Virus record (IMG/VR): IMGVR_UViG_3300010403_000001
Span: 1-64,000 of that record
DNA length: 64,000 nucleotides
Source of the DNA: a virus
Reading direction: 5' to 3' (one strand)
The translations under genes were made by a program, and so were the position numbers. A model generated the notes under the pieces. It was not told the DNA's origin and ran no database searches. It worked only from the letters and a program-made list of their open reading frames with translations. Shown piece by piece: positions 1-64,000 of this stretch (its first letter is position 1; the number at the start of each line of letters is the position of its first letter).

Positions 1-1239
1 CCGGCCGTATTGCTCCTGTAGGTCTGTAAGGTCCTGAATGGCTGCAGCGTGTGCATCAATGTTTGCCTGTGCTTCTCTGTGGGTTTTGTTTAATTCCCTG
101 AGCTCACGAGCTGCATCCTTTGATATCCGACTGAATTTATAAATCCCTACTCCAGCAAATGTTAATGCGGCAGCAAGTGCCAGGAAGGGTCCAACTACAG
201 GGATTGCCGCCAAACCAAATATAGTGAGACCGGCACCTCCAGCCACAGCCACAGCCGCAAGCGTTTTGATCGCTCCACCAAGGAATCCTGTCTCTGCTGC
301 GAATTTGACGATCTTGCTTCCCGTGGACGCCAGTGTATTAAACCATGAAGCCAGGAATTTACCTGATTGTTCCAGGGCTGGCGTTAGCGCTACAATCGCC
401 GCAGTGTAGTTCTTAGTCTTCTCTGCCTCTGGTTGCACAAAACCTTTTCCAAAGGCCGCCTTGGCGCTTTCTACGGCCTTCTCGTGGGCAGTTGAGACCG
501 CTTCCAGATCCCTGGCGTATGATGACATTCCTCCGCGAGATTCCTCCAAGGCCTTAGTGAGATTAGTGGCCATGTCGATCGAGGACGATCCTGCCTGGGC
601 CAGTCGATCCAGATGTTGAGCCGTCAGGCTGCTCACCAGTCCCATTTGCCGGAGTTGTTCAACGGCTCTGTTTATCGGTTCACCATTATGCAGAGCGGTA
701 TAGAAATCCCCGACAGCTGCTGCTGATTCTGCGATCCCATTACCTGATGCAGCGGCCGCATCACCAATGGTTCTAAGTGCACCGGTGCCGGCGAATGCGC
801 CCCGGGTTAACCCACGAAGATTCTTGTCGGCTTCCGCTACACTTTCAAATTTAAACGGTGTGCTGTTTGCGAAATTCAGCAGCTCGGCAACATGCCGCCT
901 GGCTTCTCTGGCACCTCCAACCAATGGGGTGAATACCCTTTGGAATCTCTGGATCTCTGATAATCGTTTTATTGCAGCATCAAGAGATCCGGTATCTTTA
1001 ACCAATGACCGTACAGCAGCACCGACAGCGGTAAATGTTCCTACCAGGGCTACGCGAATCAGAAGGAAATCTTTGGCTGTCTTTATTAGCGCCTTGAAAG
1101 CACTGTCGCCTTCTTTCATGCGCTTATTGAAATCCCCGGCAGTAAATGCTGCACCGAGTCCACCCATCAGTAGTCCACCGCCATATGCAAACTTCGCATT
1201 GGCCTTCAGGAATTGAGCGATAGCGTTACCTGCTGGCAT
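1..1239 (-). CDS. Tail tape measure protein (5' part, runs off the window)
   Basis: ATG at 1239 overlaps the TAA of the upstream gene. Manual translation (MPAGNAIAQFLKANAK...ELLNFANSTPFKFESVAEADKNLRG...LRTIGDAAAASG) resembles a tape-measure domain. Ala/Gly-rich, and it follows the tail tube and chaperone genes. Confidence 0.85.
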   Translation of the reverse strand, partial: MPAGNAIAQFLKANAKFAYGGGLLMGGLGAAFTAGDFNKRMKEGDSAFKALIKTAKDFLLIRVALVGTFTAVGAAVRSLVKDTGSLDAAIKRLSEIQRFQRVFTPLVGGAREARRHVAELLNFANSTPFKFESVAEADKNLRGLTRGAFAGTGALRTIGDAAAASGNGIAESAAAVGDFYTALHNGEPINRAVEQLRQMGLVSSLTAQHLDRLAQAGSSSIDMATNLTKALEESRGGMSSYARDLEAVSTAHEKAVESAKAAFGKGFVQPEAEKTKNYTAAIVALTPALEQSGKFLASWFNTLASTGSKIVKFAAETGFLGGAIKTLAAVAVAGGAGLTIFGLAAIPVVGPFLALAAALTFAGVGIYKFSRISKDAARELRELNKTHREAQANIDAHAAAIQDLTDLQEQYGR

Positions 1240-1805
1240 TATTTAACCCCTGCGGCTTTCAATTCTTCCTGGAACTTGCGTCCCTCTTCATCCAGGAAAT
1301 CGAGTCGCTCTCCCTGTAATTCCAGAAACATGGCTTCTGCGATGTAAGTCTCCCCTATTGGCATATCCCATATCATGGTCACTGGAAGATTAGCCCCACG
1401 GGCTGCACGATGTGCAACTACCACCACGGGCGGCGCTGGAGTGGTAGGCATTCCAACGTAACGCGGTCCTTTGAAATCCACCTGCTGGATCGTATACTCC
1501 GGACGATTCAAGTAGTCCCCTACGTATATCATAAAACGAGCTACAGCCCTCTCTAGTCCCTTTAGTGTCAGAAGGAGTGGGAATACTGGTCGCTTGACTC
1601 GGCTTTGCCGATACCGAAGGCAACAAATTCCAACTGCTGTCTTCAGATCAAAGAGCGTTATCTCTCCATTAGTTACAAATGGGGAGTCGATAGTCTGAAG
1701 TAACAGTAAGTGCCAGAGAGAGAATGGCTTGAGGGTTCGACCGAAGATCCTGTGTCGAATCTCGTTGTCGATATACGCCGCAGCAAATACACGATCCAGT
1801 GCCAC
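1239..1805 (-). CDS. Probable tail assembly chaperone
   Basis: 188 aa; lies between the tail tube-like gene and the tape measure. Confidence 0.5.
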   Translation of the reverse strand: MALDRVFAAAYIDNEIRHRIFGRTLKPFSLWHLLLLQTIDSPFVTNGEITLFDLKTAVGICCLRYRQSRVKRPVFPLLLTLKGLERAVARFMIYVGDYLNRPEYTIQQVDFKGPRYVGMPTTPAPPVVVVAHRAARGANLPVTMIWDMPIGETYIAEAMFLELQGERLDFLDEEGRKFQEELKAAGVK

Positions 1806-1833
1806 GGCTAATTCAGGGCTAATGTCAACCCTG

Positions 1834-2202
1834 TTAGCTTGTGATCAGTGCGTAACTTTCAGCTTCAAGAGTGACCTCGTTGAATTCACCCTTACGCTTC
1901 GGCTGACTGACATTCCTTACGATATAGAATCGTGTGAGGAATGTGAATGATGCTGAAATAGAAGCTGGGTCAAATCCGGTGATAATATATCCACCGAATG
2001 TGGCTGTGATTTTACGTTTATCAGGCTTGGTCGTAACCACCGACTCGGTTACGCCTTCACCATCCTGGGCTTGTGCAAAGGTTTCAGCTTCGTATCGAAG
2101 CTCAGCCGATCGAGCGACAAAACCAGTGATAGTCGGAGCATCCGAAGATGAGAATCCGAACAGATAACTTTGACCGAACTGATTGCTATTTACGAGTGGC
2201 AT
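1834..2202 (-). CDS. Probable tail tube / major tail protein
   Basis: 122 aa, beta-rich; upstream of chaperone and tape measure. Confidence 0.5.
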   Translation of the reverse strand: MPLVNSNQFGQSYLFGFSSSDAPTITGFVARSAELRYEAETFAQAQDGEGVTESVVTTKPDKRKITATFGGYIITGFDPASISASFTFLTRFYIVRNVSQPKRKGEFNEVTLEAESYALITS

Positions 2203-2208
2203 AATCTT

Positions 2209-2565
2209 TTATCCAGCTACGACCCATGCCTGGCATGGAGCCGTATCTGCCTTGGCGTAGACGGTTCCAGTTTCCGGCAATAGAAGAACACCTGCTCCAG
2301 GTGTGAGCTTCTGTGGGAATTTATCCAGTGTACCGACTGAATCGACGGTCAAAAAGTTCGTAGTGTCCAGATTGATCACCAGGAGTATGGAGGGATTCGT
2401 GAGTCCACCGACGTATAGTGTAGCAGCAGTGGTACTCCCAACCGTAACTTCCTCCCCAATAAATGTCGTTGAAGAAAGACTTGTGGTGAAACTTTTAGAA
2501 CCCGTTACGCTCTGACCACCCGAAGAAATCGTGCAGCTTACAGAGGAGTTGATCTCGTTTGCCAT
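2209..2565 (-). CDS. Virion structural protein, paralog of 2590..2946
   Basis: Shares MANEI...FIGxE...NLDTTNF...FPQKLxPGxGV.L.P..YAKA.TA.C..WVVA with its neighbour. Confidence 0.7.
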   Translation of the reverse strand: MANEINSSVSCTISSGGQSVTGSKSFTTSLSSTTFIGEEVTVGSTTAATLYVGGLTNPSILLVINLDTTNFLTVDSVGTLDKFPQKLTPGAGVLLLPETGTVYAKADTAPCQAWVVAG

Positions 2566-2589
2566 GTCACATTTAGTCTTGTCAACCGA

Positions 2590-2946
2590 TTACGCAGCGA
2601 CCACCCAGACACGACAGGATGCGGTATTTGCCTTGGCATAAATAGGCACAGCTTGTGGGAATAAAAACACCCCCTTGCCTGGCAGTATTTTCTGAGGGAA
2701 GTTCGCCATGCCACTATCATTGTCTACCTCAACGTAATTGGTAGTGTCCATATTCCGCACGAATAGGAATACTGGAGTCGAACCAATATCCCCGAGAAAG
2801 ATTGTTTCGGCCGCTGTGCCGATGAGCTGCTCGTTTCCAATGAACGCATTGTTGGAGGCATCGGAGGTTCCTGATATGGTTCCGGATGCCACCTGGCTGT
2901 TTATGGAGACGGATACGGTTATATTCGTTGTGATTTCGTTCGCCAT
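2590..2946 (-). CDS. Virion structural protein, paralog of 2209..2565
   Basis: 118 aa tandem paralog in the tail region. Confidence 0.7.
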   Translation of the reverse strand: MANEITTNITVSVSINSQVASGTISGTSDASNNAFIGNEQLIGTAAETIFLGDIGSTPVFLFVRNMDTTNYVEVDNDSGMANFPQKILPGKGVFLFPQAVPIYAKANTASCRVWVVAA

Positions 2947-2963
2947 TATCTACCAAATCAATA

Positions 2964-3941
2964 TCAACTCACAGAGGCTGATCCGCCGGCAATGATTTGA
3001 ACATCTGAGACACCCGTAGACCGAATGTAAAATGTTCCTGGCGTACTCGGTGTAAGATACACACCAGACTTGGGTGGTATCCTCTGCGGGAATTGATCAA
3101 AACTGGCAGATGAATCTACCTCTACGAATTCGACATCATCGAGATTGTTCACGAACACAATACTATTAGCTTCACTGACAGTGATTGTTATTGGGGTCGT
3201 GGACACCGATTCTTCGGTGGTGAAATAATTTCCTCTCCGTGCAAGGGTTATAACGCCACCACTGAGTTCCTGCAGGGCGGATTTTATCCTTACCCAGATC
3301 TCTGACCAAAACATCGACCATCCATTCAGTAATGTTCCATGAAAACTGAGAGTTGATGTCATGGTAACGAAGAAATTACCGAAGAGGTCGCTAACAAAAT
3401 CAGCAACAAATGATAATGCAGCCGTGACAGTTTTGTAGATCGCATTCGCTAGGTTTCCAGAAAACGATATTGCGGCCGTTAGAATCCTGTTAGCTGCGTA
3501 GGATGATAATAATGTCCCCACAGACGATAATGTCGCCAGCATTAATCGTGGCGATGATTTGGTGTTAGCGGCGTGGAAAGACAGGGTGCTGTAGAATTCA
3601 ATGATCCATGTCAGGATCAGTGCGAACAGGTATGCAAACGAAGTGGAGAACGATAATCTCGGGGCGGTACTATCCTCGAATGTTTTAATGTAAATGTTCC
3701 TGTAGACCGTTGCCCCAACATCCCAGACGATCGCCTGTATTGGCTGGAGTAATTTCGGATGTTCGAGACTCGATCCGCTATCTAGATTATCTTCCGCAGA
3801 ATTGGATTCGAAGAAATCATCGTACGGCTGTGGACCCGTGGCGGCATCGAAATTCGCGGCAGAAAACGGATCTTCTAAATTGTCATCTCCATAATCGGCA
3901 ATGACGTTGTAACCTGTAGACGCATCTATTAAAGCAGCCAT
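2964..3941 (-). CDS. Tail-associated protein with LSF-type repeats and a C-terminal domain paralogous to 2209/2590
   Basis: Repeats LSFSTSF/LSFHAAN/ISFSGNL/LSFVADF/LSFHGTL; C-terminal NLDDVEFVEVDSS..FPQRIPPKSGVYLTP. Confidence 0.55.
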   Translation of the reverse strand: MAALIDASTGYNVIADYGDDNLEDPFSAANFDAATGPQPYDDFFESNSAEDNLDSGSSLEHPKLLQPIQAIVWDVGATVYRNIYIKTFEDSTAPRLSFSTSFAYLFALILTWIIEFYSTLSFHAANTKSSPRLMLATLSSVGTLLSSYAANRILTAAISFSGNLANAIYKTVTAALSFVADFVSDLFGNFFVTMTSTLSFHGTLLNGWSMFWSEIWVRIKSALQELSGGVITLARRGNYFTTEESVSTTPITITVSEANSIVFVNNLDDVEFVEVDSSASFDQFPQRIPPKSGVYLTPSTPGTFYIRSTGVSDVQIIAGGSASVS

Positions 3942-5711
3942 TTAGGTTGCTCTGGTGAATATGATCATGGATTCGGAACCAGTACTTCCGAAGAATTGCG
4001 TGGTTGCGCCTGGACTAACTGCCGTCCAGGTATTCCCGGCGATCGTCATTGTATCCCCAATTGATACCGTTCCCCCAACCACAATCGCCAGCAGATCATT
4101 CTTCCAAAGTCCTTTGGCGTATCCCCAGTTGTTAGCTCCTGAGTTTCCGGCAGCGCGACCCGGTGTATGGGCCACAAATACTCTGGCAGCATGAACTTTT
4201 CCGCTTGCCCAAAAATCCTGTTGTGCGGAAGCGTTAGTAGTGAAGCGTTCAAGGGTAGCTGTAGTCCATGGTCTGCATGTGCAAGAAAATGCTGTAGTTG
4301 AAATAGACACCGTAACTCCCATTGCTCTGGTCATGCTAGATCCGTTTGCAGCTGACGTTGTATTCTGTATACACGCGAGCGGAAAGTCGGTCAGATTGGT
4401 TACAAATGAATCCAGAAGCATAGCAGAGAAGCATTTCTCTGCTGCCCCAACTCTTGTTGCAATCCATACTAGATTGGGTGTTAACTTGATCCAGTAGCTA
4501 AATGAGGACGTGGTAAGACTTTGATGGGTTTGTTGAGCCCGATTATTGTTAGTGACTGCAGCTACACTTCCTATGGCTCCTCCATAAGGACCCAGTGTCG
4601 GACTCGCTGACCAGTCGATTTGATCTGGAGTCAATGTAGTCGTAGCTACTGCTCCCCTACGGAATAATTCATTACCATCGTAATCTTCGAAGGCGTTAAA
4701 AGAAGAATTTACCGCACCATCAGGAGAGGGGATTTCAATAACAAAATACCAGTCTTTGCCAAGATCGTTGGCATTTGTAATTGAGGTAGAAGCTGTTGTT
4801 CTTTGAAATTCAAATCCAATAGCGGCCCAAGATGTAATCGTTCCACTATTTGTAAATTGAGGCGTAAGATCAATATCGGCGTTATGTGTGTTTGGTCGCC
4901 ACTCTCCACGAGCATGAACTAATGGAGTTGTATAAGTATTATCTGCGGATAATGAAGTCCATCCATTTTTAAGAGTATAAGCAGCTCCGCCAGCCTCCGC
5001 CGCATAGGCAACCTGAATACTTTGAGCGCCAAGCATAGTAGCAAAAGTAGTTGAATGCGTGAGAGACGATGTGCCATTACCGCCATTAACAGCGATTCCA
5101 ATTTTAGTAGCACCTGTTCCATCAACTCCGTCTGCGCCAAGTGTAAGATCACAACCATCCCATTGATCAACAATAACCAAACATCCTGTTTGGGTAACGC
5201 CACTAAAATCTACCGTAAGGGTTGTTCCCGTTGGGGCTGAAGCACTTGATTTACCAATCCAAAGAGTAGTTTTAACATCTCCTGTTCCACCAATGGCTCC
5301 CGCTTGAGATTTAATTTTAGTGAAGGTGGGGGCATTTGAACCATTAAGCGTTACTGTAGCTGGATCGTCAGGAGTTCCTGTTGTCTTGGTATTCGCAACA
5401 AAAACAGTAATAAATCTACTAGCAGATGGAACAGTAATGGTAAAGGCATATGAAGTTGCATCGGAAGACGATTGCTGCGCGCTTGCTAAAGCTTCCTGTT
5501 TGGCTCGATTGTAAAGATTTGTTGCCCCTCTACAACGAAATACATCTAATGAATAAGAAGTTGAGCCAGACTGACCAGCACTGGTTCCAGCTGGAATATT
5601 CTTTACAAAGCCCCAATTAGCAACGCCTGAAGTCCCAACGAGGGCCTGTAGTTTGGCAGATAATGCTGCCCATGGTGTTGCGCTAGTAATCGTTCCTGTA
5701 TCCCATGCCAT
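3942..5711 (-). CDS. Tail fibre / receptor-binding-like structural protein
   Basis: 589 aa, Thr/Ser/Gly/Ala-rich beta protein in the tail module. Confidence 0.55.
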   Translation of the reverse strand: MAWDTGTITSATPWAALSAKLQALVGTSGVANWGFVKNIPAGTSAGQSGSTSYSLDVFRCRGATNLYNRAKQEALASAQQSSSDATSYAFTITVPSASRFITVFVANTKTTGTPDDPATVTLNGSNAPTFTKIKSQAGAIGGTGDVKTTLWIGKSSASAPTGTTLTVDFSGVTQTGCLVIVDQWDGCDLTLGADGVDGTGATKIGIAVNGGNGTSSLTHSTTFATMLGAQSIQVAYAAEAGGAAYTLKNGWTSLSADNTYTTPLVHARGEWRPNTHNADIDLTPQFTNSGTITSWAAIGFEFQRTTASTSITNANDLGKDWYFVIEIPSPDGAVNSSFNAFEDYDGNELFRRGAVATTTLTPDQIDWSASPTLGPYGGAIGSVAAVTNNNRAQQTHQSLTTSSFSYWIKLTPNLVWIATRVGAAEKCFSAMLLDSFVTNLTDFPLACIQNTTSAANGSSMTRAMGVTVSISTTAFSCTCRPWTTATLERFTTNASAQQDFWASGKVHAARVFVAHTPGRAAGNSGANNWGYAKGLWKNDLLAIVVGGTVSIGDTMTIAGNTWTAVSPGATTQFFGSTGSESMIIFTRAT

Positions 5712-5713
5712 AA

Positions 5714-6142
5714 TTAATCAAATTCTGTTACGCCCATGGTAAACGATATAGTGTCACCATGCGCTTGCCGGTCACTGTCACTGAATTCATCCATAGTGGA
5801 GATATCCAGTCCGTGAACAATAAGACTATGGATTGGATCAGCACCATTGGTGATGGTCAACATGGCATTATAGATCTGCTGAACCGTATCAGATTGATCT
5901 GCCACGTCATCCTTGGTCTCCCTGGATACCCAAACAACAGTCCCAGTGAGCATGTAAGTTCTTTCGTAGCCGATTGTTTTCTCGGCATTATCGATCCAGA
6001 TGGCACCGAATGGTGGACGGGGCAATGTTACCCCTCCGTCGTCGTCCCCGCCTTTGGATGGATAGAATGATAGATCCGGAAGAAGTTCTGCCAGTAATCC
6101 TACGAGGCAGAGCTCGGCTTTTCGTTTGACTTCAAAGGCCAT
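5714..6142 (-). CDS. Probable tail terminator / completion protein
   Basis: 142 aa acidic protein downstream of the head-closure gene. Confidence 0.45.
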   Translation of the reverse strand: MAFEVKRKAELCLVGLLAELLPDLSFYPSKGGDDDGGVTLPRPPFGAIWIDNAEKTIGYERTYMLTGTVVWVSRETKDDVADQSDTVQQIYNAMLTITNGADPIHSLIVHGLDISTMDEFSDSDRQAHGDTISFTMGVTEFD

Positions 6143-6233
6143 AGTTTCTCCAGTGTCTTTTGCCAGTCAGCTTCAGCTTGGTCTTTACGTTTTTCCAGTT
6201 CACGATCATGTAACAGGTCAGAAACCTTATTGA

Positions 6234-6563
6234 TCATTTCCACACATCGATCTGTGGGGAACTGCATATTAGAGTCCGACAATCGTCTCCCTCCTGTTCG
6301 ATAGTAAGCACCGTGAAATCCTGGCCACGGGCAGTGATGATATCATCCTGCGCAACCGCACTTAAATCAAACACTTCTTTCCTGACGTATATCGTGGTGT
6401 TTACATCCTGGTATACGCCACCCTTCATAACCCTCGTAGAATCCGACTCATGATCGATAGCGATCGCTGGATATGTAACCCCTTTAAATATCCAGTCTTC
6501 AGTAAACGCCGCTTCCATGGACGGTAATGCGCCATTGAAAGCGTCAAAAAACTCCGTAGCCAT
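6234..6563 (-). CDS. Head-tail joining (lambda FII-like) protein
   Basis: Beta-rich ~109 aa (DDIITARGQDFTVLTIEQEG); next minus-strand gene after the major capsid gene. Confidence 0.6.
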   Translation of the reverse strand: MATEFFDAFNGALPSMEAAFTEDWIFKGVTYPAIAIDHESDSTRVMKGGVYQDVNTTIYVRKEVFDLSAVAQDDIITARGQDFTVLTIEQEGDDCRTLICSSPQIDVWK

Positions 6564-6587
6564 CAAACAACAAACCAGATATCAACC

Positions 6588-6779
6588 ATGAAGCAAACCA
6601 TCAATAAAGAAAGAGAGAAGCAAGGCATTGATGCCATTATGTTCCTGCAAAAGAAATTCTTCAAGAAAGGAGCATGGGACAGGCCATGGGCCCGGAAGGG
6701 ATGGCGTAGTATGTCGCAACATGAACAGGACTTCCTTATGAAGTTTTACAAAGCAGCAGCTAACGGGAAAATCAAATGA
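6588..6779 (+). CDS. Hypothetical protein (plus-strand island)
   Basis: 63 aa; ATGA overlap with the next ORF. Confidence 0.5.
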   Translation: MKQTINKEREKQGIDAIMFLQKKFFKKGAWDRPWARKGWRSMSQHEQDFLMKFYKAAANGKIK

Positions 6780-6973
6780 CATCAAAAGAACGAAAAAAGA
6801 TCAGGAAAAATATAACCAAAACAGGATTTTGGCGGGACTATAACTATGATCCTCCAACTTCAAATGATCCAGGGAATGGTATTTACACTGAGCAATGGGT
6901 ATCCAACTTAGACAATACAAGGATCACTATAGAATGGGATGAACGAACAGGTGAAGAAGAGGAAGATGAGTGA
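6776..6973 (+). CDS. Hypothetical protein (plus-strand island)
   Basis: 65 aa, ends just before a hairpin terminator. Confidence 0.5.
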   Translation: MTSKERKKIRKNITKTGFWRDYNYDPPTSNDPGNGIYTEQWVSNLDNTRITIEWDERTGEEEEDE

Positions 6974-6984
6974 GCTGTAAACAC

Positions 6985-7014
6985 AAAAGGGCCGCATCAT
7001 TACGGATGCGGCCC
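6985..7014 (-). terminator. Intrinsic terminator after the major capsid gene (possibly bidirectional)
   Basis: 10-bp stem GGGCCGCATC/GATGCGGCCC followed by TTTT on the minus strand; sits between convergent genes. Confidence 0.75.
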
Positions 7015-7043
7015 CCTCGTGTTTGTTCTGTGCCTAATTAGTA

Positions 7044-8021
7044 TTACGCGTATTGAGTCGTGATCAGCTGGACGCAGTTGGGAGATACTGTTTTCAGTAC
7101 TCGGTTGCTGCGGATACGGAGCATATTGCCCCGACGCTTTTCATCGCGGTAGCTTTCTGAGGTGAACAAGCCGCCTGGCGAATCTGCATCCCACACGATC
7201 GTGCGGCCGACTCCACCATTCATGAAGTCTCCTTCAGCCCTGCGGACCAGTGCGATATAAGTGTTTGGCCACACTGGAACCACCGTGGTGGTGGGTGTAG
7301 CTTTTTTAAGTGAGGTGTCGTAGGATTTCTTAGCAATCAAGATTTCCTGCAACCCGAACACATTGGCGAACATCTGCTCAGTGATCTGGCTGCCACCCTG
7401 GTTTACGTTCAAGTAACCGTAAACGTAGGTTTGGAGTTTCTGTGACCGGCGAATTCTGTTCCACAGCGACAAGCTCATGACTGCAGTCGTTGGGACTTCT
7501 CCCAGGAAGGTCATGCGCTCGATTGCCGCATTCATATCCAGTGGAACATCAAACGTGGCGATGTTGGCTTCCGTGTAGGCTACGGTTGAGTTGGTAGCCG
7601 TGAAGGTTGAGGAATTGTAAAGGGTCGTTGCAATCTCAAGCTCGTAATCCAACATCAGTGAGTTCATCAACAGCTTGGAGGTGATAACCTCAGCGTCGAA
7701 GAAACTTTCCATCCGGCGAGCTACGACATCATCAACGCGCTCTTCCAAACCGAACTCTTCGGTCTGGTAGCTGTCCCACTCGAATTTACGAGTGAGTTCG
7801 TTGTAGGTGCCGGTCTCATTTCGTTTGGTGGAGCCGTAGCCAGTTCCCGCTTTCAGGAGCTCTGCAGCACCGATACGGAATTTAGGATAACGACCTACTT
7901 CACGTCCACTGGGATAGGTTGGGTAAATCAGTTGTCCGATGTAGAGTTTTTCCTGGGCAACTGCTTCCATCAACACTGTGCTGATGTCTGCCCTTGGTAC
8001 ACTGTCAGTTGTATTAAACAT
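7044..8021 (-). CDS. Major capsid protein (HK97 fold, lambda E-like)
   Basis: 325 aa, follows protease/scaffold and decoration genes; segments YQTEEFGLEERVDD and ESYRDEKRRGNMLRIR resemble lambda-E-type capsid proteins. Confidence 0.85.
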   Translation of the reverse strand: MFNTTDSVPRADISTVLMEAVAQEKLYIGQLIYPTYPSGREVGRYPKFRIGAAELLKAGTGYGSTKRNETGTYNELTRKFEWDSYQTEEFGLEERVDDVVARRMESFFDAEVITSKLLMNSLMLDYELEIATTLYNSSTFTATNSTVAYTEANIATFDVPLDMNAAIERMTFLGEVPTTAVMSLSLWNRIRRSQKLQTYVYGYLNVNQGGSQITEQMFANVFGLQEILIAKKSYDTSLKKATPTTTVVPVWPNTYIALVRRAEGDFMNGGVGRTIVWDADSPGGLFTSESYRDEKRRGNMLRIRSNRVLKTVSPNCVQLITTQYA

Positions 8022-8039
8022 AAGCTCTGGGGGTATTTA

Positions 8040-8423
8040 TTATACGAAGATCACTCGGACAATTGCTCCGCTTGCAGCCGTAAAAGCGTCTACTGAGACT
8101 GCGACCACATTAGATCCACTGGGGACCAACATGCCTGCGTTCGCTGCATCCAACGCCAGGGTTGCACCTGCGGCCACTGCGGCACTCGATGCACCGATCA
8201 TTGCATAATGGACTCCGGAATACCGGCGATGAACGGCAATGGCTTTACCGAGGTAAACGCCATCCTCCTGCTTGGGCATGGCCCGGATCATGGTTCCGAT
8301 CATGACCGCGCCGTCGGATGAAGTTGCGATATCAGCTCCGGTCGAGGTCAGTTTAATGACCTTGTACTCCTGACCTGTCAGGTCGCCAGCTGCTTTAAGA
8401 CTGATTACATTATTGGTATTCAT
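8040..8423 (-). CDS. Capsid decoration / cement protein
   Basis: 127 aa (AAGDL..., AAVAAGATLALDAANAG, A..SGAIVRV) immediately upstream of the capsid gene. Confidence 0.7.
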   Translation of the reverse strand: MNTNNVISLKAAGDLTGQEYKVIKLTSTGADIATSSDGAVMIGTMIRAMPKQEDGVYLGKAIAVHRRYSGVHYAMIGASSAAVAAGATLALDAANAGMLVPSGSNVVAVSVDAFTAASGAIVRVIFV

Positions 8424-8441
8424 TTGTTCTGGGGGGAATCA

Positions 8442-9230
8442 TTAGGCCGCCGTTGCCGGTTTGTTTTTCAGGGACTGAAGCCAGTCCGCGTGCATGGCGG
8501 GGTTTTCTTTCTGTGCAAGCAGGATAGCTTCACCCTCTGTTTTCCCGCTTGTTTTAAGCTGCTGGACCCGGACTTGAAATTCATGGAGCTGGCCATCGTC
8601 ATTAGCACTGAAGAGTCGCAGGCCGTTATCTACACCAGCCCTGACAGGGCGCGTGCCAGTCCTGTTAGCCAGGCGTAGAGCATCATTTTCTGCTTTGTAG
8701 CCCTCGGCCAGTTTAATGGCTTTGTCTCTCTGCTCTGCCAGGATCATAACTTTTTCCTCAATGGATTTAAGTTCGATCTCTTCTGCATCTCGTTTGGCCT
8801 GTAGCTCTTTGAGGGCTTGCTTATTTTTGAGTTGGATAACTTCCTTCTGTAGAGCGGCGAAGTTCGCAGCGCCACTGGTTCCACCTACGGCTTCACCTGC
8901 TACTCCTGCTACGACACCGGCAGGTTCACCTTGGACTTGAGCTTGTTCCTGGCCTTGGACTTGGGATTGCTCGCCTTCCATGCCGGCGAGAACTTCCTGG
9001 ACTGCGGCGTCGACTTCGGCGCGAGTAAGTCCAAGCTGGGCCAGATCTTCATCGCTTGCTTCCACGAGATCTTGCAATGAAGGCTCATTCTGCCCTCCAA
9101 AGTTCTCGTTCAAAACTTGTTCATGTTGCTCAATTCGTTCGTTGAGCTGATTAAGGGCGGCCATTACATCCTGTAGTGTTGGTTCAGGGTCTGCCACCTG
9201 TTCTTGTGCTTCCTGCTTTTCTTTGGCCAT
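8442..9230 (-). CDS. Nested in-frame scaffolding protein (internal start Met178, MAKEKQEAQ...)
   Basis: TTGACA-N14-ATG signature at 9250..9228, at the protease/coiled-coil boundary. Confidence 0.6.
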   Translation of the reverse strand: MAKEKQEAQEQVADPEPTLQDVMAALNQLNERIEQHEQVLNENFGGQNEPSLQDLVEASDEDLAQLGLTRAEVDAAVQEVLAGMEGEQSQVQGQEQAQVQGEPAGVVAGVAGEAVGGTSGAANFAALQKEVIQLKNKQALKELQAKRDAEEIELKSIEEKVMILAEQRDKAIKLAEGYKAENDALRLANRTGTRPVRAGVDNGLRLFSANDDGQLHEFQVRVQQLKTSGKTEGEAILLAQKENPAMHADWLQSLKNKPATAA

Positions 9231-9761
9231 GCCAATTTGAGAACTGTCAACTTCAGGGACAGAGAAAAGACCGGCATTAGCAGCAGGACGGATTACACAA
9301 TCAACAGACATAAGTTTCTCACATCTCGCAGCAAACTTACCATTGCCCAATGGCTCACCATTCATATTCCCTTTGGGTGGCTTGAACGCTGTAGACATAC
9401 CGAAACAGGTAGGCATCACTTCAGCACGCTCAAGGAGCTTGGGAGTTTCGTCGTGGCTTTTCAGGAGATGCCAGTCAGCACGCAGTTTGTCTCCGTCTCT
9501 TCGGAAACCAGTCAGGTAACCATTGAGGTCTTTGACTCCGCTACCATGATCCAGGCATACGGCCACTTTCCCGCGTTCTTTTGCTGATGCCTGGATTTGG
9601 TTTAGGAGCGTATCATCAACTTCCAGGTTGTGACCTTCAGCGGTCAATCCACCAGTGATAACACTGACTCCACGGATTACGGCATTTTGACGATCGATCG
9701 TTCCGGTTGTTCCGGTAAAAAGATCCTCACTTTTAAAACAGATTTCACTTTCGTTCGGCAT
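8442..9761 (-). CDS. Prohead protease fused to scaffolding domain
   Basis: N-terminal protease-like motifs (CLDHG, FGMST, SVDCVIRPAAN); C-terminal Q/E/A-rich coiled coil; position upstream of decoration and capsid genes. Confidence 0.8.
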   Translation of the reverse strand: MPNESEICFKSEDLFTGTTGTIDRQNAVIRGVSVITGGLTAEGHNLEVDDTLLNQIQASAKERGKVAVCLDHGSGVKDLNGYLTGFRRDGDKLRADWHLLKSHDETPKLLERAEVMPTCFGMSTAFKPPKGNMNGEPLGNGKFAARCEKLMSVDCVIRPAANAGLFSVPEVDSSQIGMAKEKQEAQEQVADPEPTLQDVMAALNQLNERIEQHEQVLNENFGGQNEPSLQDLVEASDEDLAQLGLTRAEVDAAVQEVLAGMEGEQSQVQGQEQAQVQGEPAGVVAGVAGEAVGGTSGAANFAALQKEVIQLKNKQALKELQAKRDAEEIELKSIEEKVMILAEQRDKAIKLAEGYKAENDALRLANRTGTRPVRAGVDNGLRLFSANDDGQLHEFQVRVQQLKTSGKTEGEAILLAQKENPAMHADWLQSLKNKPATAA

Positions 9762-9783
9762 GCTGCATGCCAGATTGTCAACG

Positions 9784-17555: not shown

Positions 17556-20500
17556 TAGCAGCTACAGCCGCACCGGCAGTTGCTGGAACTGCAGCTAATC
17601 CAGTAGTTACCTTCTGATAGTTTTTGACCGGATTTCCTTTATATGCAATCAAGCGTCTGAAATAATTTGAATGCAGCGGTTCCTTGGTGGCCTCACGCAA
17701 TGCTTCTCTTTCATTATATCCCCTGAATCGTAAATCCTGGAGATGAGCACTGAGGACCTTTTGTCCCTTCTTGAGTTCTTTTACCACTTCAGGATTCTTT
17801 CTGCCGCGCCATTCACTAACAGCTTCCTTATGCCAGGAATCCAATGCCGAAGCGGGCGAATGCCTGAAAGCCGAATAATGCTCCAGGACGTGAGGATGTA
17901 TACCTGATTTAGGACTTCCAACATCCCAGATCTTTGGGGATTTACCAATAAGCCATTTGACGGGAGCGGATTCAGGATGACGCAATGCCGAACCGGTAAG
18001 CTTCCCAGTAATACCTTGGTTAAGAATATGTTGAGACGCTTCCAGATAATCAGCGACCTGCTTCCCATAGTTCGTTGGATTACCGGCTAATTTATCGATA
18101 CGCGATCGAAGTCCGATCCTGGCAAATTTACCAGCTCCTCTATACAAAGGAATCCCAGCTGCAGCTACTGCTAAACCCGCAGCCACATTGTGTTTTCTCT
18201 TAGGTTCCTGGAATCGAATCTCTTCCAATCTGGAACTTAATTCTTCCTTAGAGATTTTACCCTGAGCAACCTTTTTAAAGAAATCCTTTTCCTTCGCCTC
18301 GCCTACTTCCTTTTCTATCTGGGCCGGAGTCTTCATCTTACCAGTCACAGGATTGAATTTACTGTGTTCGTACTTAGGTGGAGTTGTCAGAGGCTTATCA
18401 CGCCACCTGGACAATTCTTCTCTGGCACCATGGAAGAACCCGCCAACTTTACCCAGCCCTGGAACATCCTTAGCATATGATCCACGCTTAAAACCTTCCA
18501 TGAGTTGCCCAATACGGCTTTGAGGATGTGCTTGCTTGGCCCAGTTAATAACTCCTCTACCACCCTTGATTGTGGCTATCAGTCCAGCAGTAGTGAGGGC
18601 TCCGGCCACCCATGGCTTTTCCCATTCGTTCTTTCGTGGACGACCGCGTGGATCAATGTTGGGTAGACCCTGACGCTTGAGATTAACATCCCTGAGCAAT
18701 CGATGTGTTCGGCCGGCATACTTTTTGACTTTCTGGGCCTGTCCGATAGTGCTGTAAGTTCTTCCGTACAGTTTCTTATGCGCCCATTCCTGCAGCCAAT
18801 CTGGACCCAGGTCGTCTGGGTCATCTGGCCTGACATCGAATTTCACCAGTTTAATCCGTGAGAGAAATGCATGTTTGGCTAGCTTCTTAAGTCCGTATCC
18901 AGCTAGAATAGTACCGCCAATAACTTCCGGAGCGAGCTCAACTCGTTTACCTCGCCAACTTCGTTCACCGAATTGATCTCTTGTAGTTTTGCCATACAGC
19001 CGAGCAGCCTTCTGGGTTGCTAAACCGATACCAGCACCAGCCAAAGTAGATTTAATTAATTTGGATGGTTTTCTTGCTGCCAGGGCACCGATACCAGCTC
19101 CGATTAATGTCGTGTGCCCATACAATCGGTCGGCTCGATCGATATCTCGTTCATGAATCTGCTTCATGTATCGATCACGAGCCACTATTTGGCGCTGACT
19201 CTGGAATTGAGTTAATTGCGATTCAGGAAGTAAGCCCTTCTGTTCAGCTTCCATTTCTTCTCGCTTTCTACGTTTGTTCTTTCTATGAGTGTATATCTTC
19301 TCGTATATCAATGGCAATGCAGCAACTCCACCGGCAACCGCCAGATCAGACTTAAGCCCAAACTGGATCAGTCTTTGCCTGGATGACATTTGTTGTTTCC
19401 TTCTTTTTTTCAGTTGTGCCAGAGTGAGTCCGACCAGGCCAGTCGCCGCACCTCCAACAAGACCGCCCACGGCGATTTTACGACCTATGCCGCTACCCTT
19501 AGGGGCAAACTTCTTAAAAAGAAGCTCACTGGCTGGATATGCTAATCCTCCTTCAATCGCTCCAATAGCAATGTCATGCGCTGTGTGATCCTGTGTTGTG
19601 CCAGCCAACTGAGCACGGACTTTATCCAGGGCACTGAACTGCACGTTTTGCCGACGGCCGTTATGCGGAGTAATGCCAATAGTTATGGTAGCGCGTTGCT
19701 CTCTGGGTTCTCTTGGTTTGGGTTGTCGAGGTTTATAGAGATTGAGGATCTCCCTGGCTTCATGCCGTTGATGCGCCCGTTTGTCGTAACGACCCAATGC
19801 ATATCCACCAACTGCACCACCAGCTAAAGTTCCGGCAGCGATCAATTTGAGTCTGCCGGCACGCCTGGCGCTCTCCTGCCCCAATCTTTCAGTCAGCTCA
19901 CCAGTCTGCCTTTCGTAGGTTGATTTTGCAGCAGTAACCCCTTCTTCACGTCCGAGTGTGTGACCCTTTTTGAATGCTTCCCCATGCTTAGCTGCATGTT
20001 CTGCACCAAGCTTTTCGGCCTGAGCTTTTAATGCTTCTTCTCCAAGATGTTCCCTGGTTTTTGCTTGCTCCCGTAGAGTTTTTATCACTCCAAGGTTCTT
20101 TGTATGGGTTTCTTGTAACGCTCGAAGCGCCCTCATGTCCATCGGCTTAATATCCTGGACTTTGCTACCACCAGCAGCCCTGATAAATTTCGTCCATTTC
20201 TGTCGAGCTATTTGAAATGTGGAAAATGGTTTAGCCTTTTTCCCAGCGAGTTTTTCGCTCTCAAGCCAGGTTCCAGGAATAGCTGTGGTGGATTTCGACA
20301 CACCTGTTTTCCCAGCCTGTCTGAAAACTTCCAAAGCTTCTTGCGCTTCACGCGGAATTGGAAACTTGGCAAACTGGATCTCTTTTAAGCGTGATTTCAT
20401 CTGCTGTGTTCGGCTGCGTTTGCGAGCTGCATGAATAGCCAAAGCGCCGCCGGCCAGTACTCCAGCGGCCCCGATACCAATCCCGAGTTTCCCAAGATGA

Positions 20501-21765
20501 GGGAAACCGGTTGCAGCTTCTGCTATCGGAGTTGTGAAAATCTTTCGTTCTTTCAAAATCTTCTGCTTAACCCCACTAAGTCCTGCAAACTTGCTGCGCT
20601 CGTACGTTGTATCCATGTGCCGCTTCAATTTCCGGATACGTCCAGGCGTAATTGGTTTGGTGGTTCTGCTGCCTTTTTGTAAAATATCCTGAATGCTGCT
20701 GACGCTAACCTCAGATAGCGGTGTGCCGCCATATTCATATGGTTTATCAGTGATTAATCCCATAGCTCCACGAGCCTGGGTTTTAATGTCTTCCGGACTT
20801 TTCCGAATCAGGAAATGCTGATGGATTTGTTTTTGGACTTCATGCTCTTCCTCTGGAGAGGCAGCAGATTTGAGTTGCTTATGTAATTTAGAAAGTTTGG
20901 ATTGCCAATCTCCCTGGTGTTCTTCAGCTATTTGGGTCATTCCTCTTGTGGCGATCCGGCTTAAACGTTCACCGGCATGAGTCCTGGCGGCCGTGGATGC
21001 CTCTTGTCGTTGTTTGGCGAGGCCCGATAGCCGCTTCTTGTATTCAACCATCCGTTCAGGATGAGCTCTGGCAGATTCAAGGCTGGCATTTTTGGCTCTG
21101 ATTATAGCCAGGCTTTCCCTTGCTTCCCCTGCCATGTAATCACGATGTAGCTTCATCTGACCCTGAATATGCTGCACTGTCTTTGAGCGTAATTCTCTGG
21201 GTCCAACCCTTTCTCCAGCATATTGCTCCTGAACTTCTTGCCTATGTCTCCCCCACACTTCACTTGTGGGAATTTTCTCTATCTCCGATTGGGCTCGAAC
21301 GTACTTCTTCCAATTCATCCGCTGCCGCTCGTAGACAGGAACGTCTTTAAATGTCTCGCCGGGCTTTATATCGGCTTCTTTAACCGTAGCCCACTGTTTA
21401 CCCTTGGGGGCGGAATATGGTTGAGCTTGCCCAGCAGCGAGAGGCCTTAACGCCTTAAGACGGGTCGCAGGTTTACCGAGTGGTTCTCCAGCTACCGGTT
21501 CCTTGAACCCACCTTCTACCTTCTGCCATCGGACAGGACGCCCAATGGTGTAGACCTGTTCAGGGTCCATCTTTTGGGATACTGCTTCTTTAATCTTTCG
21601 ACCGCTTACTGAAATGTTGTATTTGCTTTCCGGGGCATAAGCTGTGTGGCGTTCGCCGGCAGCGAATTTGATTTCGACGTTCAGCTTCCTGGCCAATCGC
21701 TTCAAAGCTGCAAGCGGGCGCACTTTACCTTCTGCGCGAGGCACTGATTCTGTGGTGTTGAACAC
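17518..21765 (-). CDS. Large basic polyprotein (1415 aa), probable internal head / ejection protein
   Basis: N-terminus mimics the capsid N-terminus; about 7 xxF junction motifs; several Gly/Ala-rich hydrophobic helices; lies between portal and protease. Confidence 0.65.
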   Translation of the reverse strand: MFNTTESVPRAEGKVRPLAALKRLARKLNVEIKFAAGERHTAYAPESKYNISVSGRKIKEAVSQKMDPEQVYTIGRPVRWQKVEGGFKEPVAGEPLGKPATRLKALRPLAAGQAQPYSAPKGKQWATVKEADIKPGETFKDVPVYERQRMNWKKYVRAQSEIEKIPTSEVWGRHRQEVQEQYAGERVGPRELRSKTVQHIQGQMKLHRDYMAGEARESLAIIRAKNASLESARAHPERMVEYKKRLSGLAKQRQEASTAARTHAGERLSRIATRGMTQIAEEHQGDWQSKLSKLHKQLKSAASPEEEHEVQKQIHQHFLIRKSPEDIKTQARGAMGLITDKPYEYGGTPLSEVSVSSIQDILQKGSRTTKPITPGRIRKLKRHMDTTYERSKFAGLSGVKQKILKERKIFTTPIAEAATGFPHLGKLGIGIGAAGVLAGGALAIHAARKRSRTQQMKSRLKEIQFAKFPIPREAQEALEVFRQAGKTGVSKSTTAIPGTWLESEKLAGKKAKPFSTFQIARQKWTKFIRAAGGSKVQDIKPMDMRALRALQETHTKNLGVIKTLREQAKTREHLGEEALKAQAEKLGAEHAAKHGEAFKKGHTLGREEGVTAAKSTYERQTGELTERLGQESARRAGRLKLIAAGTLAGGAVGGYALGRYDKRAHQRHEAREILNLYKPRQPKPREPREQRATITIGITPHNGRRQNVQFSALDKVRAQLAGTTQDHTAHDIAIGAIEGGLAYPASELLFKKFAPKGSGIGRKIAVGGLVGGAATGLVGLTLAQLKKRRKQQMSSRQRLIQFGLKSDLAVAGGVAALPLIYEKIYTHRKNKRRKREEMEAEQKGLLPESQLTQFQSQRQIVARDRYMKQIHERDIDRADRLYGHTTLIGAGIGALAARKPSKLIKSTLAGAGIGLATQKAARLYGKTTRDQFGERSWRGKRVELAPEVIGGTILAGYGLKKLAKHAFLSRIKLVKFDVRPDDPDDLGPDWLQEWAHKKLYGRTYSTIGQAQKVKKYAGRTHRLLRDVNLKRQGLPNIDPRGRPRKNEWEKPWVAGALTTAGLIATIKGGRGVINWAKQAHPQSRIGQLMEGFKRGSYAKDVPGLGKVGGFFHGAREELSRWRDKPLTTPPKYEHSKFNPVTGKMKTPAQIEKEVGEAKEKDFFKKVAQGKISKEELSSRLEEIRFQEPKRKHNVAAGLAVAAAGIPLYRGAGKFARIGLRSRIDKLAGNPTNYGKQVADYLEASQHILNQGITGKLTGSALRHPESAPVKWLIGKSPKIWDVGSPKSGIHPHVLEHYSAFRHSPASALDSWHKEAVSEWRGRKNPEVVKELKKGQKVLSAHLQDLRFRGYNEREALREATKEPLHSNYFRRLIAYKGNPVKNYQKVTTGLAAVPATAGAAVAATTRKDRNRVSVR

Positions 21766-21957
21766 GCCTCACCTAGGCATGTCAATCTGCCACCAAAAAT
21801 GAAAAATAACGGGATGTTCCCAAAACGAGGCTAAAAGAAAAAAATAGTATAAGAAAATCCTCGATTCAGAATGTCTGGCGATACTGTGTATTTTTAATGG
21901 AGTACACCAATCGCTGGTCAGCAAACCAACGAGAGTCGCAGACTCCATTCTGCAAAC

Positions 21958-22230
21958 ATGAAAGATAAAATGAGAAAGATGAAAGGTAATAACAATAAAG
22001 AAAAGGGCGAAGGCCACAAAGCACGATTTGCTGTTGTGGGGACATTCACAACCGTGATAGATGGAGAGAAATCCGAATTCAATCTGAATTGGGATGTTAC
22101 CCTTTCCATGGAAAACCTCGATTACGCCGTACGCGATATCGCGGGCAGCATTGCGCAAGTTGCCGGCAAGATCGCCAAGGATGGGATCAAGGGTGACGAC
22201 GGCGTCAGGCAAAAGGTAGCGGTTAGCTAA
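21958..22230 (+). CDS. Hypothetical protein
   Basis: First ORF of a plus-strand island. Confidence 0.5.
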   Translation: MKDKMRKMKGNNNKEKGEGHKARFAVVGTFTTVIDGEKSEFNLNWDVTLSMENLDYAVRDIAGSIAQVAGKIAKDGIKGDDGVRQKVAVS

Positions 22231-22524
22231 ACAACAAACCCCGCTGGCAGACCGGGTAATGTCTGCCAAACTTAAACCTGAAAACTGAAAGGAAAAAACC
22301 ATGACTGAAACAGCAAGGAAAAACAGAAGACTAAAACGAATCAAAACAACACCGTACCCAACGGAACATTTCGCAATTCGAGACTCGGCAGATCCCGATC
22401 CAACTCCAGCTCAGCAAATGATGGATCGAGACGACGATTATCAATATCGAAATGGCGCTTGGATCAACGATGTAAGTGACCGTTACGGAAGAACGTGTGA
22501 CGAATTCTAACCTGAAAGAAAAAC

Positions 22525-22788
22525 ATGGAAACTGAAACAAATAAGTATCACAAACAATTGAGCGATAAGAAATTACCGCTCACTGCAGAGGAGCTTCTTC
22601 ATATCATGCGTCCAGAGGTAGAAGAGATTCTACAAAGGCATGGATGGACAGAACCTCCCAGCCAATCACATCGGGCAGTCAAAGCTATAACCGAATGGGA
22701 GAATCCGCTCGGGAAGGATATGGCAGTGCTCCTGGATTTCCTGAAAGTGCATCGCACAGTTTGGATACTGGAAGGGAAACCAATATGA
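22525..22788 (+). CDS. Hypothetical protein
   Basis: 87 aa, coupled to the next ORF. Confidence 0.5.
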   Translation: METETNKYHKQLSDKKLPLTAEELLHIMRPEVEEILQRHGWTEPPSQSHRAVKAITEWENPLGKDMAVLLDFLKVHRTVWILEGKPI

Positions 22789-23069
22789 ACATACAGAACA
22801 TAGAGGACATAATAAAACAAGCATTCAAGATTGAACAGGATAAGAAGTTGAGGTACCCGGCCGGTACAATTATCGCTCATCAAAGCGATCGTATGGCTTA
22901 CGAGCTACTTCGTTATGAAGGTGATGAAGCGGTGGTGAGTCACAATAATATTGAGAAACGGTTCCCGGCACAAGAGATCGTAAACATAAACACCGTGAAG
23001 GATATCGTTTGCGAGATCTATACCTGCGGAAGTTATGCCCCTGATAGGCACATCATGGTCAAACTATAG
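22785..23069 (+). CDS. Hypothetical protein
   Basis: Start refined to the ATGA overlap (MNIQNIED). Confidence 0.5.
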   Translation: MNIQNIEDIIKQAFKIEQDKKLRYPAGTIIAHQSDRMAYELLRYEGDEAVVSHNNIEKRFPAQEIVNINTVKDIVCEIYTCGSYAPDRHIMVKL

Positions 23070-23074
23070 GTTAT

Positions 23075-23338
23075 ATGCCATCACTGGAAATGCACTGCCA
23101 GGACTGCGTAGAAAAGCTTGGCGAACCGTTCACATACGTCCATCAGTGGCTGGATCAGCTCTGGCCAGTCCTTGGACCGCAACATCGTGCCGTTCGGCAC
23201 AATGATACAGGCGTAGATTACATCCGGCTAAAATGGGGCGACAGGGCAGCCCAGGCGGCCGTGTTACACATCAAACTAGACGAGGATTTCGTCTACCAAA
23301 ACGGTATTTGGGTTAGGGCCAAAATGGACGCATTTTGA
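23075..23338 (+). CDS. Small His-rich protein (DUF6915-like, HD-related)
   Basis: MHC..C...VHQWLD...HRAVRHN...LHIKLD pattern. Confidence 0.55.
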   Translation: MPSLEMHCQDCVEKLGEPFTYVHQWLDQLWPVLGPQHRAVRHNDTGVDYIRLKWGDRAAQAAVLHIKLDEDFVYQNGIWVRAKMDAF

Positions 23339-23351
23339 TCATACCCTTACC

Positions 23352-23405
23352 TAGCGTAGAGGGTCCGGAAAAGGGTTAATATTACCCCTTTTCCGGACTA
23401 CGCTA
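23352..23405. promoter_or_regulatory. Operator-like palindrome, extended copy 2
   Basis: TAGCGTAG-AGG-GTCCGGAAAAGGGTTAATATTACCCCTTTTCCGGAC-TACGCTA. Confidence 0.65.
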
Positions 23406-23431
23406 AACCAATAAAAACAACCACAAACAAT

Positions 23432-23695
23432 ATGGAAACAATCACAGAAGGATTCAAAAAATTCATGAAGGAGGTCTGGCCAGCAATAAGTGCAGAATCT
23501 CGACAATATAAGGTGTGCAGAAACGTGTTTTTTGCCAGTGTGCTATGGACATTGGGGACATTAAGCGAGTCGATTAAATCCGGTGAGAAACAACCAGTAG
23601 ATGTATTACGGAAACAGCTCGAAGACTTTCTAAAACAATTAGACGCAGAGAAAGCGATCCGTGAAGACATACTCAAAGCATGGATGGGGGAATAA
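23432..23695 (+). CDS. Hypothetical protein
   Basis: 87 aa with an A/C-rich leader. Confidence 0.55.
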   Translation: METITEGFKKFMKEVWPAISAESRQYKVCRNVFFASVLWTLGTLSESIKSGEKQPVDVLRKQLEDFLKQLDAEKAIREDILKAWMGE

Positions 23696-23916
23696 TGGTA
23701 GAAATCAAAATCACCATTACCGAGGAGTCAGACGGCTGTATTCAAACTCACGTGAGTGCACATAGTATCGGCACACTCAGGGAAAGCATGATGGGGCAGG
23801 CAATGGCTAGAACCTGTGCTCATGTCGCTGAATGGATTGCGAAAAGAGTAGGTCAACCGGAGGGAGTTATCGTGGAGGACAAAATAGAAATCATTCCACT
23901 GGAGGACAAGAAATAA

Positions 23917-24240
23917 ATGCCACTAATAATAGCAAAACCTAATCGTGGCCGCAGGGATATAATGATTATCCTTGGGCCAGAAAATGTAGAGCGTATGCAG
24001 CAAAAAGATCCGTTCGAACTAATAGTTCCGCAATTGCCATTCGATGAACCAATTGGGACTATTAGAGTCAGTATTGCTACCGAGGATGAACTTAAAGAAT
24101 TCGAACAGCTCGGTAAACAAGGCAAGACCGACGAGGCCATAGAGAAGGCTACTGCTGGATGGAAATTCCGGCCAGAATTAGGGGACCACGATCGTGGACC
24201 TGAAATTTTATTCAGGAAAGACAAAAACCAACAACAATGA
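23917..24240 (+). CDS. Hypothetical protein
   Basis: 107 aa in the operon. Confidence 0.55.
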   Translation: MPLIIAKPNRGRRDIMIILGPENVERMQQKDPFELIVPQLPFDEPIGTIRVSIATEDELKEFEQLGKQGKTDEAIEKATAGWKFRPELGDHDRGPEILFRKDKNQQQ

Positions 24241-24536
24241 AAACAAAACTACCAAAAAGAATAAAAGTGAAGTTCACAGAAGAAGACCGGATCAGTGCGG
24301 GAAGATACACTGATTCAGCAAACTGTCTGATGGCCACCGCTCTAAAGCGCATGGGATATAATACTAACCGAAAGATTGGTGTATATCCAGGCATCGTCCA
24401 TATCGGACCAGGCAGGTACAGGGGCGAGGTCTATGCCCACACAGTGAAACGAAACGATATGGACTCAAAGCCGTACTACGAGGAATCCGTAGTCGGCACA
24501 ACCATCACACTGACTCGTGAACACGCCAGACGATAA
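24237..24536 (+). CDS. Paralog-family protein (CL(M/I)ATALKRMGY)
   Basis: Similar to 37325..37645. Confidence 0.65.
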   Translation: MKTKLPKRIKVKFTEEDRISAGRYTDSANCLMATALKRMGYNTNRKIGVYPGIVHIGPGRYRGEVYAHTVKRNDMDSKPYYEESVVGTTITLTREHARR

Positions 24537-24763
24537 GCTCAAGGATCGTATCGGTAAATGCCGGTGCGGTCATTCCGGGGATGCCTCGCCTAGTGATCAT
24601 GTGGATCTGACCACTCTGGGGTTCGTCCAGCGAGGTCATGGGCATTGCACCAAATGCACATGTAAACAATTCACGTGGGTGGGACTTATGGAGAAGTAAG
24701 GAGGTGATACCACATGTTCGGAATACCCATCAATCCGACACATAGGTAATGCCGAGCTTAAGT

Positions 24764-24979
24764 TCAATCCTGAAAGCTCGGCACTTCATAAACCCGCTTG
24801 CTTCCATCAGGATATGTAATCAATCCCTCACCATTGCTGCGGGTAAGGGTGGTCCAGGTCATTTGGACCAATGGATGCCAGTGGCGCTGTTCCCAGAAGA
24901 ACTTCTGCCTGTCAGGCGAGAGGGTTTCGAGTTTGCTGAGGTTTTTAAGGTATTGCTCGGTGAACGAGACGATACTCAT
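24764..24979 (-). CDS. Small protein coupled to the portal gene
   Basis: ATGA overlap with the portal stop codon. Confidence 0.5.
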   Translation of the reverse strand: MSIVSFTEQYLKNLSKLETLSPDRQKFFWEQRHWHPLVQMTWTTLTRSNGEGLITYPDGSKRVYEVPSFQD

Positions 24980-26811
24980 TTACGTGCTGGTTTCTTCTTA
25001 GATACGGATTTCGATTTTGCTCCGGACGGCCGGCTGCCGTTTCCTGGTGCTGCTGGTTTGGGATGTAGGGCTTTGATGATTCCGAGATCTGGTTCTGGGA
25101 CCATTTGTTCGGCCATGGCTTCAGGGATTCCGAACACTTTCTTTAATGTATTCTTAGCGCTGTCTGGGTCAAGTTTACCATCACCGACAGCCTTCAAGAT
25201 ATCGACAAGTTGCTTCACGCCCTTGTCACCGATTGCTTCAATTGTCCCGGGTTTCGGTGGTGGCACTGGTCCTGTGACCATTGCAGCCTTCTGTGTGGTG
25301 ATGTCCGGATACAGCATTCTGGCGAATACCTCCACCGGTACGTCGGTCTCCGCTCCGATCTGAATTGCTTCATTGGCAGTGGTTGCATTGGAAAGGAACA
25401 CCTCACGTGGGCTCTTGCCGTATTTCCCGGTTATGTCACTGACTGGAATAAGCCCGGCGCTTACGGCTGCGATATCGGCATCCATCTCATAACCCACATC
25501 GGTTTGGATGGATAGACCGAAATGCCATTCGCATTTTCTCCAAAGAGGATGCGGAGGAAGGACACCCAGAGCAATGCCTTGAGCGATTACCTTTTGGCGG
25601 ATACGGTTTAACACCTTATGCTCAAGTAGCTGCTGCCAGTATTCGATCCTCCGCAAAGCTTGCTGAACTTCAATACGGGCAGTCACTCCACCCAGGGTTG
25701 CTAGATCCCATAGGAACCCAAATGGTAAATCCAATGACACTGCCATTTTACGAATCAGGATTTGGACAAACTCCATGAATGCACCACTGGGACGAGCAGG
25801 CGGAGCAAGCATGTTGAAGACTTCGCCTTCTGCCATCCTCATGATCTTTCCCCATTCGGCCGGTTGGGTTGGTGTTCCATCTGCAGTCTTGTCCTTCCAA
25901 GCAGTAGCACCTTGGTTAGCAAATGGATCTTTGATCCCAATCAGTGCGGCCCATTGACTCTGGGTTTTGCCGGCAATCTTTTCCGATTCAATCCATTCCC
26001 TGATGTCCCTTGCGTCATTTAGTAAGCGGAGTAGTTTGGTTCGTCCGCGATATTCATCAGGGCGTTCAGGATCATGAAGGTGGATAAATGAACCAAACTC
26101 AATCTCTTGAGGCTTCAAGTACTGATTCGTTCGAGTTCTTTGAAAAATTCTATAGAACTGAATTCGACCGGTTTCTGGATCGAGCCCTACGCCTCCCACG
26201 TAATTCTCCTGAACGAGCTGCTCTAACGGTGATCCTATGCGATCTGCTTCAACAGCTTGTACACAAAACTCGCCAGTTGGAGAAAGCTCAGGAGCAATTT
26301 CAATCCAGCCATGATCCCCATCAATCAGGAAGCCCATAAATCCCATCTGGACCATCTTGAGCCATCGGCTGCGACCACTGAGATCGCAACGAACTGAACC
26401 ATCGTCATTGGGTTCATCTCCGCACCATCCGTGATAGAATGAATCGTATGCGTCGTCTATTTGCTCATCTCCAGTAAGAGATCGTGAATGGATCTTACCG
26501 CATACATACAGGGCGATCCTGGCCATCATTCCGCCAATGAATTCGAACTTTACCAGATCCCTGGCATCCCACATCGCTTTGAGACGGTCGCGGTTACTGC
26601 GCCAGGTTTCAGCAGATGCCTGAGCGAATAAACCGCCACTACCGCTTCGGCGTTCAGGGTTATCGTTGTATCCGTATGAGAATTGATGCTCGATCGTTCG
26701 AGCTTTCATCCGGACCAGTTTCTGGACTGGATCAAAGAATCCAATGACCTTGTCCCAGGCAGTAAGGCGTTGATCTGGCCTTTTGCCGTCCTCTAATTTC
26801 TTCAGATCCAT
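24976..26811 (-). CDS. Portal protein, lambda family
   Basis: 611 aa; QAVEADRI, GGVGLDPETGRIQFYRI, HLHDPERPDEYRGRT; follows a gpW-like gene. Confidence 0.9.
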   Translation of the reverse strand: MDLKKLEDGKRPDQRLTAWDKVIGFFDPVQKLVRMKARTIEHQFSYGYNDNPERRSGSGGLFAQASAETWRSNRDRLKAMWDARDLVKFEFIGGMMARIALYVCGKIHSRSLTGDEQIDDAYDSFYHGWCGDEPNDDGSVRCDLSGRSRWLKMVQMGFMGFLIDGDHGWIEIAPELSPTGEFCVQAVEADRIGSPLEQLVQENYVGGVGLDPETGRIQFYRIFQRTRTNQYLKPQEIEFGSFIHLHDPERPDEYRGRTKLLRLLNDARDIREWIESEKIAGKTQSQWAALIGIKDPFANQGATAWKDKTADGTPTQPAEWGKIMRMAEGEVFNMLAPPARPSGAFMEFVQILIRKMAVSLDLPFGFLWDLATLGGVTARIEVQQALRRIEYWQQLLEHKVLNRIRQKVIAQGIALGVLPPHPLWRKCEWHFGLSIQTDVGYEMDADIAAVSAGLIPVSDITGKYGKSPREVFLSNATTANEAIQIGAETDVPVEVFARMLYPDITTQKAAMVTGPVPPPKPGTIEAIGDKGVKQLVDILKAVGDGKLDPDSAKNTLKKVFGIPEAMAEQMVPEPDLGIIKALHPKPAAPGNGSRPSGAKSKSVSKKKPARK

Positions 26812-27107
26812 TAGTAGGTCAGCTGGTCAGTAGTTCCTGCAGGTTGCCCTTGCTGAATACCTGCACCCTGACTAAAGTCAGTCAAAATTGTTCCCTCGTA
26901 TGGAGTAGTGCGTTCATTGAGAACAAATACTACAGCGCTTAATTGCGAGGAAAGCTCCCGCAGATCGCGGGTGTATGATTTTCCGCCAACCGTCTGGCTG
27001 GTGAATGTTCCGAGCGCAAGAATAGATGCCTTGAGCTTATCACGCAAAGCTTGCAATTCTTCCGTCGTGTAGCTACGAAAGACAAGAAGCCAATTACCAT
27101 CCGCCAT
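26811..27107 (-). CDS. Head completion / adaptor (gpW-like)
   Basis: SQTVGGKSYTRDLRELSSQL, directly upstream of the portal. Confidence 0.7.
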   Translation of the reverse strand: MADGNWLLVFRSYTTEELQALRDKLKASILALGTFTSQTVGGKSYTRDLRELSSQLSAVVFVLNERTTPYEGTILTDFSQGAGIQQGQPAGTTDQLTY

Positions 27108-27318
27108 TTAAATTTACCAAAATGTCAACGAAACAGAAAGGATACCAACCATGAAGATAAAGCAGTTCTGGGCGAAGATTCGGTCAGTGCTGCGCAGAAA
27201 GCAGAAGAAGGAGCGAATCGGTATGAGATTTCCTCTCGATCGATTCCTCAAACTGAAAACAGACAGAGAAACCAGACAGAGAAAGTGAATAAACAAACCA
27301 ACTGAAAGGAAATACACA

Positions 27319-28125
27319 ATGTTAAAATGCGCATATTGCATCGTAACAGCAAAAAATGAGGCCGGATTGTCCGCTCACGTAAGGAGAGTTCATCCTGGCC
27401 GATGGAGAAAAACCCTGAAGGATTCATTACCTCCGGGGTTCAACATGGGAACCCCAGAACGTATAGTCCCGGCAGTAGCCAAAAGGGGACACAAGAAACA
27501 ACCAATCAAGTCGGATTGTCCGTGGTGTAAATTCACCTCGACTCATCCGCCGGCATTAGCCAGGCATATTAAGGGCGAACATTTCCAAAGATGGAAAGGT
27601 ACGCTCCGTGCAAGTCTGGGGCATAAAGTCACAGAGGATGATAAAGCTGCAGAGATCAAACGTGCCAAACAAAGGGTGTATAACGCCAATATGAGAGCAC
27701 GGTATGTCGCGCAGGGGTTAACTGCAACCGGTAAACCACGAAAGCGTGCTCGCAAAAAGGCGTATGTCCCCAAACAACCCGATGTCTCTGAGAGAATTCC
27801 CGTAAGGGAACTTCCATTGAAATGCCCTATATGCAAACAGTCTTACTCGACCAGGTCGATCCTTGGACAACATACCAGGGGCATACATCACATGTCATTA
27901 TTCGACCTGCCACCGTATAAACCACTTCCCGGTAAGGTTAGTGCCGAGCAGGTCGAGTCGCAATTCGATCGTGGTGAAGAAGTTCTTCATCACTTCGACG
28001 TAGAGAAAGCCGAAGTAGAGTGGCCAGATGATAAAGTGGTTATTACCATCCAGAATGGCACGACCACACTGGCCGGCAAAAACATGGCAGCCATAAGGGA
28101 GGCCATGGAAAAACTGGAGAAATAA
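27319..28125 (+). CDS. Protein with three C2H2-type zinc fingers
   Basis: CAYC..HVRRVH, CPWC..HIKGEH, CPIC..HTRGIH. Confidence 0.7.
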   Translation: MLKCAYCIVTAKNEAGLSAHVRRVHPGRWRKTLKDSLPPGFNMGTPERIVPAVAKRGHKKQPIKSDCPWCKFTSTHPPALARHIKGEHFQRWKGTLRASLGHKVTEDDKAAEIKRAKQRVYNANMRARYVAQGLTATGKPRKRARKKAYVPKQPDVSERIPVRELPLKCPICKQSYSTRSILGQHTRGIHHMSLFDLPPYKPLPGKVSAEQVESQFDRGEEVLHHFDVEKAEVEWPDDKVVITIQNGTTTLAGKNMAAIREAMEKLEK

Positions 28126-28126
28126 A

Positions 28127-28621
28127 ATGGCAAAAAGAAAAAAGTACAAAAGAAAAGCAGGAGGTAGCGCACTCAATGGTCTTCAGGAAGTCTTCCCGAA
28201 GGTAATGGAAATCGTCGATGCTGACGAACCATTACTTACGGAAGTGACTAACGGGGACGTACGACGGGGAGAGCAAAAAGATCATCGCATCTGCCCGTTG
28301 GCCGTTTCGTGTAAGAGGACCACCCATGCAGATGGCATATGGATTGGCCTATCACGGGCCTACGTCATTAATGGTTCCACTGCTACGAGATACAGGATTA
28401 CACAAGGGACAAGGGGTGAAATCGTATCCTTCGATAAGGGAGCCAGGTTTGAGGTGGGATTCTATATGCTGAGTGTGCCAAATAAGGCGTCCGGTCGTGG
28501 TGGTAGGATACCTGAAACCCGTACCGGTCCCAAGAAGAAAGCCCACAGGCAGTTCAGACACTGGACAACAGGAGTACGAACCGTCTTAGGAAAATACATC
28601 CCGCCTCAAGTATTCAAATGA
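28127..28621 (+). CDS. Hypothetical protein (VT..DV..G....C.LA family)
   Basis: Weak similarity to 37642/37993. Confidence 0.55.
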   Translation: MAKRKKYKRKAGGSALNGLQEVFPKVMEIVDADEPLLTEVTNGDVRRGEQKDHRICPLAVSCKRTTHADGIWIGLSRAYVINGSTATRYRITQGTRGEIVSFDKGARFEVGFYMLSVPNKASGRGGRIPETRTGPKKKAHRQFRHWTTGVRTVLGKYIPPQVFK

Positions 28622-28959
28622 CGTTCGCGGTTCAACTCACCATGTTCCAGCATGGTGTAGTCCGCTTGGTCACAGTCCCAGACTATGAACTGAACGGCGT
28701 ATTGAGCCATGACCTGGAAAAAATCTTCTACTACGGTCAAAATATTGTGCAGCCTAATGATAAACGGGTTTCGGTTAGCATGGGCGACATTATTTGGAAA
28801 GACGGTAGGAGATTTCTGATCATGGCTGAAGGATTCGAGGAGATGGGTCCCAAGGACAAGTTACCTGGGACCTTCCCATCTCTTTTACGAAAAGTATTAA
28901 CAATTAAACCATCTTACAATGAGAAAAACCAAACGCAGGAAACAACCCATAGTAGCTAA
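28618..28959 (+). CDS. YodL-like protein
   Basis: LEKIFYYGQN...SVSMGDII..DGRRFLIMAEGFEEM. Confidence 0.5.
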   Translation: MTFAVQLTMFQHGVVRLVTVPDYELNGVLSHDLEKIFYYGQNIVQPNDKRVSVSMGDIIWKDGRRFLIMAEGFEEMGPKDKLPGTFPSLLRKVLTIKPSYNEKNQTQETTHSS

Positions 28960-28978
28960 AATAAAAAGGAAACCAAAA

Positions 28979-30487
28979 ATGAGTGAAGAAACAGAGACAA
29001 AAGACAAGAAGCTCAAAGAGCCCGAATTCGTCGTCATGCGCGACGGCAAACTATTACTGAAAGCCTCTGGCTGGAAGAAAACCCACGAAGGCTTAACCAA
29101 CGCAGAGCAGCAGGAAGAAACCATAGTGGGTCTTCAGTATGATTTCACTGGCTATCCACTGGATGCGTATGTGGCTATCAACAGAGCCCTGGATGAAATC
29201 TTCGGTTACACCGAGGCGCTCAGAGAGGGATTCTGGGGAGAGAGACCACCGACTCGGATCAGTGTTAAGACTGGTCTCAAGACCGAGATGCAGGTGTATG
29301 CCGGGAAACTGGCACCGCCGGCATGGGAAGGGGGATACATCCAGATGATCGTTAAATCCGATAACCCGATGTCTCTTCTGTTGTATGGACAACTCAAGCG
29401 TAAGTTTGAGCCGTCCATCAATAAGGTAGTGGATCGAGCCAAAGAGCTTATACAGACAGAGAGCATCTATCGCGGAAGGGCGGTAGAACTTGATTTGTCT
29501 TATACTCTTCTGATGAGAGCGGGGGTGGTCCAATTCGATCCTGTAAAACATGCTCCCAAGTTCATCGATGTGAGCAAGCCACCATTACTTATCTTGCCCA
29601 GAGATGTACAGAACCGGATCGATATGCATATCTGGGCTCCGATCCGGAATCCGGATGACTTCCGTGTAAATAGGATCGCAGTGAAAGGGGGATCAGTGCT
29701 TAGCGGCCCGCCAGGGACAGGTAAAACCCTCACGGCGTTGCATACTGGCACTATAGCAGTGCAATCAGGCTGGAGTTACTTCAAACTGTTAACTCCAGAT
29801 TTCTTCGTGCAGGCTTACGAGCTGGCTCAGTTCTATGCTCCGTCGGTTCTGGTTGTGGAAGACGTGGAGAAAATCTTCGGTGGCCCTAGGACTCCGGAGA
29901 TGGACATGATCCTGGATAGATTGGATGGCATCGCCAGCAAGGGTTCCGAGGTGTTCACAATGTGCACAACTAACTATCCGGAGCAGATCAATCAGGCGGT
30001 TCGCAGGTCAGGCCGAATCGGGCACCACATCCAGTTCAGAGCGATGGATGGAGAAGCTGCCGGTCGATTCATTAACACCATCGCCGGGGACTTCCTGCAT
30101 CCGGATGTGGATCTGGAGCAGGTTGGCCCATCATTCGACGGTTTAGTGGCATCAGATGTCACTGAAGGTGTCAGCCATGCCAAGAAAATAGCGATCGCTG
30201 CATGCGGAAGGGAGATCAAGAAGAAGGTCACCGCCCAAATGCTGATCGATGGCGGAGAGATAGTGCGACGAGATAAAGGGCTGTACGCTGGCCCGAAAAT
30301 CACCCAGTCAGAGCTCAACCTTCGTATTGTCCAGGCTGCATTCCATGTCCAGATGGGTCGTGAAATCCCAGTGGAACTCTGGCAGGCCGCTGCAGAATAC
30401 GCTCGCACAGGAGAGAATCAGCCCGGGAAAGAGAAGCCGGCAAAAGGTCAGGAGGTTGAGGCTCTCACCGAGGGCAGCGAGGAGTAA
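28979..30487 (+). CDS. AAA+ ATPase
   Basis: Walker A GPPGTGKT, Walker B LVVEDVE, SRH TTNYPEQINQAVRRSGRI. Confidence 0.85.
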   Translation: MSEETETKDKKLKEPEFVVMRDGKLLLKASGWKKTHEGLTNAEQQEETIVGLQYDFTGYPLDAYVAINRALDEIFGYTEALREGFWGERPPTRISVKTGLKTEMQVYAGKLAPPAWEGGYIQMIVKSDNPMSLLLYGQLKRKFEPSINKVVDRAKELIQTESIYRGRAVELDLSYTLLMRAGVVQFDPVKHAPKFIDVSKPPLLILPRDVQNRIDMHIWAPIRNPDDFRVNRIAVKGGSVLSGPPGTGKTLTALHTGTIAVQSGWSYFKLLTPDFFVQAYELAQFYAPSVLVVEDVEKIFGGPRTPEMDMILDRLDGIASKGSEVFTMCTTNYPEQINQAVRRSGRIGHHIQFRAMDGEAAGRFINTIAGDFLHPDVDLEQVGPSFDGLVASDVTEGVSHAKKIAIAACGREIKKKVTAQMLIDGGEIVRRDKGLYAGPKITQSELNLRIVQAAFHVQMGREIPVELWQAAAEYARTGENQPGKEKPAKGQEVEALTEGSEE

Positions 30488-30544
30488 GGCTGGTTGATAT
30501 CATGGGCAATCAAGGGCAGATTGCCTACACTGAAAGGGTAAACT

Positions 30545-31048
30545 ATGAAGCATGAAGTAAAGCTAAATGTCAGCGGTGACAGAGCGATCGCTTTCATGGG
30601 AGAGGATATTATCAATGACACCACAAAAGACACCAATAAAGCCACCGGCACACGTTGGCATAGACTTCAGGTCTATATAACAGATGTTATTGATCCGGTT
30701 ACCAGAAAGGTCATCACACCAGATGGTCTTTACATGATTGGGGTTGGATTCATCACCTGCTGGAAGAAAACAGAACGAGACAAGTATTGGGTAGAAGAAG
30801 TTTCCAGGGGAACGGTAGCAGCTGATAATGCACGTGAAGTAGTACAGGCATTCCAGAAACATATTCCACCGGGACCTGAACCATCTGATACACCAGAAGA
30901 AGCAAAAGCGAAACAGGAAGTTATAGACGCGTACCTTGATCTGGTTACTTGGATAGGAAACGAACTTCAAACAGACGCAAGGGAAAAGCAAAATGAACCT
31001 CCGGGTGAATGGTCACCTGGAAACAAGACCAGTCTGCGCCCTGCCTAA
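30545..31048 (+). CDS. Hypothetical protein
   Basis: 167 aa. Confidence 0.5.
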   Translation: MKHEVKLNVSGDRAIAFMGEDIINDTTKDTNKATGTRWHRLQVYITDVIDPVTRKVITPDGLYMIGVGFITCWKKTERDKYWVEEVSRGTVAADNAREVVQAFQKHIPPGPEPSDTPEEAKAKQEVIDAYLDLVTWIGNELQTDAREKQNEPPGEWSPGNKTSLRPA

Positions 31049-31370
31049 TACTGGGTTTCTTAACTTACGCTCCATGCAGTGATCTTAGTATTGCTGCATG
31101 GAGCGTATTCATCTTTGGAGGACATTTATTATGGAAAACGAGGACGCCGGGGCCAAACCCGGTAAACACATCCCACCGAAAAAACCAGGTGGTCAGATTG
31201 TAAGGATAAAACGCATGGTAAAGAAACAACCCAAACGAAAGGAAAATAATGGCAATGGTGAAGTAATCATACAGCTACTTTCCGCCATTGCCCCGTTAGT
31301 CTTCAACTTGGTTCACAAGTTCATACAAATGAGACAGAAAAAACAACATAAGCGGAAGGGAAAATAAAAA

Positions 31371-31943
31371 ATGAATACAATGCAATTAGTCGAAAAGATA
31401 CCGATCGATCAGACGGCTCGTGCAACTCCGCAGGTTAAAAAATACCTACTGGATAGGGTGCGCGAGATCCGTAACAACCGAAACACGATTGAACAGGAAG
31501 CCAGACGACAGAAAAAGGACGAGATCCTCGACGCTTACAAAAAGAGCGTGGGGTATGACAAAATCGAATCCAGGCTGAAGAAGATACGGGCCGAGGAAGA
31601 GGAATTGAAAATTAAATCCCTGGAGCTTGGGATGAACCCATCTACTGGATGTCTCCTTGATATCTATGAGTCCAATGACAGGGTCTATGTCGACGGCAAA
31701 TGGATCAAGGTCACTACCGAAATGAGAGAAAAGATCACACGGGTAGTTGAACTATTGAAGGCAGTAGAGAAATCGGTGGGCACATTCTCTCCAATGGACA
31801 TCCTGGAAACACGGATGATGCTGGCATCAACAGTCGGTGAGGCGATGGCCATAGTCAATGCCGTCGCGGATAAAGACGTGTTCAAGATCGACCTTGGGCA
31901 ATTACAGCTGGAAGACAAACAAGGCGATAAAAATAAGAAATGA
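31371..31943 (+). CDS. Hypothetical coiled-coil protein
   Basis: 190 aa; overlaps the 3' end of the GT9 gene. Confidence 0.55.
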   Translation: MNTMQLVEKIPIDQTARATPQVKKYLLDRVREIRNNRNTIEQEARRQKKDEILDAYKKSVGYDKIESRLKKIRAEEEELKIKSLELGMNPSTGCLLDIYESNDRVYVDGKWIKVTTEMREKITRVVELLKAVEKSVGTFSPMDILETRMMLASTVGEAMAIVNAVADKDVFKIDLGQLQLEDKQGDKNKK

Positions 31944-33020
31944 CATTACGCGGTTAACAATATCATCCACCGGTATGGAATCCAGTGCTACGCATTTTAG
32001 TGCCTTGGCGCATGGCATCCCTGCCGGAAAATGATTTGGATGATCAGCATGAAAGAAACATGGCGCACAAGCAGCAACGCCGTCAAAAGCGTAAGCCAGA
32101 GAAGTGGTCAGTCGTAGTCGAGAAGGAAAAGGCCCATATAAGCCGATACAGGGAACATTCAAAGCAGAACACAGGTGAACCAAAGCGGAATCCGGCGAAA
32201 CGCAAACATCGCACGTTGAAACTAGTGCGGCGGATTGACGGAAACTTAATTTATGACCCATCAAGTTTATGAGATTTGGGACCTCTTGTGTTAGTTCGAT
32301 TTGACCAGGTTGGCCAATCAGGAACACCTGCGCTTTCTTGGCTAATGCCAACATTACCGCATCTGTCTTTGGATACGATCGGTATAATCCTGAAGCCAGG
32401 AACTGGATACCAACCCTTGGTAGATCCGTCAGTGGATATGTATCCCAAGCCCATTCCTTCTCTTCTGGCGTGACCCGATAATCGGGTTTTAAGTCTGTGA
32501 GGGTGATCCCGGCCCGGTGAGCAAACAACTGAGGCATACTCAGTTCTCGTGCTCTGGGATCACCCTCGACAGTGTCCTCAAATGCAATCAGGCTGTCGAT
32601 CCTGGTCTGTTTATCATAAGGGATCGGCATCTTCTCAACAATTACCCCCAGACCATCAAACACATCATCATACTGCTCTCCGCAAGAGACATGAATCCAG
32701 ATCTCGGGCCAGCGTTTCTTGAGCTCGCGGATGAGCGGTGTGAGCATGAGTAAATCACCAAACCCACCACCTCGCATCAGCCAGACATCCTTATTGTTCC
32801 AATCTTCAGATGGATCGAATTCATCAAACTCTATCGAATAGCTTTTAAGAAGCATCCGTAAAGCCCAGGTCTTGCCATCTATCTGAACTGGACAACGAGA
32901 GAGCAGCATCTGGCCAGTGAAAGCGTTGGTAGTGATGTATTCCTTTCCTGGCTCCAGTGATCGGCCGTTTAGTACAGGAACGGGAGCATCCAGGCCTTCA
33001 GGAATTTGTAGAATCTGCAC
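31902..33020 (-). CDS. Glycosyltransferase family 9 (heptosyltransferase-like)
   Basis: RGGGFGDLLMLTPLIRELK; SFRQSAALVSTCDVCVSPDSALVHLCSALNVPCIGLYGP. Confidence 0.9.
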   Translation of the reverse strand: MQILQIPEGLDAPVPVLNGRSLEPGKEYITTNAFTGQMLLSRCPVQIDGKTWALRMLLKSYSIEFDEFDPSEDWNNKDVWLMRGGGFGDLLMLTPLIRELKKRWPEIWIHVSCGEQYDDVFDGLGVIVEKMPIPYDKQTRIDSLIAFEDTVEGDPRARELSMPQLFAHRAGITLTDLKPDYRVTPEEKEWAWDTYPLTDLPRVGIQFLASGLYRSYPKTDAVMLALAKKAQVFLIGQPGQIELTQEVPNLINLMGHKLSFRQSAALVSTCDVCVSPDSALVHLCSALNVPCIGLYGPFPSRLRLTTSLAYAFDGVAACAPCFFHADHPNHFPAGMPCAKALKCVALDSIPVDDIVNRVMSFLIFIALFVFQL

Positions 33021-33573
33021 GTGAGTAAAGATGCGTCTCGGTAGTCGGTCCTGTTGAAAACCTCAGCTTGTAATTGTGATCTTTAAGCCAGTTGAGGATT
33101 TCATCTTTGTATGGGTTGCCTTCCCAGATCTCGATGGTCAATAATTCCGGAACACTACGCATCTTGGAAAGAACGGCCCATTCCATACCTTCGCAATCCA
33201 GCGCCAGGACATCGATTTCCCCATCGTCGACTTCATCAAAGGTAACCACTGGAACTGTATACCTGGCCATTGGAATTCTGTCCCTGGTTGGAGCCCAGGT
33301 TCCCTCAAGATACGATGAGCCATTGTTATCCAGTAGGACCTGGCTTCCTTTTGTGAAGTCTATCGCATAAGGAAGGATAGGGACATTAAACTGAGAATTG
33401 GCAGTAGCAGCCAGTTTAGGATGCGGCTCTATCAGAAGCATATGCCGGCATTTACCAATAAAGCCCCCAGCTACACTAATTTCCAATGGACCTACCGCGC
33501 ATTCACAGAATGTCCTGCACGGGAGTAATCCCATTCGGTCAGCAATCCATGATAAATCGATTTTCCAAATCAT
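32998..33573 (-). CDS. FkbM-family methyltransferase
   Basis: LLIEPHP...VPVVTFDE...IDVLALDCEGMEWAVL. Confidence 0.75.
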   Translation of the reverse strand: MIWKIDLSWIADRMGLLPCRTFCECAVGPLEISVAGGFIGKCRHMLLIEPHPKLAATANSQFNVPILPYAIDFTKGSQVLLDNNGSSYLEGTWAPTRDRIPMARYTVPVVTFDEVDDGEIDVLALDCEGMEWAVLSKMRSVPELLTIEIWEGNPYKDEILNWLKDHNYKLRFSTGPTTETHLYSRADSTNS

Positions 33574-33887
33574 GTGAATTTTCCATGCTTTTGAATCATA
33601 TTGTCCAGCATTGATTGCAATTCGGGATGGAACGCATACCCGAATCTGTCCGGACCCACGTCATAACAGGACAACTTTCCATTTCGATGCTCTGCTGGTA
33701 CGAATTGGATGAATTCTTTCTGCAATATTACGATTGCGTCGGCCCATCCACATAGCATGCTAATCGTGTCCGGGGTATTAGATTGAACGCCGCAGGCCAA
33801 TGCCTCGTGATTATATTTGTAGGTCAGTATGTATTTCAATCCAACTGATCTCACCTGCCCTCCCTGGCAGATTGTTAATACCTTCAT
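33570..33887 (-). CDS. Low-molecular-weight phosphatase-like protein
   Basis: KVLTICQGGQVRS (CX5R), WADAIVIL. Confidence 0.7.
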   Translation of the reverse strand: MKVLTICQGGQVRSVGLKYILTYKYNHEALACGVQSNTPDTISMLCGWADAIVILQKEFIQFVPAEHRNGKLSCYDVGPDRFGYAFHPELQSMLDNMIQKHGKFT

Positions 33888-34246
33888 AGATAGGTAATTT
33901 CTACCAGTGTTTTCTCTTCGTTGAAGTGATCGACGTGCCGTTGCCTTACTTCAAACTCAATGGAGTAAGGGTCGTCATCAGGAATCAGACGCAAATGCTT
34001 TATTGCGTCGAGGAGGGCTTTTGAACCACCTCCAAGGTTGTCCGCGTCACGGGGTCTAACCGTGAAGGCTGTAAAGCACACATGAGCGCGTTCGTAGCCT
34101 TTCGCTTTTCCTTGTAGTGCCTTATCCAGTGGCGTCCCACGAACTCGTTCAGACTCGGGATTTTGTAATCCAGTGTAAGGGTTACTTTCAAGGAAGCTTT
34201 TGCTGGCACGGGGGAATAGCTTCTTTAATTCCTGTGGATCAGCCAT
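33884..34246 (-). CDS. RusA-like Holliday junction resolvase (catalytic half)
   Basis: RPRDADNLGGGSKALLDAI...IPDDD. Confidence 0.7.
   Translation of the reverse strand: MADPQELKKLFPRASKSFLESNPYTGLQNPESERVRGTPLDKALQGKAKGYERAHVCFTAFTVRPRDADNLGGGSKALLDAIKHLRLIPDDDPYSIEFEVRQRHVDHFNEEKTLVEITYL
34000..34209 (-). CDS. Overlapping ORF resembling the RusA N-terminal half
   Basis: VTLTLDYKIPSLNEFVGRHWIRHYKEKRKA. Confidence 0.4.
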   Translation of the reverse strand: MPAKASLKVTLTLDYKIPSLNEFVGRHWIRHYKEKRKATNALMCALQPSRLDPVTRTTLEVVQKPSSTQ

Positions 34247-34476
34247 GCTGCAGATGCCCTTGCTTGCTTAGCAAACTCGGTAGGATGATTGCACAACAAG
34301 AATAACCCATGATCCAGATCATCATCTGAATATTCATCGTTCATGTGATTTTTCATTCCGATTTCGCTTAATGTTTGTTTTGATTGTTCCCCATACTGGG
34401 CTACCGCCTGCCTCTTGCTGGGTATTACACCATCCCTTGCGGCAGATAACATACTAAGTGCTTCCCACATCTTCAT
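34225..34476 (-). CDS. Hypothetical protein
   Basis: 83 aa within the operon. Confidence 0.5.
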   Translation of the reverse strand: MKMWEALSMLSAARDGVIPSKRQAVAQYGEQSKQTLSEIGMKNHMNDEYSDDDLDHGLFLLCNHPTEFAKQARASAAWLIHRN

Positions 34477-34753
34477 TGGTTTGATAGTATCCTATGATTT
34501 GGTCGAGTACATGGTTTCTGACTGCTCTGATATGTCGGCATCGAAAGTGATCGTAATTTGCCTTAACTTTTTTCCAGTCCGGGTAACGTCGGAAGGTAAA
34601 ATCCTCACAGTTGCAATTTCCAAGCCCTTTATTTGCAACGAGGTCAATTGAGTAATGAATGGCCGGGCGGCTCCTGGACTGGCACATATAATGACCTCTC
34701 CCGACTCTTGTAATCTTATGGCCACAAAGTGTTCTTTCTTTTACGTCAGGCGT
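34454..34753 (-). CDS. SWIM zinc-finger protein (proposed ACG start)
   Basis: CNCEDF...CRHI; GGAGG lies 6 nt upstream of the in-frame ACG at 34753. Confidence 0.65.
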   Translation of the reverse strand, partial: TPDVKERTLCGHKITRVGRGHYMCQSRSRPAIHYSIDLVANKGLGNCNCEDFTFRRYPDWKKVKANYDHFRCRHIRAVRNHVLDQIIGYYQTNEDVGST

Positions 34754-35306
34754 AGTTTGCCTCCAGTTTGATGTTTGCTCCCTGTGACATGCCGGCGGCA
34801 CGCACCAGGGTTTCGAATGCTTCAATGAAATTTGGGTCGGAGATGTGGAATTCCAGATATTTCTCGATCGTCAGACTGATCGTCATACTGGTTTCTCCGG
34901 TTTCACGTAATGAATACGAACCGTACGAACGTAATGTAGAGCCCAGCATCTCTGCAACAAAATTCTCAATCTTTTTTCGGTCCCAGGACTTCTCAAACTT
35001 CACCGGCACTGGCCGGCGGTTCCGGATCGGTTGATCCGGCTCCAGAAGGCGGACGGAATACGAGTATCCGCACAGGGTTAATCCCGCATACCAGAAAATA
35101 GTCTGGATTGCCCAGATTGTCCTCCCTAACTTTCCAATGAAACGCCCCTGATCGTGTGGGTCTACTGCCAGGAGAAATAAAGCAGAGTTTGGCAGGTGAT
35201 TTATCTCGGGATTGGGCGTCTTCTTAGCAATAACCGAAACGATGTGCTCCAGCAATGAGCGTAACTGCAAATATTGCGCAGGTTCGCGCTCTTGTACTGC
35301 GATCAT
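34746..35306 (-). CDS. KH-domain (KhpA-like) RNA-binding protein
   Basis: LAVDPHDQGRFIGKLGRTIWAIQTI with the GxxG loop. Confidence 0.75.
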   Translation of the reverse strand: MIAVQEREPAQYLQLRSLLEHIVSVIAKKTPNPEINHLPNSALFLLAVDPHDQGRFIGKLGRTIWAIQTIFWYAGLTLCGYSYSVRLLEPDQPIRNRRPVPVKFEKSWDRKKIENFVAEMLGSTLRSYGSYSLRETGETSMTISLTIEKYLEFHISDPNFIEAFETLVRAAGMSQGANIKLEANYA

Positions 35307-35351
35307 TTCGGTTCGGGTCGGTAACCAAACCTGAATGTCAATAACACTACA

Positions 35352-36149
35352 ATGAAGAACTACATACCTATATGGCGAAAATTACCACGATCGATCAAGA
35401 AGGAATATGAGAAAGGTTCCACCATTTTTGATCTATCCGTGAAGTATAAAACGGACACGGCTTCGATGCGTACAGCCTTACACGCTTTCGGTACCAAAAT
35501 GCGGCCGCCGGGAGGCAGGAGACCAGGTAAGGCCGGCAAACAGAGTAAAATAACAGACGACGATCTTCTCCTGATTTTGCGATGGGATAATGAGAATGTA
35601 AGCCACAGTGAAATAGCACGCAGGATCAGTGACAGAATCCACGGCAGTTTCTCGCGGGAAAGAGTTCGGCAAATCTGTGTCCAGGAGGGGCATGCTACGA
35701 GACGAGATCGGATTATTCCGAAGATAGAGCAGCTCAGGGCTCAGCGTCTTGTACGCCAACAAGCCAGGGATGATCGAATCCGGTCGATCTCTGATGCTTG
35801 GAAATCTGGTGCATCAATAGAAGAATTATCGGTGGCGATATTCGGTGAAAAAGTGAATGAGAATCGGTCCATCAGTAAGATTTCTATGTTTAGGAAGACT
35901 TATGGCGTGGAGTTATTTCCATACAGAAGACCGATCCATTGGTCCAGGGGAAATATGCGCCAACGGGTTAGGCGTATCCGTGAAATGAGCAGGGTGTGGA
36001 ACGAGACCGGGGATTATCATGTCATACAAAGGCAGTTCCATTACAAAACCTACGGTTCAGCCGTTGCTGGAGTAAAAAGATATAGAGACATGTTTCCTCG
36101 CATGTTTCCTCACAAAGACGACATATTAAGACGAAAATTATCACAATGA
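35352..36149 (+). CDS. Multi-HTH DNA-binding protein
   Basis: TIFDLSVKYKTD, SHSEIARR...SRERVRQI, ASIEELS. Confidence 0.6.
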   Translation: MKNYIPIWRKLPRSIKKEYEKGSTIFDLSVKYKTDTASMRTALHAFGTKMRPPGGRRPGKAGKQSKITDDDLLLILRWDNENVSHSEIARRISDRIHGSFSRERVRQICVQEGHATRRDRIIPKIEQLRAQRLVRQQARDDRIRSISDAWKSGASIEELSVAIFGEKVNENRSISKISMFRKTYGVELFPYRRPIHWSRGNMRQRVRRIREMSRVWNETGDYHVIQRQFHYKTYGSAVAGVKRYRDMFPRMFPHKDDILRRKLSQ

Positions 36150-36372
36150 AGAAGACGAAGAAGAAGAAACCACCATTACCAATGCACATAAGTTTCCGTA
36201 ACCATAAAGGAGACACAATCCATATTCCGGCTAGTTCCACAATCGAGGATTTGCTCGGTATGGGTATCAAGGAAATCAGGCTGGAGAGAAAGGGATCTTT
36301 CCTGCCTGATGGCTGGTATAAGAACAATTTCCCCTCAGAACATAAAACAAACAAAACACATAGAAAGGCAAA

Positions 36373-37272
36373 ATGAAGACAGATAACATAGTTGAATCAT
36401 TGAAGAAATACGGACTCAGGGTCGAACCCTACAAGCGTCCACCGATCGGGGACGATGTGTTCGCCATGACGATCGTACCACGCCATCGAGAAGGTGTGGT
36501 TCTCATGAATCATGGCAATGCCAGGATTCGGGTCCACGGCAGCAAGAAACTCAGGCAAGCAACAATAAGTGTCCACGAAGGTGGAAGGAAAGTTACCAGG
36601 CAGTGTAAAGCCTTCTTTAGCACTTCCATACCTTTAACAAAGCCAAGTCCTGATACCATGGGGCGGCTCCTCAAGAGGGAATTCCGAGTCGTTATGCCCG
36701 CGAACTCGGAATGGAGTGTTACGGACGTGAAAGACGAACTGGTAATTGATAATCCAGGGTATAAGAAATGGCGTATCACAGGAAACGTGACCGCAGAGGT
36801 TAAGGAACCCACCACGAATCACTTCCTGATCGGTATGGATGAAACTCGCCACTTCATCTCTCCGATTTCCAGACATGCCAAATCGGTTCGTGGCGCACAT
36901 CGGCTCCTGCGGACGAAAGGGGTACCATTTGGTGCACTCAGGCAAGGAGAATGGTTCTTCGTACCGTGTGATCCTGAAACCAGTAGGAGACTGGATACGA
37001 TCGCTACTAAACAATCTGGTCGTATTCAAATCCGTCAGCTTGACTGGACAACACATGTGGCCAAATCCGCCATCGAGGCTTATGCGGACGACGCTGGATT
37101 GGAAGCTGGCTGGATCTACGTCCGTGGATATGTCACGGACAGACGCACCGGCCATCACAGGTCGCTCTTCCTGGAGAAATGGCACAAAGTGGTGAAGAAC
37201 AAGGAAGCTGAAATCAAGGTCGCTTCCTTCCAAGAGGAAATAGCCCGTCGTCGGCAGCGGACATGGGACTAA
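36373..37272 (+). CDS. Phage protein (RQGEWFFVP motif)
   Basis: 299 aa. Confidence 0.65.
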   Translation: MKTDNIVESLKKYGLRVEPYKRPPIGDDVFAMTIVPRHREGVVLMNHGNARIRVHGSKKLRQATISVHEGGRKVTRQCKAFFSTSIPLTKPSPDTMGRLLKREFRVVMPANSEWSVTDVKDELVIDNPGYKKWRITGNVTAEVKEPTTNHFLIGMDETRHFISPISRHAKSVRGAHRLLRTKGVPFGALRQGEWFFVPCDPETSRRLDTIATKQSGRIQIRQLDWTTHVAKSAIEAYADDAGLEAGWIYVRGYVTDRRTGHHRSLFLEKWHKVVKNKEAEIKVASFQEEIARRRQRTWD

Positions 37273-37324
37273 TCCTGTTCCTCCCAGAACAACTAAACAA
37301 CGAACAACGAACAACAAACAACCA

Positions 37325-37645
37325 ATGAAGAAATTGCCAAATACAATAACAGTGACAATACAGGAAATAGACCGGCAGTGCGCTGGGCACTTCCAGTACG
37401 GATCAGGTTGCCTTATCGCAACAGCACTGAAGAGAATGGGGTATAATCACGATACTCCTATTTCAGTCTGCCTGGACTACGTCGAGATCGGCGGGATACG
37501 ATATAATCCCAACAAATCAATCGGGATACGTGCCCTGCATGCAATAAATGGTCGTGATCAGTCTAACATGCTAGCGGATGGAATCCACTACCGAGAGGGA
37601 GTGGTAGGAAAAGTCATTAAACTACAAAAGGAGGTGAAAGTATGA
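37325..37645 (+). CDS. Paralog-family protein
   Basis: CLIATALKRMGY shared with 24237..24536. Confidence 0.65.
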   Translation: MKKLPNTITVTIQEIDRQCAGHFQYGSGCLIATALKRMGYNHDTPISVCLDYVEIGGIRYNPNKSIGIRALHAINGRDQSNMLADGIHYREGVVGKVIKLQKEVKV

Positions 37646-37989
37646 AGGTAACAATACCAGTAAAAAGAAAACACATCGATGGATGTCAAATGAGATCCGT
37701 TAATGATTGCGTTATGGCGCGTGCCATGACCGATGCATTACCGTTGGCAGCCGAGGTTACTGTTGGAGTATCAGCGGCCCATCTATGGGAGATGAATGGT
37801 CGGCTGGAAACTATCCGCCTTCCAGAGGAAGTAAGTGCGTTTATCCACAGGATGGTCTTAACCGTTCCTGAAGGCAGGTACGCGATCGAGGAGCGTAGCT
37901 TCGAAGTCGAGATTCCTGATCAGTTCTGCGCCAAAGAACCAGTCAGGATAGTCCAACCCAAACAGGAGGAAGAGCCAGTACCGGCTTAA
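37642..37989 (+). CDS. Paralog-family protein
   Basis: Tandem paralog of 37993 (MKVTI.V..KHI, LP.EV..FI, AKEPVR..KQEE). Confidence 0.7.
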   Translation: MKVTIPVKRKHIDGCQMRSVNDCVMARAMTDALPLAAEVTVGVSAAHLWEMNGRLETIRLPEEVSAFIHRMVLTVPEGRYAIEERSFEVEIPDQFCAKEPVRIVQPKQEEEPVPA

Positions 37990-37992
37990 AAC

Positions 37993-38349
37993 ATGAAAGT
38001 AACAATAAACGTGAGTAAGAAACATATCAGGGAAGGTGATCCACGATACAGTTCTTGCTGTATCGTTCAGAGGGCAATTAGGGATGCCATACCGTTGGCA
38101 TTAGAAGTTGGTGTTTCAATAGACCACTACGCACTGAGATCTTTCGATGGCGTTTGGACCCGGCTCTATCTTCCAAGAGAGGTAGAGAAATTCATCTGGA
38201 GAACACTTGATTGCCATCTTCCATCAAGATTGAGATGGCTTGTATTAAGTCCATTCTCGTTTGAACTGGATGTGCCTGATGAGTTCGTAGCCAAAGAACC
38301 AGTCAGGCCCGCCAAACAGGAGGAGGTGCTTCAATGTGTTACATCGTAG
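37993..38349 (+). CDS. Paralog-family protein
   Basis: Tandem paralog of 37642. Confidence 0.7.
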   Translation: MKVTINVSKKHIREGDPRYSSCCIVQRAIRDAIPLALEVGVSIDHYALRSFDGVWTRLYLPREVEKFIWRTLDCHLPSRLRWLVLSPFSFELDVPDEFVAKEPVRPAKQEEVLQCVTS

Positions 38350-38568
38350 CATCAGGACCTGGTGGAGCTGGGTATGACTTCCCGGTAGGGAAAATCCCTT
38401 ACAAGTTCGCAAAGGGTAACTGGATGCAAGTAAACAAAGGAACTTACAAGCTTAAATGCTTACATCCAGATGGGAGATCGGATACCTATCTAGTGGGACC
38501 AGGTCAGAGAATAGTGGCTGACGAGGAGGCCACATTTGAGATCCTGGAGCGATATCCAGATGAGGTGC

Positions 38569-40410
38569 CTATGCCGCAACCTCAATCTTCTCCTCCGGAA
38601 CCGAAATCAGTCCCAGCTGAATTGCCCGTATAACCTGGAATTCCTCGCAATCGAGCAAGTGGTCGTCCTGATGCAGTTCTTTCCAGATCTGCTCCCAGCG
38701 ACCAGTACGCTTGCTCTGAACGGCCACCTTCATCCGGCTAGTCATATGTCTCTGGTATTTATCAGAGACATCGATCGAGATATGCCAGATTGGTGGTTGA
38801 TGGAACCTGAGGGAAGAAATTAGGTCCATGGCACCGTTGACCGAAAACTTAATGTACCGGACCCGGTCAAGTGTCCTGGACTCCCAAGCCGTTCCCAAAT
38901 GTGGATCTCGGAGTTGCACTGTCGAGAAAATCCTCTCGATCCGAGTCCCATTTGGGAAACGGTGCCAGAAACTTTTTGTATCACTGCCCCAGATTCCACG
39001 CCAGCCGTGCTCCAGGATAAGCCGGCCGGTCTGGTTCGGTCTGTGAGCAAGGTCGACCAGGACATTCTCTCCGTCGATCTTGTTCTCCTTTTGCAGTTGT
39101 TCCAGATGTTCGACAGATTCGACCTTATCTGCGAATAGCAACCAGCTTTCGCCATTAGGTCGCTCTTTGGAAGGGGCCATCCAACGCCGTACTACGGCCC
39201 AGAAATGGTTTTCTTGAACGTCTATGGTCAAGATAGCCACGGAAGCCTCCGGCACGTCCTGGAGGCGATATGGCTCTGGCCTGATGTCCTCCTGATCGAA
39301 CATCCTTTCTGAATCCCATGTCTCAGCGAGCCATGAATTGATGAAATTCTGGCGTCCAGACAGGATTCCCTTGGCCTTGATCCATTGAGCGGCAATTGCA
39401 CCCAGTGAGGTCTTCCGCCCAAGGATCGAATAGAGGCTTGAGAGGTGATATCCATAATCACCAGCCTCTGCCAGAGTGTTGGTGGCATTCCAGACTCCAG
39501 CGTTTATTATGGATGGACGCTCGAAATCCTGGATCTCGCCGCCACACTCCTGGCAGCGGTAATATGCTTGCTGGGATACCTTATTTAAATCCCACTCCCC
39601 GTCAGTTTTAGCCTCGACGTCACTTTCCCTCCACCACCGTAGTCCACATAATCCGTGGGCTTCGGTTTTAACCCTAAACTTGAGCGTAATGCTCTTAGAA
39701 CACCTCGGACATGGAACCCAAAAATAACGTTGATCAGACTTCAGAAACGCAGGCCAAATCATCCGCTCCGCAGTCGTCGGAGTGGATGCTTTTACAACAA
39801 GCGGGAACGGAAACGTTTTTGTGCGTTCCTCGGCTAGATCCAAAGCAGCCGCTTCGTACTTTGACTGATCTCCGTATTTATCGCATTCGTCCATCACCAA
39901 GATTCCGCATGGAAATGAGGCTAAGTTTGCTGGACTGTTTGAACCGACGAATTTCAAAAACATCGTCAGAAAATGCTGCTCCATGAATGCGAACAGATGG
40001 CGATCGATCTCGTTCTTTGTAGTGCGGGGCAGTAGGCTCCGTGCATATTCACAGGCCTGAACAAATTTCATCCATCGGGCTTTACTGAAGGAATTAGCTA
40101 ATTCCCGGTTTGGGAAAACCCACATCGTATCCTGGGCGTCCCGAACCAATCGGTAAAGCATACCAATGATGGTGAGAGTGGTTTTCGCGGACTGTGACGC
40201 GAAACAGAGGGTCAGACTCTTCGTCCGACGATCCCCGAAGCGTTCGAGGATCTCCCGACCATATGGAGTCATCTTTAGGTTTAGCCGGCCTCGTATGGCT
40301 CCGGTCGGGACCTCTACATTCTTTTCAGCCCAGCTGCATACGGATTCCTTAGTCGGCGGCTTTAAGATCCGGAACAGGAAACTCCGGAATAGCGCTTGTG
40401 TGTCAGGCAT
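38569..40410 (-). CDS. Terminase large subunit (lambda gpA family)
   Basis: TPYGREI, ASQSAKT, MDECDKY, KASTPT, SDQRYFWVPCPRC, GYHLSSLYS, TIDVQ, DHLLDCE. Confidence 0.95.
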   Translation of the reverse strand: MPDTQALFRSFLFRILKPPTKESVCSWAEKNVEVPTGAIRGRLNLKMTPYGREILERFGDRRTKSLTLCFASQSAKTTLTIIGMLYRLVRDAQDTMWVFPNRELANSFSKARWMKFVQACEYARSLLPRTTKNEIDRHLFAFMEQHFLTMFLKFVGSNSPANLASFPCGILVMDECDKYGDQSKYEAAALDLAEERTKTFPFPLVVKASTPTTAERMIWPAFLKSDQRYFWVPCPRCSKSITLKFRVKTEAHGLCGLRWWRESDVEAKTDGEWDLNKVSQQAYYRCQECGGEIQDFERPSIINAGVWNATNTLAEAGDYGYHLSSLYSILGRKTSLGAIAAQWIKAKGILSGRQNFINSWLAETWDSERMFDQEDIRPEPYRLQDVPEASVAILTIDVQENHFWAVVRRWMAPSKERPNGESWLLFADKVESVEHLEQLQKENKIDGENVLVDLAHRPNQTGRLILEHGWRGIWGSDTKSFWHRFPNGTRIERIFSTVQLRDPHLGTAWESRTLDRVRYIKFSVNGAMDLISSLRFHQPPIWHISIDVSDKYQRHMTSRMKVAVQSKRTGRWEQIWKELHQDDHLLDCEEFQVIRAIQLGLISVPEEKIEVAA

Positions 40411-41024
40411 CAGGCAAATGCCTTCTGGGCATCCTCAATGATGGCTGCACATTCTTGCTCCAGGATATCCAGTGCCCAGGCTGGATCTGTAGGGTTGAGT
40501 TTAGCGCTTATGTTCTGAGGAAGAGCGTTAAGTCGTTGAAGGATAATCTCGTATCCCTTCCTGGCTTCAGCCTGGGCTTCGGTTAATGGGATCAGTACCT
40601 TCTGCCTCTCTTGTTCCTCACGGATCATGGATTCGGCTTTCACATTGGCTTCGACCGATCGTGTGTAAAGCGAAAGCCATGCACCGATCTTTTGTGCTTT
40701 CCCCTCAACCAATGCTTCTCGTAAAAGTCTCCAGGCTTGCCGAACAGCTTCTTTGGAACCGAGTAGCATATCATCCCCGATGTCCTCAAGGATATGACCA
40801 TTTGGTCCTGTTTTGGCAGGTCGTGAATCATCACTGTAATCCCGGGAACCGGGTGGACCTGAATGACTCGAACGCTGTCGACGGGCTTCGCGCCACATCC
40901 TGGCGTGCTCCAGGGAATCTGTTGGGCAGCCCTTCTTTACCTGGGTGTGGACGTACTGAGGCGTGCAGCCCCAGTCACGAGCGATATCGGACTTCTTGAC
41001 CATTCGGGTAGGTTCGGATACCAA
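40410..41024 (-). CDS. Terminase small subunit
   Basis: N-terminal HTH (KSDIARDWGCTPQYVH..KKGCP); coupled to the large subunit. Confidence 0.8.
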   Translation of the reverse strand: MVSEPTRMVKKSDIARDWGCTPQYVHTQVKKGCPTDSLEHARMWREARRQRSSHSGPPGSRDYSDDSRPAKTGPNGHILEDIGDDMLLGSKEAVRQAWRLLREALVEGKAQKIGAWLSLYTRSVEANVKAESMIREEQERQKVLIPLTEAQAEARKGYEIILQRLNALPQNISAKLNPTDPAWALDILEQECAAIIEDAQKAFA

Positions 41025-41062
41025 GATAGTAAATTGTCAATACAACAACAAGAAAGGAAACT

Positions 41063-41371
41063 ATGAAACCTGAAGCTCAACGAATAGCAATAGCCGAAGC
41101 GTGCGGATGGAAGCGCAGTATTGATGCTGATCTTCCAACCGGACAAATGTTGGCTGATTTCCTAGATGCTACATTTCCCGATTACCTGAACGACCTCAAC
41201 GCCATGCATGAAGCAGAGAAGGTGCTAACCGAGGAACAAATAGAAACTTACTGCGTGCTACTGTTCGATGTAACTGGTGGTCCGGCCTGGAAAGTAATAC
41301 TCTCCACATCCGCCCAACGGGCAGAAGCCTTCCTGCGAACCTTGGGTCTCTGGGTAGAAGAGACTACATAG
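41063..41371 (+). CDS. Phage protein (PDYLNDLNAMHEAE family)
   Basis: IAIAEACGW...PDYLNDLNAMHEAE...TSAQRAEAFLRT. Confidence 0.65.
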   Translation: MKPEAQRIAIAEACGWKRSIDADLPTGQMLADFLDATFPDYLNDLNAMHEAEKVLTEEQIETYCVLLFDVTGGPAWKVILSTSAQRAEAFLRTLGLWVEETT

Positions 41372-41599
41372 GCGAAACAACGAGCTTCCCTGCTACTGCA
41401 CCCAGGCGCAGGTCGCGTCCACATTTGTAATACAATAGTAAACTGCCGTTGTTTGGACCCGGACGCAATACATGTCGTCCGAGGCAATGTGGGCATGAAA
41501 TCACATGTCCTACTTCAACAACGGGCTCCAGCTGTGGAAGTTCAAGAATGGTTTCCATGGCGGAACATTTACACAACAAACAAGAAAGGTAAAAATGAA

Positions 41600-41884
41600 A
41601 TGAATAGAGAAAATCCGCCGGCATTTCCACGGCCGGCAAGTACATATGAAGTAAACAGGCTCATTGCCTGCCCACCACAGGACGGGATAACCATGCATGA
41701 TCTCTGTGCTATTGCAGCACTACAGGGTATGTGCGCTAATCCAGAACATGATGCCAATTGGCCCGGCACGGCCTATATGGCTTTTAATGCAGCTGACGCC
41801 ATGATGGATGAGAGAAACAAGAGAATTCACGAAAAACAAACCAGAAAGGAAAAACAAAATGAAAGTACTAGTACCAGGACATAA
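41600..41884 (+). CDS. Phage protein (PAFP...GxTxxD..A..A.QG family)
   Basis: PPAFP...GITMHDLCAIAALQG...AFNAADAMMDER. Confidence 0.65.
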   Translation: MNRENPPAFPRPASTYEVNRLIACPPQDGITMHDLCAIAALQGMCANPEHDANWPGTAYMAFNAADAMMDERNKRIHEKQTRKEKQNESTSTRT

Positions 41885-42155
41885 ATATCAGTTGGACATG
41901 ATGGAGGGCGGATATCTCATCGTCCAGTTCATCCAGAAAGAAGAGAAGGATGGGAAATTCGTAACCGTGCACAACGGCACGACCAATGAGGAAGTGCTGG
42001 AGATGCTGATCGATCGGATAATGTTTCTCGATCAGAAGTTGCCCAGTGAGAATAATATGAGGGCGCTGGAACGATTAATCACAGCTCTTCATTATTTACG
42101 GCAAAGAACGCAAGAGCGAAAAGAACGTGGGGTAGAAGGGACGCCAAAACCATGA
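41859..42155 (+). CDS. Tad1-like anti-defence nucleotide sponge
   Basis: GHKYQL..VQFIQK..NGTTNEEVLEMLIDRI...ENNMRAL...AL..L.QRTQER..RGVEGT resembles the recalled Tad1 pattern. Confidence 0.6.
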   Translation: MKVLVPGHKYQLDMMEGGYLIVQFIQKEEKDGKFVTVHNGTTNEEVLEMLIDRIMFLDQKLPSENNMRALERLITALHYLRQRTQERKERGVEGTPKP

Positions 42156-42353
42156 AGTATCGACTCGTAAGGGAGGAGCACATCAACGGCAATGTTTACT
42201 GGCACACAGAGAGACAGATTCTCTGGATGTGGTGGATCGTTAGCTGGAGCTTGTCTGCTAGATACGAGACAGCTTATAAGACATTCAACGACCTGGTAGC
42301 CGGTAGGCTACCATCAAGAAAGATATTGGAGGTAAAAACAAGAAAGGATTAAT

Positions 42354-43274
42354 ATGGAAAACAAAACACCACAATGCACTTGTGACACTCATAAGACCTG
42401 CCAAATCCACAATCCGTTGACTGATAACATGCCATCGCAGACGACAGCTACGGAGGACGAAAAGTATCGCTCAAGCTGTGGATGCCTTGTAACCGATACA
42501 AAAGTGGAACTGTGCGGTCAACATTCCGGCAAGCCGCCAGCTACGGAGCAGGAGTGGACTGACGTTGATAACAAAATCGAAGCACTTTGCGAGAAAACCG
42601 ACAAGGCGATGCCTCAATGGTTTCGTAAGAAACTAAAGGACATTTTCAACGCCGCACTCGTCGCCCAAAAGAAATACTATGAGACAGTGCGCTATCGGTC
42701 GCTCATTGAGCACGAAGCCAAGCTGGCAGATGAACTCGCAACCTTGCGTCAAGAACTCTACGAAACGAGAAAGGAAATCGCGTTTTGGGCAGGGGAAGGT
42801 CAATCGGATCGGCCTGAGATTATCGAGTGGAGAAAGTTAGCAGAAATCAAACGTCCAACCAAGGCTCAAATTAAACGAATGGGAGAGATTGCGAGACAAA
42901 TTGAGGCTGAAGATATGGACTTGCCGGAGTTGCAAGCCGCGCTCTCCGCCGAGCGGGAAAAGGTTACGATTCTACTAGATCGTGCAGCTATAGTTGAACA
43001 GCAACTCGCCGCCGAGCGAGAGAATAGCACCGAAGCAAGAGCGCAACGCGATTGGTTGATAAAAGAGTGCGCTCGTATTGGCGTGACAGTCAACGTTGCA
43101 ATCGGGGCTCCAAACACAGAAGCATACCGACTGGTCAACGAAGCGCGAAAGCCGCTGGTGGACTTGCTCGCAAGAGTGAAGCCGTTTATCCGAGCGCAAT
43201 CACTCGATAAGATAGACCAAGCGAAGGCGATCATGCGAGAAGTCAACGACGCGCTGGCGAAGGTGAAGCCATGA
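42354..43274 (+). CDS. Hypothetical coiled-coil protein with Cys-rich N-terminus
   Basis: 306 aa. Confidence 0.55.
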   Translation: MENKTPQCTCDTHKTCQIHNPLTDNMPSQTTATEDEKYRSSCGCLVTDTKVELCGQHSGKPPATEQEWTDVDNKIEALCEKTDKAMPQWFRKKLKDIFNAALVAQKKYYETVRYRSLIEHEAKLADELATLRQELYETRKEIAFWAGEGQSDRPEIIEWRKLAEIKRPTKAQIKRMGEIARQIEAEDMDLPELQAALSAEREKVTILLDRAAIVEQQLAAERENSTEARAQRDWLIKECARIGVTVNVAIGAPNTEAYRLVNEARKPLVDLLARVKPFIRAQSLDKIDQAKAIMREVNDALAKVKP

Positions 43275-43431
43275 AAAACGAACCACAGCGAAAGATATGC
43301 AGATGTGGACATCACCAACTGGCGCACACGTCCGGAACTCAATGTTGCCATGTCAGAAAGTGCTTTTGCACTAAGTTTCGACCCAAAAGTGGCGCGAAGT
43401 CTAATCTCGATGCGAAACTAAAGGAAAACAA

Positions 43432-44157
43432 ATGAAAACAGAAACAAAAACCAAAAAAGAAGAAAAACCAAATAAACTAGAGAAACTGGTGCTCGATATC
43501 ACGGCACCATTCAAAATGAATCAGGAGATCGAATTACAGCAATTAGCTGTATTCGTTGGCGCTAATAGCTCAGGCAAATCGTTCATGCTCAAAGTGGCTT
43601 ATGCCCTGGGGGCTGTTGGCGTGATGCGGACTGCGCCTCCGAGTCCAAATAGTGCGGCTCAATTCGTATTCGATAACACGTTTACTGAGCAAAACTTCAA
43701 TGGTGTGTTCAGATCTGTCTACACCAAGGGATACGTAATGGTAGAACTTAAGGACGGGAAGGTGATCAGTAGTGGAGTGGCCGGAGAAATCACACCTGTA
43801 ACCTACATGTCGGCTGATATGCGTCTTTTCGACAATATGGTCACCTATCTGCGGTTACGCAAAAAAGCCAGCAAAGAACCATTGGAATTTATGAAGACGA
43901 TGTTGGAAGCGTATCGGCTTTATAATTTCTCCTTCATGGAGTCGTTCCTGGTTCGATTGCCGTTAATCATCCCGGATTCAGCTAAAAGCTATCTGGACGG
44001 GTTTGACTTTCCGGACCAGATCGCTTCGATCGAGGTCGATAAAGACAAATGCGAATTCACGGCCGTGCTAAAGGATGGGAAAAAGAAGAATATCTCTACC
44101 TACGGCGCTGGGCACCAGGCGGTGCTCAGTATGCTTATTGGAGGATTGGGGGCATGA
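43432..44157 (+). CDS. Truncated ABC/AAA_15-type ATPase
   Basis: VFVGANSSGKS Walker A; ends soon after signature-like YGAGHQ, with no Walker B. Confidence 0.6.
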   Translation: MKTETKTKKEEKPNKLEKLVLDITAPFKMNQEIELQQLAVFVGANSSGKSFMLKVAYALGAVGVMRTAPPSPNSAAQFVFDNTFTEQNFNGVFRSVYTKGYVMVELKDGKVISSGVAGEITPVTYMSADMRLFDNMVTYLRLRKKASKEPLEFMKTMLEAYRLYNFSFMESFLVRLPLIIPDSAKSYLDGFDFPDQIASIEVDKDKCEFTAVLKDGKKKNISTYGAGHQAVLSMLIGGLGA

Positions 44158-44344
44158 CCCCTAGGGTTTACGGAGAGCCGGATTGGAGCGACAGGAATCC
44201 AGGCTGTCACACCCACGCCAGTGGATTTGGTTATGTACCTTGGCCTAATCCTGCAGACAAAGAAATCGATAAGATGTGGGCTGAGGAATTGGATCAAGCA
44301 AGAATTGCACTGCTCTCAGTATTAAAACAGAAAAAGGAGGAAAC

Positions 44345-44572
44345 ATGTTCACAGTCGAAATTAGAATCAATGGATCGCTGATAATCCATATCTACGGCCG
44401 TAATTACGGTAAATCGCCAAAAGGCGGATCTGAGTACGAATACGGGTATGAGTATTATTCCCCGGAACTTCATAAGGTCGTGAAGGGCATAATCCTGCAT
44501 GACCGTGAAGCTGGCATTAATCCACTAATCGGCAAGATATTGGAGGATGCGAAGAAGAAGGAGGCAAAATGA
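44345..44572 (+). CDS. Hypothetical protein
   Basis: AAGGAGG SD. Confidence 0.55.
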   Translation: MFTVEIRINGSLIIHIYGRNYGKSPKGGSEYEYGYEYYSPELHKVVKGIILHDREAGINPLIGKILEDAKKKEAK

Positions 44573-44784
44573 GCGAACAATCTATTACCTGCCCGAAATG
44601 CGGGATGACGAGTCATCACCCACAAGATGTCCTGGAGAAATACTGTGGCAATTGCCATCAGTTCCACTCTGATATGCTGGATGAGGTTGATCCCGTGGTG
44701 ATGATCCGCACGCAGTTCACTCAGTCAGGAAAAGTAGAGAAACATGAAATCAGGGCATCAGATATCAGAAAGGAGGCAAAATGA
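44569..44784 (+). CDS. Small zinc-ribbon protein
   Basis: CPKCGMTSHH..YCGNCH. Confidence 0.6.
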   Translation: MSEQSITCPKCGMTSHHPQDVLEKYCGNCHQFHSDMLDEVDPVVMIRTQFTQSGKVEKHEIRASDIRKEAK

Positions 44785-45119
44785 GCGAAATCATCTATTA
44801 CAAGCCCGGTCCCAAGTTTGAACATATCTGCGTTGCGGATGCCGTCATTAATGGCCAGCTGGTAGCCATTCCCGCCCTAAAGATACCGGAAGTGGAGGGA
44901 TTAACCCTGATCAAGGATCTGAATCAGAAAATCAAGATTGCACGGGAGGCATTGGAGTTTTACGCCGATCCTGAGAATTATCACGCAATCCTCATTCTGC
45001 CTGATAGGCCGAGTGGGGCGTTCGCTGATGATTTCTCAGATCACGGACACCCTGATTACGATAGGCAGATGCCCGGGAAGACAGCCCGTGAGGCATTGGA
45101 GAAATTAGCAAAACTTTAA
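44781..45119 (+). CDS. Hypothetical protein
   Basis: REALEFYAD..NY...GKTAREALE. Confidence 0.6.
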   Translation: MSEIIYYKPGPKFEHICVADAVINGQLVAIPALKIPEVEGLTLIKDLNQKIKIAREALEFYADPENYHAILILPDRPSGAFADDFSDHGHPDYDRQMPGKTAREALEKLAKL

Positions 45120-45338
45120 ACCTAACATTCTGAGGCATCTACGGACGCTTCAGCTACCCTACGGGAGGGAACCTCAACGCGCTGTGACGCAAAGAGATTC
45201 CTTCTCCACCACCAGGAAAAGGAGTCTCTTTATTAATATGAAGAACATAATCAAATGGTGCATAGCGCTATGCATTGGTTGGCCATTGGCCATGCTAATG
45301 CTGTGGTGTGAGAGGCGTGCATTACGTAAACAACAACG

Positions 45339-45540
45339 GGATATCAACTAGATATGAAGATTCAATACCAATACGAGTGCGGTGATAGAGTGCAATACCA
45401 GGTGCTTAGTGATCATTGGCATGTGGGCACTGTGACCTATGTGGCAGGCTACTATGTGGTCATTGATGATCATATAGTGAGGAATAGTGATGAGATTAAG
45501 CCAGTGGAGTAATAAAGAACAGGATATCAACTAGATATGA
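45339..45540 (+). repeat. 19-bp direct repeat GGATATCAACTAGATATGA flanking a 52-aa ORF
   Basis: Copies at 45339-45357 and 45522-45540, each containing a start ATG. Confidence 0.8.
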
Positions 45541-46145
45541 CAACAATCGAATGCATCAAATTTGCATTAACCATATGGGGATGGGTGCACTATATCATGG
45601 CGGCGTGCTATATCTTCATGTGTCAGCCGTATGAGGGCATAGTGCTCATCTGTGTGGGCTTCATATGGATAATGCTTGGGGCACCATACTGTAAGCTCAT
45701 TGATTGGGTATTTAGACGCATATGAATGCACCAATGCATAGCGAGCAAGGCGCAAGGGATTGGGCCTCGATAGTGTACGGCTGGACATTGCATGAGTGTA
45801 GTGGCGTTTGTCTCTCATCGCTTCCCCCATTGAGATCTGATCACATTGCTCTCAAGCTATGCAAATTCAGGATGAAGCCATATGCCCTATGCTATGGAGG
45901 GTGTGGAGGCCATGGCATTGGGTATGAGTGGCTTGGGATAAGACTAGAAATCGGTATTAATCAACAATGAACATCAAAATAGATGAGCGTGAGCTTGGAA
46001 CCATACTGGCAGGACTTAGATTGTGGCAAGAATACCTGCAATCCAAAGAGTTCAGTCCTGACCATATGGATATCGCTACCAATATTGGAATGTTTGAGCC
46101 ATTGAGTCCAGATGAGATCGATGAGCTCTGTGAAAGAATTAACCA

Positions 46146-46481
46146 ATGAAACACGAAAACTACATCAAATTAGATCAATGCAAAAAGGGCTACCTGTATA
46201 GGATCGATAGTCGTAATCTCAGTATCGGTGCCTATGATGGTAAGGAGGGCTTTGTTGGGATCAGAGAGAAATTCGGTAATCGCTATTTGTTTACTGAATA
46301 TCACTACGATCAAGGAGCGCCATTTGGCACAGTCTTTCCATTAGAGGAAATAGGCCCATTACCAGATAACCTTGTGATCTGTGATTGGCTTACTAATCCA
46401 GACACAGAAGATAAGCTATTAAAGAATACACCACTCTTTGATTATCTGGATGCATGGATGAAACAACACATCAAACAATGA
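46146..46481 (+). CDS. Hypothetical protein
   Basis: 111 aa. Confidence 0.6.
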   Translation: MKHENYIKLDQCKKGYLYRIDSRNLSIGAYDGKEGFVGIREKFGNRYLFTEYHYDQGAPFGTVFPLEEIGPLPDNLVICDWLTNPDTEDKLLKNTPLFDYLDAWMKQHIKQ

Positions 46482-46945
46482 AAGAACCAATATACGGCAT
46501 GATGCATGATGGCGTGGTCTGTACATGCACAGAGTGTGCAGAGCGAAGTACTTTTTGGCATGCAAGGATAAGGCTATTAGTCGCGCTGCGCCATCTTATG
46601 AGGCGCATAGATCAAATGGAAAGCGGAGCATACATATGAAACAACAACGTGAATTCGTCCCAGTCTTATATTGTGATGCCATGCGATATTTCGACTGGGA
46701 TAAGGAGCGTATCAAAAAGGAATATACGGGCAATGAACAACTGTTCATCACAGATGCACCAAATGGACGGCTGGATCTACTGTATCAAAAAACACCAACA
46801 ACACTTGGATATTTAACCACAAAATGAAAGAACTAATAATAGCATCGCTATTTGAAACCCACCCAATACTAGCAGCGCTACTCTTGGGCGCATATGGAGC
46901 ATTCTGCTTCATTATGGGTACGATAGCCAAGCGCAAATAAAAACT

Positions 46946-47170
46946 ATGAAACCAAAACTAGACATATGGACAGTCTACGAGCGGCCTACAGATTACCCTG
47001 AAGGATTTGTAGTCAGGCTGTATGTAGTTTGTGATGGGCAATCAAACCCCACTGATACAGTGTTCTTTGGGCCAACCATTGAGAGCGTTCGTGAGCATAT
47101 ACCAAAGGGGCTTTACCGAATGGATCGATGTCCACTCGATGAGCCACAAATTGTGGAGGTATGGCTATGA
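46946..47170 (+). CDS. Small phage protein (W.VY..P.DYP..FVVR)
   Basis: 74 aa. Confidence 0.6.
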   Translation: MKPKLDIWTVYERPTDYPEGFVVRLYVVCDGQSNPTDTVFFGPTIESVREHIPKGLYRMDRCPLDEPQIVEVWL

Positions 47171-47483
47171 AACAAGATCCAAATAAACAACAACATCACA
47201 CATTTGGTAGTAGCGCTGCCGCTAAAAGGCTTAAGCAAGAAATAGATAATGGAGCAAACTACAGATCGGCAGTTCGAATCCTAAATAAAGGGCAGGCATA
47301 TATCAATGTGCTGCTTAGCGCGTTTGTGGATAAGGAAGATGGACGATACTTTCTGCAACTACTGCACAAGGACATCTTAGCTAAGATAGACCAGACAGGG
47401 TCTGATGCCATTGTGAAAAGTTTATGCAGGAACGTATTTACTGCTAAGTACCGGTTGATGCTGAAACTCAATACGTTTAAACC

Positions 47484-47846
47484 ATGAAAACAATAATAGC
47501 AGGCAGTAGAGACATCACTGATTACGATAAAGTGGGCACATTGCTCGATATCATCCATTTAACATGGAGGGAACGTGGCATGGAAATTAGTGAGGTGGTT
47601 AGTGGATGTGCACGTGGTGTCGATACACTGGGCGAGCGATGGGCTAATGAGCTCAAGATACCAATCAAGCAATTCCCTGCTGATTGGAAGAAATACGGGA
47701 GAGCGGCCGGACCTATACGCAATAAGCAAATGGCTGAGTATGCTGAGGCGCTTATTGCGATTAAGCACAAGGTCAGTGCCGGCACAGATGATATGATCAA
47801 ACAGGCCAAGGCAAAGGGCTTAATGATCATTGTGCACATTATATGA
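47484..47846 (+). CDS. SLOG / DUF2493 (YspA-like) protein
   Basis: IIAGSRD, VVSGCARGVD..GERWA, ADWKKYGRAAGPIRNKQM. Confidence 0.85.
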   Translation: MKTIIAGSRDITDYDKVGTLLDIIHLTWRERGMEISEVVSGCARGVDTLGERWANELKIPIKQFPADWKKYGRAAGPIRNKQMAEYAEALIAIKHKVSAGTDDMIKQAKAKGLMIIVHII

Positions 47847-48098
47847 AAGATGGCCTTTATCAGGTCACTACACCCTATCTATGTGCAGGGTTTGTGATTG
47901 AGAATGGCCGGGTAACGCAATGTGCACCGATACTGCGCAGGAGAATAGCGTATTGGATGACCATTGCTAAACCAGTAAATCAAACAACAACAGGAAAACA
48001 AACCAATGATAATCACAACTATGGCGGTATTGGTCCCCACGGCGATATTCGCCTTGGTGATCACAGTAGTAAACTATTACAACACATAAAAGAACAAC

Positions 48099-48407
48099 AT
48101 GAATAATGAAAAGACATTTGAAGAGAATGTTGCTGAATTACTAACCAAGGGAATTCAGCAATACAGGGAGTACCTAAAAACTGACGAGCATCCAATCAAG
48201 ATCACACTGGAATTGCACCCATGGGAGGATGGCCTGCAGTGGACTATCCGTGGCCATATTCCGGACGGCTGTAAAACTAATCCATCGATGATCCTATTCA
48301 CTCAATTCATCAAAGAACGAATCGTTGAAGCCTGTAAGCCACCACCGGGTCTTTTCCCAGAGCAAGTAGAAATAACACCAACAACAAGAAAGGAAACAGA
48401 AACATGA
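48099..48407 (+). CDS. Hypothetical protein
   Basis: 102 aa. Confidence 0.5.
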   Translation: MNNEKTFEENVAELLTKGIQQYREYLKTDEHPIKITLELHPWEDGLQWTIRGHIPDGCKTNPSMILFTQFIKERIVEACKPPPGLFPEQVEITPTTRKETET

Positions 48408-48408
48408 A

Positions 48409-49089
48409 ATGAAGATAGGAGATAGAGTACAATTAATCAATGAAGACGCACTTAAGAAAATGGGTATTCACCCGTCCAAGTGCGGTCAGTATGGTAAAGT
48501 CATTGGTCAATCAATACCATACACATCCTGGTGTGTAAGATTAGATAACCTGGAGCAATGGTATGTGACAGAAGACTGTATCAGACTCATTGAAATGAAA
48601 TCGGGAGATAAAATCATCCTCATTAACCAGGAACGGTTAAATGAAGTGAATTTGGGTAGATGGGAAGGAATGAGAGGAATGCTGGACATTCCCATGACTT
48701 CAGCCCAAATCGTTGCCTACTCACAAATGAGGGGTGAGAATGGATGGTGGGTGCAGATGGATGGTTGTCGCGGTTATGTCCCGATAAGCTGTATAAAGCT
48801 TGTAGAGCCAACGACCTGTTCGAATGAGCAGGATTTGCAATCAACAACAACAGTAACAACAATAAAACAGAAAGAACAAAACACAATGTTATACATAGTA
48901 AGAGTACTACGCAAGCCTTCAGTGAAGGCGCAAGAAGCAGGTGAAGTCGAGAGCATCCTAGTACCAGCCACGGAGATTGTGGCCAATGATGGATACGCTG
49001 CGGCATTCGCCGTCGGTGCGGCAAATACCGCCGCTATCAATGGTGTTAAATCACCGGAGCTTAAGGTCATCGTTAAGGAGATCGGCTAA
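48409..49089 (+). CDS. Two SH3-like domains fused in frame to a small C-terminal protein
   Basis: KIGDRVQLIN and KSGDKIILIN repeats; internal A/C-rich leader before ATG 48886. Confidence 0.55.
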   Translation: MKIGDRVQLINEDALKKMGIHPSKCGQYGKVIGQSIPYTSWCVRLDNLEQWYVTEDCIRLIEMKSGDKIILINQERLNEVNLGRWEGMRGMLDIPMTSAQIVAYSQMRGENGWWVQMDGCRGYVPISCIKLVEPTTCSNEQDLQSTTTVTTIKQKEQNTMLYIVRVLRKPSVKAQEAGEVESILVPATEIVANDGYAAAFAVGAANTAAINGVKSPELKVIVKEIG

Positions 49090-49090
49090 G

Positions 49091-49117
49091 CCGGAAAAGG
49101 GGTAATATTAACCCTTT
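49091..49117. promoter_or_regulatory. Operator-like palindrome, copy 3
   Basis: CCGGAAAAGGGGTAATATTAACCCTTT, adjacent to TTGACA at 49121. Confidence 0.6.
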
Positions 49118-49200
49118 AATTTGACACAATATTTGGCAATACAGTCCAATCCTGTATTGCCAAACTAATTAAACCTGAACCATTTACAACCATTTTCAAC

Positions 49201-50274
49201 ATGAAGAACACACATTATCTAAAACCAAGATTTGGACAAGAAATCGCCAATAGGCAGAGCTCTAATCACAATGCCTATTGGACGGTATTTAAACGATGGC
49301 CCAATGAGATTAACTGGAAAATCGAAAACCCTAAATATCCGGAATACTTGGATGTCTGTTTAGAGGCTGAGGGTTTCACCGTGGAAGTACGAACGGTGAC
49401 AAATCCAGGGGAAAAGATGGACAATCGGTATGAGGATCGTCATACCGATACCTTTATTAACAGGAAAAGGAAAGCATTCATCTCGCAAGCCAGTACCAAC
49501 GATCTCATGAAACTCAATATGCTTTTCCCTGTAGATTCAATGGACTATGCCCTGAGGATGCATAGACGCATTAACGATGCGGTTGGAACCACTGGGCCTG
49601 TATCCGGACGCGTTAATCTACTATCAATGGAATGCGGTGATTTCCTATTGGTTGGCGTAGATATCCCCAAACCCGAGGTGGATCTCGCCCTCAATTACGG
49701 ACACGCATTTATTGAAATAGATAAAGACATTAAGGATTTCATTAAGGGTAGGGAATCCGGTCTAGTACTATTGCATGGCATCAGTGGGTCTGGGAAGTCC
49801 ACGTACATCTATCACCTGATTCACGACTGTCGGCACAAGATGATCTTTATCCCAAACAACATGATCGCATCAATGTCCAATCCTGACTTTATAGCGTTCA
49901 TGTTGGAAAACGCCAAGGATTCAGTTCTCATTGTGGAGGATGCTGAAAAGGTTCTATTGAAGCGTGGAGGACCAGGGGATGCTGGCGTATCCACACTGCT
50001 TAATATTACCGATGGCATCCTTGGTAAGATTATCAGGTGCAAGGTCATTTGCACATTCAATATCGGGCGATCAGAGCTCGATGATGCATTGTTGCGCAAG
50101 GGCCGGCTACGCACGGAGCATGTGTTCGATAAACTTTCACCATGGGAGGCCAATAGATTATTGGAGCATCTTGGCAAGGAAAAGAGAACACACGAGCCCA
50201 TGATACTGGCTGATATTTACAATGAAACAGGCGGTACCGAAATCACCACATCAACAGTAGGATTTAAACCATGA
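49201..50274 (+). CDS. AAA+ ATPase
   Basis: LLHGISGSGKS, VLIVEDAE, LLNITDGILG, DALLRKGRL. Confidence 0.85.
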   Translation: MKNTHYLKPRFGQEIANRQSSNHNAYWTVFKRWPNEINWKIENPKYPEYLDVCLEAEGFTVEVRTVTNPGEKMDNRYEDRHTDTFINRKRKAFISQASTNDLMKLNMLFPVDSMDYALRMHRRINDAVGTTGPVSGRVNLLSMECGDFLLVGVDIPKPEVDLALNYGHAFIEIDKDIKDFIKGRESGLVLLHGISGSGKSTYIYHLIHDCRHKMIFIPNNMIASMSNPDFIAFMLENAKDSVLIVEDAEKVLLKRGGPGDAGVSTLLNITDGILGKIIRCKVICTFNIGRSELDDALLRKGRLRTEHVFDKLSPWEANRLLEHLGKEKRTHEPMILADIYNETGGTEITTSTVGFKP

Positions 50275-50512
50275 ATAGGAGGAAAAAAGATGAAAAGTAA
50301 GAAATACATAAAACATCGCAGAAGTAAGTATGCCTTCCCGACTAAAATTATCAAAGCATCCAGAGGCTCTGGTGGTCAAAGAAAGGGTGGCGTCATTAAG
50401 GGGGCTGATAAAGCGCTTAAGGATATTGAACACACACTTGGACGTGAACTGGAAGTGCATCACACTGAGCACCGTATAGGTGAGTGGGTATTCGCGGAAT
50501 TAAAGTCATGAC

Positions 50513-50860
50513 ATGAGGATGGGTCATTGGATTCTTGATGAAAACAGAATCCCAAGGCAGGTAGATCTTTATACCTGGGCTAAATGGATGGGGAAACTGG
50601 ATCGCATTGTCCGCCAGGAATGGGTGGGCAATATCTGGATCTCAACTGTATTCCTGGGTCTGGATTACAACTTCAGTAATACTGGTCCACCCATTCTATG
50701 GGAGACCATGATGTTCAGTAACCGTAAGAATGTAGATCAAAACTATCAGACTAGATGTGCTGGCTCATGGGAGCAGGCTGAAGCCATGCACGAAACCGCA
50801 GTAAGGGAAGCCTGCAAAATCGAACAAATTAACTATCAACCATTAGAACAAAGACAATGA
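50513..50860 (+). CDS. Phage protein (ISTVFLGLD..PILWETMMF)
   Basis: 115 aa. Confidence 0.65.
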   Translation: MRMGHWILDENRIPRQVDLYTWAKWMGKLDRIVRQEWVGNIWISTVFLGLDYNFSNTGPPILWETMMFSNRKNVDQNYQTRCAGSWEQAEAMHETAVREACKIEQINYQPLEQRQ

Positions 50861-51213
50861 AAGGAATAATAATACCAAAATTACCACGAAACGAAATGCC
50901 TGAAGGATTTAATTGGCTCACTGTCCTCAAAGACTTAGCCGACGGAGCACCAATAGACCAACAGTCATATACTAATCTTTGCACGATGTCTGGAAACTGG
51001 CCTACGTGCGCATGTGGACAAGCATGCTCCGCTTTATTAAAACCGGATGGAGATTGTGAGCCACGTGATGGTGAACTCTTCTCTCTTGGATTGAAGTTCC
51101 ATGGAAATATTGAATGCCGTCATTGGTCACAGGCTTTGAAGACATTCCATCAAATTGAGGAGCGATCATTCATACTGCTCAAAGATTTAGGTGCCATCGA
51201 TATAGAAGAATAA
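50857..51213 (+). CDS. WPTCACGQ-family protein, paralog 1
   Basis: Tandem paralog of 51243. Confidence 0.7.
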   Translation: MKGIIIPKLPRNEMPEGFNWLTVLKDLADGAPIDQQSYTNLCTMSGNWPTCACGQACSALLKPDGDCEPRDGELFSLGLKFHGNIECRHWSQALKTFHQIEERSFILLKDLGAIDIEE

Positions 51214-51242
51214 TAAACCACTAACCAATAGGAGAAAAGATA

Positions 51243-51602
51243 ATGAAAACATTAGTAATACCACCGCTTAAGGTGATGGAGGATGGGTATAATAAGTTGC
51301 CGAATGGATTCAATTGGCTAGCAGTACTCAAAGATCTCGCGGCCGGTGCCGTAATAGACGGGAATTCGTTCGATACCCTGGTAGAGATGGCCAATATGTG
51401 GCCTACGTGCGCATGTGGGCAGTTGTGCTCAGTTCTTCCACGAAAGGAGCCATATAATGAGCCCGTTGATCGAACGCTGTATTCTTTAGGGCTTGATTTC
51501 TGTTATGCAATTGAAGAGACCCGATGGACAGAAGCGATGGATTTATTCCATCAGATTGAGGCCCGGGCAACGGAACTTATTATAGAGATGGATCACAAAT
51601 GA
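51243..51602 (+). CDS. WPTCACGQ-family protein, paralog 2
   Basis: Shares GFNWL.VLKDLA.GA.ID and WPTCACGQ. Confidence 0.7.
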   Translation: MKTLVIPPLKVMEDGYNKLPNGFNWLAVLKDLAAGAVIDGNSFDTLVEMANMWPTCACGQLCSVLPRKEPYNEPVDRTLYSLGLDFCYAIEETRWTEAMDLFHQIEARATELIIEMDHK

Positions 51603-51868
51603 AATTCATAGCATGGTCCATCGTGATCTTTGGATGGATCATTTATGGGCTGATAATTATCGCACCATTCTTCGATCCGCATCCACATGATCCAATGCAA
51701 GACTTCTACATCTTATTTCATCCCAAGCCAGGTGATTGGATAGCAATACCGTTCATCATTCTAGCCCTAATCGGCTGGTATGCGGCGTGGGACTACCTTA
51801 AAGAGGAACGAAATAAAAAGAAACATGAAATACAAACTATACAGAGAGGGAACGCAGACAAAACTTGA
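51599..51868 (+). CDS. Small membrane protein
   Basis: Two hydrophobic segments. Confidence 0.55.
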   Translation: MKFIAWSIVIFGWIIYGLIIIAPFFDPHPHDPMQDFYILFHPKPGDWIAIPFIILALIGWYAAWDYLKEERNKKKHEIQTIQRGNADKT

Positions 51869-52151
51869 GTTCATTGATAATGCCAGAGGCATAGGACGAG
51901 AGATTACACCTGAGCGATCGCAGAAGGTTCATAATCATTCACCTGATGGGTTCGAATGGGGATACGGCGGAAGCGGGCCATCACAGACCGCGTTAGCCAT
52001 CCTATTGGATGCCATCAATAATGACGAAACAGCTTTCTCTCTACATCAAGCCTTCAAAATGGAATTCATTGCTGGGTTACCAGATGAAGGTGGAGAGATA
52101 TACCTTGGCGTTATCCTTGATTGGATAATCCAGCAAACACATGAATACTAA
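51825..52151 (+). CDS. DUF6166-like protein
   Basis: NHSPDGFEWGYGGSGPSQTALAILLD. Confidence 0.7.
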   Translation: MKYKLYREGTQTKLEFIDNARGIGREITPERSQKVHNHSPDGFEWGYGGSGPSQTALAILLDAINNDETAFSLHQAFKMEFIAGLPDEGGEIYLGVILDWIIQQTHEY

Positions 52152-52168
52152 AACCGAAAAACAAAACA

Positions 52169-52825
52169 ATGACACCAGAAGAATTAGACCAAAGCAGGAT
52201 CAGAATCGCGGGTCCCCCAGTAGGATACGACCCGCATCAGGGTGAGAGATCCAATTTCGATTGGATGGCTTACCAACTCAAAGAGTTAGAAAAAATCCTC
52301 GGCAAGGAAGCCACAGCGGATTGGCTTAACCGTCCGCATAGTCAGCTAATAGATAGTAGTCCTGTAGTCGTGACTGTGGATTATGATGATGATGAGGGAT
52401 GCCGCATTGTGGCACAACTCATTGTTGATCTTATCACTGACGCACCGTGCCGGCTAAATAGATGCAAACTGCCGGCACATGTCAGGACTTTTATTAAAAA
52501 GATGGAACCAGAAGCATTGAAATCACGGGTGACCACATCGAAACTCTTAACATTGATGTTCGATAGTGAATTCAGGAAATCAGATGGGCCTTCTGAGGGT
52601 TTGGATATTCTAATGGAATGCATAGCATCAATGTGCAATATCATTCATGATCAGAAATGGGATCTCATGAAAATGGTTATTCATGAGTTAAGGCAGAAAC
52701 TGCCTGACAGCAAATCACTTTTGTCTGTATCTGTGGTATTTGATGCTTTAGATTTCCAGAGGAAGACGTTGAGAGAAATGGCATCTTTGCAAGTCGGTGA
52801 AACCAAATTCATCCCAGTCATGTGA
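52169..52825 (+). CDS. Hypothetical protein with an Xre/MbcA-C-like segment
   Basis: ATADWLNRPHSQLIDSSP. Confidence 0.45.
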   Translation: MTPEELDQSRIRIAGPPVGYDPHQGERSNFDWMAYQLKELEKILGKEATADWLNRPHSQLIDSSPVVVTVDYDDDEGCRIVAQLIVDLITDAPCRLNRCKLPAHVRTFIKKMEPEALKSRVTTSKLLTLMFDSEFRKSDGPSEGLDILMECIASMCNIIHDQKWDLMKMVIHELRQKLPDSKSLLSVSVVFDALDFQRKTLREMASLQVGETKFIPVM

Positions 52826-53050
52826 GCAAATGGCAGCGAAACAAACCGGGTCGGCACGGCCAATTTCCGTGCTGACCCAACAACCAGAAAGGAGGAAATA
52901 TGGCATTATTTACTAATGTATTTTTCGATGCTGTAATGATAATTACGATCATTCTGATTCTATCAGAGATCGTGGTTCCGTTATGGCATGAAAAGCCATT
53001 TTTCCCATCAATCAGAAAACTGAAACAAATAATAAAGGAGACAAAAAACA

Positions 53051-54307
53051 ATGTTAGGAAAAACAATAGCAGTAGGAATAGTACTGATTCTTCTCGCGGT
53101 CCTGGTAAACCTCGGGAAGATCTTTGAGTACAACAAAATCGATTCCATCCTGGTCGTCCAACGGCTGGGAGGTAAGGTACATGTGTATACTGATGCTGGG
53201 TATAAACCCCAGAATTGGGGCACTGTTACCCATTACAAGAAATCAGCTCTACTGGATTTTAATCCAGCAGACAAGGCACCACCCATAAAGGTGAGATTCG
53301 CAGATGGCGGGCATGGAGATGTCGAAGGCAGTTGTCGTTTCGATCTACCATTAGAGGAAGCTAAAATGATTGATATCCATCAAACATTTGGCTCCCAGGA
53401 GGCAGTCGAGAAGCAGCTAGTCAGAACAACGGCGGAACGATCCATGTATATGACTGGGCCATTGATGACTTCTACAGAGTCATTCAGTGTCCGCCGTCAG
53501 GATCTGATCAATCTGTTTGAAGACCAGGCTGTTCATGGCGTATTTAAAACAATTCAGGTTCCGAAAGAGATAGAAGATCCGACAGTGCCCGGCGGGAAGA
53601 AATGGATCACGTCTCTGGATCTTAAGCGTGACAAAGACGGCAATATTGAGAGACAGGAAGTATCGCCGTTTGTCCGTTTCGGAGTCAACATGTACAACGT
53701 GGCGATTGTAGGAATCGCATACGAAGATATTGTTGAGAAACAGATAGGTCAACAGCAATCAGCCACTATTGCTGTGCAGATCGCCATCGCTAATACCAAA
53801 AAGGCAGAACAGGATGTCAAAACTACGGAAGCAATCGGTAGAGCAGACGCTACTAAATCCAAATGGGCTCAGGAAGTCATAAAAGCTACAGCTGTGACTT
53901 TGGCTCAACAAAATAAAGAGGTAGCCGAGACTGATGCCAATAGGGAGAAAGTCGTAGCAGAAACAGCAGCAAGGAGAGATCTGAACGTAGCGGAATTGAA
54001 TAAACAAGCGGCCGAACAGACCAAGCAGAAGTTGATCATGGAAGGTGAAGGTGAATCGACTAAGCGTAAGCTGATCATGGCGGCAGATGGCGCGTTAGCG
54101 ATCAAGCTGAATGCGTGGTTGGAAGCAAACCATGCGTATGCCAACGCATGGAGGGAGTACAAAGGCAATATCGTGCCAGGCGTAGTGTTCGGACAAGGGG
54201 CACAAGGTGGCAATAGTGCTGTCGGTCTGGTTGAACTCTTAACCACGAAACTTGCCAAAGACTTGTCACTTGATATGTCCTTCCAGGGACAACAACCACA
54301 ACGTTAA
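53051..54307 (+). CDS. SPFH / band-7 membrane protein
   Basis: N-terminal TM, IKVRFADGGHG, long A/E/K coiled coil. Confidence 0.85.
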   Translation: MLGKTIAVGIVLILLAVLVNLGKIFEYNKIDSILVVQRLGGKVHVYTDAGYKPQNWGTVTHYKKSALLDFNPADKAPPIKVRFADGGHGDVEGSCRFDLPLEEAKMIDIHQTFGSQEAVEKQLVRTTAERSMYMTGPLMTSTESFSVRRQDLINLFEDQAVHGVFKTIQVPKEIEDPTVPGGKKWITSLDLKRDKDGNIERQEVSPFVRFGVNMYNVAIVGIAYEDIVEKQIGQQQSATIAVQIAIANTKKAEQDVKTTEAIGRADATKSKWAQEVIKATAVTLAQQNKEVAETDANREKVVAETAARRDLNVAELNKQAAEQTKQKLIMEGEGESTKRKLIMAADGALAIKLNAWLEANHAYANAWREYKGNIVPGVVFGQGAQGGNSAVGLVELLTTKLAKDLSLDMSFQGQQPQR

Positions 54308-54403
54308 ATGGTAGACACAATCGTGATTATTGTAATGAGGTTTGCCGCGATTGTGTTCATTTGGTCATTATGTCGAAAGGATTAACAACACACAAAGAAG
54401 GAG

Positions 54404-54691
54404 GTGAGAAAAATGCGTAACATCATAGGAGTAGTCTTACTAGTCGTGGCAGTCGCACTCGGCACAGGAATTCGGCAAAATCAGGGACCGAAACCAGATG
54501 CCCCGTGTAAATCATGCGTGGTTCAAGGGCCGAAAACAGAAGTGCCATGCAGGGCATGCGTTGTTCAGGGTCCGAAGCCCAATGGGCCATGCAGAGCGTG
54601 TGTCGCTATCAATGCGCGTAACCAGGCAATCATAGATGCCGACTTGCGTCGCGGTCACGTCGCCCATGTCGGTGGAGTGCCGGTGAATTGA
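54404..54691 (+). CDS. Exported peptide with three QGPK...PCxxCV repeats
   Basis: Signal-peptide-like N-terminus, 14-aa repeats, AAGGAGG SD. Confidence 0.6.
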   Translation: MRKMRNIIGVVLLVVAVALGTGIRQNQGPKPDAPCKSCVVQGPKTEVPCRACVVQGPKPNGPCRACVAINARNQAIIDADLRRGHVAHVGGVPVN

Positions 54692-54698
54692 GGTTTAT

Positions 54699-54735
54699 AA
54701 GTCCCATGTGGGAGTGCAGTCTCCCACTGGGGCTT
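54699..54735. terminator. Hairpin between convergent genes
   Basis: AAGTCCCA-T-GTGGGAG / CTCCCAC-TGGGGCTT. Confidence 0.55.
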
Positions 54736-55195
54736 AATTCTCTTTCAAGAACTGTATCAGATTCAGAATAATATCTGGTCGTCTGTCTTGAGTTAAAAGC
54801 TCACCAAGGACGTACTGTGATTTATTAACAACACTGGGATCTGCTCCATTACCTGAAGTAGAGAATGTGCACTTGTGAAACTTATCCTTATTGACCCAGT
54901 ACTGGCCTTCCTCGGTCTCAATTATCAAGGCTAGTAATTGGTCTTTATTGGATGAGCACAGTGTAAATACCCTACTCCAGATGGGGCGGAACTTAATGTG
55001 CAGTTCATTCTGAACCATATTGCCATCCCTGAGCAATATGGCCGAGATGATCTTTCTGTCATGGTTGGTCACTGGCCGGATGGCCACAGGCTCCTGCCTG
55101 TTGGCCATCACGGCTAGGTCCAACAATCTGTCCTTTGCGCCACCCTGGATGGAGAAACCATTCTCCAGTTCAGGGAGCGTGAGGGTTAGTTTCAT
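54734..55195 (-). CDS. Hypothetical protein
   Basis: 153 aa, ATGA-coupled. Confidence 0.55.
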   Translation of the reverse strand: MKLTLTLPELENGFSIQGGAKDRLLDLAVMANRQEPVAIRPVTNHDRKIISAILLRDGNMVQNELHIKFRPIWSRVFTLCSSNKDQLLALIIETEEGQYWVNKDKFHKCTFSTSGNGADPSVVNKSQYVLGELLTQDRRPDIILNLIQFLKEN

Positions 55196-55902
55196 GCAGC
55201 CGGCGCAGTTTCTACACCAGCTGCAACTGCAGCTTCCTCCATGTTGACGATATGGTTATTAAGCGCGAATCCAAATTCACAGATTGCACTCAGTTCTTCC
55301 ATAATCTCTACCTGGTGATCCATGTCCATTGCTTTAACGCCTTCAAGTCCACCTACTCTGCGTGACCAGATATCAAATTCCTGGCGAATCCCTTGGACAG
55401 TGATTACACCAGTTTTCTGTTGCCTCGCAGCAGCTCTATCTACCACCTCACCTTCAGAGATAGAGAGCCGCAATTGGGTTGGTGTTAGACGTTGCTCTGA
55501 GGCTATACGCGCCCATTTAACTGTCTGTGGTTTACTGAGTTTAGCCTTCGATAGTTCAACATAGTGATCACCATCCAGGTTCTCGAACCTGACATTCCTT
55601 GGCACTGAATTGACGGCTATTGCAGCCTTCACGAATGTTGCTTCGAATTCTAATTGCTCCAGGGCTTCATCAACCTTGGCTGCACCCCATTTAGGTACAC
55701 CGAAAGCAATACAATCAGCTACTGTGATTGCAGCTTTGCGTTTGATGGTTTTGGCCAGCCGAAGGACCTCGCGCCATTGCTCAAAGGATACATCCGGACT
55801 GAATTCTATTCCGCCGGTTTGCGTATTGAGTTTGAATAGGCCTGAGGTTTCTCCGTTGACTACTTGTAGTTCGATTTCTGATCCATTGGTTTGTTCATTC
55901 AT
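55192..55902 (-). CDS. LmbU-like DNA-binding protein
   Basis: FSPDVSFEQW..ADCIAFG..KWG..VRFENLDGDHYVE..WARIA..LTPTQLR. Confidence 0.45.
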   Translation of the reverse strand: MNEQTNGSEIELQVVNGETSGLFKLNTQTGGIEFSPDVSFEQWREVLRLAKTIKRKAAITVADCIAFGVPKWGAAKVDEALEQLEFEATFVKAAIAVNSVPRNVRFENLDGDHYVELSKAKLSKPQTVKWARIASEQRLTPTQLRLSISEGEVVDRAAARQQKTGVITVQGIRQEFDIWSRRVGGLEGVKAMDMDHQVEIMEELSAICEFGFALNNHIVNMEEAAVAAGVETAPAA

Positions 55903-56597
55903 ATGTGTTCTCCATTAGTTTTTGATTTGAAAGTTTGATTACGCCAATGATTGTCCAGTGCGTTTGCTCGGTATTTTAATTTCGCTTCCTCACTTTTAGT
56001 TCCGTTTGCTGGTCGCTCAAGTTCGAGTAGATCACACCAGCTGTCCCGTTTTCTTCGTAACCATTCCGGAGAAACACCACATACTTTTGCTGAAGCTCGC
56101 ATAGAAGGAAAGCCATTTTCCGCTGCCAGACGCGGAATGGAATGAAGTAAAGCATGAACGCGAGCGCGTAAGTTGCCTTTTTCATCCTGAACCAAATAGC
56201 ATGATACACGACCCAGGAGATTAGCCCTGCTACGGATGAGCTCGTCCTCCATTGGTTTCCTAAGCCACGCAGTGGTTTCACGAATGATTTGAGCATACGC
56301 ATTCCGTTGTTCCGTGCTCCAGTTATATTTTTTGCCGAGTTCTTCTATAATGTAATCCACGTAATCGTCAATGGCGACCGCCATGTCTGGGGTGTGTGCA
56401 CTGGTGGAGAAATTATCATTGTAATCCAATGCCATCCCATTCTGATCAGGGACATCACAATGCAGTCCAAGCAGTGCAGCTTGTTCTTTGAATTCCGAGG
56501 GAGCACTCTCCCATGCGGCAGCATATTCTCGATCGTGGCGTACCTGGCGATCATTATAGCTGCCGTTGATACCCGTTCCGGGGGTTGAGTCCAACAT
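55899..56597 (-). CDS. Protein with C-terminal HTH, possible transcription regulator
   Basis: SMRASAKVCGVSPEWLRRKR. Confidence 0.5.
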   Translation of the reverse strand: MLDSTPGTGINGSYNDRQVRHDREYAAAWESAPSEFKEQAALLGLHCDVPDQNGMALDYNDNFSTSAHTPDMAVAIDDYVDYIIEELGKKYNWSTEQRNAYAQIIRETTAWLRKPMEDELIRSRANLLGRVSCYLVQDEKGNLRARVHALLHSIPRLAAENGFPSMRASAKVCGVSPEWLRRKRDSWCDLLELERPANGTKSEEAKLKYRANALDNHWRNQTFKSKTNGEHI

Positions 56598-56669
56598 GCG
56601 TGCTGGGATTCAGATCTATCATGATTCCAGGGCTACGCAAACTATTTTTAAAAAAGTTGAAAAAAAATC

Positions 56670-56699
56670 TGGACATGGTGAACCCGTATTTGGTAAAAT
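56670..56699 (+). promoter_or_regulatory. Possible sigma70-type promoter
   Basis: TGGACA-N18-TAAAAT with a TG extension and an A-rich upstream region. Confidence 0.45.
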
Positions 56700-56793
56700 T
56701 CTTTCCGAAGGAAAGAGGGAAGACTTGAGAGCGAGCGAAGGGATTCACGACGGTCTTCCCTGTTTCCTGAGGAAAGAAGGGTAGCAAATCATT

Positions 56794-57015
56794 ATGTATA
56801 GCCCAATGAAAATATATCGCGTAACATTAGATAGAAAAAACGGTGATGGTAGCGGAGGTTTCCAGTACTGTCGCACAAAGCGTGAAGCCAAATCTTTCTC
56901 AGACTCGGTTTCTAAGGATAACGAATGCAGAATCGACGTAATCGAGGTGAAAGTAAACGCTGTTGGTATCCTGAGCGCACTAAATAGTTACGGAGGGCAC
57001 CCCGACAATGGATAA
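56794..57015 (+). CDS. Hypothetical protein
   Basis: 73 aa downstream of the promoter. Confidence 0.5.
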   Translation: MYSPMKIYRVTLDRKNGDGSGGFQYCRTKREAKSFSDSVSKDNECRIDVIEVKVNAVGILSALNSYGGHPDNG

Positions 57016-57321
57016 CCCGTATCACGCTGTTTTACTAAAACATAGGATTTGGTGTGAAGCTGGGTCTCAACATTCAACCTGCTACGAATATGCAGCAAAG
57101 GTTTTGAATATCAATGGCAGGGAAACTTGTTTGTGCGAGGAACACGCTGACAGAATCGCTTTTGTTAGCAAATCATTATGTATAGACAACCAATATGGCT
57201 ACCACTCAGAGCAGAAGGTCGCATCGTGTATGAGTCAAAGGGGGACGAAATAGTTCTATTGAAAGATCCAGCTGATGCTCCGGGGTTCATTGAGAGATTC
57301 ACCACAGCGTGGTGTAACAGA

Positions 57322-58116
57322 CTATTGTGTGACGCCGTTGATAATCGAGAAGAGTAATTCTCTGGTTCCACCATCAGCAACAAACTCACGTAGATCTTTT
57401 GCTGGTGGTATGAATTTCCTGACCTGACATTTCAGTGTGCTGGCCAACTTCTGAGCTCCACGAAGTCCAGGGGTATCGTTATCACAACAGATATAGACTG
57501 TCTTTATTTTGAGGATACCAATCACCTGGCCAACCATATCTTCCTGACCCTGGCAGGCATGCCGGCCGATGGCGTAGAGGCCGAGGCTTAATGCTGCAGC
57601 GGTATCTGTGGGTCCCTCACAGATGAACAGATCGCCGTTGGGTAAACCAACGTGACCGAATGGAATGAATAATCCTGCGTGGCTACCTTTTACCGCCCAC
57701 TTTTCGCCAGCATCATTTCGCAGACGGATACCAACCACTCTACCAGTTGGCAGATACATTGGGAACGCATAAGCCTGATAAGGTTTGGCGTAGACTGTCC
57801 CGAGCTCATTGAGTGCACGTACCCCGAGTTTAAGGTGTTCAGCCAGTGTATGAATGCGGTCAATTGAATTGCTACGCCAACTCTCAAGTAGAGCAACGAA
57901 ATCCGGTGATGGTTCATATTGTTTCTTTTGTCGTTTTACAAAAAGTGGTGGGGGGCCAGCGTGGTCGAACGGATGCCACCAGCCGCCGTTGTGCATCTGA
58001 CGCTGGCTCTCCACCCGCATACAACACGAGCCACGTTCATTGAAGGTACACCAATCAGCATGATCGCATATCCTGCAATGTTCGTGTCGTGATACTCGTG
58101 TCCATTCCTCTAGCGT
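57322..58116 (-). CDS. Primase with N-terminal zinc finger and Toprim domain (proposed ACG start)
   Basis: In-frame extension WTRVSRHEHCRICDHADWC; ICEGPTDTAA and CCDNDTPG. Confidence 0.8.
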   Translation of the reverse strand, partial: TLEEWTRVSRHEHCRICDHADWCTFNERGSCCMRVESQRQMHNGGWWHPFDHAGPPPLFVKRQKKQYEPSPDFVALLESWRSNSIDRIHTLAEHLKLGVRALNELGTVYAKPYQAYAFPMYLPTGRVVGIRLRNDAGEKWAVKGSHAGLFIPFGHVGLPNGDLFICEGPTDTAAALSLGLYAIGRHACQGQEDMVGQVIGILKIKTVYICCDNDTPGLRGAQKLASTLKCQVRKFIPPAKDLREFVADGGTRELLFSIINGVTQ

Positions 58117-58295
58117 AGTATCCCCCTTACCCGCTTCACCTCATCACGAAATAGTCTGGACAACGCATTACCACTGATCAGTTCGTAATTGCTCTCCAGT
58201 TTATCAGCCAGCTGATCTAATGTTTCAGCGAACAGTGGATGTCGCTTACCTTTTGATCCACGGGTGTATTTTGATTTTGTTTTAGTTGTTTTCAT
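58110..58295 (-). CDS. Small hypothetical protein
   Basis: ATGA-coupled to the helicase. Confidence 0.5.
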   Translation of the reverse strand: MKTTKTKSKYTRGSKGKRHPLFAETLDQLADKLESNYELISGNALSRLFRDEVKRVRGILR

Positions 58296-59944
58296 ACTGC
58301 TACTGGTCTCCTCCAGTGGTTCTTTGCCAACCCATCAAGTAATTGGCTGGCCTCCGCTCTGGTTAAATTCTTCGTGTCATATCCAAATCTACTAAGTGTG
58401 GCGCATTGCTTGTATGAGGCCAGCTTATTCTCCCATCGATAAAACAAACTGTTAATAACCTGCCGCCCTTGGGTGTAGGAGAGCGTGTCTGGGTCTATCC
58501 CCTGCTTAAGTAACAACGCTCGTTGTTTTTCACTTAAGCTTTTGCCCAAATCCCAGCCACGCTCCCTACTAGGCACCATACCAAACGCAGTAAAAGGATC
58601 AATCGATCGCGTAGAGTATTTTACCTTGGCCATTAATCTAGCCCTACGCGCCATGATGCGTTGTTCCTCCAGCTTCTTTTGTGTCCGAATCTCTTCTACC
58701 GCTTCTTCCAGTGCCTCGTCCATCCGCACACGTCCTTCTCGCGCTTTACGGATGGCCAGCTCCACAACCTCGTCACCGACATTCCCCCCAAGGATATCAG
58801 CAGAGGTTACCAACCGGTGCTTACCGGAATTACCAACGAAATCGATTATAAGGGCGCTGGGCTTCGCGCTGCCTTCAATGGCTGTCCGTCTACCATCCTT
58901 GTCCGAAATGTTATCTACGAGCCCAGGTAGAGGCCGCAAGACCCGTCCTGCCATTTGTGCATAAAGACTGCGGCTCTTTGTTGGCCTGGCCATGACTACA
59001 ATACTGGCAGCCGGAACATCAACCCCCTCAGTGATCACTCCGACATTACAGATTACCTGCAGATCACCTTTACGAAATCTTTTCATCAACTCACGCCGAT
59101 CATGTTTCGGTGTTTTAGCACTAACCCAATCAGCCATTCCATCCTTATGACGATTAAAGATATTGCACGCCAGTTCGGCATGCTTGACGCTTGCCGTAAA
59201 GACTATCGTTTGCTTATCGCCCTCGATAATCTCTATGGTAGCACCGACAACACCTTGGAGGTTTTTTTCCGCCTCCATTATGACCGCAAGATCGGAGTTG
59301 TTAAGATCCCCAGCCGTGGTACGAATATTACTATAGTCCAGGCCTTCGATCTCGACCATCTGCTGATCGATGGGAACAAGCCACCCATCGTGGATGGCAT
59401 CTAATATTCCGTAGTCATCTGCTACGGTGTCGAAGATTTGTCCCAACGCTTCCTCATCTGCTCTGTCAGGAGTTGCTGTAACACCCAATATACGAATATC
59501 AGGGTTACGTTTAAAGTAATCAATAATACTGCGATAACTAGCAGCAGTTGAGTGATGACATTCATCGATAATCAAACGTCCAAATTCATGTGGGGAGAAA
59601 CGATGCATTCGTCGTTTGTCGCCCTGTCCAGATATGAGGGTCTGCACAGTGGCGACAACGACGGGTGCACCAGCATACTCAGTGGATGCTGAATCCATTT
59701 CAGCCATTTCGATATCACAGAACAGCCCTGCCTGTTCCTGAACACGTTCCTGGATTTGGAATATCAGCTCTTCCCTGTGAGCCAATACCAGACTACGAAG
59801 TGGCTGACTCCTACTGATGACAGCGGTAAGGGTTGTTGTCTTACCTGTGCCAGTAGGATGGGAGATCAATGTCGATCGGTTGTCTTTCCATTCATTGAAA
59901 ATGGAATCAACCGCCCGAGATTGATAATCCCGTAGAGCAATCAT
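58292..59944 (-). CDS. SF2 DExH-box helicase
   Basis: LRDYQ, PTGTGKT, DECHH, TATPDR, TEGVD, QMAGRVLR. Confidence 0.95.
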   Translation of the reverse strand: MIALRDYQSRAVDSIFNEWKDNRSTLISHPTGTGKTTTLTAVISRSQPLRSLVLAHREELIFQIQERVQEQAGLFCDIEMAEMDSASTEYAGAPVVVATVQTLISGQGDKRRMHRFSPHEFGRLIIDECHHSTAASYRSIIDYFKRNPDIRILGVTATPDRADEEALGQIFDTVADDYGILDAIHDGWLVPIDQQMVEIEGLDYSNIRTTAGDLNNSDLAVIMEAEKNLQGVVGATIEIIEGDKQTIVFTASVKHAELACNIFNRHKDGMADWVSAKTPKHDRRELMKRFRKGDLQVICNVGVITEGVDVPAASIVVMARPTKSRSLYAQMAGRVLRPLPGLVDNISDKDGRRTAIEGSAKPSALIIDFVGNSGKHRLVTSADILGGNVGDEVVELAIRKAREGRVRMDEALEEAVEEIRTQKKLEEQRIMARRARLMAKVKYSTRSIDPFTAFGMVPSRERGWDLGKSLSEKQRALLLKQGIDPDTLSYTQGRQVINSLFYRWENKLASYKQCATLSRFGYDTKNLTRAEASQLLDGLAKNHWRRPVAV

Positions 59945-60816
59945 TTGTCCAGCTTTTTAACTGCCATTGAACGCATCACTCTGGCTTCCTCAGGAAGTGC
60001 ATGTTCCCATCGAAACTCACTAATAACACCACGCCCCTTACAGAGAGTGCAGCTCTCGGGTATCCTACCCTGACATGTTGTGCACACCACGTATGGTATC
60101 GCACACTTAAAGGCCTGATAGAGATTCCCTAATTCTACCCTGGCCCAATTGAGATTCACCTCACAGTACATAGGATCTTTACGAACCTGCAATTCTTCGG
60201 CCAGGGTTTTCAGTTTGGAGAGCTGTTTCAGTATGTCTTTTACTTCATCGGCCCGATTCCAATATGGCAATGCGGGTTCCGGAATGGGATATCCGAGGGC
60301 GTCACGAAAACCGTTAGGTTTCTCCCGAGCAATTTCTTTCTCTGCCTGCGATATGGTTTTCTTGCCTTCCTCTACTTCTCTGGCTTTCTTTGCAGATCGA
60401 GCTAACAGACGTTTGGCATTCTTAGCTGTAGACTTACTTACCCCTGCAGCCTTCGCTACCTCGGATACGGAGACCGAATTATTACCACCAGATGGACGAC
60501 CCGGTGGTTTCCAGCCCATTATGTCTGAGGTTAATTTTGCAACAACCATGGCCCTTTGTGATTGTGTCAGATGCCTGCGACTTACATTCATGCTGACCAC
60601 AAACAAGAGCGGGTTTTGATCGCTGTCTAATTCCTTGAATCTCGGTTTAATCTTAAACCGTTTACAAGCCAGGTATCGATTACGACCATCGAGGACCTTC
60701 CCCTCGTATGTCGTGATCGCAATCCTGAGTCCGTTTTCTTTAATGTCCTTCCCTAGCTCATCGAGCTCGTGTCCAGGTAGGATTGGTAGAATCTCTGATA
60801 ATGGATGGAATTTCAT
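59941..60816 (-). CDS. ParB-N domain protein with C-terminal Cys cluster
   Basis: DIKENGL..VLDGRNRY..NVSRRHLTQSQRA; CTTC..CTLC. Confidence 0.8.
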   Translation of the reverse strand: MKFHPLSEILPILPGHELDELGKDIKENGLRIAITTYEGKVLDGRNRYLACKRFKIKPRFKELDSDQNPLLFVVSMNVSRRHLTQSQRAMVVAKLTSDIMGWKPPGRPSGGNNSVSVSEVAKAAGVSKSTAKNAKRLLARSAKKAREVEEGKKTISQAEKEIAREKPNGFRDALGYPIPEPALPYWNRADEVKDILKQLSKLKTLAEELQVRKDPMYCEVNLNWARVELGNLYQAFKCAIPYVVCTTCQGRIPESCTLCKGRGVISEFRWEHALPEEARVMRSMAVKKLDK

Positions 60817-61067
60817 TATATGTTGGTTGTTGAATACCAGGTCGTATTTGCTGACCCTAGGTAGGTTACGGTTGTTGTTGGGAATTGGCCATAGCCAGTG
60901 CTTGTCGATACCGACTGAAGGGTATTCATTTGCTGCAGTTGTCTCCGCATATAGATCTCTTCATCCGTGGATGATTTGGGTTTTCCTTTCACGGCATCGA
61001 TGATGGCCTGCTTAATTTCCTGCGGTGATAGTTTCTTTGCGTATTTGAGTAGGTCTTTGGGTAACAT
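60816..61067 (-). CDS. LPKDLLKYA-family small protein
   Basis: Shared N-terminal module. Confidence 0.6.
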   Translation of the reverse strand: MLPKDLLKYAKKLSPQEIKQAIIDAVKGKPKSSTDEEIYMRRQLQQMNTLQSVSTSTGYGQFPTTTVTYLGSANTTWYSTTNI

Positions 61068-61073
61068 AATTAT

Positions 61074-61397
61074 TTAAATGCGTTTGGTGTAAACACTTCC
61101 ACTCCCTGTGGCATGGAATATGACCTTTTCGGGAGATGGTATCTTATCGATTTTCTTGAATCCAATCTTGTCTTTGACGTAAAGACCACCAGTATCATCT
61201 ACCCAATTCCAGGTGAATTCGATGGTATCGCCGTTAACAACATTGATTGGATTACTTAAACCGAATCGGCCAATCGGATCTGAATAATCTACTCTGCTGG
61301 CAGATACATATTCCTTAGTGGCCTCAAGGATACTACGTTCGGCTTCTAACCCATTTATCTGGACGGCGTATTTTAGAATGTCCTTTGGTAGTATCAT
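61074..61397 (-). CDS. LPKDILKYA-family small protein
   Basis: Start refined to the ATGA overlap at 61397. Confidence 0.6.
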   Translation of the reverse strand: MILPKDILKYAVQINGLEAERSILEATKEYVSASRVDYSDPIGRFGLSNPINVVNGDTIEFTWNWVDDTGGLYVKDKIGFKKIDKIPSPEKVIFHATGSGSVYTKRI

Positions 61398-61678
61398 TGC
61401 CATACAGTGGTCATGGCGTATGTTGAGAAAGAGGTCATTGGCCATGACGTTGCTGACCATGCCGTTGATGTTGAACCTATCATGGTGTTATGCTGCATCC
61501 ATTGAGATGTATTATTTGAGTGGGAGTAAAGGGAATGTTTCTTTACTGCATCCATGACCTGTTTCTCAGCTTCCTCCCCAGAGAACATCCTGGCATGCAC
61601 CAGAATATCCTTGGGGAGGAGCTGCCTCTGAGGCTCTTCCTTGGCAAGTCCAACCTTCATAAGCCAAGGATTAGCCAT
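61394..61678 (-). CDS. LPKDIL-family small protein
   Basis: LLPKDILVHA..EAEKQVMDAVK. Confidence 0.6.
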   Translation of the reverse strand: MANPWLMKVGLAKEEPQRQLLPKDILVHARMFSGEEAEKQVMDAVKKHSLYSHSNNTSQWMQHNTMIGSTSTAWSATSWPMTSFSTYAMTTVWQ

Positions 61679-62160
61679 TAACCCTCGTTTTCCTTGAGGA
61701 TATCTTCAATCTTAACATCATCGTCCCACTGAGCGATGAAGTACCGGTTTTCGCATCCAGTAATGCGACCCAACAGGATTGGGTCAGGCACAACTGTCAC
61801 TGACTTTATCGTGGCCACTTCGAAAGAATCAAAGCAATCCAATGCTTTGGCTTCCCTTAGTTTGCCCAAAGCTTCGGCAGGTGGCACTTCCTGATATTGT
61901 TCGATCGGGGTAAATGCCAGGGTCTGGTAGGTATAAATGGAACCCCATTTGTTCTTACCATCCTGCGTTGTGCTCTTAGCTTTTAGCTCTTCGTTAAACC
62001 GAGTGATATGATCTGGTGTTATCACCCTGAAATGCTCAAACGCGATTCGCATCTTGCGAGCGAGCTCACGCTTGGCTTTCACGTTGCTGGCTGCTGCTTT
62101 AAATCCGAGCTCTTCCAGCTCACAAGCTCGGACTGTTGGTGTTTCTACTGTTTCCGTCAT
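61678..62160 (-). CDS. Phage protein, paralog of 13778..14311
   Basis: RYFIAQWDDDVKIEDILKENEG. Confidence 0.8.
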   Translation of the reverse strand: MTETVETPTVRACELEELGFKAAASNVKAKRELARKMRIAFEHFRVITPDHITRFNEELKAKSTTQDGKNKWGSIYTYQTLAFTPIEQYQEVPPAEALGKLREAKALDCFDSFEVATIKSVTVVPDPILLGRITGCENRYFIAQWDDDVKIEDILKENEG

Positions 62161-62906
62161 TTGTTTTTTCCTTTCATTGCTAATTCCAGATTGATCTGGT
62201 CTATGTCTGATTCTACGGGGACGACACCTGGCGGGGTTGGTACTCCACCATGTTCGGCTAAATCTTGACCATGCAATGCCTCTTTAACTTCCACGGCAGC
62301 TGCTTCTCGGGATGCTTGTCTGTCCATAATGGATTGCTCGTTGGCTTGCTCCATTTCCTCTGAGGTATACAATCCACTCAGTTCCTGCGGGAAAGCTTTG
62401 CGTAGAGCTAGAGCCTCAGCAACTTTGGCGATCATTACTTCCGGCATCTTACTCCAGAATTCGTTTAGCTTCCCTTCCTTGGTTAGGACAGCATAGCTCT
62501 TAAACTTGGCTACGCCATATGTTGGCTCTTTGAAATTAATACGCCACACACCGACCCTGGCAGCTATTGGAGGTGCTTCCGGAACCCACACATCTTTCCA
62601 TATCCCATCAGATGCGCACCATTCCGGTGTAGTTTGGCCACCATAGTTACCTGTTCGCTCAGCTACCAACCGGAATCCATCGATCGATACCTGGATGGTT
62701 ATTGTATACTTTTTCTGAGCAGTGCTCCAGCGCCTGACTGCATAGATCTGCCGGGTCAATGGGTCGAGGCCAGTGCGCTGGCATTGATAGAGGAACAGCC
62801 GCACTTCATCATTGGTTACATCCCTCGGGAGTGCCGTTCGGATTAAATCTTTATACTCTTGCGTGAACTCACTTGGGCTTGCTTTTACTGCTTGTTTTTT
62901 GGGCAT
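62157..62906 (-). CDS. bet: Single-strand annealing recombinase (Bet/RecT family)
   Basis: FLYQCQRTGLDPLTRQIY, VSIDGFR..AERTG, WSKMPEVMIAKVAEALALRKAFP. Confidence 0.9.
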   Translation of the reverse strand: MPKKQAVKASPSEFTQEYKDLIRTALPRDVTNDEVRLFLYQCQRTGLDPLTRQIYAVRRWSTAQKKYTITIQVSIDGFRLVAERTGNYGGQTTPEWCASDGIWKDVWVPEAPPIAARVGVWRINFKEPTYGVAKFKSYAVLTKEGKLNEFWSKMPEVMIAKVAEALALRKAFPQELSGLYTSEEMEQANEQSIMDRQASREAAAVEVKEALHGQDLAEHGGVPTPPGVVPVESDIDQINLELAMKGKNK

Positions 62907-62929
62907 TGTTACGGGTTTTTGGTTTTGGG

Positions 62930-62953
62930 AAAAGGGGTAATATTACCCCTTTT
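62930..62953. promoter_or_regulatory. Operator-like palindrome, copy 4 (perfect 24 bp)
   Basis: AAAAGGGGTAATATTACCCCTTTT, 23 nt upstream of the bet start. Confidence 0.65.
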
Positions 62954-63094
62954 TCTGAGTGGCTCTCCCTAGCTACGAAGGCTTCCAGGGAGTCAAAAAT
63001 GGTGCACTTTTTGGCGTCGACTGCTGGGAGGAAACTGCCTGTGTATTCTGGCACTTGTATCCAGCCGTTGGATACTCGCCAGAACTGGATTTTG

Positions 63095-63454
63095 TCAGGC
63101 ACAGCTAGATAATTGGGCCAGAGAAAAACTCAAGTCAATACTTTTTTTCAGGTTTTTTTTCCGCTGCGAAATCATTGCCATGACTTCCGTCTCCATCAGG
63201 TCGGCCGGCAGGCTTTCCAGAATATCATGGCAAGGATTGCAACAGAGCACGACGATTCCGAGCTCATGTGGCTTCAGGAATCGTCGCTTCTTCGCATGGG
63301 CAAATCCCAATGCGTTATCTCCCCAGCAAGTGCCGGGATACCTTAGTTCGCATGAGGTAATTCCCCAGGATAGGAATTTAACCTTTAGCTTTGCTCGTTC
63401 TTTCTCCCACTGCAGGGTGCGCTTCCCACGTTTTGGCAGTGGGCTACGTTGCAT
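63095..63454 (-). CDS. Small HNH-like zinc-binding protein
   Basis: SCEL...C...FAHAKKR...LCCNPCHD. Confidence 0.55.
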   Translation of the reverse strand: MQRSPLPKRGKRTLQWEKERAKLKVKFLSWGITSCELRYPGTCWGDNALGFAHAKKRRFLKPHELGIVVLCCNPCHDILESLPADLMETEVMAMISQRKKNLKKSIDLSFSLAQLSSCA

Positions 63455-63652
63455 CGTTAGCCACCGAATCTATCAGGTGGATATTGGTATCCCGGCGCAT
63501 GCTGCCGTTCTTCTTCCTGATTGTCCGCGACCCGCTCCTTCCGGCGCATTTCTCTCGTCCTAGTACCAAATAGACGTAAGATAGATTCGCAGATGTTATC
63601 ACCCTGTCTGCCACCAAGCAGATCACGGAAGGTAAACCCAGGCATAAACTAC

Positions 63653-63958
63653 TTAGGGCTGCGGATTGGGAACGATGTCCGCCAATTGCTGCGCTTGTGG
63701 TTGAACGGAAGTCACTTTGTCGTTCAATGCAGTCACAATGGCTTCTTGCTCAGGTGTGAGCGTTGTGTTCTGCAACTGTCCGATGAGATTAATAATCTCG
63801 GTGAACGCTTCGGTGAGTTTCGTTCCGATGTCGTCGAGTTTTGTATTTGCGTCGGTGAGAATCTGGACTGCTTCTTGTAATGTCATAAGGATTTTACTAA
63901 TTTGAATTAATACTGCGGTGAATGCTACAAGTTGTAGCAGTAAAAGAAAGTTTGTCAT
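63653..63958 (-). CDS. Membrane-anchored coiled-coil protein
   Basis: N-terminal TM followed by heptad repeats. Confidence 0.55.
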   Translation of the reverse strand: MTNFLLLLQLVAFTAVLIQISKILMTLQEAVQILTDANTKLDDIGTKLTEAFTEIINLIGQLQNTTLTPEQEAIVTALNDKVTSVQPQAQQLADIVPNPQP

Positions 63959-64000
63959 CTAAAGAAAAATTAAGCAAATGGATGCCAACAATGTTAGCAC

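What the first reader, a model, noticed from the sequence alone, without database searches (positions are those of the whole stretch)
1803..41040. TTGACA-N14-17-start codon signature marks late genes (possible leaderless late promoter)
Seen on the minus strand: TTGACA (twice TTGATA) sits at a near-fixed distance from the start codon. Motif position and spacer length are 1828 (17 nt), 2585 (14), 2967 (15), 6585 (16), 9250 (14), 9781 (14), 12075 (14), 17070 (16), 21785 (14) and 27128 (15), with two longer-spaced cases at 35341 and 41040. These starts have no clear SD and no TATAAT. A canonical sigma70 -35 box this close would place transcription start inside the ORF. Inference: a phage-specific late promoter producing leaderless or near-leaderless mRNA, or a translation-initiation element. 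The HTH protein 55899..56597 is one candidate reader.
Basis: partly seen in the sequence, partly recalled or inferred. Interest (0 to 1): 0.8.

Follow-up and report, generated by a model that had tools for sequence, protein, structure and literature searches.

The report
Compact TTGACA promoter box at start codons
In this uncultured 80-kb phage and its relatives, the exact word TTGACA sits 14-17 bases before the start codons of many structural genes, most likely as a compact promoter whose messages begin at or next to the start codon, a layout that fits no described promoter or ribosome-binding site.

Summary
All 12 coordinates and spacers check out. Ten of the 19 TTGACA in the 79.7-kb phage genome (8 of 15 in the window) lie 14-17 nt before an ATG/GTG that opens a long ORF (p about 1e-11). 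The layout recurs in four fully fetched relatives, down to 47% capsid identity. The spacer sequence is free and 14 nt is the commonest length.

The sites look like promoters, not RNA signals:
- Consensus is R-TTGACA-N8-T/A-N4-Y|A(TG); the base before the ATG is a pyrimidine in 35 of 36 N14 sites.
- The hexamer is depleted about 4-fold inside genes on both strands.
- It directly follows capsid-gene terminators.
- It occurs back-to-back (TGTCAA-N7-TTGACA) in a 48-nt divergent region.
- It precedes a conserved internal start in the protease/scaffold gene.
- The capsid gene, which also lacks an SD, never carries it.

Conserved N-termini and nearby in-frame stops show the start codons are genuine, so TTGACA cannot be a canonical -35 box here.

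Best reading (about 0.6): a compact late promoter with the transcription start about 15 nt after the box, giving leaderless or near-leaderless mRNA. The factor that reads it is unknown. No sigma factor or RNA polymerase gene was found, and the proposed HTH protein remains only a candidate. No RNA data exist. Earlier notes of this scan report the same box in Verrucomicrobia prophages; I did not verify that.

The parts
1803..1828 (-). TTGACA (1828-1823), 17-nt spacer, GTG 1805-1803; ORF 1239-1805 (188 aa, conserved in all four relatives)
2563..2585 (-). TTGACA (2585-2580), 14-nt spacer, ATG 2565; ORF 2209-2565 (118 aa). C at -1, T at spacer position 9
2944..2967 (-). TTGATA variant (2967-2962, contains the upstream gene's TGA stop), 15-nt spacer, ATG 2946; ORF 2590-2946, tandem paralogue of 2209-2565
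6561..6585 (-). TTGATA variant (6585-6580), 16-nt spacer, ATG 6563; ORF 6234-6563. The orthologous site in relative L005 is TTGACA-N17
9228..9250 (-). TTGACA (9250-9245) inside the 439-aa protease/scaffold ORF, 14-nt spacer, in-frame internal ATG 9230, giving a nested 262-aa product. Conserved at the same place in G001, G004, L007, L010 and L013
9759..9781 (-). TTGACA (9781-9776), 14-nt spacer, ATG 9761; ORF 8442-9761 (439 aa). Heads the scaffold, 127-aa and capsid gene unit, which ends at the terminator 7014-6989
9861..9889 (+). Plus-strand TTGACA (9861-9866), 20-nt spacer, ATG 9887; lone 62-aa plus-strand ORF 9887-10075. T at spacer position 9, T-A at positions 15/16
12053..12075 (-). TTGACA (12075-12070), 14-nt spacer, ATG 12055; ORF 11207-12055 (282 aa), first gene of a minus-strand block
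17046..17070 (-). TTGACA (17070-17065), 16-nt spacer, ATG 17048; ORF 16458-17048, followed by the ligase-domain gene 14495-16456
21763..21785 (-). TTGACA (21785-21780), 14-nt spacer holding an in-frame TGA, GTG 21765; 1415-aa ORF 17518-21765. GTG start and box are conserved in G001
27105..27128 (-). TTGACA (27128-27123), 15-nt spacer, ATG 27107; 98-aa ORF 26811-27107 directly upstream of the portal gene. The box is kept in L001, L003, G001, G002 and G003 while the spacer diverges
35304..35341 (-). Long-spaced site: TTGACA (35341-35336), T at spacer position 9, 29 nt to ATG 35306; predicted short leader holding CCGACCCGAACCGAA. First gene of the block 34746-35306
41001..41040 (-). Long-spaced site: TTGACA (41040-41035), T at spacer position 9, 31 nt to ATG 41003 (small terminase subunit, 40410-41003); leader holds TCCGAACC...CCCGA. 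TerS orthologues carry TTGACA at N19-N50
6989..7014 (-). Intrinsic-terminator hairpin after the capsid gene (7044-8021). In relatives G001, G002 and G004 the equivalent hairpin is followed within 3-7 nt by TTGACA-N14-start codon (ATG or GTG)
55899..56597 (-). Conserved in G001, G003 and distantly G004
55192..55902 (-). 236-aa protein overlapping the previous gene by 4 nt. The AlphaFold model (pLDDT 84) weakly resembles ParB/Noc/KorB-type DNA-binding domains. Second untested candidate

Best explanation
TTGACA is the main recognition element of a compact promoter used for the structural (presumably late) genes of this phage clade. The consensus is R-TTGACA, 8 free bases, T/A, then about 5 more bases to a pyrimidine-purine step where transcription most likely starts, about 15-16 nt after the box.

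In the commonest layout (spacer 14-15) that purine is the A or G of the start codon. The mRNA is then leaderless, or has a 1-3 nt leader with spacers of 16-17, and needs no Shine-Dalgarno sequence. Downstream cistrons are read through stop/start overlaps or through short G-poor leaders. In a minority of units (small terminase subunit, the 186-aa gene) the same box sits 19-50 nt from the ATG and would give a short leader.

Shown here: the enrichment, geometry, conservation, strand-symmetric avoidance and gene context. Inferred: that the box acts on DNA, where transcription starts, and who reads it.
For: 1. Enrichment. 10 of 19 TTGACA in the genome sit at N14-17 before ORF starts, p 8e-12.

2. 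Clade-wide conservation. TTGACA-N14-17-ATG occurs 12+1, 8, 5 and 9+1 times in four fully fetched relatives. The reversed-word control gives 3, 0, 0 and 0. There are 53 sites in five genomes and 103 non-redundant sites with further loci. Spacer counts are 14 (36 sites), 15 (17), 17 (13) and 16 (10). The box is invariant at orthologous genes while spacer sequence and length drift.

3. Promoter-like logo. There is a purine before the box in 93 of 103 sites and T/A at spacer position 9 in 82 of 103. That T/A is fixed relative to the box, not to the ATG, also in N15-17 and long-spaced sites. In N14 sites a pyrimidine precedes the ATG in 35 of 36, against 48% in other genes. In sites with spacers of 18-35, A is enriched at spacer position 16 (15 of 24), independent of the ATG.

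4. Avoidance on both strands. Inside genes TTGACA occurs 18 times in sense and 15 in antisense. One-mismatch neighbours average 62 and 68.

5. Context. Strong terminator hairpins after the capsid gene are followed within 3-7 nt by the box in G001, G002 and G004. A conserved 136-aa gene on the opposite strand, inside a run of same-strand genes, has its own box in a 47-48-nt divergent region, CAT-N14/15-TGTCAA-N7-TTGACA-N14-ATG, in G001 and L006. A box also lies inside the protease/scaffold ORF before a conserved in-frame internal start.

6. Not needed for SD-less translation. The capsid gene has neither SD nor box in eight of eight relatives examined. Genes on the motif-bearing (presumed late) strand in general have SD-like words at chance level.

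7. Genuine start codons. N-termini are conserved from residue 2, and in-frame stops lie 1-3 codons upstream in several cases.

8. Precedent. Leaderless late transcripts from phage-specific promoters are reported for Thermus phages Lalka27a and YS40 (bioRxiv 10.64898/2026.04.20.719267, read).
Against: - No RNA 5' end has been mapped, so every step from sequence to transcription start is inference.
- No known RNA polymerase holoenzyme uses a recognition element at -20..-15 without a -10 hexamer.
- No sigma70 region 2 or 4 domain, T7-type polymerase or two-barrel DxDGD motif was detected in five genomes.
- Several spacers contain SD-like words at plausible distances (for example GGAGG 7 nt before the ATG in G001). 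These would be useless in a leaderless transcript, although their frequency is at chance level.
- About 11% of the starts are GTG, which leaderless translation tolerates in some bacteria but not in E. coli.
- Boxes before three consecutive small genes (1805, 2565, 2946) are dense for promoters.
- The both-strand depletion could partly reflect avoidance of host sigma-A -35 words or of a restriction site.
Confidence: 0.6

Rival explanations
1. RNA-level translation-initiation element. UUGACA in the mRNA, 14-17 nt before the AUG, is bound by a phage or host factor (or the ribosome) and replaces the Shine-Dalgarno sequence for late genes. This would resemble the position of the T7 gene 10 'epsilon' enhancer or the start-associated sequences of Cluster K mycobacteriophages.
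For: The distance to the start codon is fixed, SD is absent, and many boxes sit in tight junctions within same-strand gene strings (gap to the upstream stop of 0-5 nt, or the stop inside the box). Some spacers carry SD-like words, which implies the spacer is at least sometimes transcribed. Cluster K SAS are a precedent for start-linked repeats proposed to act in translation (PMC3203893).
Against: - The hexamer is avoided equally on the antisense strand of genes.
- The pyrimidine at -1 and the T/A fixed relative to the box are transcription-start features, not known translation features.
- The box sits directly after terminators and in a 48-nt divergent region that leaves no room for another promoter upstream.
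- The most abundant SD-less late protein, the capsid protein, never uses it.
- I could recall no 16S rRNA segment complementary to the box (from memory, not tested here).
- There is no tendency to present the box in a hairpin loop.
Confidence: 0.15
2. Operator or activator site rather than core promoter. TTGACA is the binding site of a phage late regulator that switches these genes on or off, for example the HTH protein 55899-56597 or the ParB-like protein 55192-55902. The actual promoter elements and transcription start would lie elsewhere.
For: Two conserved DNA-binding-type proteins of unknown role are encoded side by side. The exact six-base conservation is typical of a protein-DNA contact. 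The purine before the box extends the site to 7 bp.
Against: No other conserved element exists within 40 nt upstream or within the spacer. The sequence upstream of the box is often a terminator hairpin or another gene's coding end. The fixed distance to the start codon is not explained by a regulator site alone.
Confidence: 0.15
3. Canonical host sigma-A -35 element. Transcription starts about 29 nt downstream and the real start codons lie further inside the ORFs.
For: TTGACA is the textbook -35 consensus.
Against: No -10-like hexamer lies 16-18 nt downstream; positions +4 to +12 show only codon-type bias, and canonical promoter matches are at shuffle level. N-terminal residues encoded right after the ATG/GTG are conserved among orthologues. 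In-frame stops lie 1-3 codons upstream, for example in the 98-aa and 1415-aa genes.
Confidence: 0.02

Closest known systems
Leaderless late promoters of Thermus phages (Lalka27a, phiYS40)
   Same: A phage-specific promoter class drives late genes, and the transcript begins at the A or G of the start codon with no Shine-Dalgarno leader (bioRxiv 10.64898/2026.04.20.719267). The promoters are dense in the structural region and presumably read by host polymerase modified by a phage factor.
   Different: There the defining element is a -10 hexamer (TAGGGT, plus a conserved C at -25) at the normal distance from the start. Here there is no -10 hexamer. The only strong element is TTGACA at -20..-15, plus a single T/A at about -6. 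The host is unknown and no RNA data exist.
Canonical sigma70/sigma-A promoter (-35 TTGACA, 17-nt spacer, -10 TATAAT)
   Same: The hexamer is identical to the -35 consensus, and a purine start follows a pyrimidine.
   Different: The box is about 15 nt, not about 29 nt, from the inferred start, and there is no -10 element. Used canonically it would start transcription inside genuine coding sequence.
Start-associated sequences (SAS) of Cluster K mycobacteriophages
   Same: An asymmetric short repeat in one orientation lies at a near-fixed distance before many start codons of one part of a phage genome. It prefers ATG, sometimes overlaps the upstream stop codon, and its reader is unknown (PMC3203893).
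   Different: SAS is a 13-bp word (GGGATAGGAGCCC) lying 3-7 bp from the start. It contains the SD core, marks non-structural genes and is proposed to act in translation. The TTGACA box lies 14-17 nt away, has no SD content, marks structural genes and shows promoter-type features.
T4-type late promoters (TATAAATA read by gp55/gp33 with the sliding clamp)
   Same: A single short element without a -35/-10 pair occurs many times in front of late genes, including inside upstream coding sequence.
   Different: The word is different, and in T4 it sits at -13..-6 with SD-containing leaders of variable length. No gp55-like gene was identified here, and this was not searched specifically.

Membership tests
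Canonical sigma70/sigma-A promoter | -35 hexamer close to TTGACA | tested here: met
   Exact TTGACA at all sites
Canonical sigma70/sigma-A promoter | -10 hexamer (TAnnnT) 16-18 bp downstream of the -35 hexamer | tested here: not met
   Logos show no such element; those positions fall in codons 2-4 and show only codon bias. Consensus scan is at shuffle level
Canonical sigma70/sigma-A promoter | Transcription start about 29 nt after the -35 hexamer, upstream of the coding sequence | tested here: not met
   That point lies 12-15 nt inside ORFs whose N-termini are conserved and bounded by in-frame stops
Leaderless promoters (Thermus phages, Deinococcus-Thermus, Actinobacteria type) | Start codon at the transcript 5' end, no SD | tested here: inconclusive
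   SD is at chance level and a Y-R step sits at the ATG in 35 of 36 N14 sites. No 5' ends have been mapped
Leaderless promoters (Thermus phages, Deinococcus-Thermus, Actinobacteria type) | -10 element TAnnnT ending 6-7 nt before the start codon | tested here: not met
   Only a single T/A at about -6; the position matching A(-11) is not conserved
Start-associated sequences (Cluster K mycobacteriophages) | 13-bp GGGATAGGAGCCC-like word 3-7 bp before the start, containing the SD core | tested here: not met
   Different word, 14-17 nt away, no SD content (definition from PMC3203893)
Phage single-subunit (T7-like) polymerase promoters | Phage-encoded T7-type RNA polymerase and a conserved promoter of about 20 bp spanning -17 to +6 | tested here: inconclusive
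   No PF00940 match in five genomes, but the control genomes also gave none, so the search is weak. Only 7 of about 21 positions are conserved
Phage-encoded sigma factor systems | Gene with sigma70 region 2 and/or region 4 | tested here: not met
   No PF04542 or PF08281 match at E<=1 in five genomes, with controls positive. Very divergent factors such as T4 gp55 would escape this test

The most novel reading that the evidence does not exclude
A previously undescribed bacterial promoter geometry. The host's own -35 word is read at -20..-15, either by sigma-A region 4 repositioned by a phage factor or by a new phage initiation factor. DNA opening is nucleated at a single T/A about 6 nt before the start, with no -10 hexamer. 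The design is wired so that the transcript begins at the start codon. A whole clade of soil or rhizosphere phages, possibly of Verrucomicrobia, would then run its late genes on SD-free leaderless mRNAs.
Probability: 0.3. Interest if true: 0.85.

Novelty: new variant of a known kind. Interest (0 to 1): 0.7.

Why it matters
If the box is a promoter, it shows that transcription can be started about 15 bp after a -35-type word with no -10 hexamer. No characterised holoenzyme or phage factor explains this, so it points to an unknown way of redirecting or replacing sigma. It would also link promoter geometry directly to translation, because the message begins at the AUG, for a whole temporal class of genes. 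That would extend the leaderless strategy known from Thermus phages to another phage lineage. On the practical side, the box gives a simple rule for calling true start codons, including a nested internal start in the protease/scaffold gene, and transcription units in these uncultured phages.

Tried and rejected
- Hairpin presentation of the box. Stems flanking TTGACA are no more frequent than in shuffled pairings (p 0.98).
- Palindrome or hairpin around the ATG (GGC-ATG-GCC). Not significant (p 0.25-0.36).
- Sigma54-type -24/-12 reading. No GG at the required distance, by inspection of the flanks.
- Bacteroidetes-type -33/-7 promoter and archaeal TATA/BRE geometry. The distances do not fit (by reasoning, from memory of those consensus sequences).
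- Second motif CCCCCAGAAC before the capsid and 127-aa genes. It is not conserved in relatives.
- Phage polymerase or sigma. PF04542, PF08281 and PF00940 gave no hits. A DxDGD scan found only one unconserved hit.
None of the three tRNA genes in the five genomes has a box upstream.
- Host identification failed. There are no close cultured phages. Two genome-contig scans, with capsid and heptosyltransferase profiles, found nothing.
- Transcript-like contig ends. One metagenome scan with the first 29 nt of the nested scaffold ORF gave two contigs, both running through the site.
- Candidate readers. The 232-aa protein has no PDB sequence or fold match of note. The 236-aa protein only weakly resembles ParB/Noc/KorB DNA-binding domains.

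Full report
**What the window is.** The window is bases 1-64000 of a 79,711-nt IMG/VR phage record with 123-nt direct terminal repeats. Recognisable genes include:
- major head protein (7044-8021)
- portal (24976-26811)
- large and small terminase subunits (38569-40410, 40410-41024)
- a ligase-domain protein (14495-16456)
- helicase, Toprim primase and RecT in a separate minus-strand block

No cultured phage is close.

**The observation.** The window has 15 TTGACA, 13 on the minus strand, against 43.8 expected from dinucleotide shuffles. Relative to its own pentamers the word is not specially rare, but that count includes the functional copies.

In the whole genome, 10 of 19 copies are followed after 14-17 nt by an ATG or GTG opening an ORF of at least 60 codons. 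The average rate over all hexamers is 2.5%, giving a binomial p of 8e-12. TTGACA ranks first of all hexamers at that offset before called genes. Two more such sites lie beyond the window (65611, 73317), and one plus-strand copy (9861) precedes a lone 62-aa plus-strand ORF at N20.

The two TTGATA sites are not significant alone. One of them (6585) is orthologous to a TTGACA-N17 site in relative L005.

**Conservation.** Capsid-protein searches found relatives down to 40% identity. Four were fetched whole (G001-G004).
- The pattern TTGACA-N14-17-ATG occurs 12+1, 8, 5 and 9+1 times in them. The word read backwards gives 1+2, 0, 0 and 0.
- Five genomes give 53 sites. With further loci there are 103 non-redundant sites, with spacers of 14 (36 sites), 15 (17), 17 (13) and 16 (10).
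- At orthologous genes the six bases are invariant while spacer sequence and even length change. Examples are the 98-aa gene before the portal, the 1415-aa gene with its conserved GTG start, and both starts of the protease/scaffold gene.
- In one subgroup (59% capsid identity) exact TTGACA sites are sparse. A few TTGACG/C/T variants at N16 were seen by eye.

**The start codons are genuine.** Orthologous N-termini are conserved from residue 2. Examples are MADG..LL..YRS in the 98-aa proteins and VFNTTESVPRAEGK against VFDTSNPVPRTEGK in the large protein. In-frame stops lie 1-3 codons upstream in several cases.

A canonical -35 role would start RNA 12-15 nt inside these ORFs. Together with the lack of any -10 hexamer at the right distance, that role is excluded.

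**Anatomy of the site.** Aligned on the box:
- The base before it is a purine in 93 of 103 sites.
- Spacer position 9 is T or A in 82 of 103 sites (T 50). This holds for spacers of 15-17 and for the long-spaced terminase and 186-aa sites (4 T and 1 A of 5), so it is fixed relative to the box, not to the ATG.
- In the N14 class the base before the ATG is a pyrimidine in 35 of 36 sites, usually preceded by G-G. Other genes show 48% pyrimidine there.
- In sites with spacers of 18-35 nt, A is enriched at spacer position 16 (15 of 24) irrespective of the ATG.

A pyrimidine-purine step is the usual signature of transcription starts; it is reported as universal in PMC4782308. The simplest reading is a start about 15-16 nt after the box. 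That coincides with the start codon in the N14/15 class.

**DNA level or RNA level.** Five results favour action on DNA.
1. Inside genes the word is about four times rarer than its one-mismatch neighbours on both strands. The counts are 18 sense and 15 antisense, against means of 62 and 68.
2. In G001, G002 and G004 the strong hairpin that ends the capsid gene is followed within 3-7 nt by the box and, 14 nt on, by the next start codon. Nothing upstream of the box can be required.
3. A conserved 136-aa gene on the opposite strand (37.5% identity between G001 and L006, E 2e-26) has its own box. The whole divergent region is CAT-N14/15-TGTCAA-N7-TTGACA-N14-ATG, 47-48 nt long.
4. A box inside the protease/scaffold ORF precedes a conserved in-frame start. 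An internal promoter would raise scaffold and capsid messages relative to protease.
5. SD-less translation does not need the box. The capsid gene has neither in eight of eight relatives examined. Same-strand genes in general carry SD-like words at chance level (18% against 15% random), whereas opposite-strand genes do use them (34%).

**Against, or unresolved.**
- No 5' end has been mapped.
- No sigma region 2 or 4 domain, T7-type polymerase or two-barrel signature was found.
- Some spacers carry SD-like words, although at chance frequency.
- About 11% of the starts are GTG.
- Three consecutive small genes each carry a box.
- Hairpin presentation of the box and a palindrome at the ATG were tested and rejected.

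**Who reads it.** There are 64 database homologues, and it is present in G001, G003 and distantly in G004; G002 is incomplete. The model is all-helical with an HTH-like C-terminal part, but no informative sequence or fold match was found.

Its overlapping neighbour (55192-55902) gives a better model that weakly resembles ParB/Noc/KorB DNA-binding domains. Both remain untested candidates. Neither looks like a sigma factor.

**Comparison with known systems.** The closest functional analogues are the leaderless late promoters of Thermus phages. These have a phage-specific -10 hexamer and transcripts that start at the initiator codon (bioRxiv 10.64898/2026.04.20.719267). The present sites lack a -10 hexamer and instead carry the -35 word at -20..-15.

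Cluster K mycobacteriophage start-associated sequences share the start-linked, one-orientation layout. They contain the SD core, sit 3-7 bp from the start and are proposed to act in translation (PMC3203893).

T4-type late promoters share the single-element design but not the word, the distance or the leaders.

**Earlier notes of this scan.** One search shows that the same TTGACA-N13-16 box was noted and followed up in Verrucomicrobia prophages and related viral contigs. A related 'short-spacer' design was noted in another temperate phage. I could not reach those genomes and did not verify host or kinship.

One lead from those notes, a box before a tRNA gene, was tested here and not found. Akkermansia, a Verrucomicrobia member, is reported to have about 10% leaderless transcription starts with ordinary -35/-10 logos (PMC4782308).

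**Verdict.** The feature is real, conserved and non-canonical. It is most likely a compact late promoter giving leaderless or near-leaderless mRNAs (about 0.6). The rivals are an RNA-level initiation element (0.15) and a regulator site (0.15).

Noticed in passing
window 23373-23388, 49099-49114, 62934-62949 (and weaker 6019-6034): A 16-bp palindrome GGGGTAATATTACCCC, flanked by A/T runs, recurs in intergenic regions (4 matches at up to 2 mismatches against 0.01 expected). It may be a bidirectional terminator or an operator; a related half-copy (AATATTACCCCTTTT) was seen by eye upstream of 10324.
   Followed up: partly
window 12515-12526, 13053-13064, 41049-41060, 48385-48396 (variants 41581, 41841, 42766): Plus-strand (presumably early) genes share an A-rich leader word CAAGAAAGGAAA 3-14 nt before the ATG (7 matches against 0.56 expected). 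Their second codon is usually AAA/AAG. Box-bearing genes instead lack SD and mostly start ATGGC or ATGCC. The two gene sets therefore seem to use different translation-start contexts.
   Followed up: partly
window 35306-35335 and 41003-41034; G001 and G003 orthologues: The long-spaced TTGACA sites before the small terminase subunit gene and the 186-aa gene share a leader word (T)CCGA(T/C/A)CCGAAC, starting about 15-20 nt after the box. This could be a conserved short 5' leader of a separately regulated unit.
   Followed up: partly
window 8024-8039 and 8426-8441: The capsid gene and the preceding 127-aa gene follow 18-nt gaps holding CCCCCAGA(A/G)C. Similar words occur at 36332 and 37281 on the plus strand. 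The word is not conserved in relatives, where capsid leaders are simply C/A-rich and G-poor.
   Followed up: yes
window 9784-9858: A long-range inverted repeat (GGTGGGGAGGAGCC ... GGCTCCCCCCACC, about 45-nt loop) lies between the outward-facing boxes at 9781 (minus strand) and 9861 (plus strand).
   Followed up: no
window 55192-55902: The AlphaFold model (pLDDT 84) of this conserved 236-aa protein weakly matches ParB/Noc/SopB/KorB DNA-binding domains (Foldseek probability 0.98-1.0, E 0.03-0.2). A separate ParB-like nuclease-type protein is encoded at 59941-60816.
   Followed up: partly
window 2209-2565 and 2590-2946: Two adjacent 118-aa genes both start MANEI and look like tandem paralogues. 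One has TTGACA and the other TTGATA at the same relative place.
   Followed up: no
window 21730-21765 and 7986-8021: The 1415-aa protein begins (V)FNTTESVPRAEGK, like the capsid protein's MFNT... start. The G001 orthologue keeps this (VFDTSNPVPRTEGK) together with the GTG start.
   Followed up: partly

What the first reader, a model, noticed from the sequence alone, without database searches (positions are those of the whole stretch)
21730..21765. The 1415-aa polyprotein starts with a copy of the major capsid protein N-terminus
Seen: the large protein begins MFNTTESVPRAE and the capsid protein (8021) begins MFNTTDSVPRAD, 10 of 12 identical with two D/E swaps. The codons differ almost everywhere (GTG TTC AAC ACC ACA GAA TCA GTG CCT CGC versus ATG TTT AAT ACA ACT GAC AGT GTA CCA AGG), so the match is held at protein level and is not a recent DNA duplication. 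Inference: the cargo protein mimics the capsid N-arm to take its binding site on the scaffold or shell and be co-assembled into the prohead.
Basis: partly seen in the sequence, partly recalled or inferred. Interest (0 to 1): 0.85.

Follow-up and report, generated by a model that had tools for sequence, protein, structure and literature searches.

The report
Capsid N-terminus copy on head polyprotein
A giant head-module protein of an uncultured 80-kb phage starts with a conserved, protein-level copy of the first 12 residues of the phage's own major capsid protein. It is most likely a loading address for getting the protein into the capsid, but neither binding nor packaging has been shown.

Summary
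The 1415-aa ORF (window 17518-21765, minus strand, GTG start) begins fMet-FNTTESVPRAE. The HK97-fold major capsid protein (MCP, 7044-8021) begins MFNTTDSVPRAD. That is 10 of 12 residues, with 11 of 12 codons different, and the similarity stops exactly at residue 12. Chance is excluded.

The GTG is the true start. It carries the phage's TTGACA-N14-start signature, an in-frame stop lies two codons upstream, and the peptide is conserved in relatives.

Nine related large proteins, down to about 40% identity, keep the peptide. It is always at the free N-terminus and always in front of a leader ending in I-x-F. That leader motif recurs at the module joints of the polyprotein.

The copy is optional. 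Sister large proteins start directly with the leader, and 20 other virus records of this capsid family carry the motif only on the capsid protein. The two N-termini do not co-vary, because the capsid one is almost invariant.

Best reading (about 0.4): an N-terminal docking address that uses the partner of the capsid N-arm tip in the prohead and is later cut off with the leader. Main rival: a shared recognition signal for an N-terminal processing enzyme. Binding remains untested.

Earlier notes of this scan, on other DNA, describe scaffold-tail mimic tags. This would be the capsid-side counterpart.

The parts
21730..21765 (-). Codons 1-12 of the large protein (LP): GTG start plus FNTTESVPRAE, the copy of the capsid N-terminus
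21664..21729 (-). LP residues 13-34: G-K linker and a basic amphipathic leader ending in E-I-K-F. A variable-length linker follows, then the first module. F34 is the candidate protease cut site
   Evidence: Residues 20-34 are 60% invariant. Relatives have insertions of 0-15 residues just after F34
21780..21785 (-). TTGACA 14 nt upstream of the GTG, the start signature shared by late genes. The in-frame TGA at 21769-21771 closes the upstream frame
17518..21765 (-). LP, 1415 aa. A modular head-module protein with repeats of a leader-like S-R-L-x-x-I-x-F motif followed by a Gly-rich hydrophobic stretch. No Pfam or PHROG family
7986..8021 (-). Codons 1-12 of the major capsid protein, MFNTTDSVPRAD. 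It is a low-confidence, coil-like tip in the AF2 model, before the N-arm helix 13-26
7044..8021 (-). Major capsid protein, 325 aa, HK97 fold, lambda gpE-like
8442..9761 (-). Prohead protease-scaffold fusion, 439 aa. The N-domain has invariant H44, H72 and S123. It is followed by an acidic coiled coil and a conserved C-terminal tail. A nested scaffold start lies at 9230
8040..8423 (-). 127-aa cement/decoration-like protein (weak match to Phage_cement_2)
24976..26811 (-). Portal protein, lambda family. This gene opens the head module that holds LP

Best explanation
The first 12 residues of the large head-module protein (LP) are a functional, selectively maintained copy of the near-invariant N-terminal tip of the major capsid protein. 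The tip lies just ahead of the capsid N-arm helix. Inferred mechanism: the copy lets LP engage the same partner that the capsid tip engages while the prohead is built. That partner could be the scaffold part of the protease-scaffold protein or a neighbouring capsid subunit. LP is thereby co-assembled into the prohead. The leader that follows, ending I-x-F at residue 34, is then cut by the prohead protease. The same motif at the internal module joints is cut too, releasing the cargo modules inside the head. Shown here: the copy exists, is translated, is conserved at protein level, is strictly N-terminal and is clade-restricted. Inferred: docking, packaging and cleavage.
For: The copy ends sharply at residue 12, and 11 of 12 codons differ. 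Nine LP lineages keep it (window, L022, P0003, P0004, P0005, P0006, P0129, P0132, P0135), with invariant F2, T4, P9, R10 and E12 in the six-sequence alignment. The same positions are invariant or near-invariant in 120 capsid homologues down to 59% identity. So one constraint could act on both peptides. The peptide is never internal in LPs, unlike the leader motif, which points to a need for a free N-terminus as in the capsid protein. LP lies between the portal and protease-scaffold genes in every relative. The homologous first module is always preceded by a leader ending h-x-F, whether that leader is N-terminal or internal. The same L-H-E-F motif is conserved in the scaffold tail. This is the layout expected of protease-processed head cargo, as with the T4 capsid targeting sequence (PMC3012670). 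In solved procapsids the capsid N-arm lies on the inner face and is the scaffold's docking site, and a competitor protein is known to use that interface (80alpha/SaPI1, PMC5644958). The AF2 model places residues 1-12 as a low-confidence, coil-like tip before helix 13-26. This fits a segment that folds only on a partner.
Against: The two N-termini do not co-vary in five capsid/LP pairs. The copy drifts (N3D, D6 to E or N, S7P) at positions that the capsid protein never changes. The copy is dispensable: closely related LPs (P0133 and P0134 against P0132) start directly with the leader. LPs of G003 and G004, and 17 more records of the capsid family, have no second copy. Only the 12-residue tip is copied, not the N-arm helix that makes the scaffold contacts in 80alpha. 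Packaging of LP has not been demonstrated. The partner of the capsid tip is unknown.
Confidence: 0.4

Rival explanations
1. Shared processing or recognition signal. The 12-mer is read by one enzyme that acts on free N-termini of both proteins. This could be a phage or host protease that trims after the acidic residue 12, or an N-terminal modifying enzyme or chaperone. The precedent is staphylococcal phage 80alpha, where capsid protein, scaffold and ribosomal protein L27 share an N-terminal motif cut by host Prp. In this reading no docking role is needed.
For: There is a published case of a capsid protein sharing its N-terminal motif with another head protein as a cleavage signal (PMC5744158). 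The peptide is strictly N-terminal. An acidic residue is invariant at position 12 in both proteins, followed by different residues (G-K against I-S-T). The phage encodes a prohead protease.
Against: No third substrate in the genome carries the peptide. A general protease site would be expected on scaffold, portal or the other cargo proteins. Those proteins carry the h-x-F leader instead. No Prp homologue is present in the phage. Nothing shows that the capsid protein is trimmed.
Confidence: 0.25
2. Shell-subunit mimicry. The LP tip takes the place of a capsid N-arm tip in the lattice itself, for example in the strand-exchange sheet with a neighbour's E-loop and the cement protein. This would anchor a small fixed number of LP copies at sites where an N-arm is missing, such as around the portal vertex.
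For: In lambda, the nearest solved relative of this capsid protein, the gpE N-arm contributes a strand to a sheet with the gpD N-terminus and a neighbour's E-loop (PMC5701804). A cement-like gene lies next to the capsid gene. LP follows the portal gene.
Against: That sheet is on the outer face of the mature lambda shell, while LP looks like internal or ejected cargo, with Gly-rich hydrophobic stretches and protease-type joints. No structural data exist for this family. The extreme tip was modelled at pLDDT about 34.
Confidence: 0.12
3. No assembly role. The peptide is a relic of an old recombination with the capsid gene 5' end, or it serves expression or stability. Examples would be an effect of the nascent peptide on early elongation, or protection of the aromatic second residue from N-degron pathways.
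For: The copy is optional among relatives. It is more variable than the capsid original: between strains about 96% identical in DNA, 7 of 36 nt differ within it, against 3.8% on average.
Against: A relic would not keep F2, T4, P9, R10, E12, G13 and K14 invariant across LPs that are only 48-63% identical overall, with saturated synonymous sites. An RNA-level role is excluded by 11 of 12 differing codons. LP uses a GTG start, which argues against tuning for high expression.
Confidence: 0.1

Closest known systems
Phage T4 capsid targeting sequence (CTS) on internal proteins IPI-III and Alt (PMC3012670)
   Same: A short N-terminal peptide on otherwise unrelated head cargo. It is followed by a prohead-protease site, and it is thought to load proteins into the scaffold core before being removed.
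   Different: The T4 CTS is not a copy of the capsid protein's own N-terminus. Here the tag copies the capsid tip, sits on one polyprotein only, and is placed in front of a separate leader/cut motif (h-x-F). Loading and cleavage are not shown here.
Staphylococcal phage 80alpha: capsid protein, scaffold and L27 share an N-terminal motif cut by host Prp (PMC5744158)
   Same: The major capsid protein and a second head protein begin with the same short conserved peptide.
   Different: In 80alpha the shared peptide contains the F|A cut site and is read by a host cysteine protease. Here the shared 12-mer has no such site. The capsid protein lacks the h-x-F leader, and no Prp gene is in the phage.
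SaPI1 CpmB competing with the 80alpha scaffold for the capsid N-arm site (PMC5644958)
   Same: A protein gains access to the capsid-scaffold interface by resembling one of the two natural partners.
   Different: CpmB resembles the scaffold tail, so it mimics the other side of the interface, and it comes from a parasite of the phage. Here the phage's own cargo resembles the capsid side.
Polyvalent proteins of phages and conjugative elements (Iyer et al. 2017, PMC5512222)
   Same: A giant multi-module protein encoded in the head module, probably packaged and processed. One LP relative (P0003) carries R2K ATP-grasp Pfam domains at its C-terminus.
   Different: The window's LP has no recognisable enzyme domain. 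No capsid N-terminus tag was recovered for that class in my literature searches.
Scaffold-tail mimic cargo tags noted by this scan on other phage genomes (e1-5702871, e1-5882469, e1-5377639; unchecked AI notes)
   Same: Cargo proteins carry a copy of a short terminal peptide of a core head-assembly protein, next to a protease site.
   Different: Those tags copy the C-terminal tail of the scaffold and sit on many proteins. This one copies the N-terminus of the capsid protein and sits on one protein.

Membership tests
HK97-fold major capsid protein, lambda gpE-like (for the 325-aa protein) | Sequence or fold match to known major head proteins, and position at the end of the portal-protease-scaffold-cement block | tested here: met
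   phrog_1005 at 1e-27. Foldseek 3bjq at 4.5e-9 and the lambda procapsid 7vi9 at 1e-4. Gene order.
T4-type capsid targeting sequence | Short peptide at the extreme N-terminus of a head-module cargo protein | tested here: met
   Residues 1-12, never internal. LP lies between the portal and the protease-scaffold gene.
T4-type capsid targeting sequence | Removed by the prohead protease at a consensus site just downstream | not testable with these tools
   A candidate site h-x-F at residue 34 is conserved and recurs at module joints and in the scaffold tail. No cleavage data exist.
T4-type capsid targeting sequence | Necessary and sufficient to load a protein into the prohead | not testable with these tools
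   Needs an experiment.
T4-type capsid targeting sequence | Shared by several unrelated cargo proteins of the phage | tested here: not met
   Only LP and the capsid protein carry it. There are exactly two copies in G000 and in G001.
Prp-type shared N-terminal cleavage leader (80alpha) | Same N-terminal motif on the capsid protein and another head protein | tested here: met
Prp-type shared N-terminal cleavage leader (80alpha) | F|A cut site inside the shared motif | tested here: not met
   The shared 12-mer has no F-A. LP has F34-A35 outside the shared part. The capsid protein has no equivalent.
Prp-type shared N-terminal cleavage leader (80alpha) | Prp (PF04327) protease available | tested here: inconclusive
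   Absent from the phage genome. The host is unknown. Capsid relatives occur in Verrucomicrobiota MAGs.
Polyvalent proteins | Several recognisable effector or enzyme domains in one polypeptide | tested here: not met
   No Pfam or PHROG hit for the window's LP. Only the relative P0003 has R2K ATP-grasp domains.

The most novel reading that the evidence does not exclude
The LP tip is a true structural stand-in for a capsid subunit's N-arm tip. It plugs into the lattice sites that lack an N-arm donor, for example the ring of hexamers around the portal, where a pentamer is missing. The phage would thus load a fixed small number of polyprotein copies next to the exit channel. This would be copy-number-controlled cargo loading by mimicry of the shell subunit itself, a principle not described for any virus.
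Probability: 0.12. Interest if true: 0.85.

Novelty: new variant of a known kind. Interest (0 to 1): 0.6.

Why it matters
If the 12-mer is a loading address, it shows a second route to the same end as the T4 targeting sequence and the scaffold-tail tags. Cargo would enter the head by imitating the capsid protein's own docking tip rather than the scaffold. That would identify the near-invariant first 12 residues of this large, uncultured capsid family (more than 360 homologues) as an interaction module. It would also give a very short portable tag for packaging foreign proteins into HK97-fold shells. Finally, it would explain how a membrane-active-looking polyprotein is brought into the prohead. 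If the peptide is instead a shared processing signal, it points to an unknown N-terminal maturation step of the capsid protein.

Tried and rejected
1. Complex prediction with the protease-scaffold alignment A2 and LP residues 1-60 (A3) gave 'no answer'. It counts neither for nor against binding.

Capsid/LP pairs on Logan contigs could therefore be made only by identical longest-contig length (68896, 76030, 76442, 78967). That pairing is an inference.

3. tblastn against the 50,697 GenBank phage records found no relative of either protein.

4. Pattern scans of IMG/VR for LP-type N-termini returned only the three contigs already known.

6. The PDB sequence search with the capsid profile found nothing. 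The Pfam search of the protease-scaffold found nothing significant.

7. The Atlas search of LP module 977-1185 gave only unnamed viral clusters below the useful score.

8. Gene conversion between the two 12-mer coding segments is rejected. The codons differ in the window and in L022, and the capsid codons themselves vary freely among relatives.

9. Read-through from the upstream 191-aa frame is rejected. That frame is a TTG-start ORF with no family. G001 has only about 100 nt between the portal and LP genes, with its own stop before the GTG.

Full report
**Observation**

On the minus strand, the 1415-aa ORF 17518-21765 begins GTG-TTC-AAC-ACC-ACA-GAA-TCA-GTG-CCT-CGC-GCA-GAA, which reads (fM)FNTTESVPRAE. 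The 325-aa ORF 7044-8021 begins MFNTTDSVPRAD.
- With the GTG read as the initiator, 10 of 12 residues are identical and both differences are D/E swaps.
- 22 of 36 nt agree and 11 of 12 codons differ.
- BLASTP finds no similarity beyond residue 12.
- Among about 1.05 million pairs of candidate N-terminal 11-mers in the whole 79.7-kb genome, only this pair and one pair of tandem paralogs reach 9/11.
- No third copy exists in the genome.

**Is the peptide translated?**

The only start codon available is the GTG.
- A TGA lies in frame two codons upstream.
- The same holds in a 96%-identical strain (L022/L070), in a 99% fragment (L071) and, with a different stop, in the 78.9-kb relative G001.
- The GTG is preceded at exactly 14 nt by TTGACA. 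I checked it: 10 of the 19 TTGACA sites in the genome, and 16 of 32 in G001, lie 13-17 nt before the start of an ORF of at least 60 aa. These include the LP orthologue of G001, again at 14 nt.
- The peptide is conserved in amino acids, with synonymous changes, among relatives.

**Context**

The window is part of a complete virus record with direct terminal repeats.
- The 325-aa protein is the major capsid protein: phrog_1005 at 1e-27.
- Its AF2 model (mean pLDDT 62) has the HK97 fold and is closest to PDB 3bjq and lambda gpE.
- In the model, residues 1-12 are coil at pLDDT about 34, and the N-arm helix spans residues 13-26.
- The gene order is conserved in relatives: portal (lambda family), LP, several proteins with leaders of the type L-D-x-L-I-x-F, a 439-aa protein, a 127-aa cement-like protein, then the capsid protein.
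- The 439-aa protein has an N-terminal domain with invariant H44, H72 and S123, an acidic coiled coil and a conserved C-terminal tail. I read it as a prohead protease fused to the scaffold. That reading is an inference, because no family model matched.
- An internal TTGACA-N14-ATG at 9230, conserved in G001, would give a nested scaffold protein as in lambda C/Nu3.

**Anatomy of the LP N-terminus**

In six aligned LPs the order is 12-mer, G-K, a basic amphipathic leader ending E-I-K-F (residue 34), then a variable linker with 0-15 inserted residues, then the first module.
- Residues 2-14 are 54% invariant and residues 20-34 are 60% invariant, against 18% for the whole protein.
- The leader-like motif recurs inside LP in front of each module.
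- It also heads the neighbouring stand-alone proteins and appears as L-H-E-F in the scaffold tail.
- Module order differs between the window and G001. In G003 the module that is first in the window is second, and it is preceded there by M-S-S-K-S-R-I-I-R-F.
This supports the earlier notes e1-6023150 and e1-6023164, which describe a cargo polyprotein with protease-type joints. No cleavage has been measured.

**Distribution**

Searches of the large protein collections found these LP homologues that begin with the peptide:

| LP | N-terminus |
|---|---|
| window | FNTTESVPRAE |
| L022 | FDTTDSIPRAE |
| P0003 | FDTMDSVPRSE |
| P0005 | FDTTDSVPRSE |
| P0004 | FDTSNPVPRSE |
| P0132 | FDTSNPVPRSE |
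| P0006/G001 | FDTSNPVPRTE |
| P0129 | FDTSFPVPRSE |
| P0135 (fragment) | FNTTDSVPRD... |

- In three of them the gene caller used an upstream ATG that lies inside the TTGACATG motif. The invariant V at the GTG position argues for the GTG start.
- The peptide is never internal.
- Sister LPs with the same first module start directly with a leader and have no 12-mer: P0130, P0133/P0139, P0134 and P0136.
- The LPs of G003 and G004 start with another module.
- In 17 further virus records of the capsid family the motif occurs exactly once, at the capsid start. One more record had no exact match.
The copy is therefore real and conserved, but it is an optional add-on placed in front of the leader.

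**Co-variation**

The capsid N-terminus, M-[YF]-N-T-[TVSA]-D-[SA]-[VIL]-P-R-x-D-I-S-T-x-L-M-E-A-V, is almost invariant in 120 homologues down to 59% identity.

I could make five capsid/LP pairs. The window and G001 pairs come from shared DNA records; the other three are matched only by identical longest-contig length (68896, 76030, 76442), which is an inference.

There is no co-variation. LP always has F2 whether the capsid protein has F or Y. LP drifts at positions 3, 6 and 7, where the capsid protein does not. What the two peptides share is the set of kept positions: aromatic 2, T4, V/I 8, P9, R10 and acidic 12.

**Mechanism**

The data require a constraint that acts on the protein, on a free N-terminus, and on the same residues in both proteins.

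I favour docking (about 0.4). In solved procapsids the N-arm lies on the inner face and is the scaffold's binding site, and that interface is known to be exploited by a competitor (PMC5644958). N-terminal tags followed by a protease site load cargo in T4 (PMC3012670).

The main rival (about 0.25) is a shared processing or recognition signal, as in 80alpha, where capsid protein, scaffold and L27 share a Prp-cut leader (PMC5744158). Against this rival:
- the 12-mer contains no F|A site;
- no other head protein carries it;
- the phage has no Prp gene.

A lattice-mimic variant (about 0.12) follows from lambda, where the gpE N-arm strand pairs with a neighbour's E-loop and gpD (PMC5701804).

A relic or expression role (about 0.1) fits the optional distribution but not the pattern of invariant residues.

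**What did not work**

The GenBank phage collection holds no relative of either protein.

**Host**

Capsid relatives at 55-58% identity lie on contigs binned with Verrucomicrobiota MAGs. This is only a hint.

**Verdict**

The feature is real, statistically robust and evolutionarily maintained. It is a new variant of the capsid-cargo address idea, in which the tag copies the capsid protein's own N-terminal tip. Its function remains inferred.

Noticed in passing
window 9230 (minus strand), inside 8442-9761; G001 75790: An internal TTGACA-N14-ATG in the protease-scaffold gene would give a nested 262-aa scaffold-only protein. The arrangement is conserved in relative G001 (280 aa) and resembles lambda C/Nu3.
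   Followed up: partly
window minus strand: starts at 27107, 21765, 17048, 12055, 9761, 9230, 2565, 1805; also 65589 and 73295 of the full genome: TTGACA lies 13-17 nt before start codons. This holds for 10 of 19 TTGACA sites in this genome and 16 of 32 in G001. The spacing is too short for a sigma-70 -35 box of a leaderless mRNA, so the signal is unexplained.
   Followed up: partly
window 17518-21765 against G001 66418-70689: The LP modules are shuffled between relatives. In G001 the window segments appear in the order 1-714, 983-1169, 845-981, 728-797, 1182-1411. Each joint carries the S-R-L-x-x-I-x-F motif, and the scaffold tail has L-H-E-F.
   Followed up: partly
P0003 (LP relative, 1567 aa), C-terminus: The precomputed Pfam domains are PF14243 and PF18299 (R2K ATP-grasp). 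So some LP relatives carry an enzyme module, as polyvalent proteins do.
   Followed up: no
window 21730-21765 against L022 6001-6036: Between strains about 96% identical in DNA, 7 of the 36 nt of the 12-mer differ (3 amino-acid changes), against 3.8% over the whole gene. Other comparably dense clusters of differences exist in the gene, so this may not be special.
   Followed up: partly
L048 8276-9961, L051 8344-9972, L065 5261-6889: In three distant relatives the protease-scaffold frame runs on without a stop into what looks like the cement protein, giving an ORF of 543-562 aa. This could be a fusion or a frame artefact.
   Followed up: no
window 50857-51213 and 51243-51602; 37642-37989 and 37993-38349 (plus strand): These are two pairs of adjacent small ORFs that share 8-9 of 11 residues at matching candidate start positions, so they look like tandem paralogs.
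   Followed up: no
L067, L068, L069 (genome contigs): Capsid relatives at 55-58% identity lie on contigs binned into Verrucomicrobiota MAGs (Verrucomicrobiaceae, Pedosphaera, Verrucomicrobiia). This is a possible host phylum for the family.
   Followed up: no
window 21766-24975: About 3.2 kb with mostly plus-strand small ORFs separates the portal and LP genes. In G001 the same two genes are only about 100 nt apart, so the window carries an inserted antisense island here.
   Followed up: no
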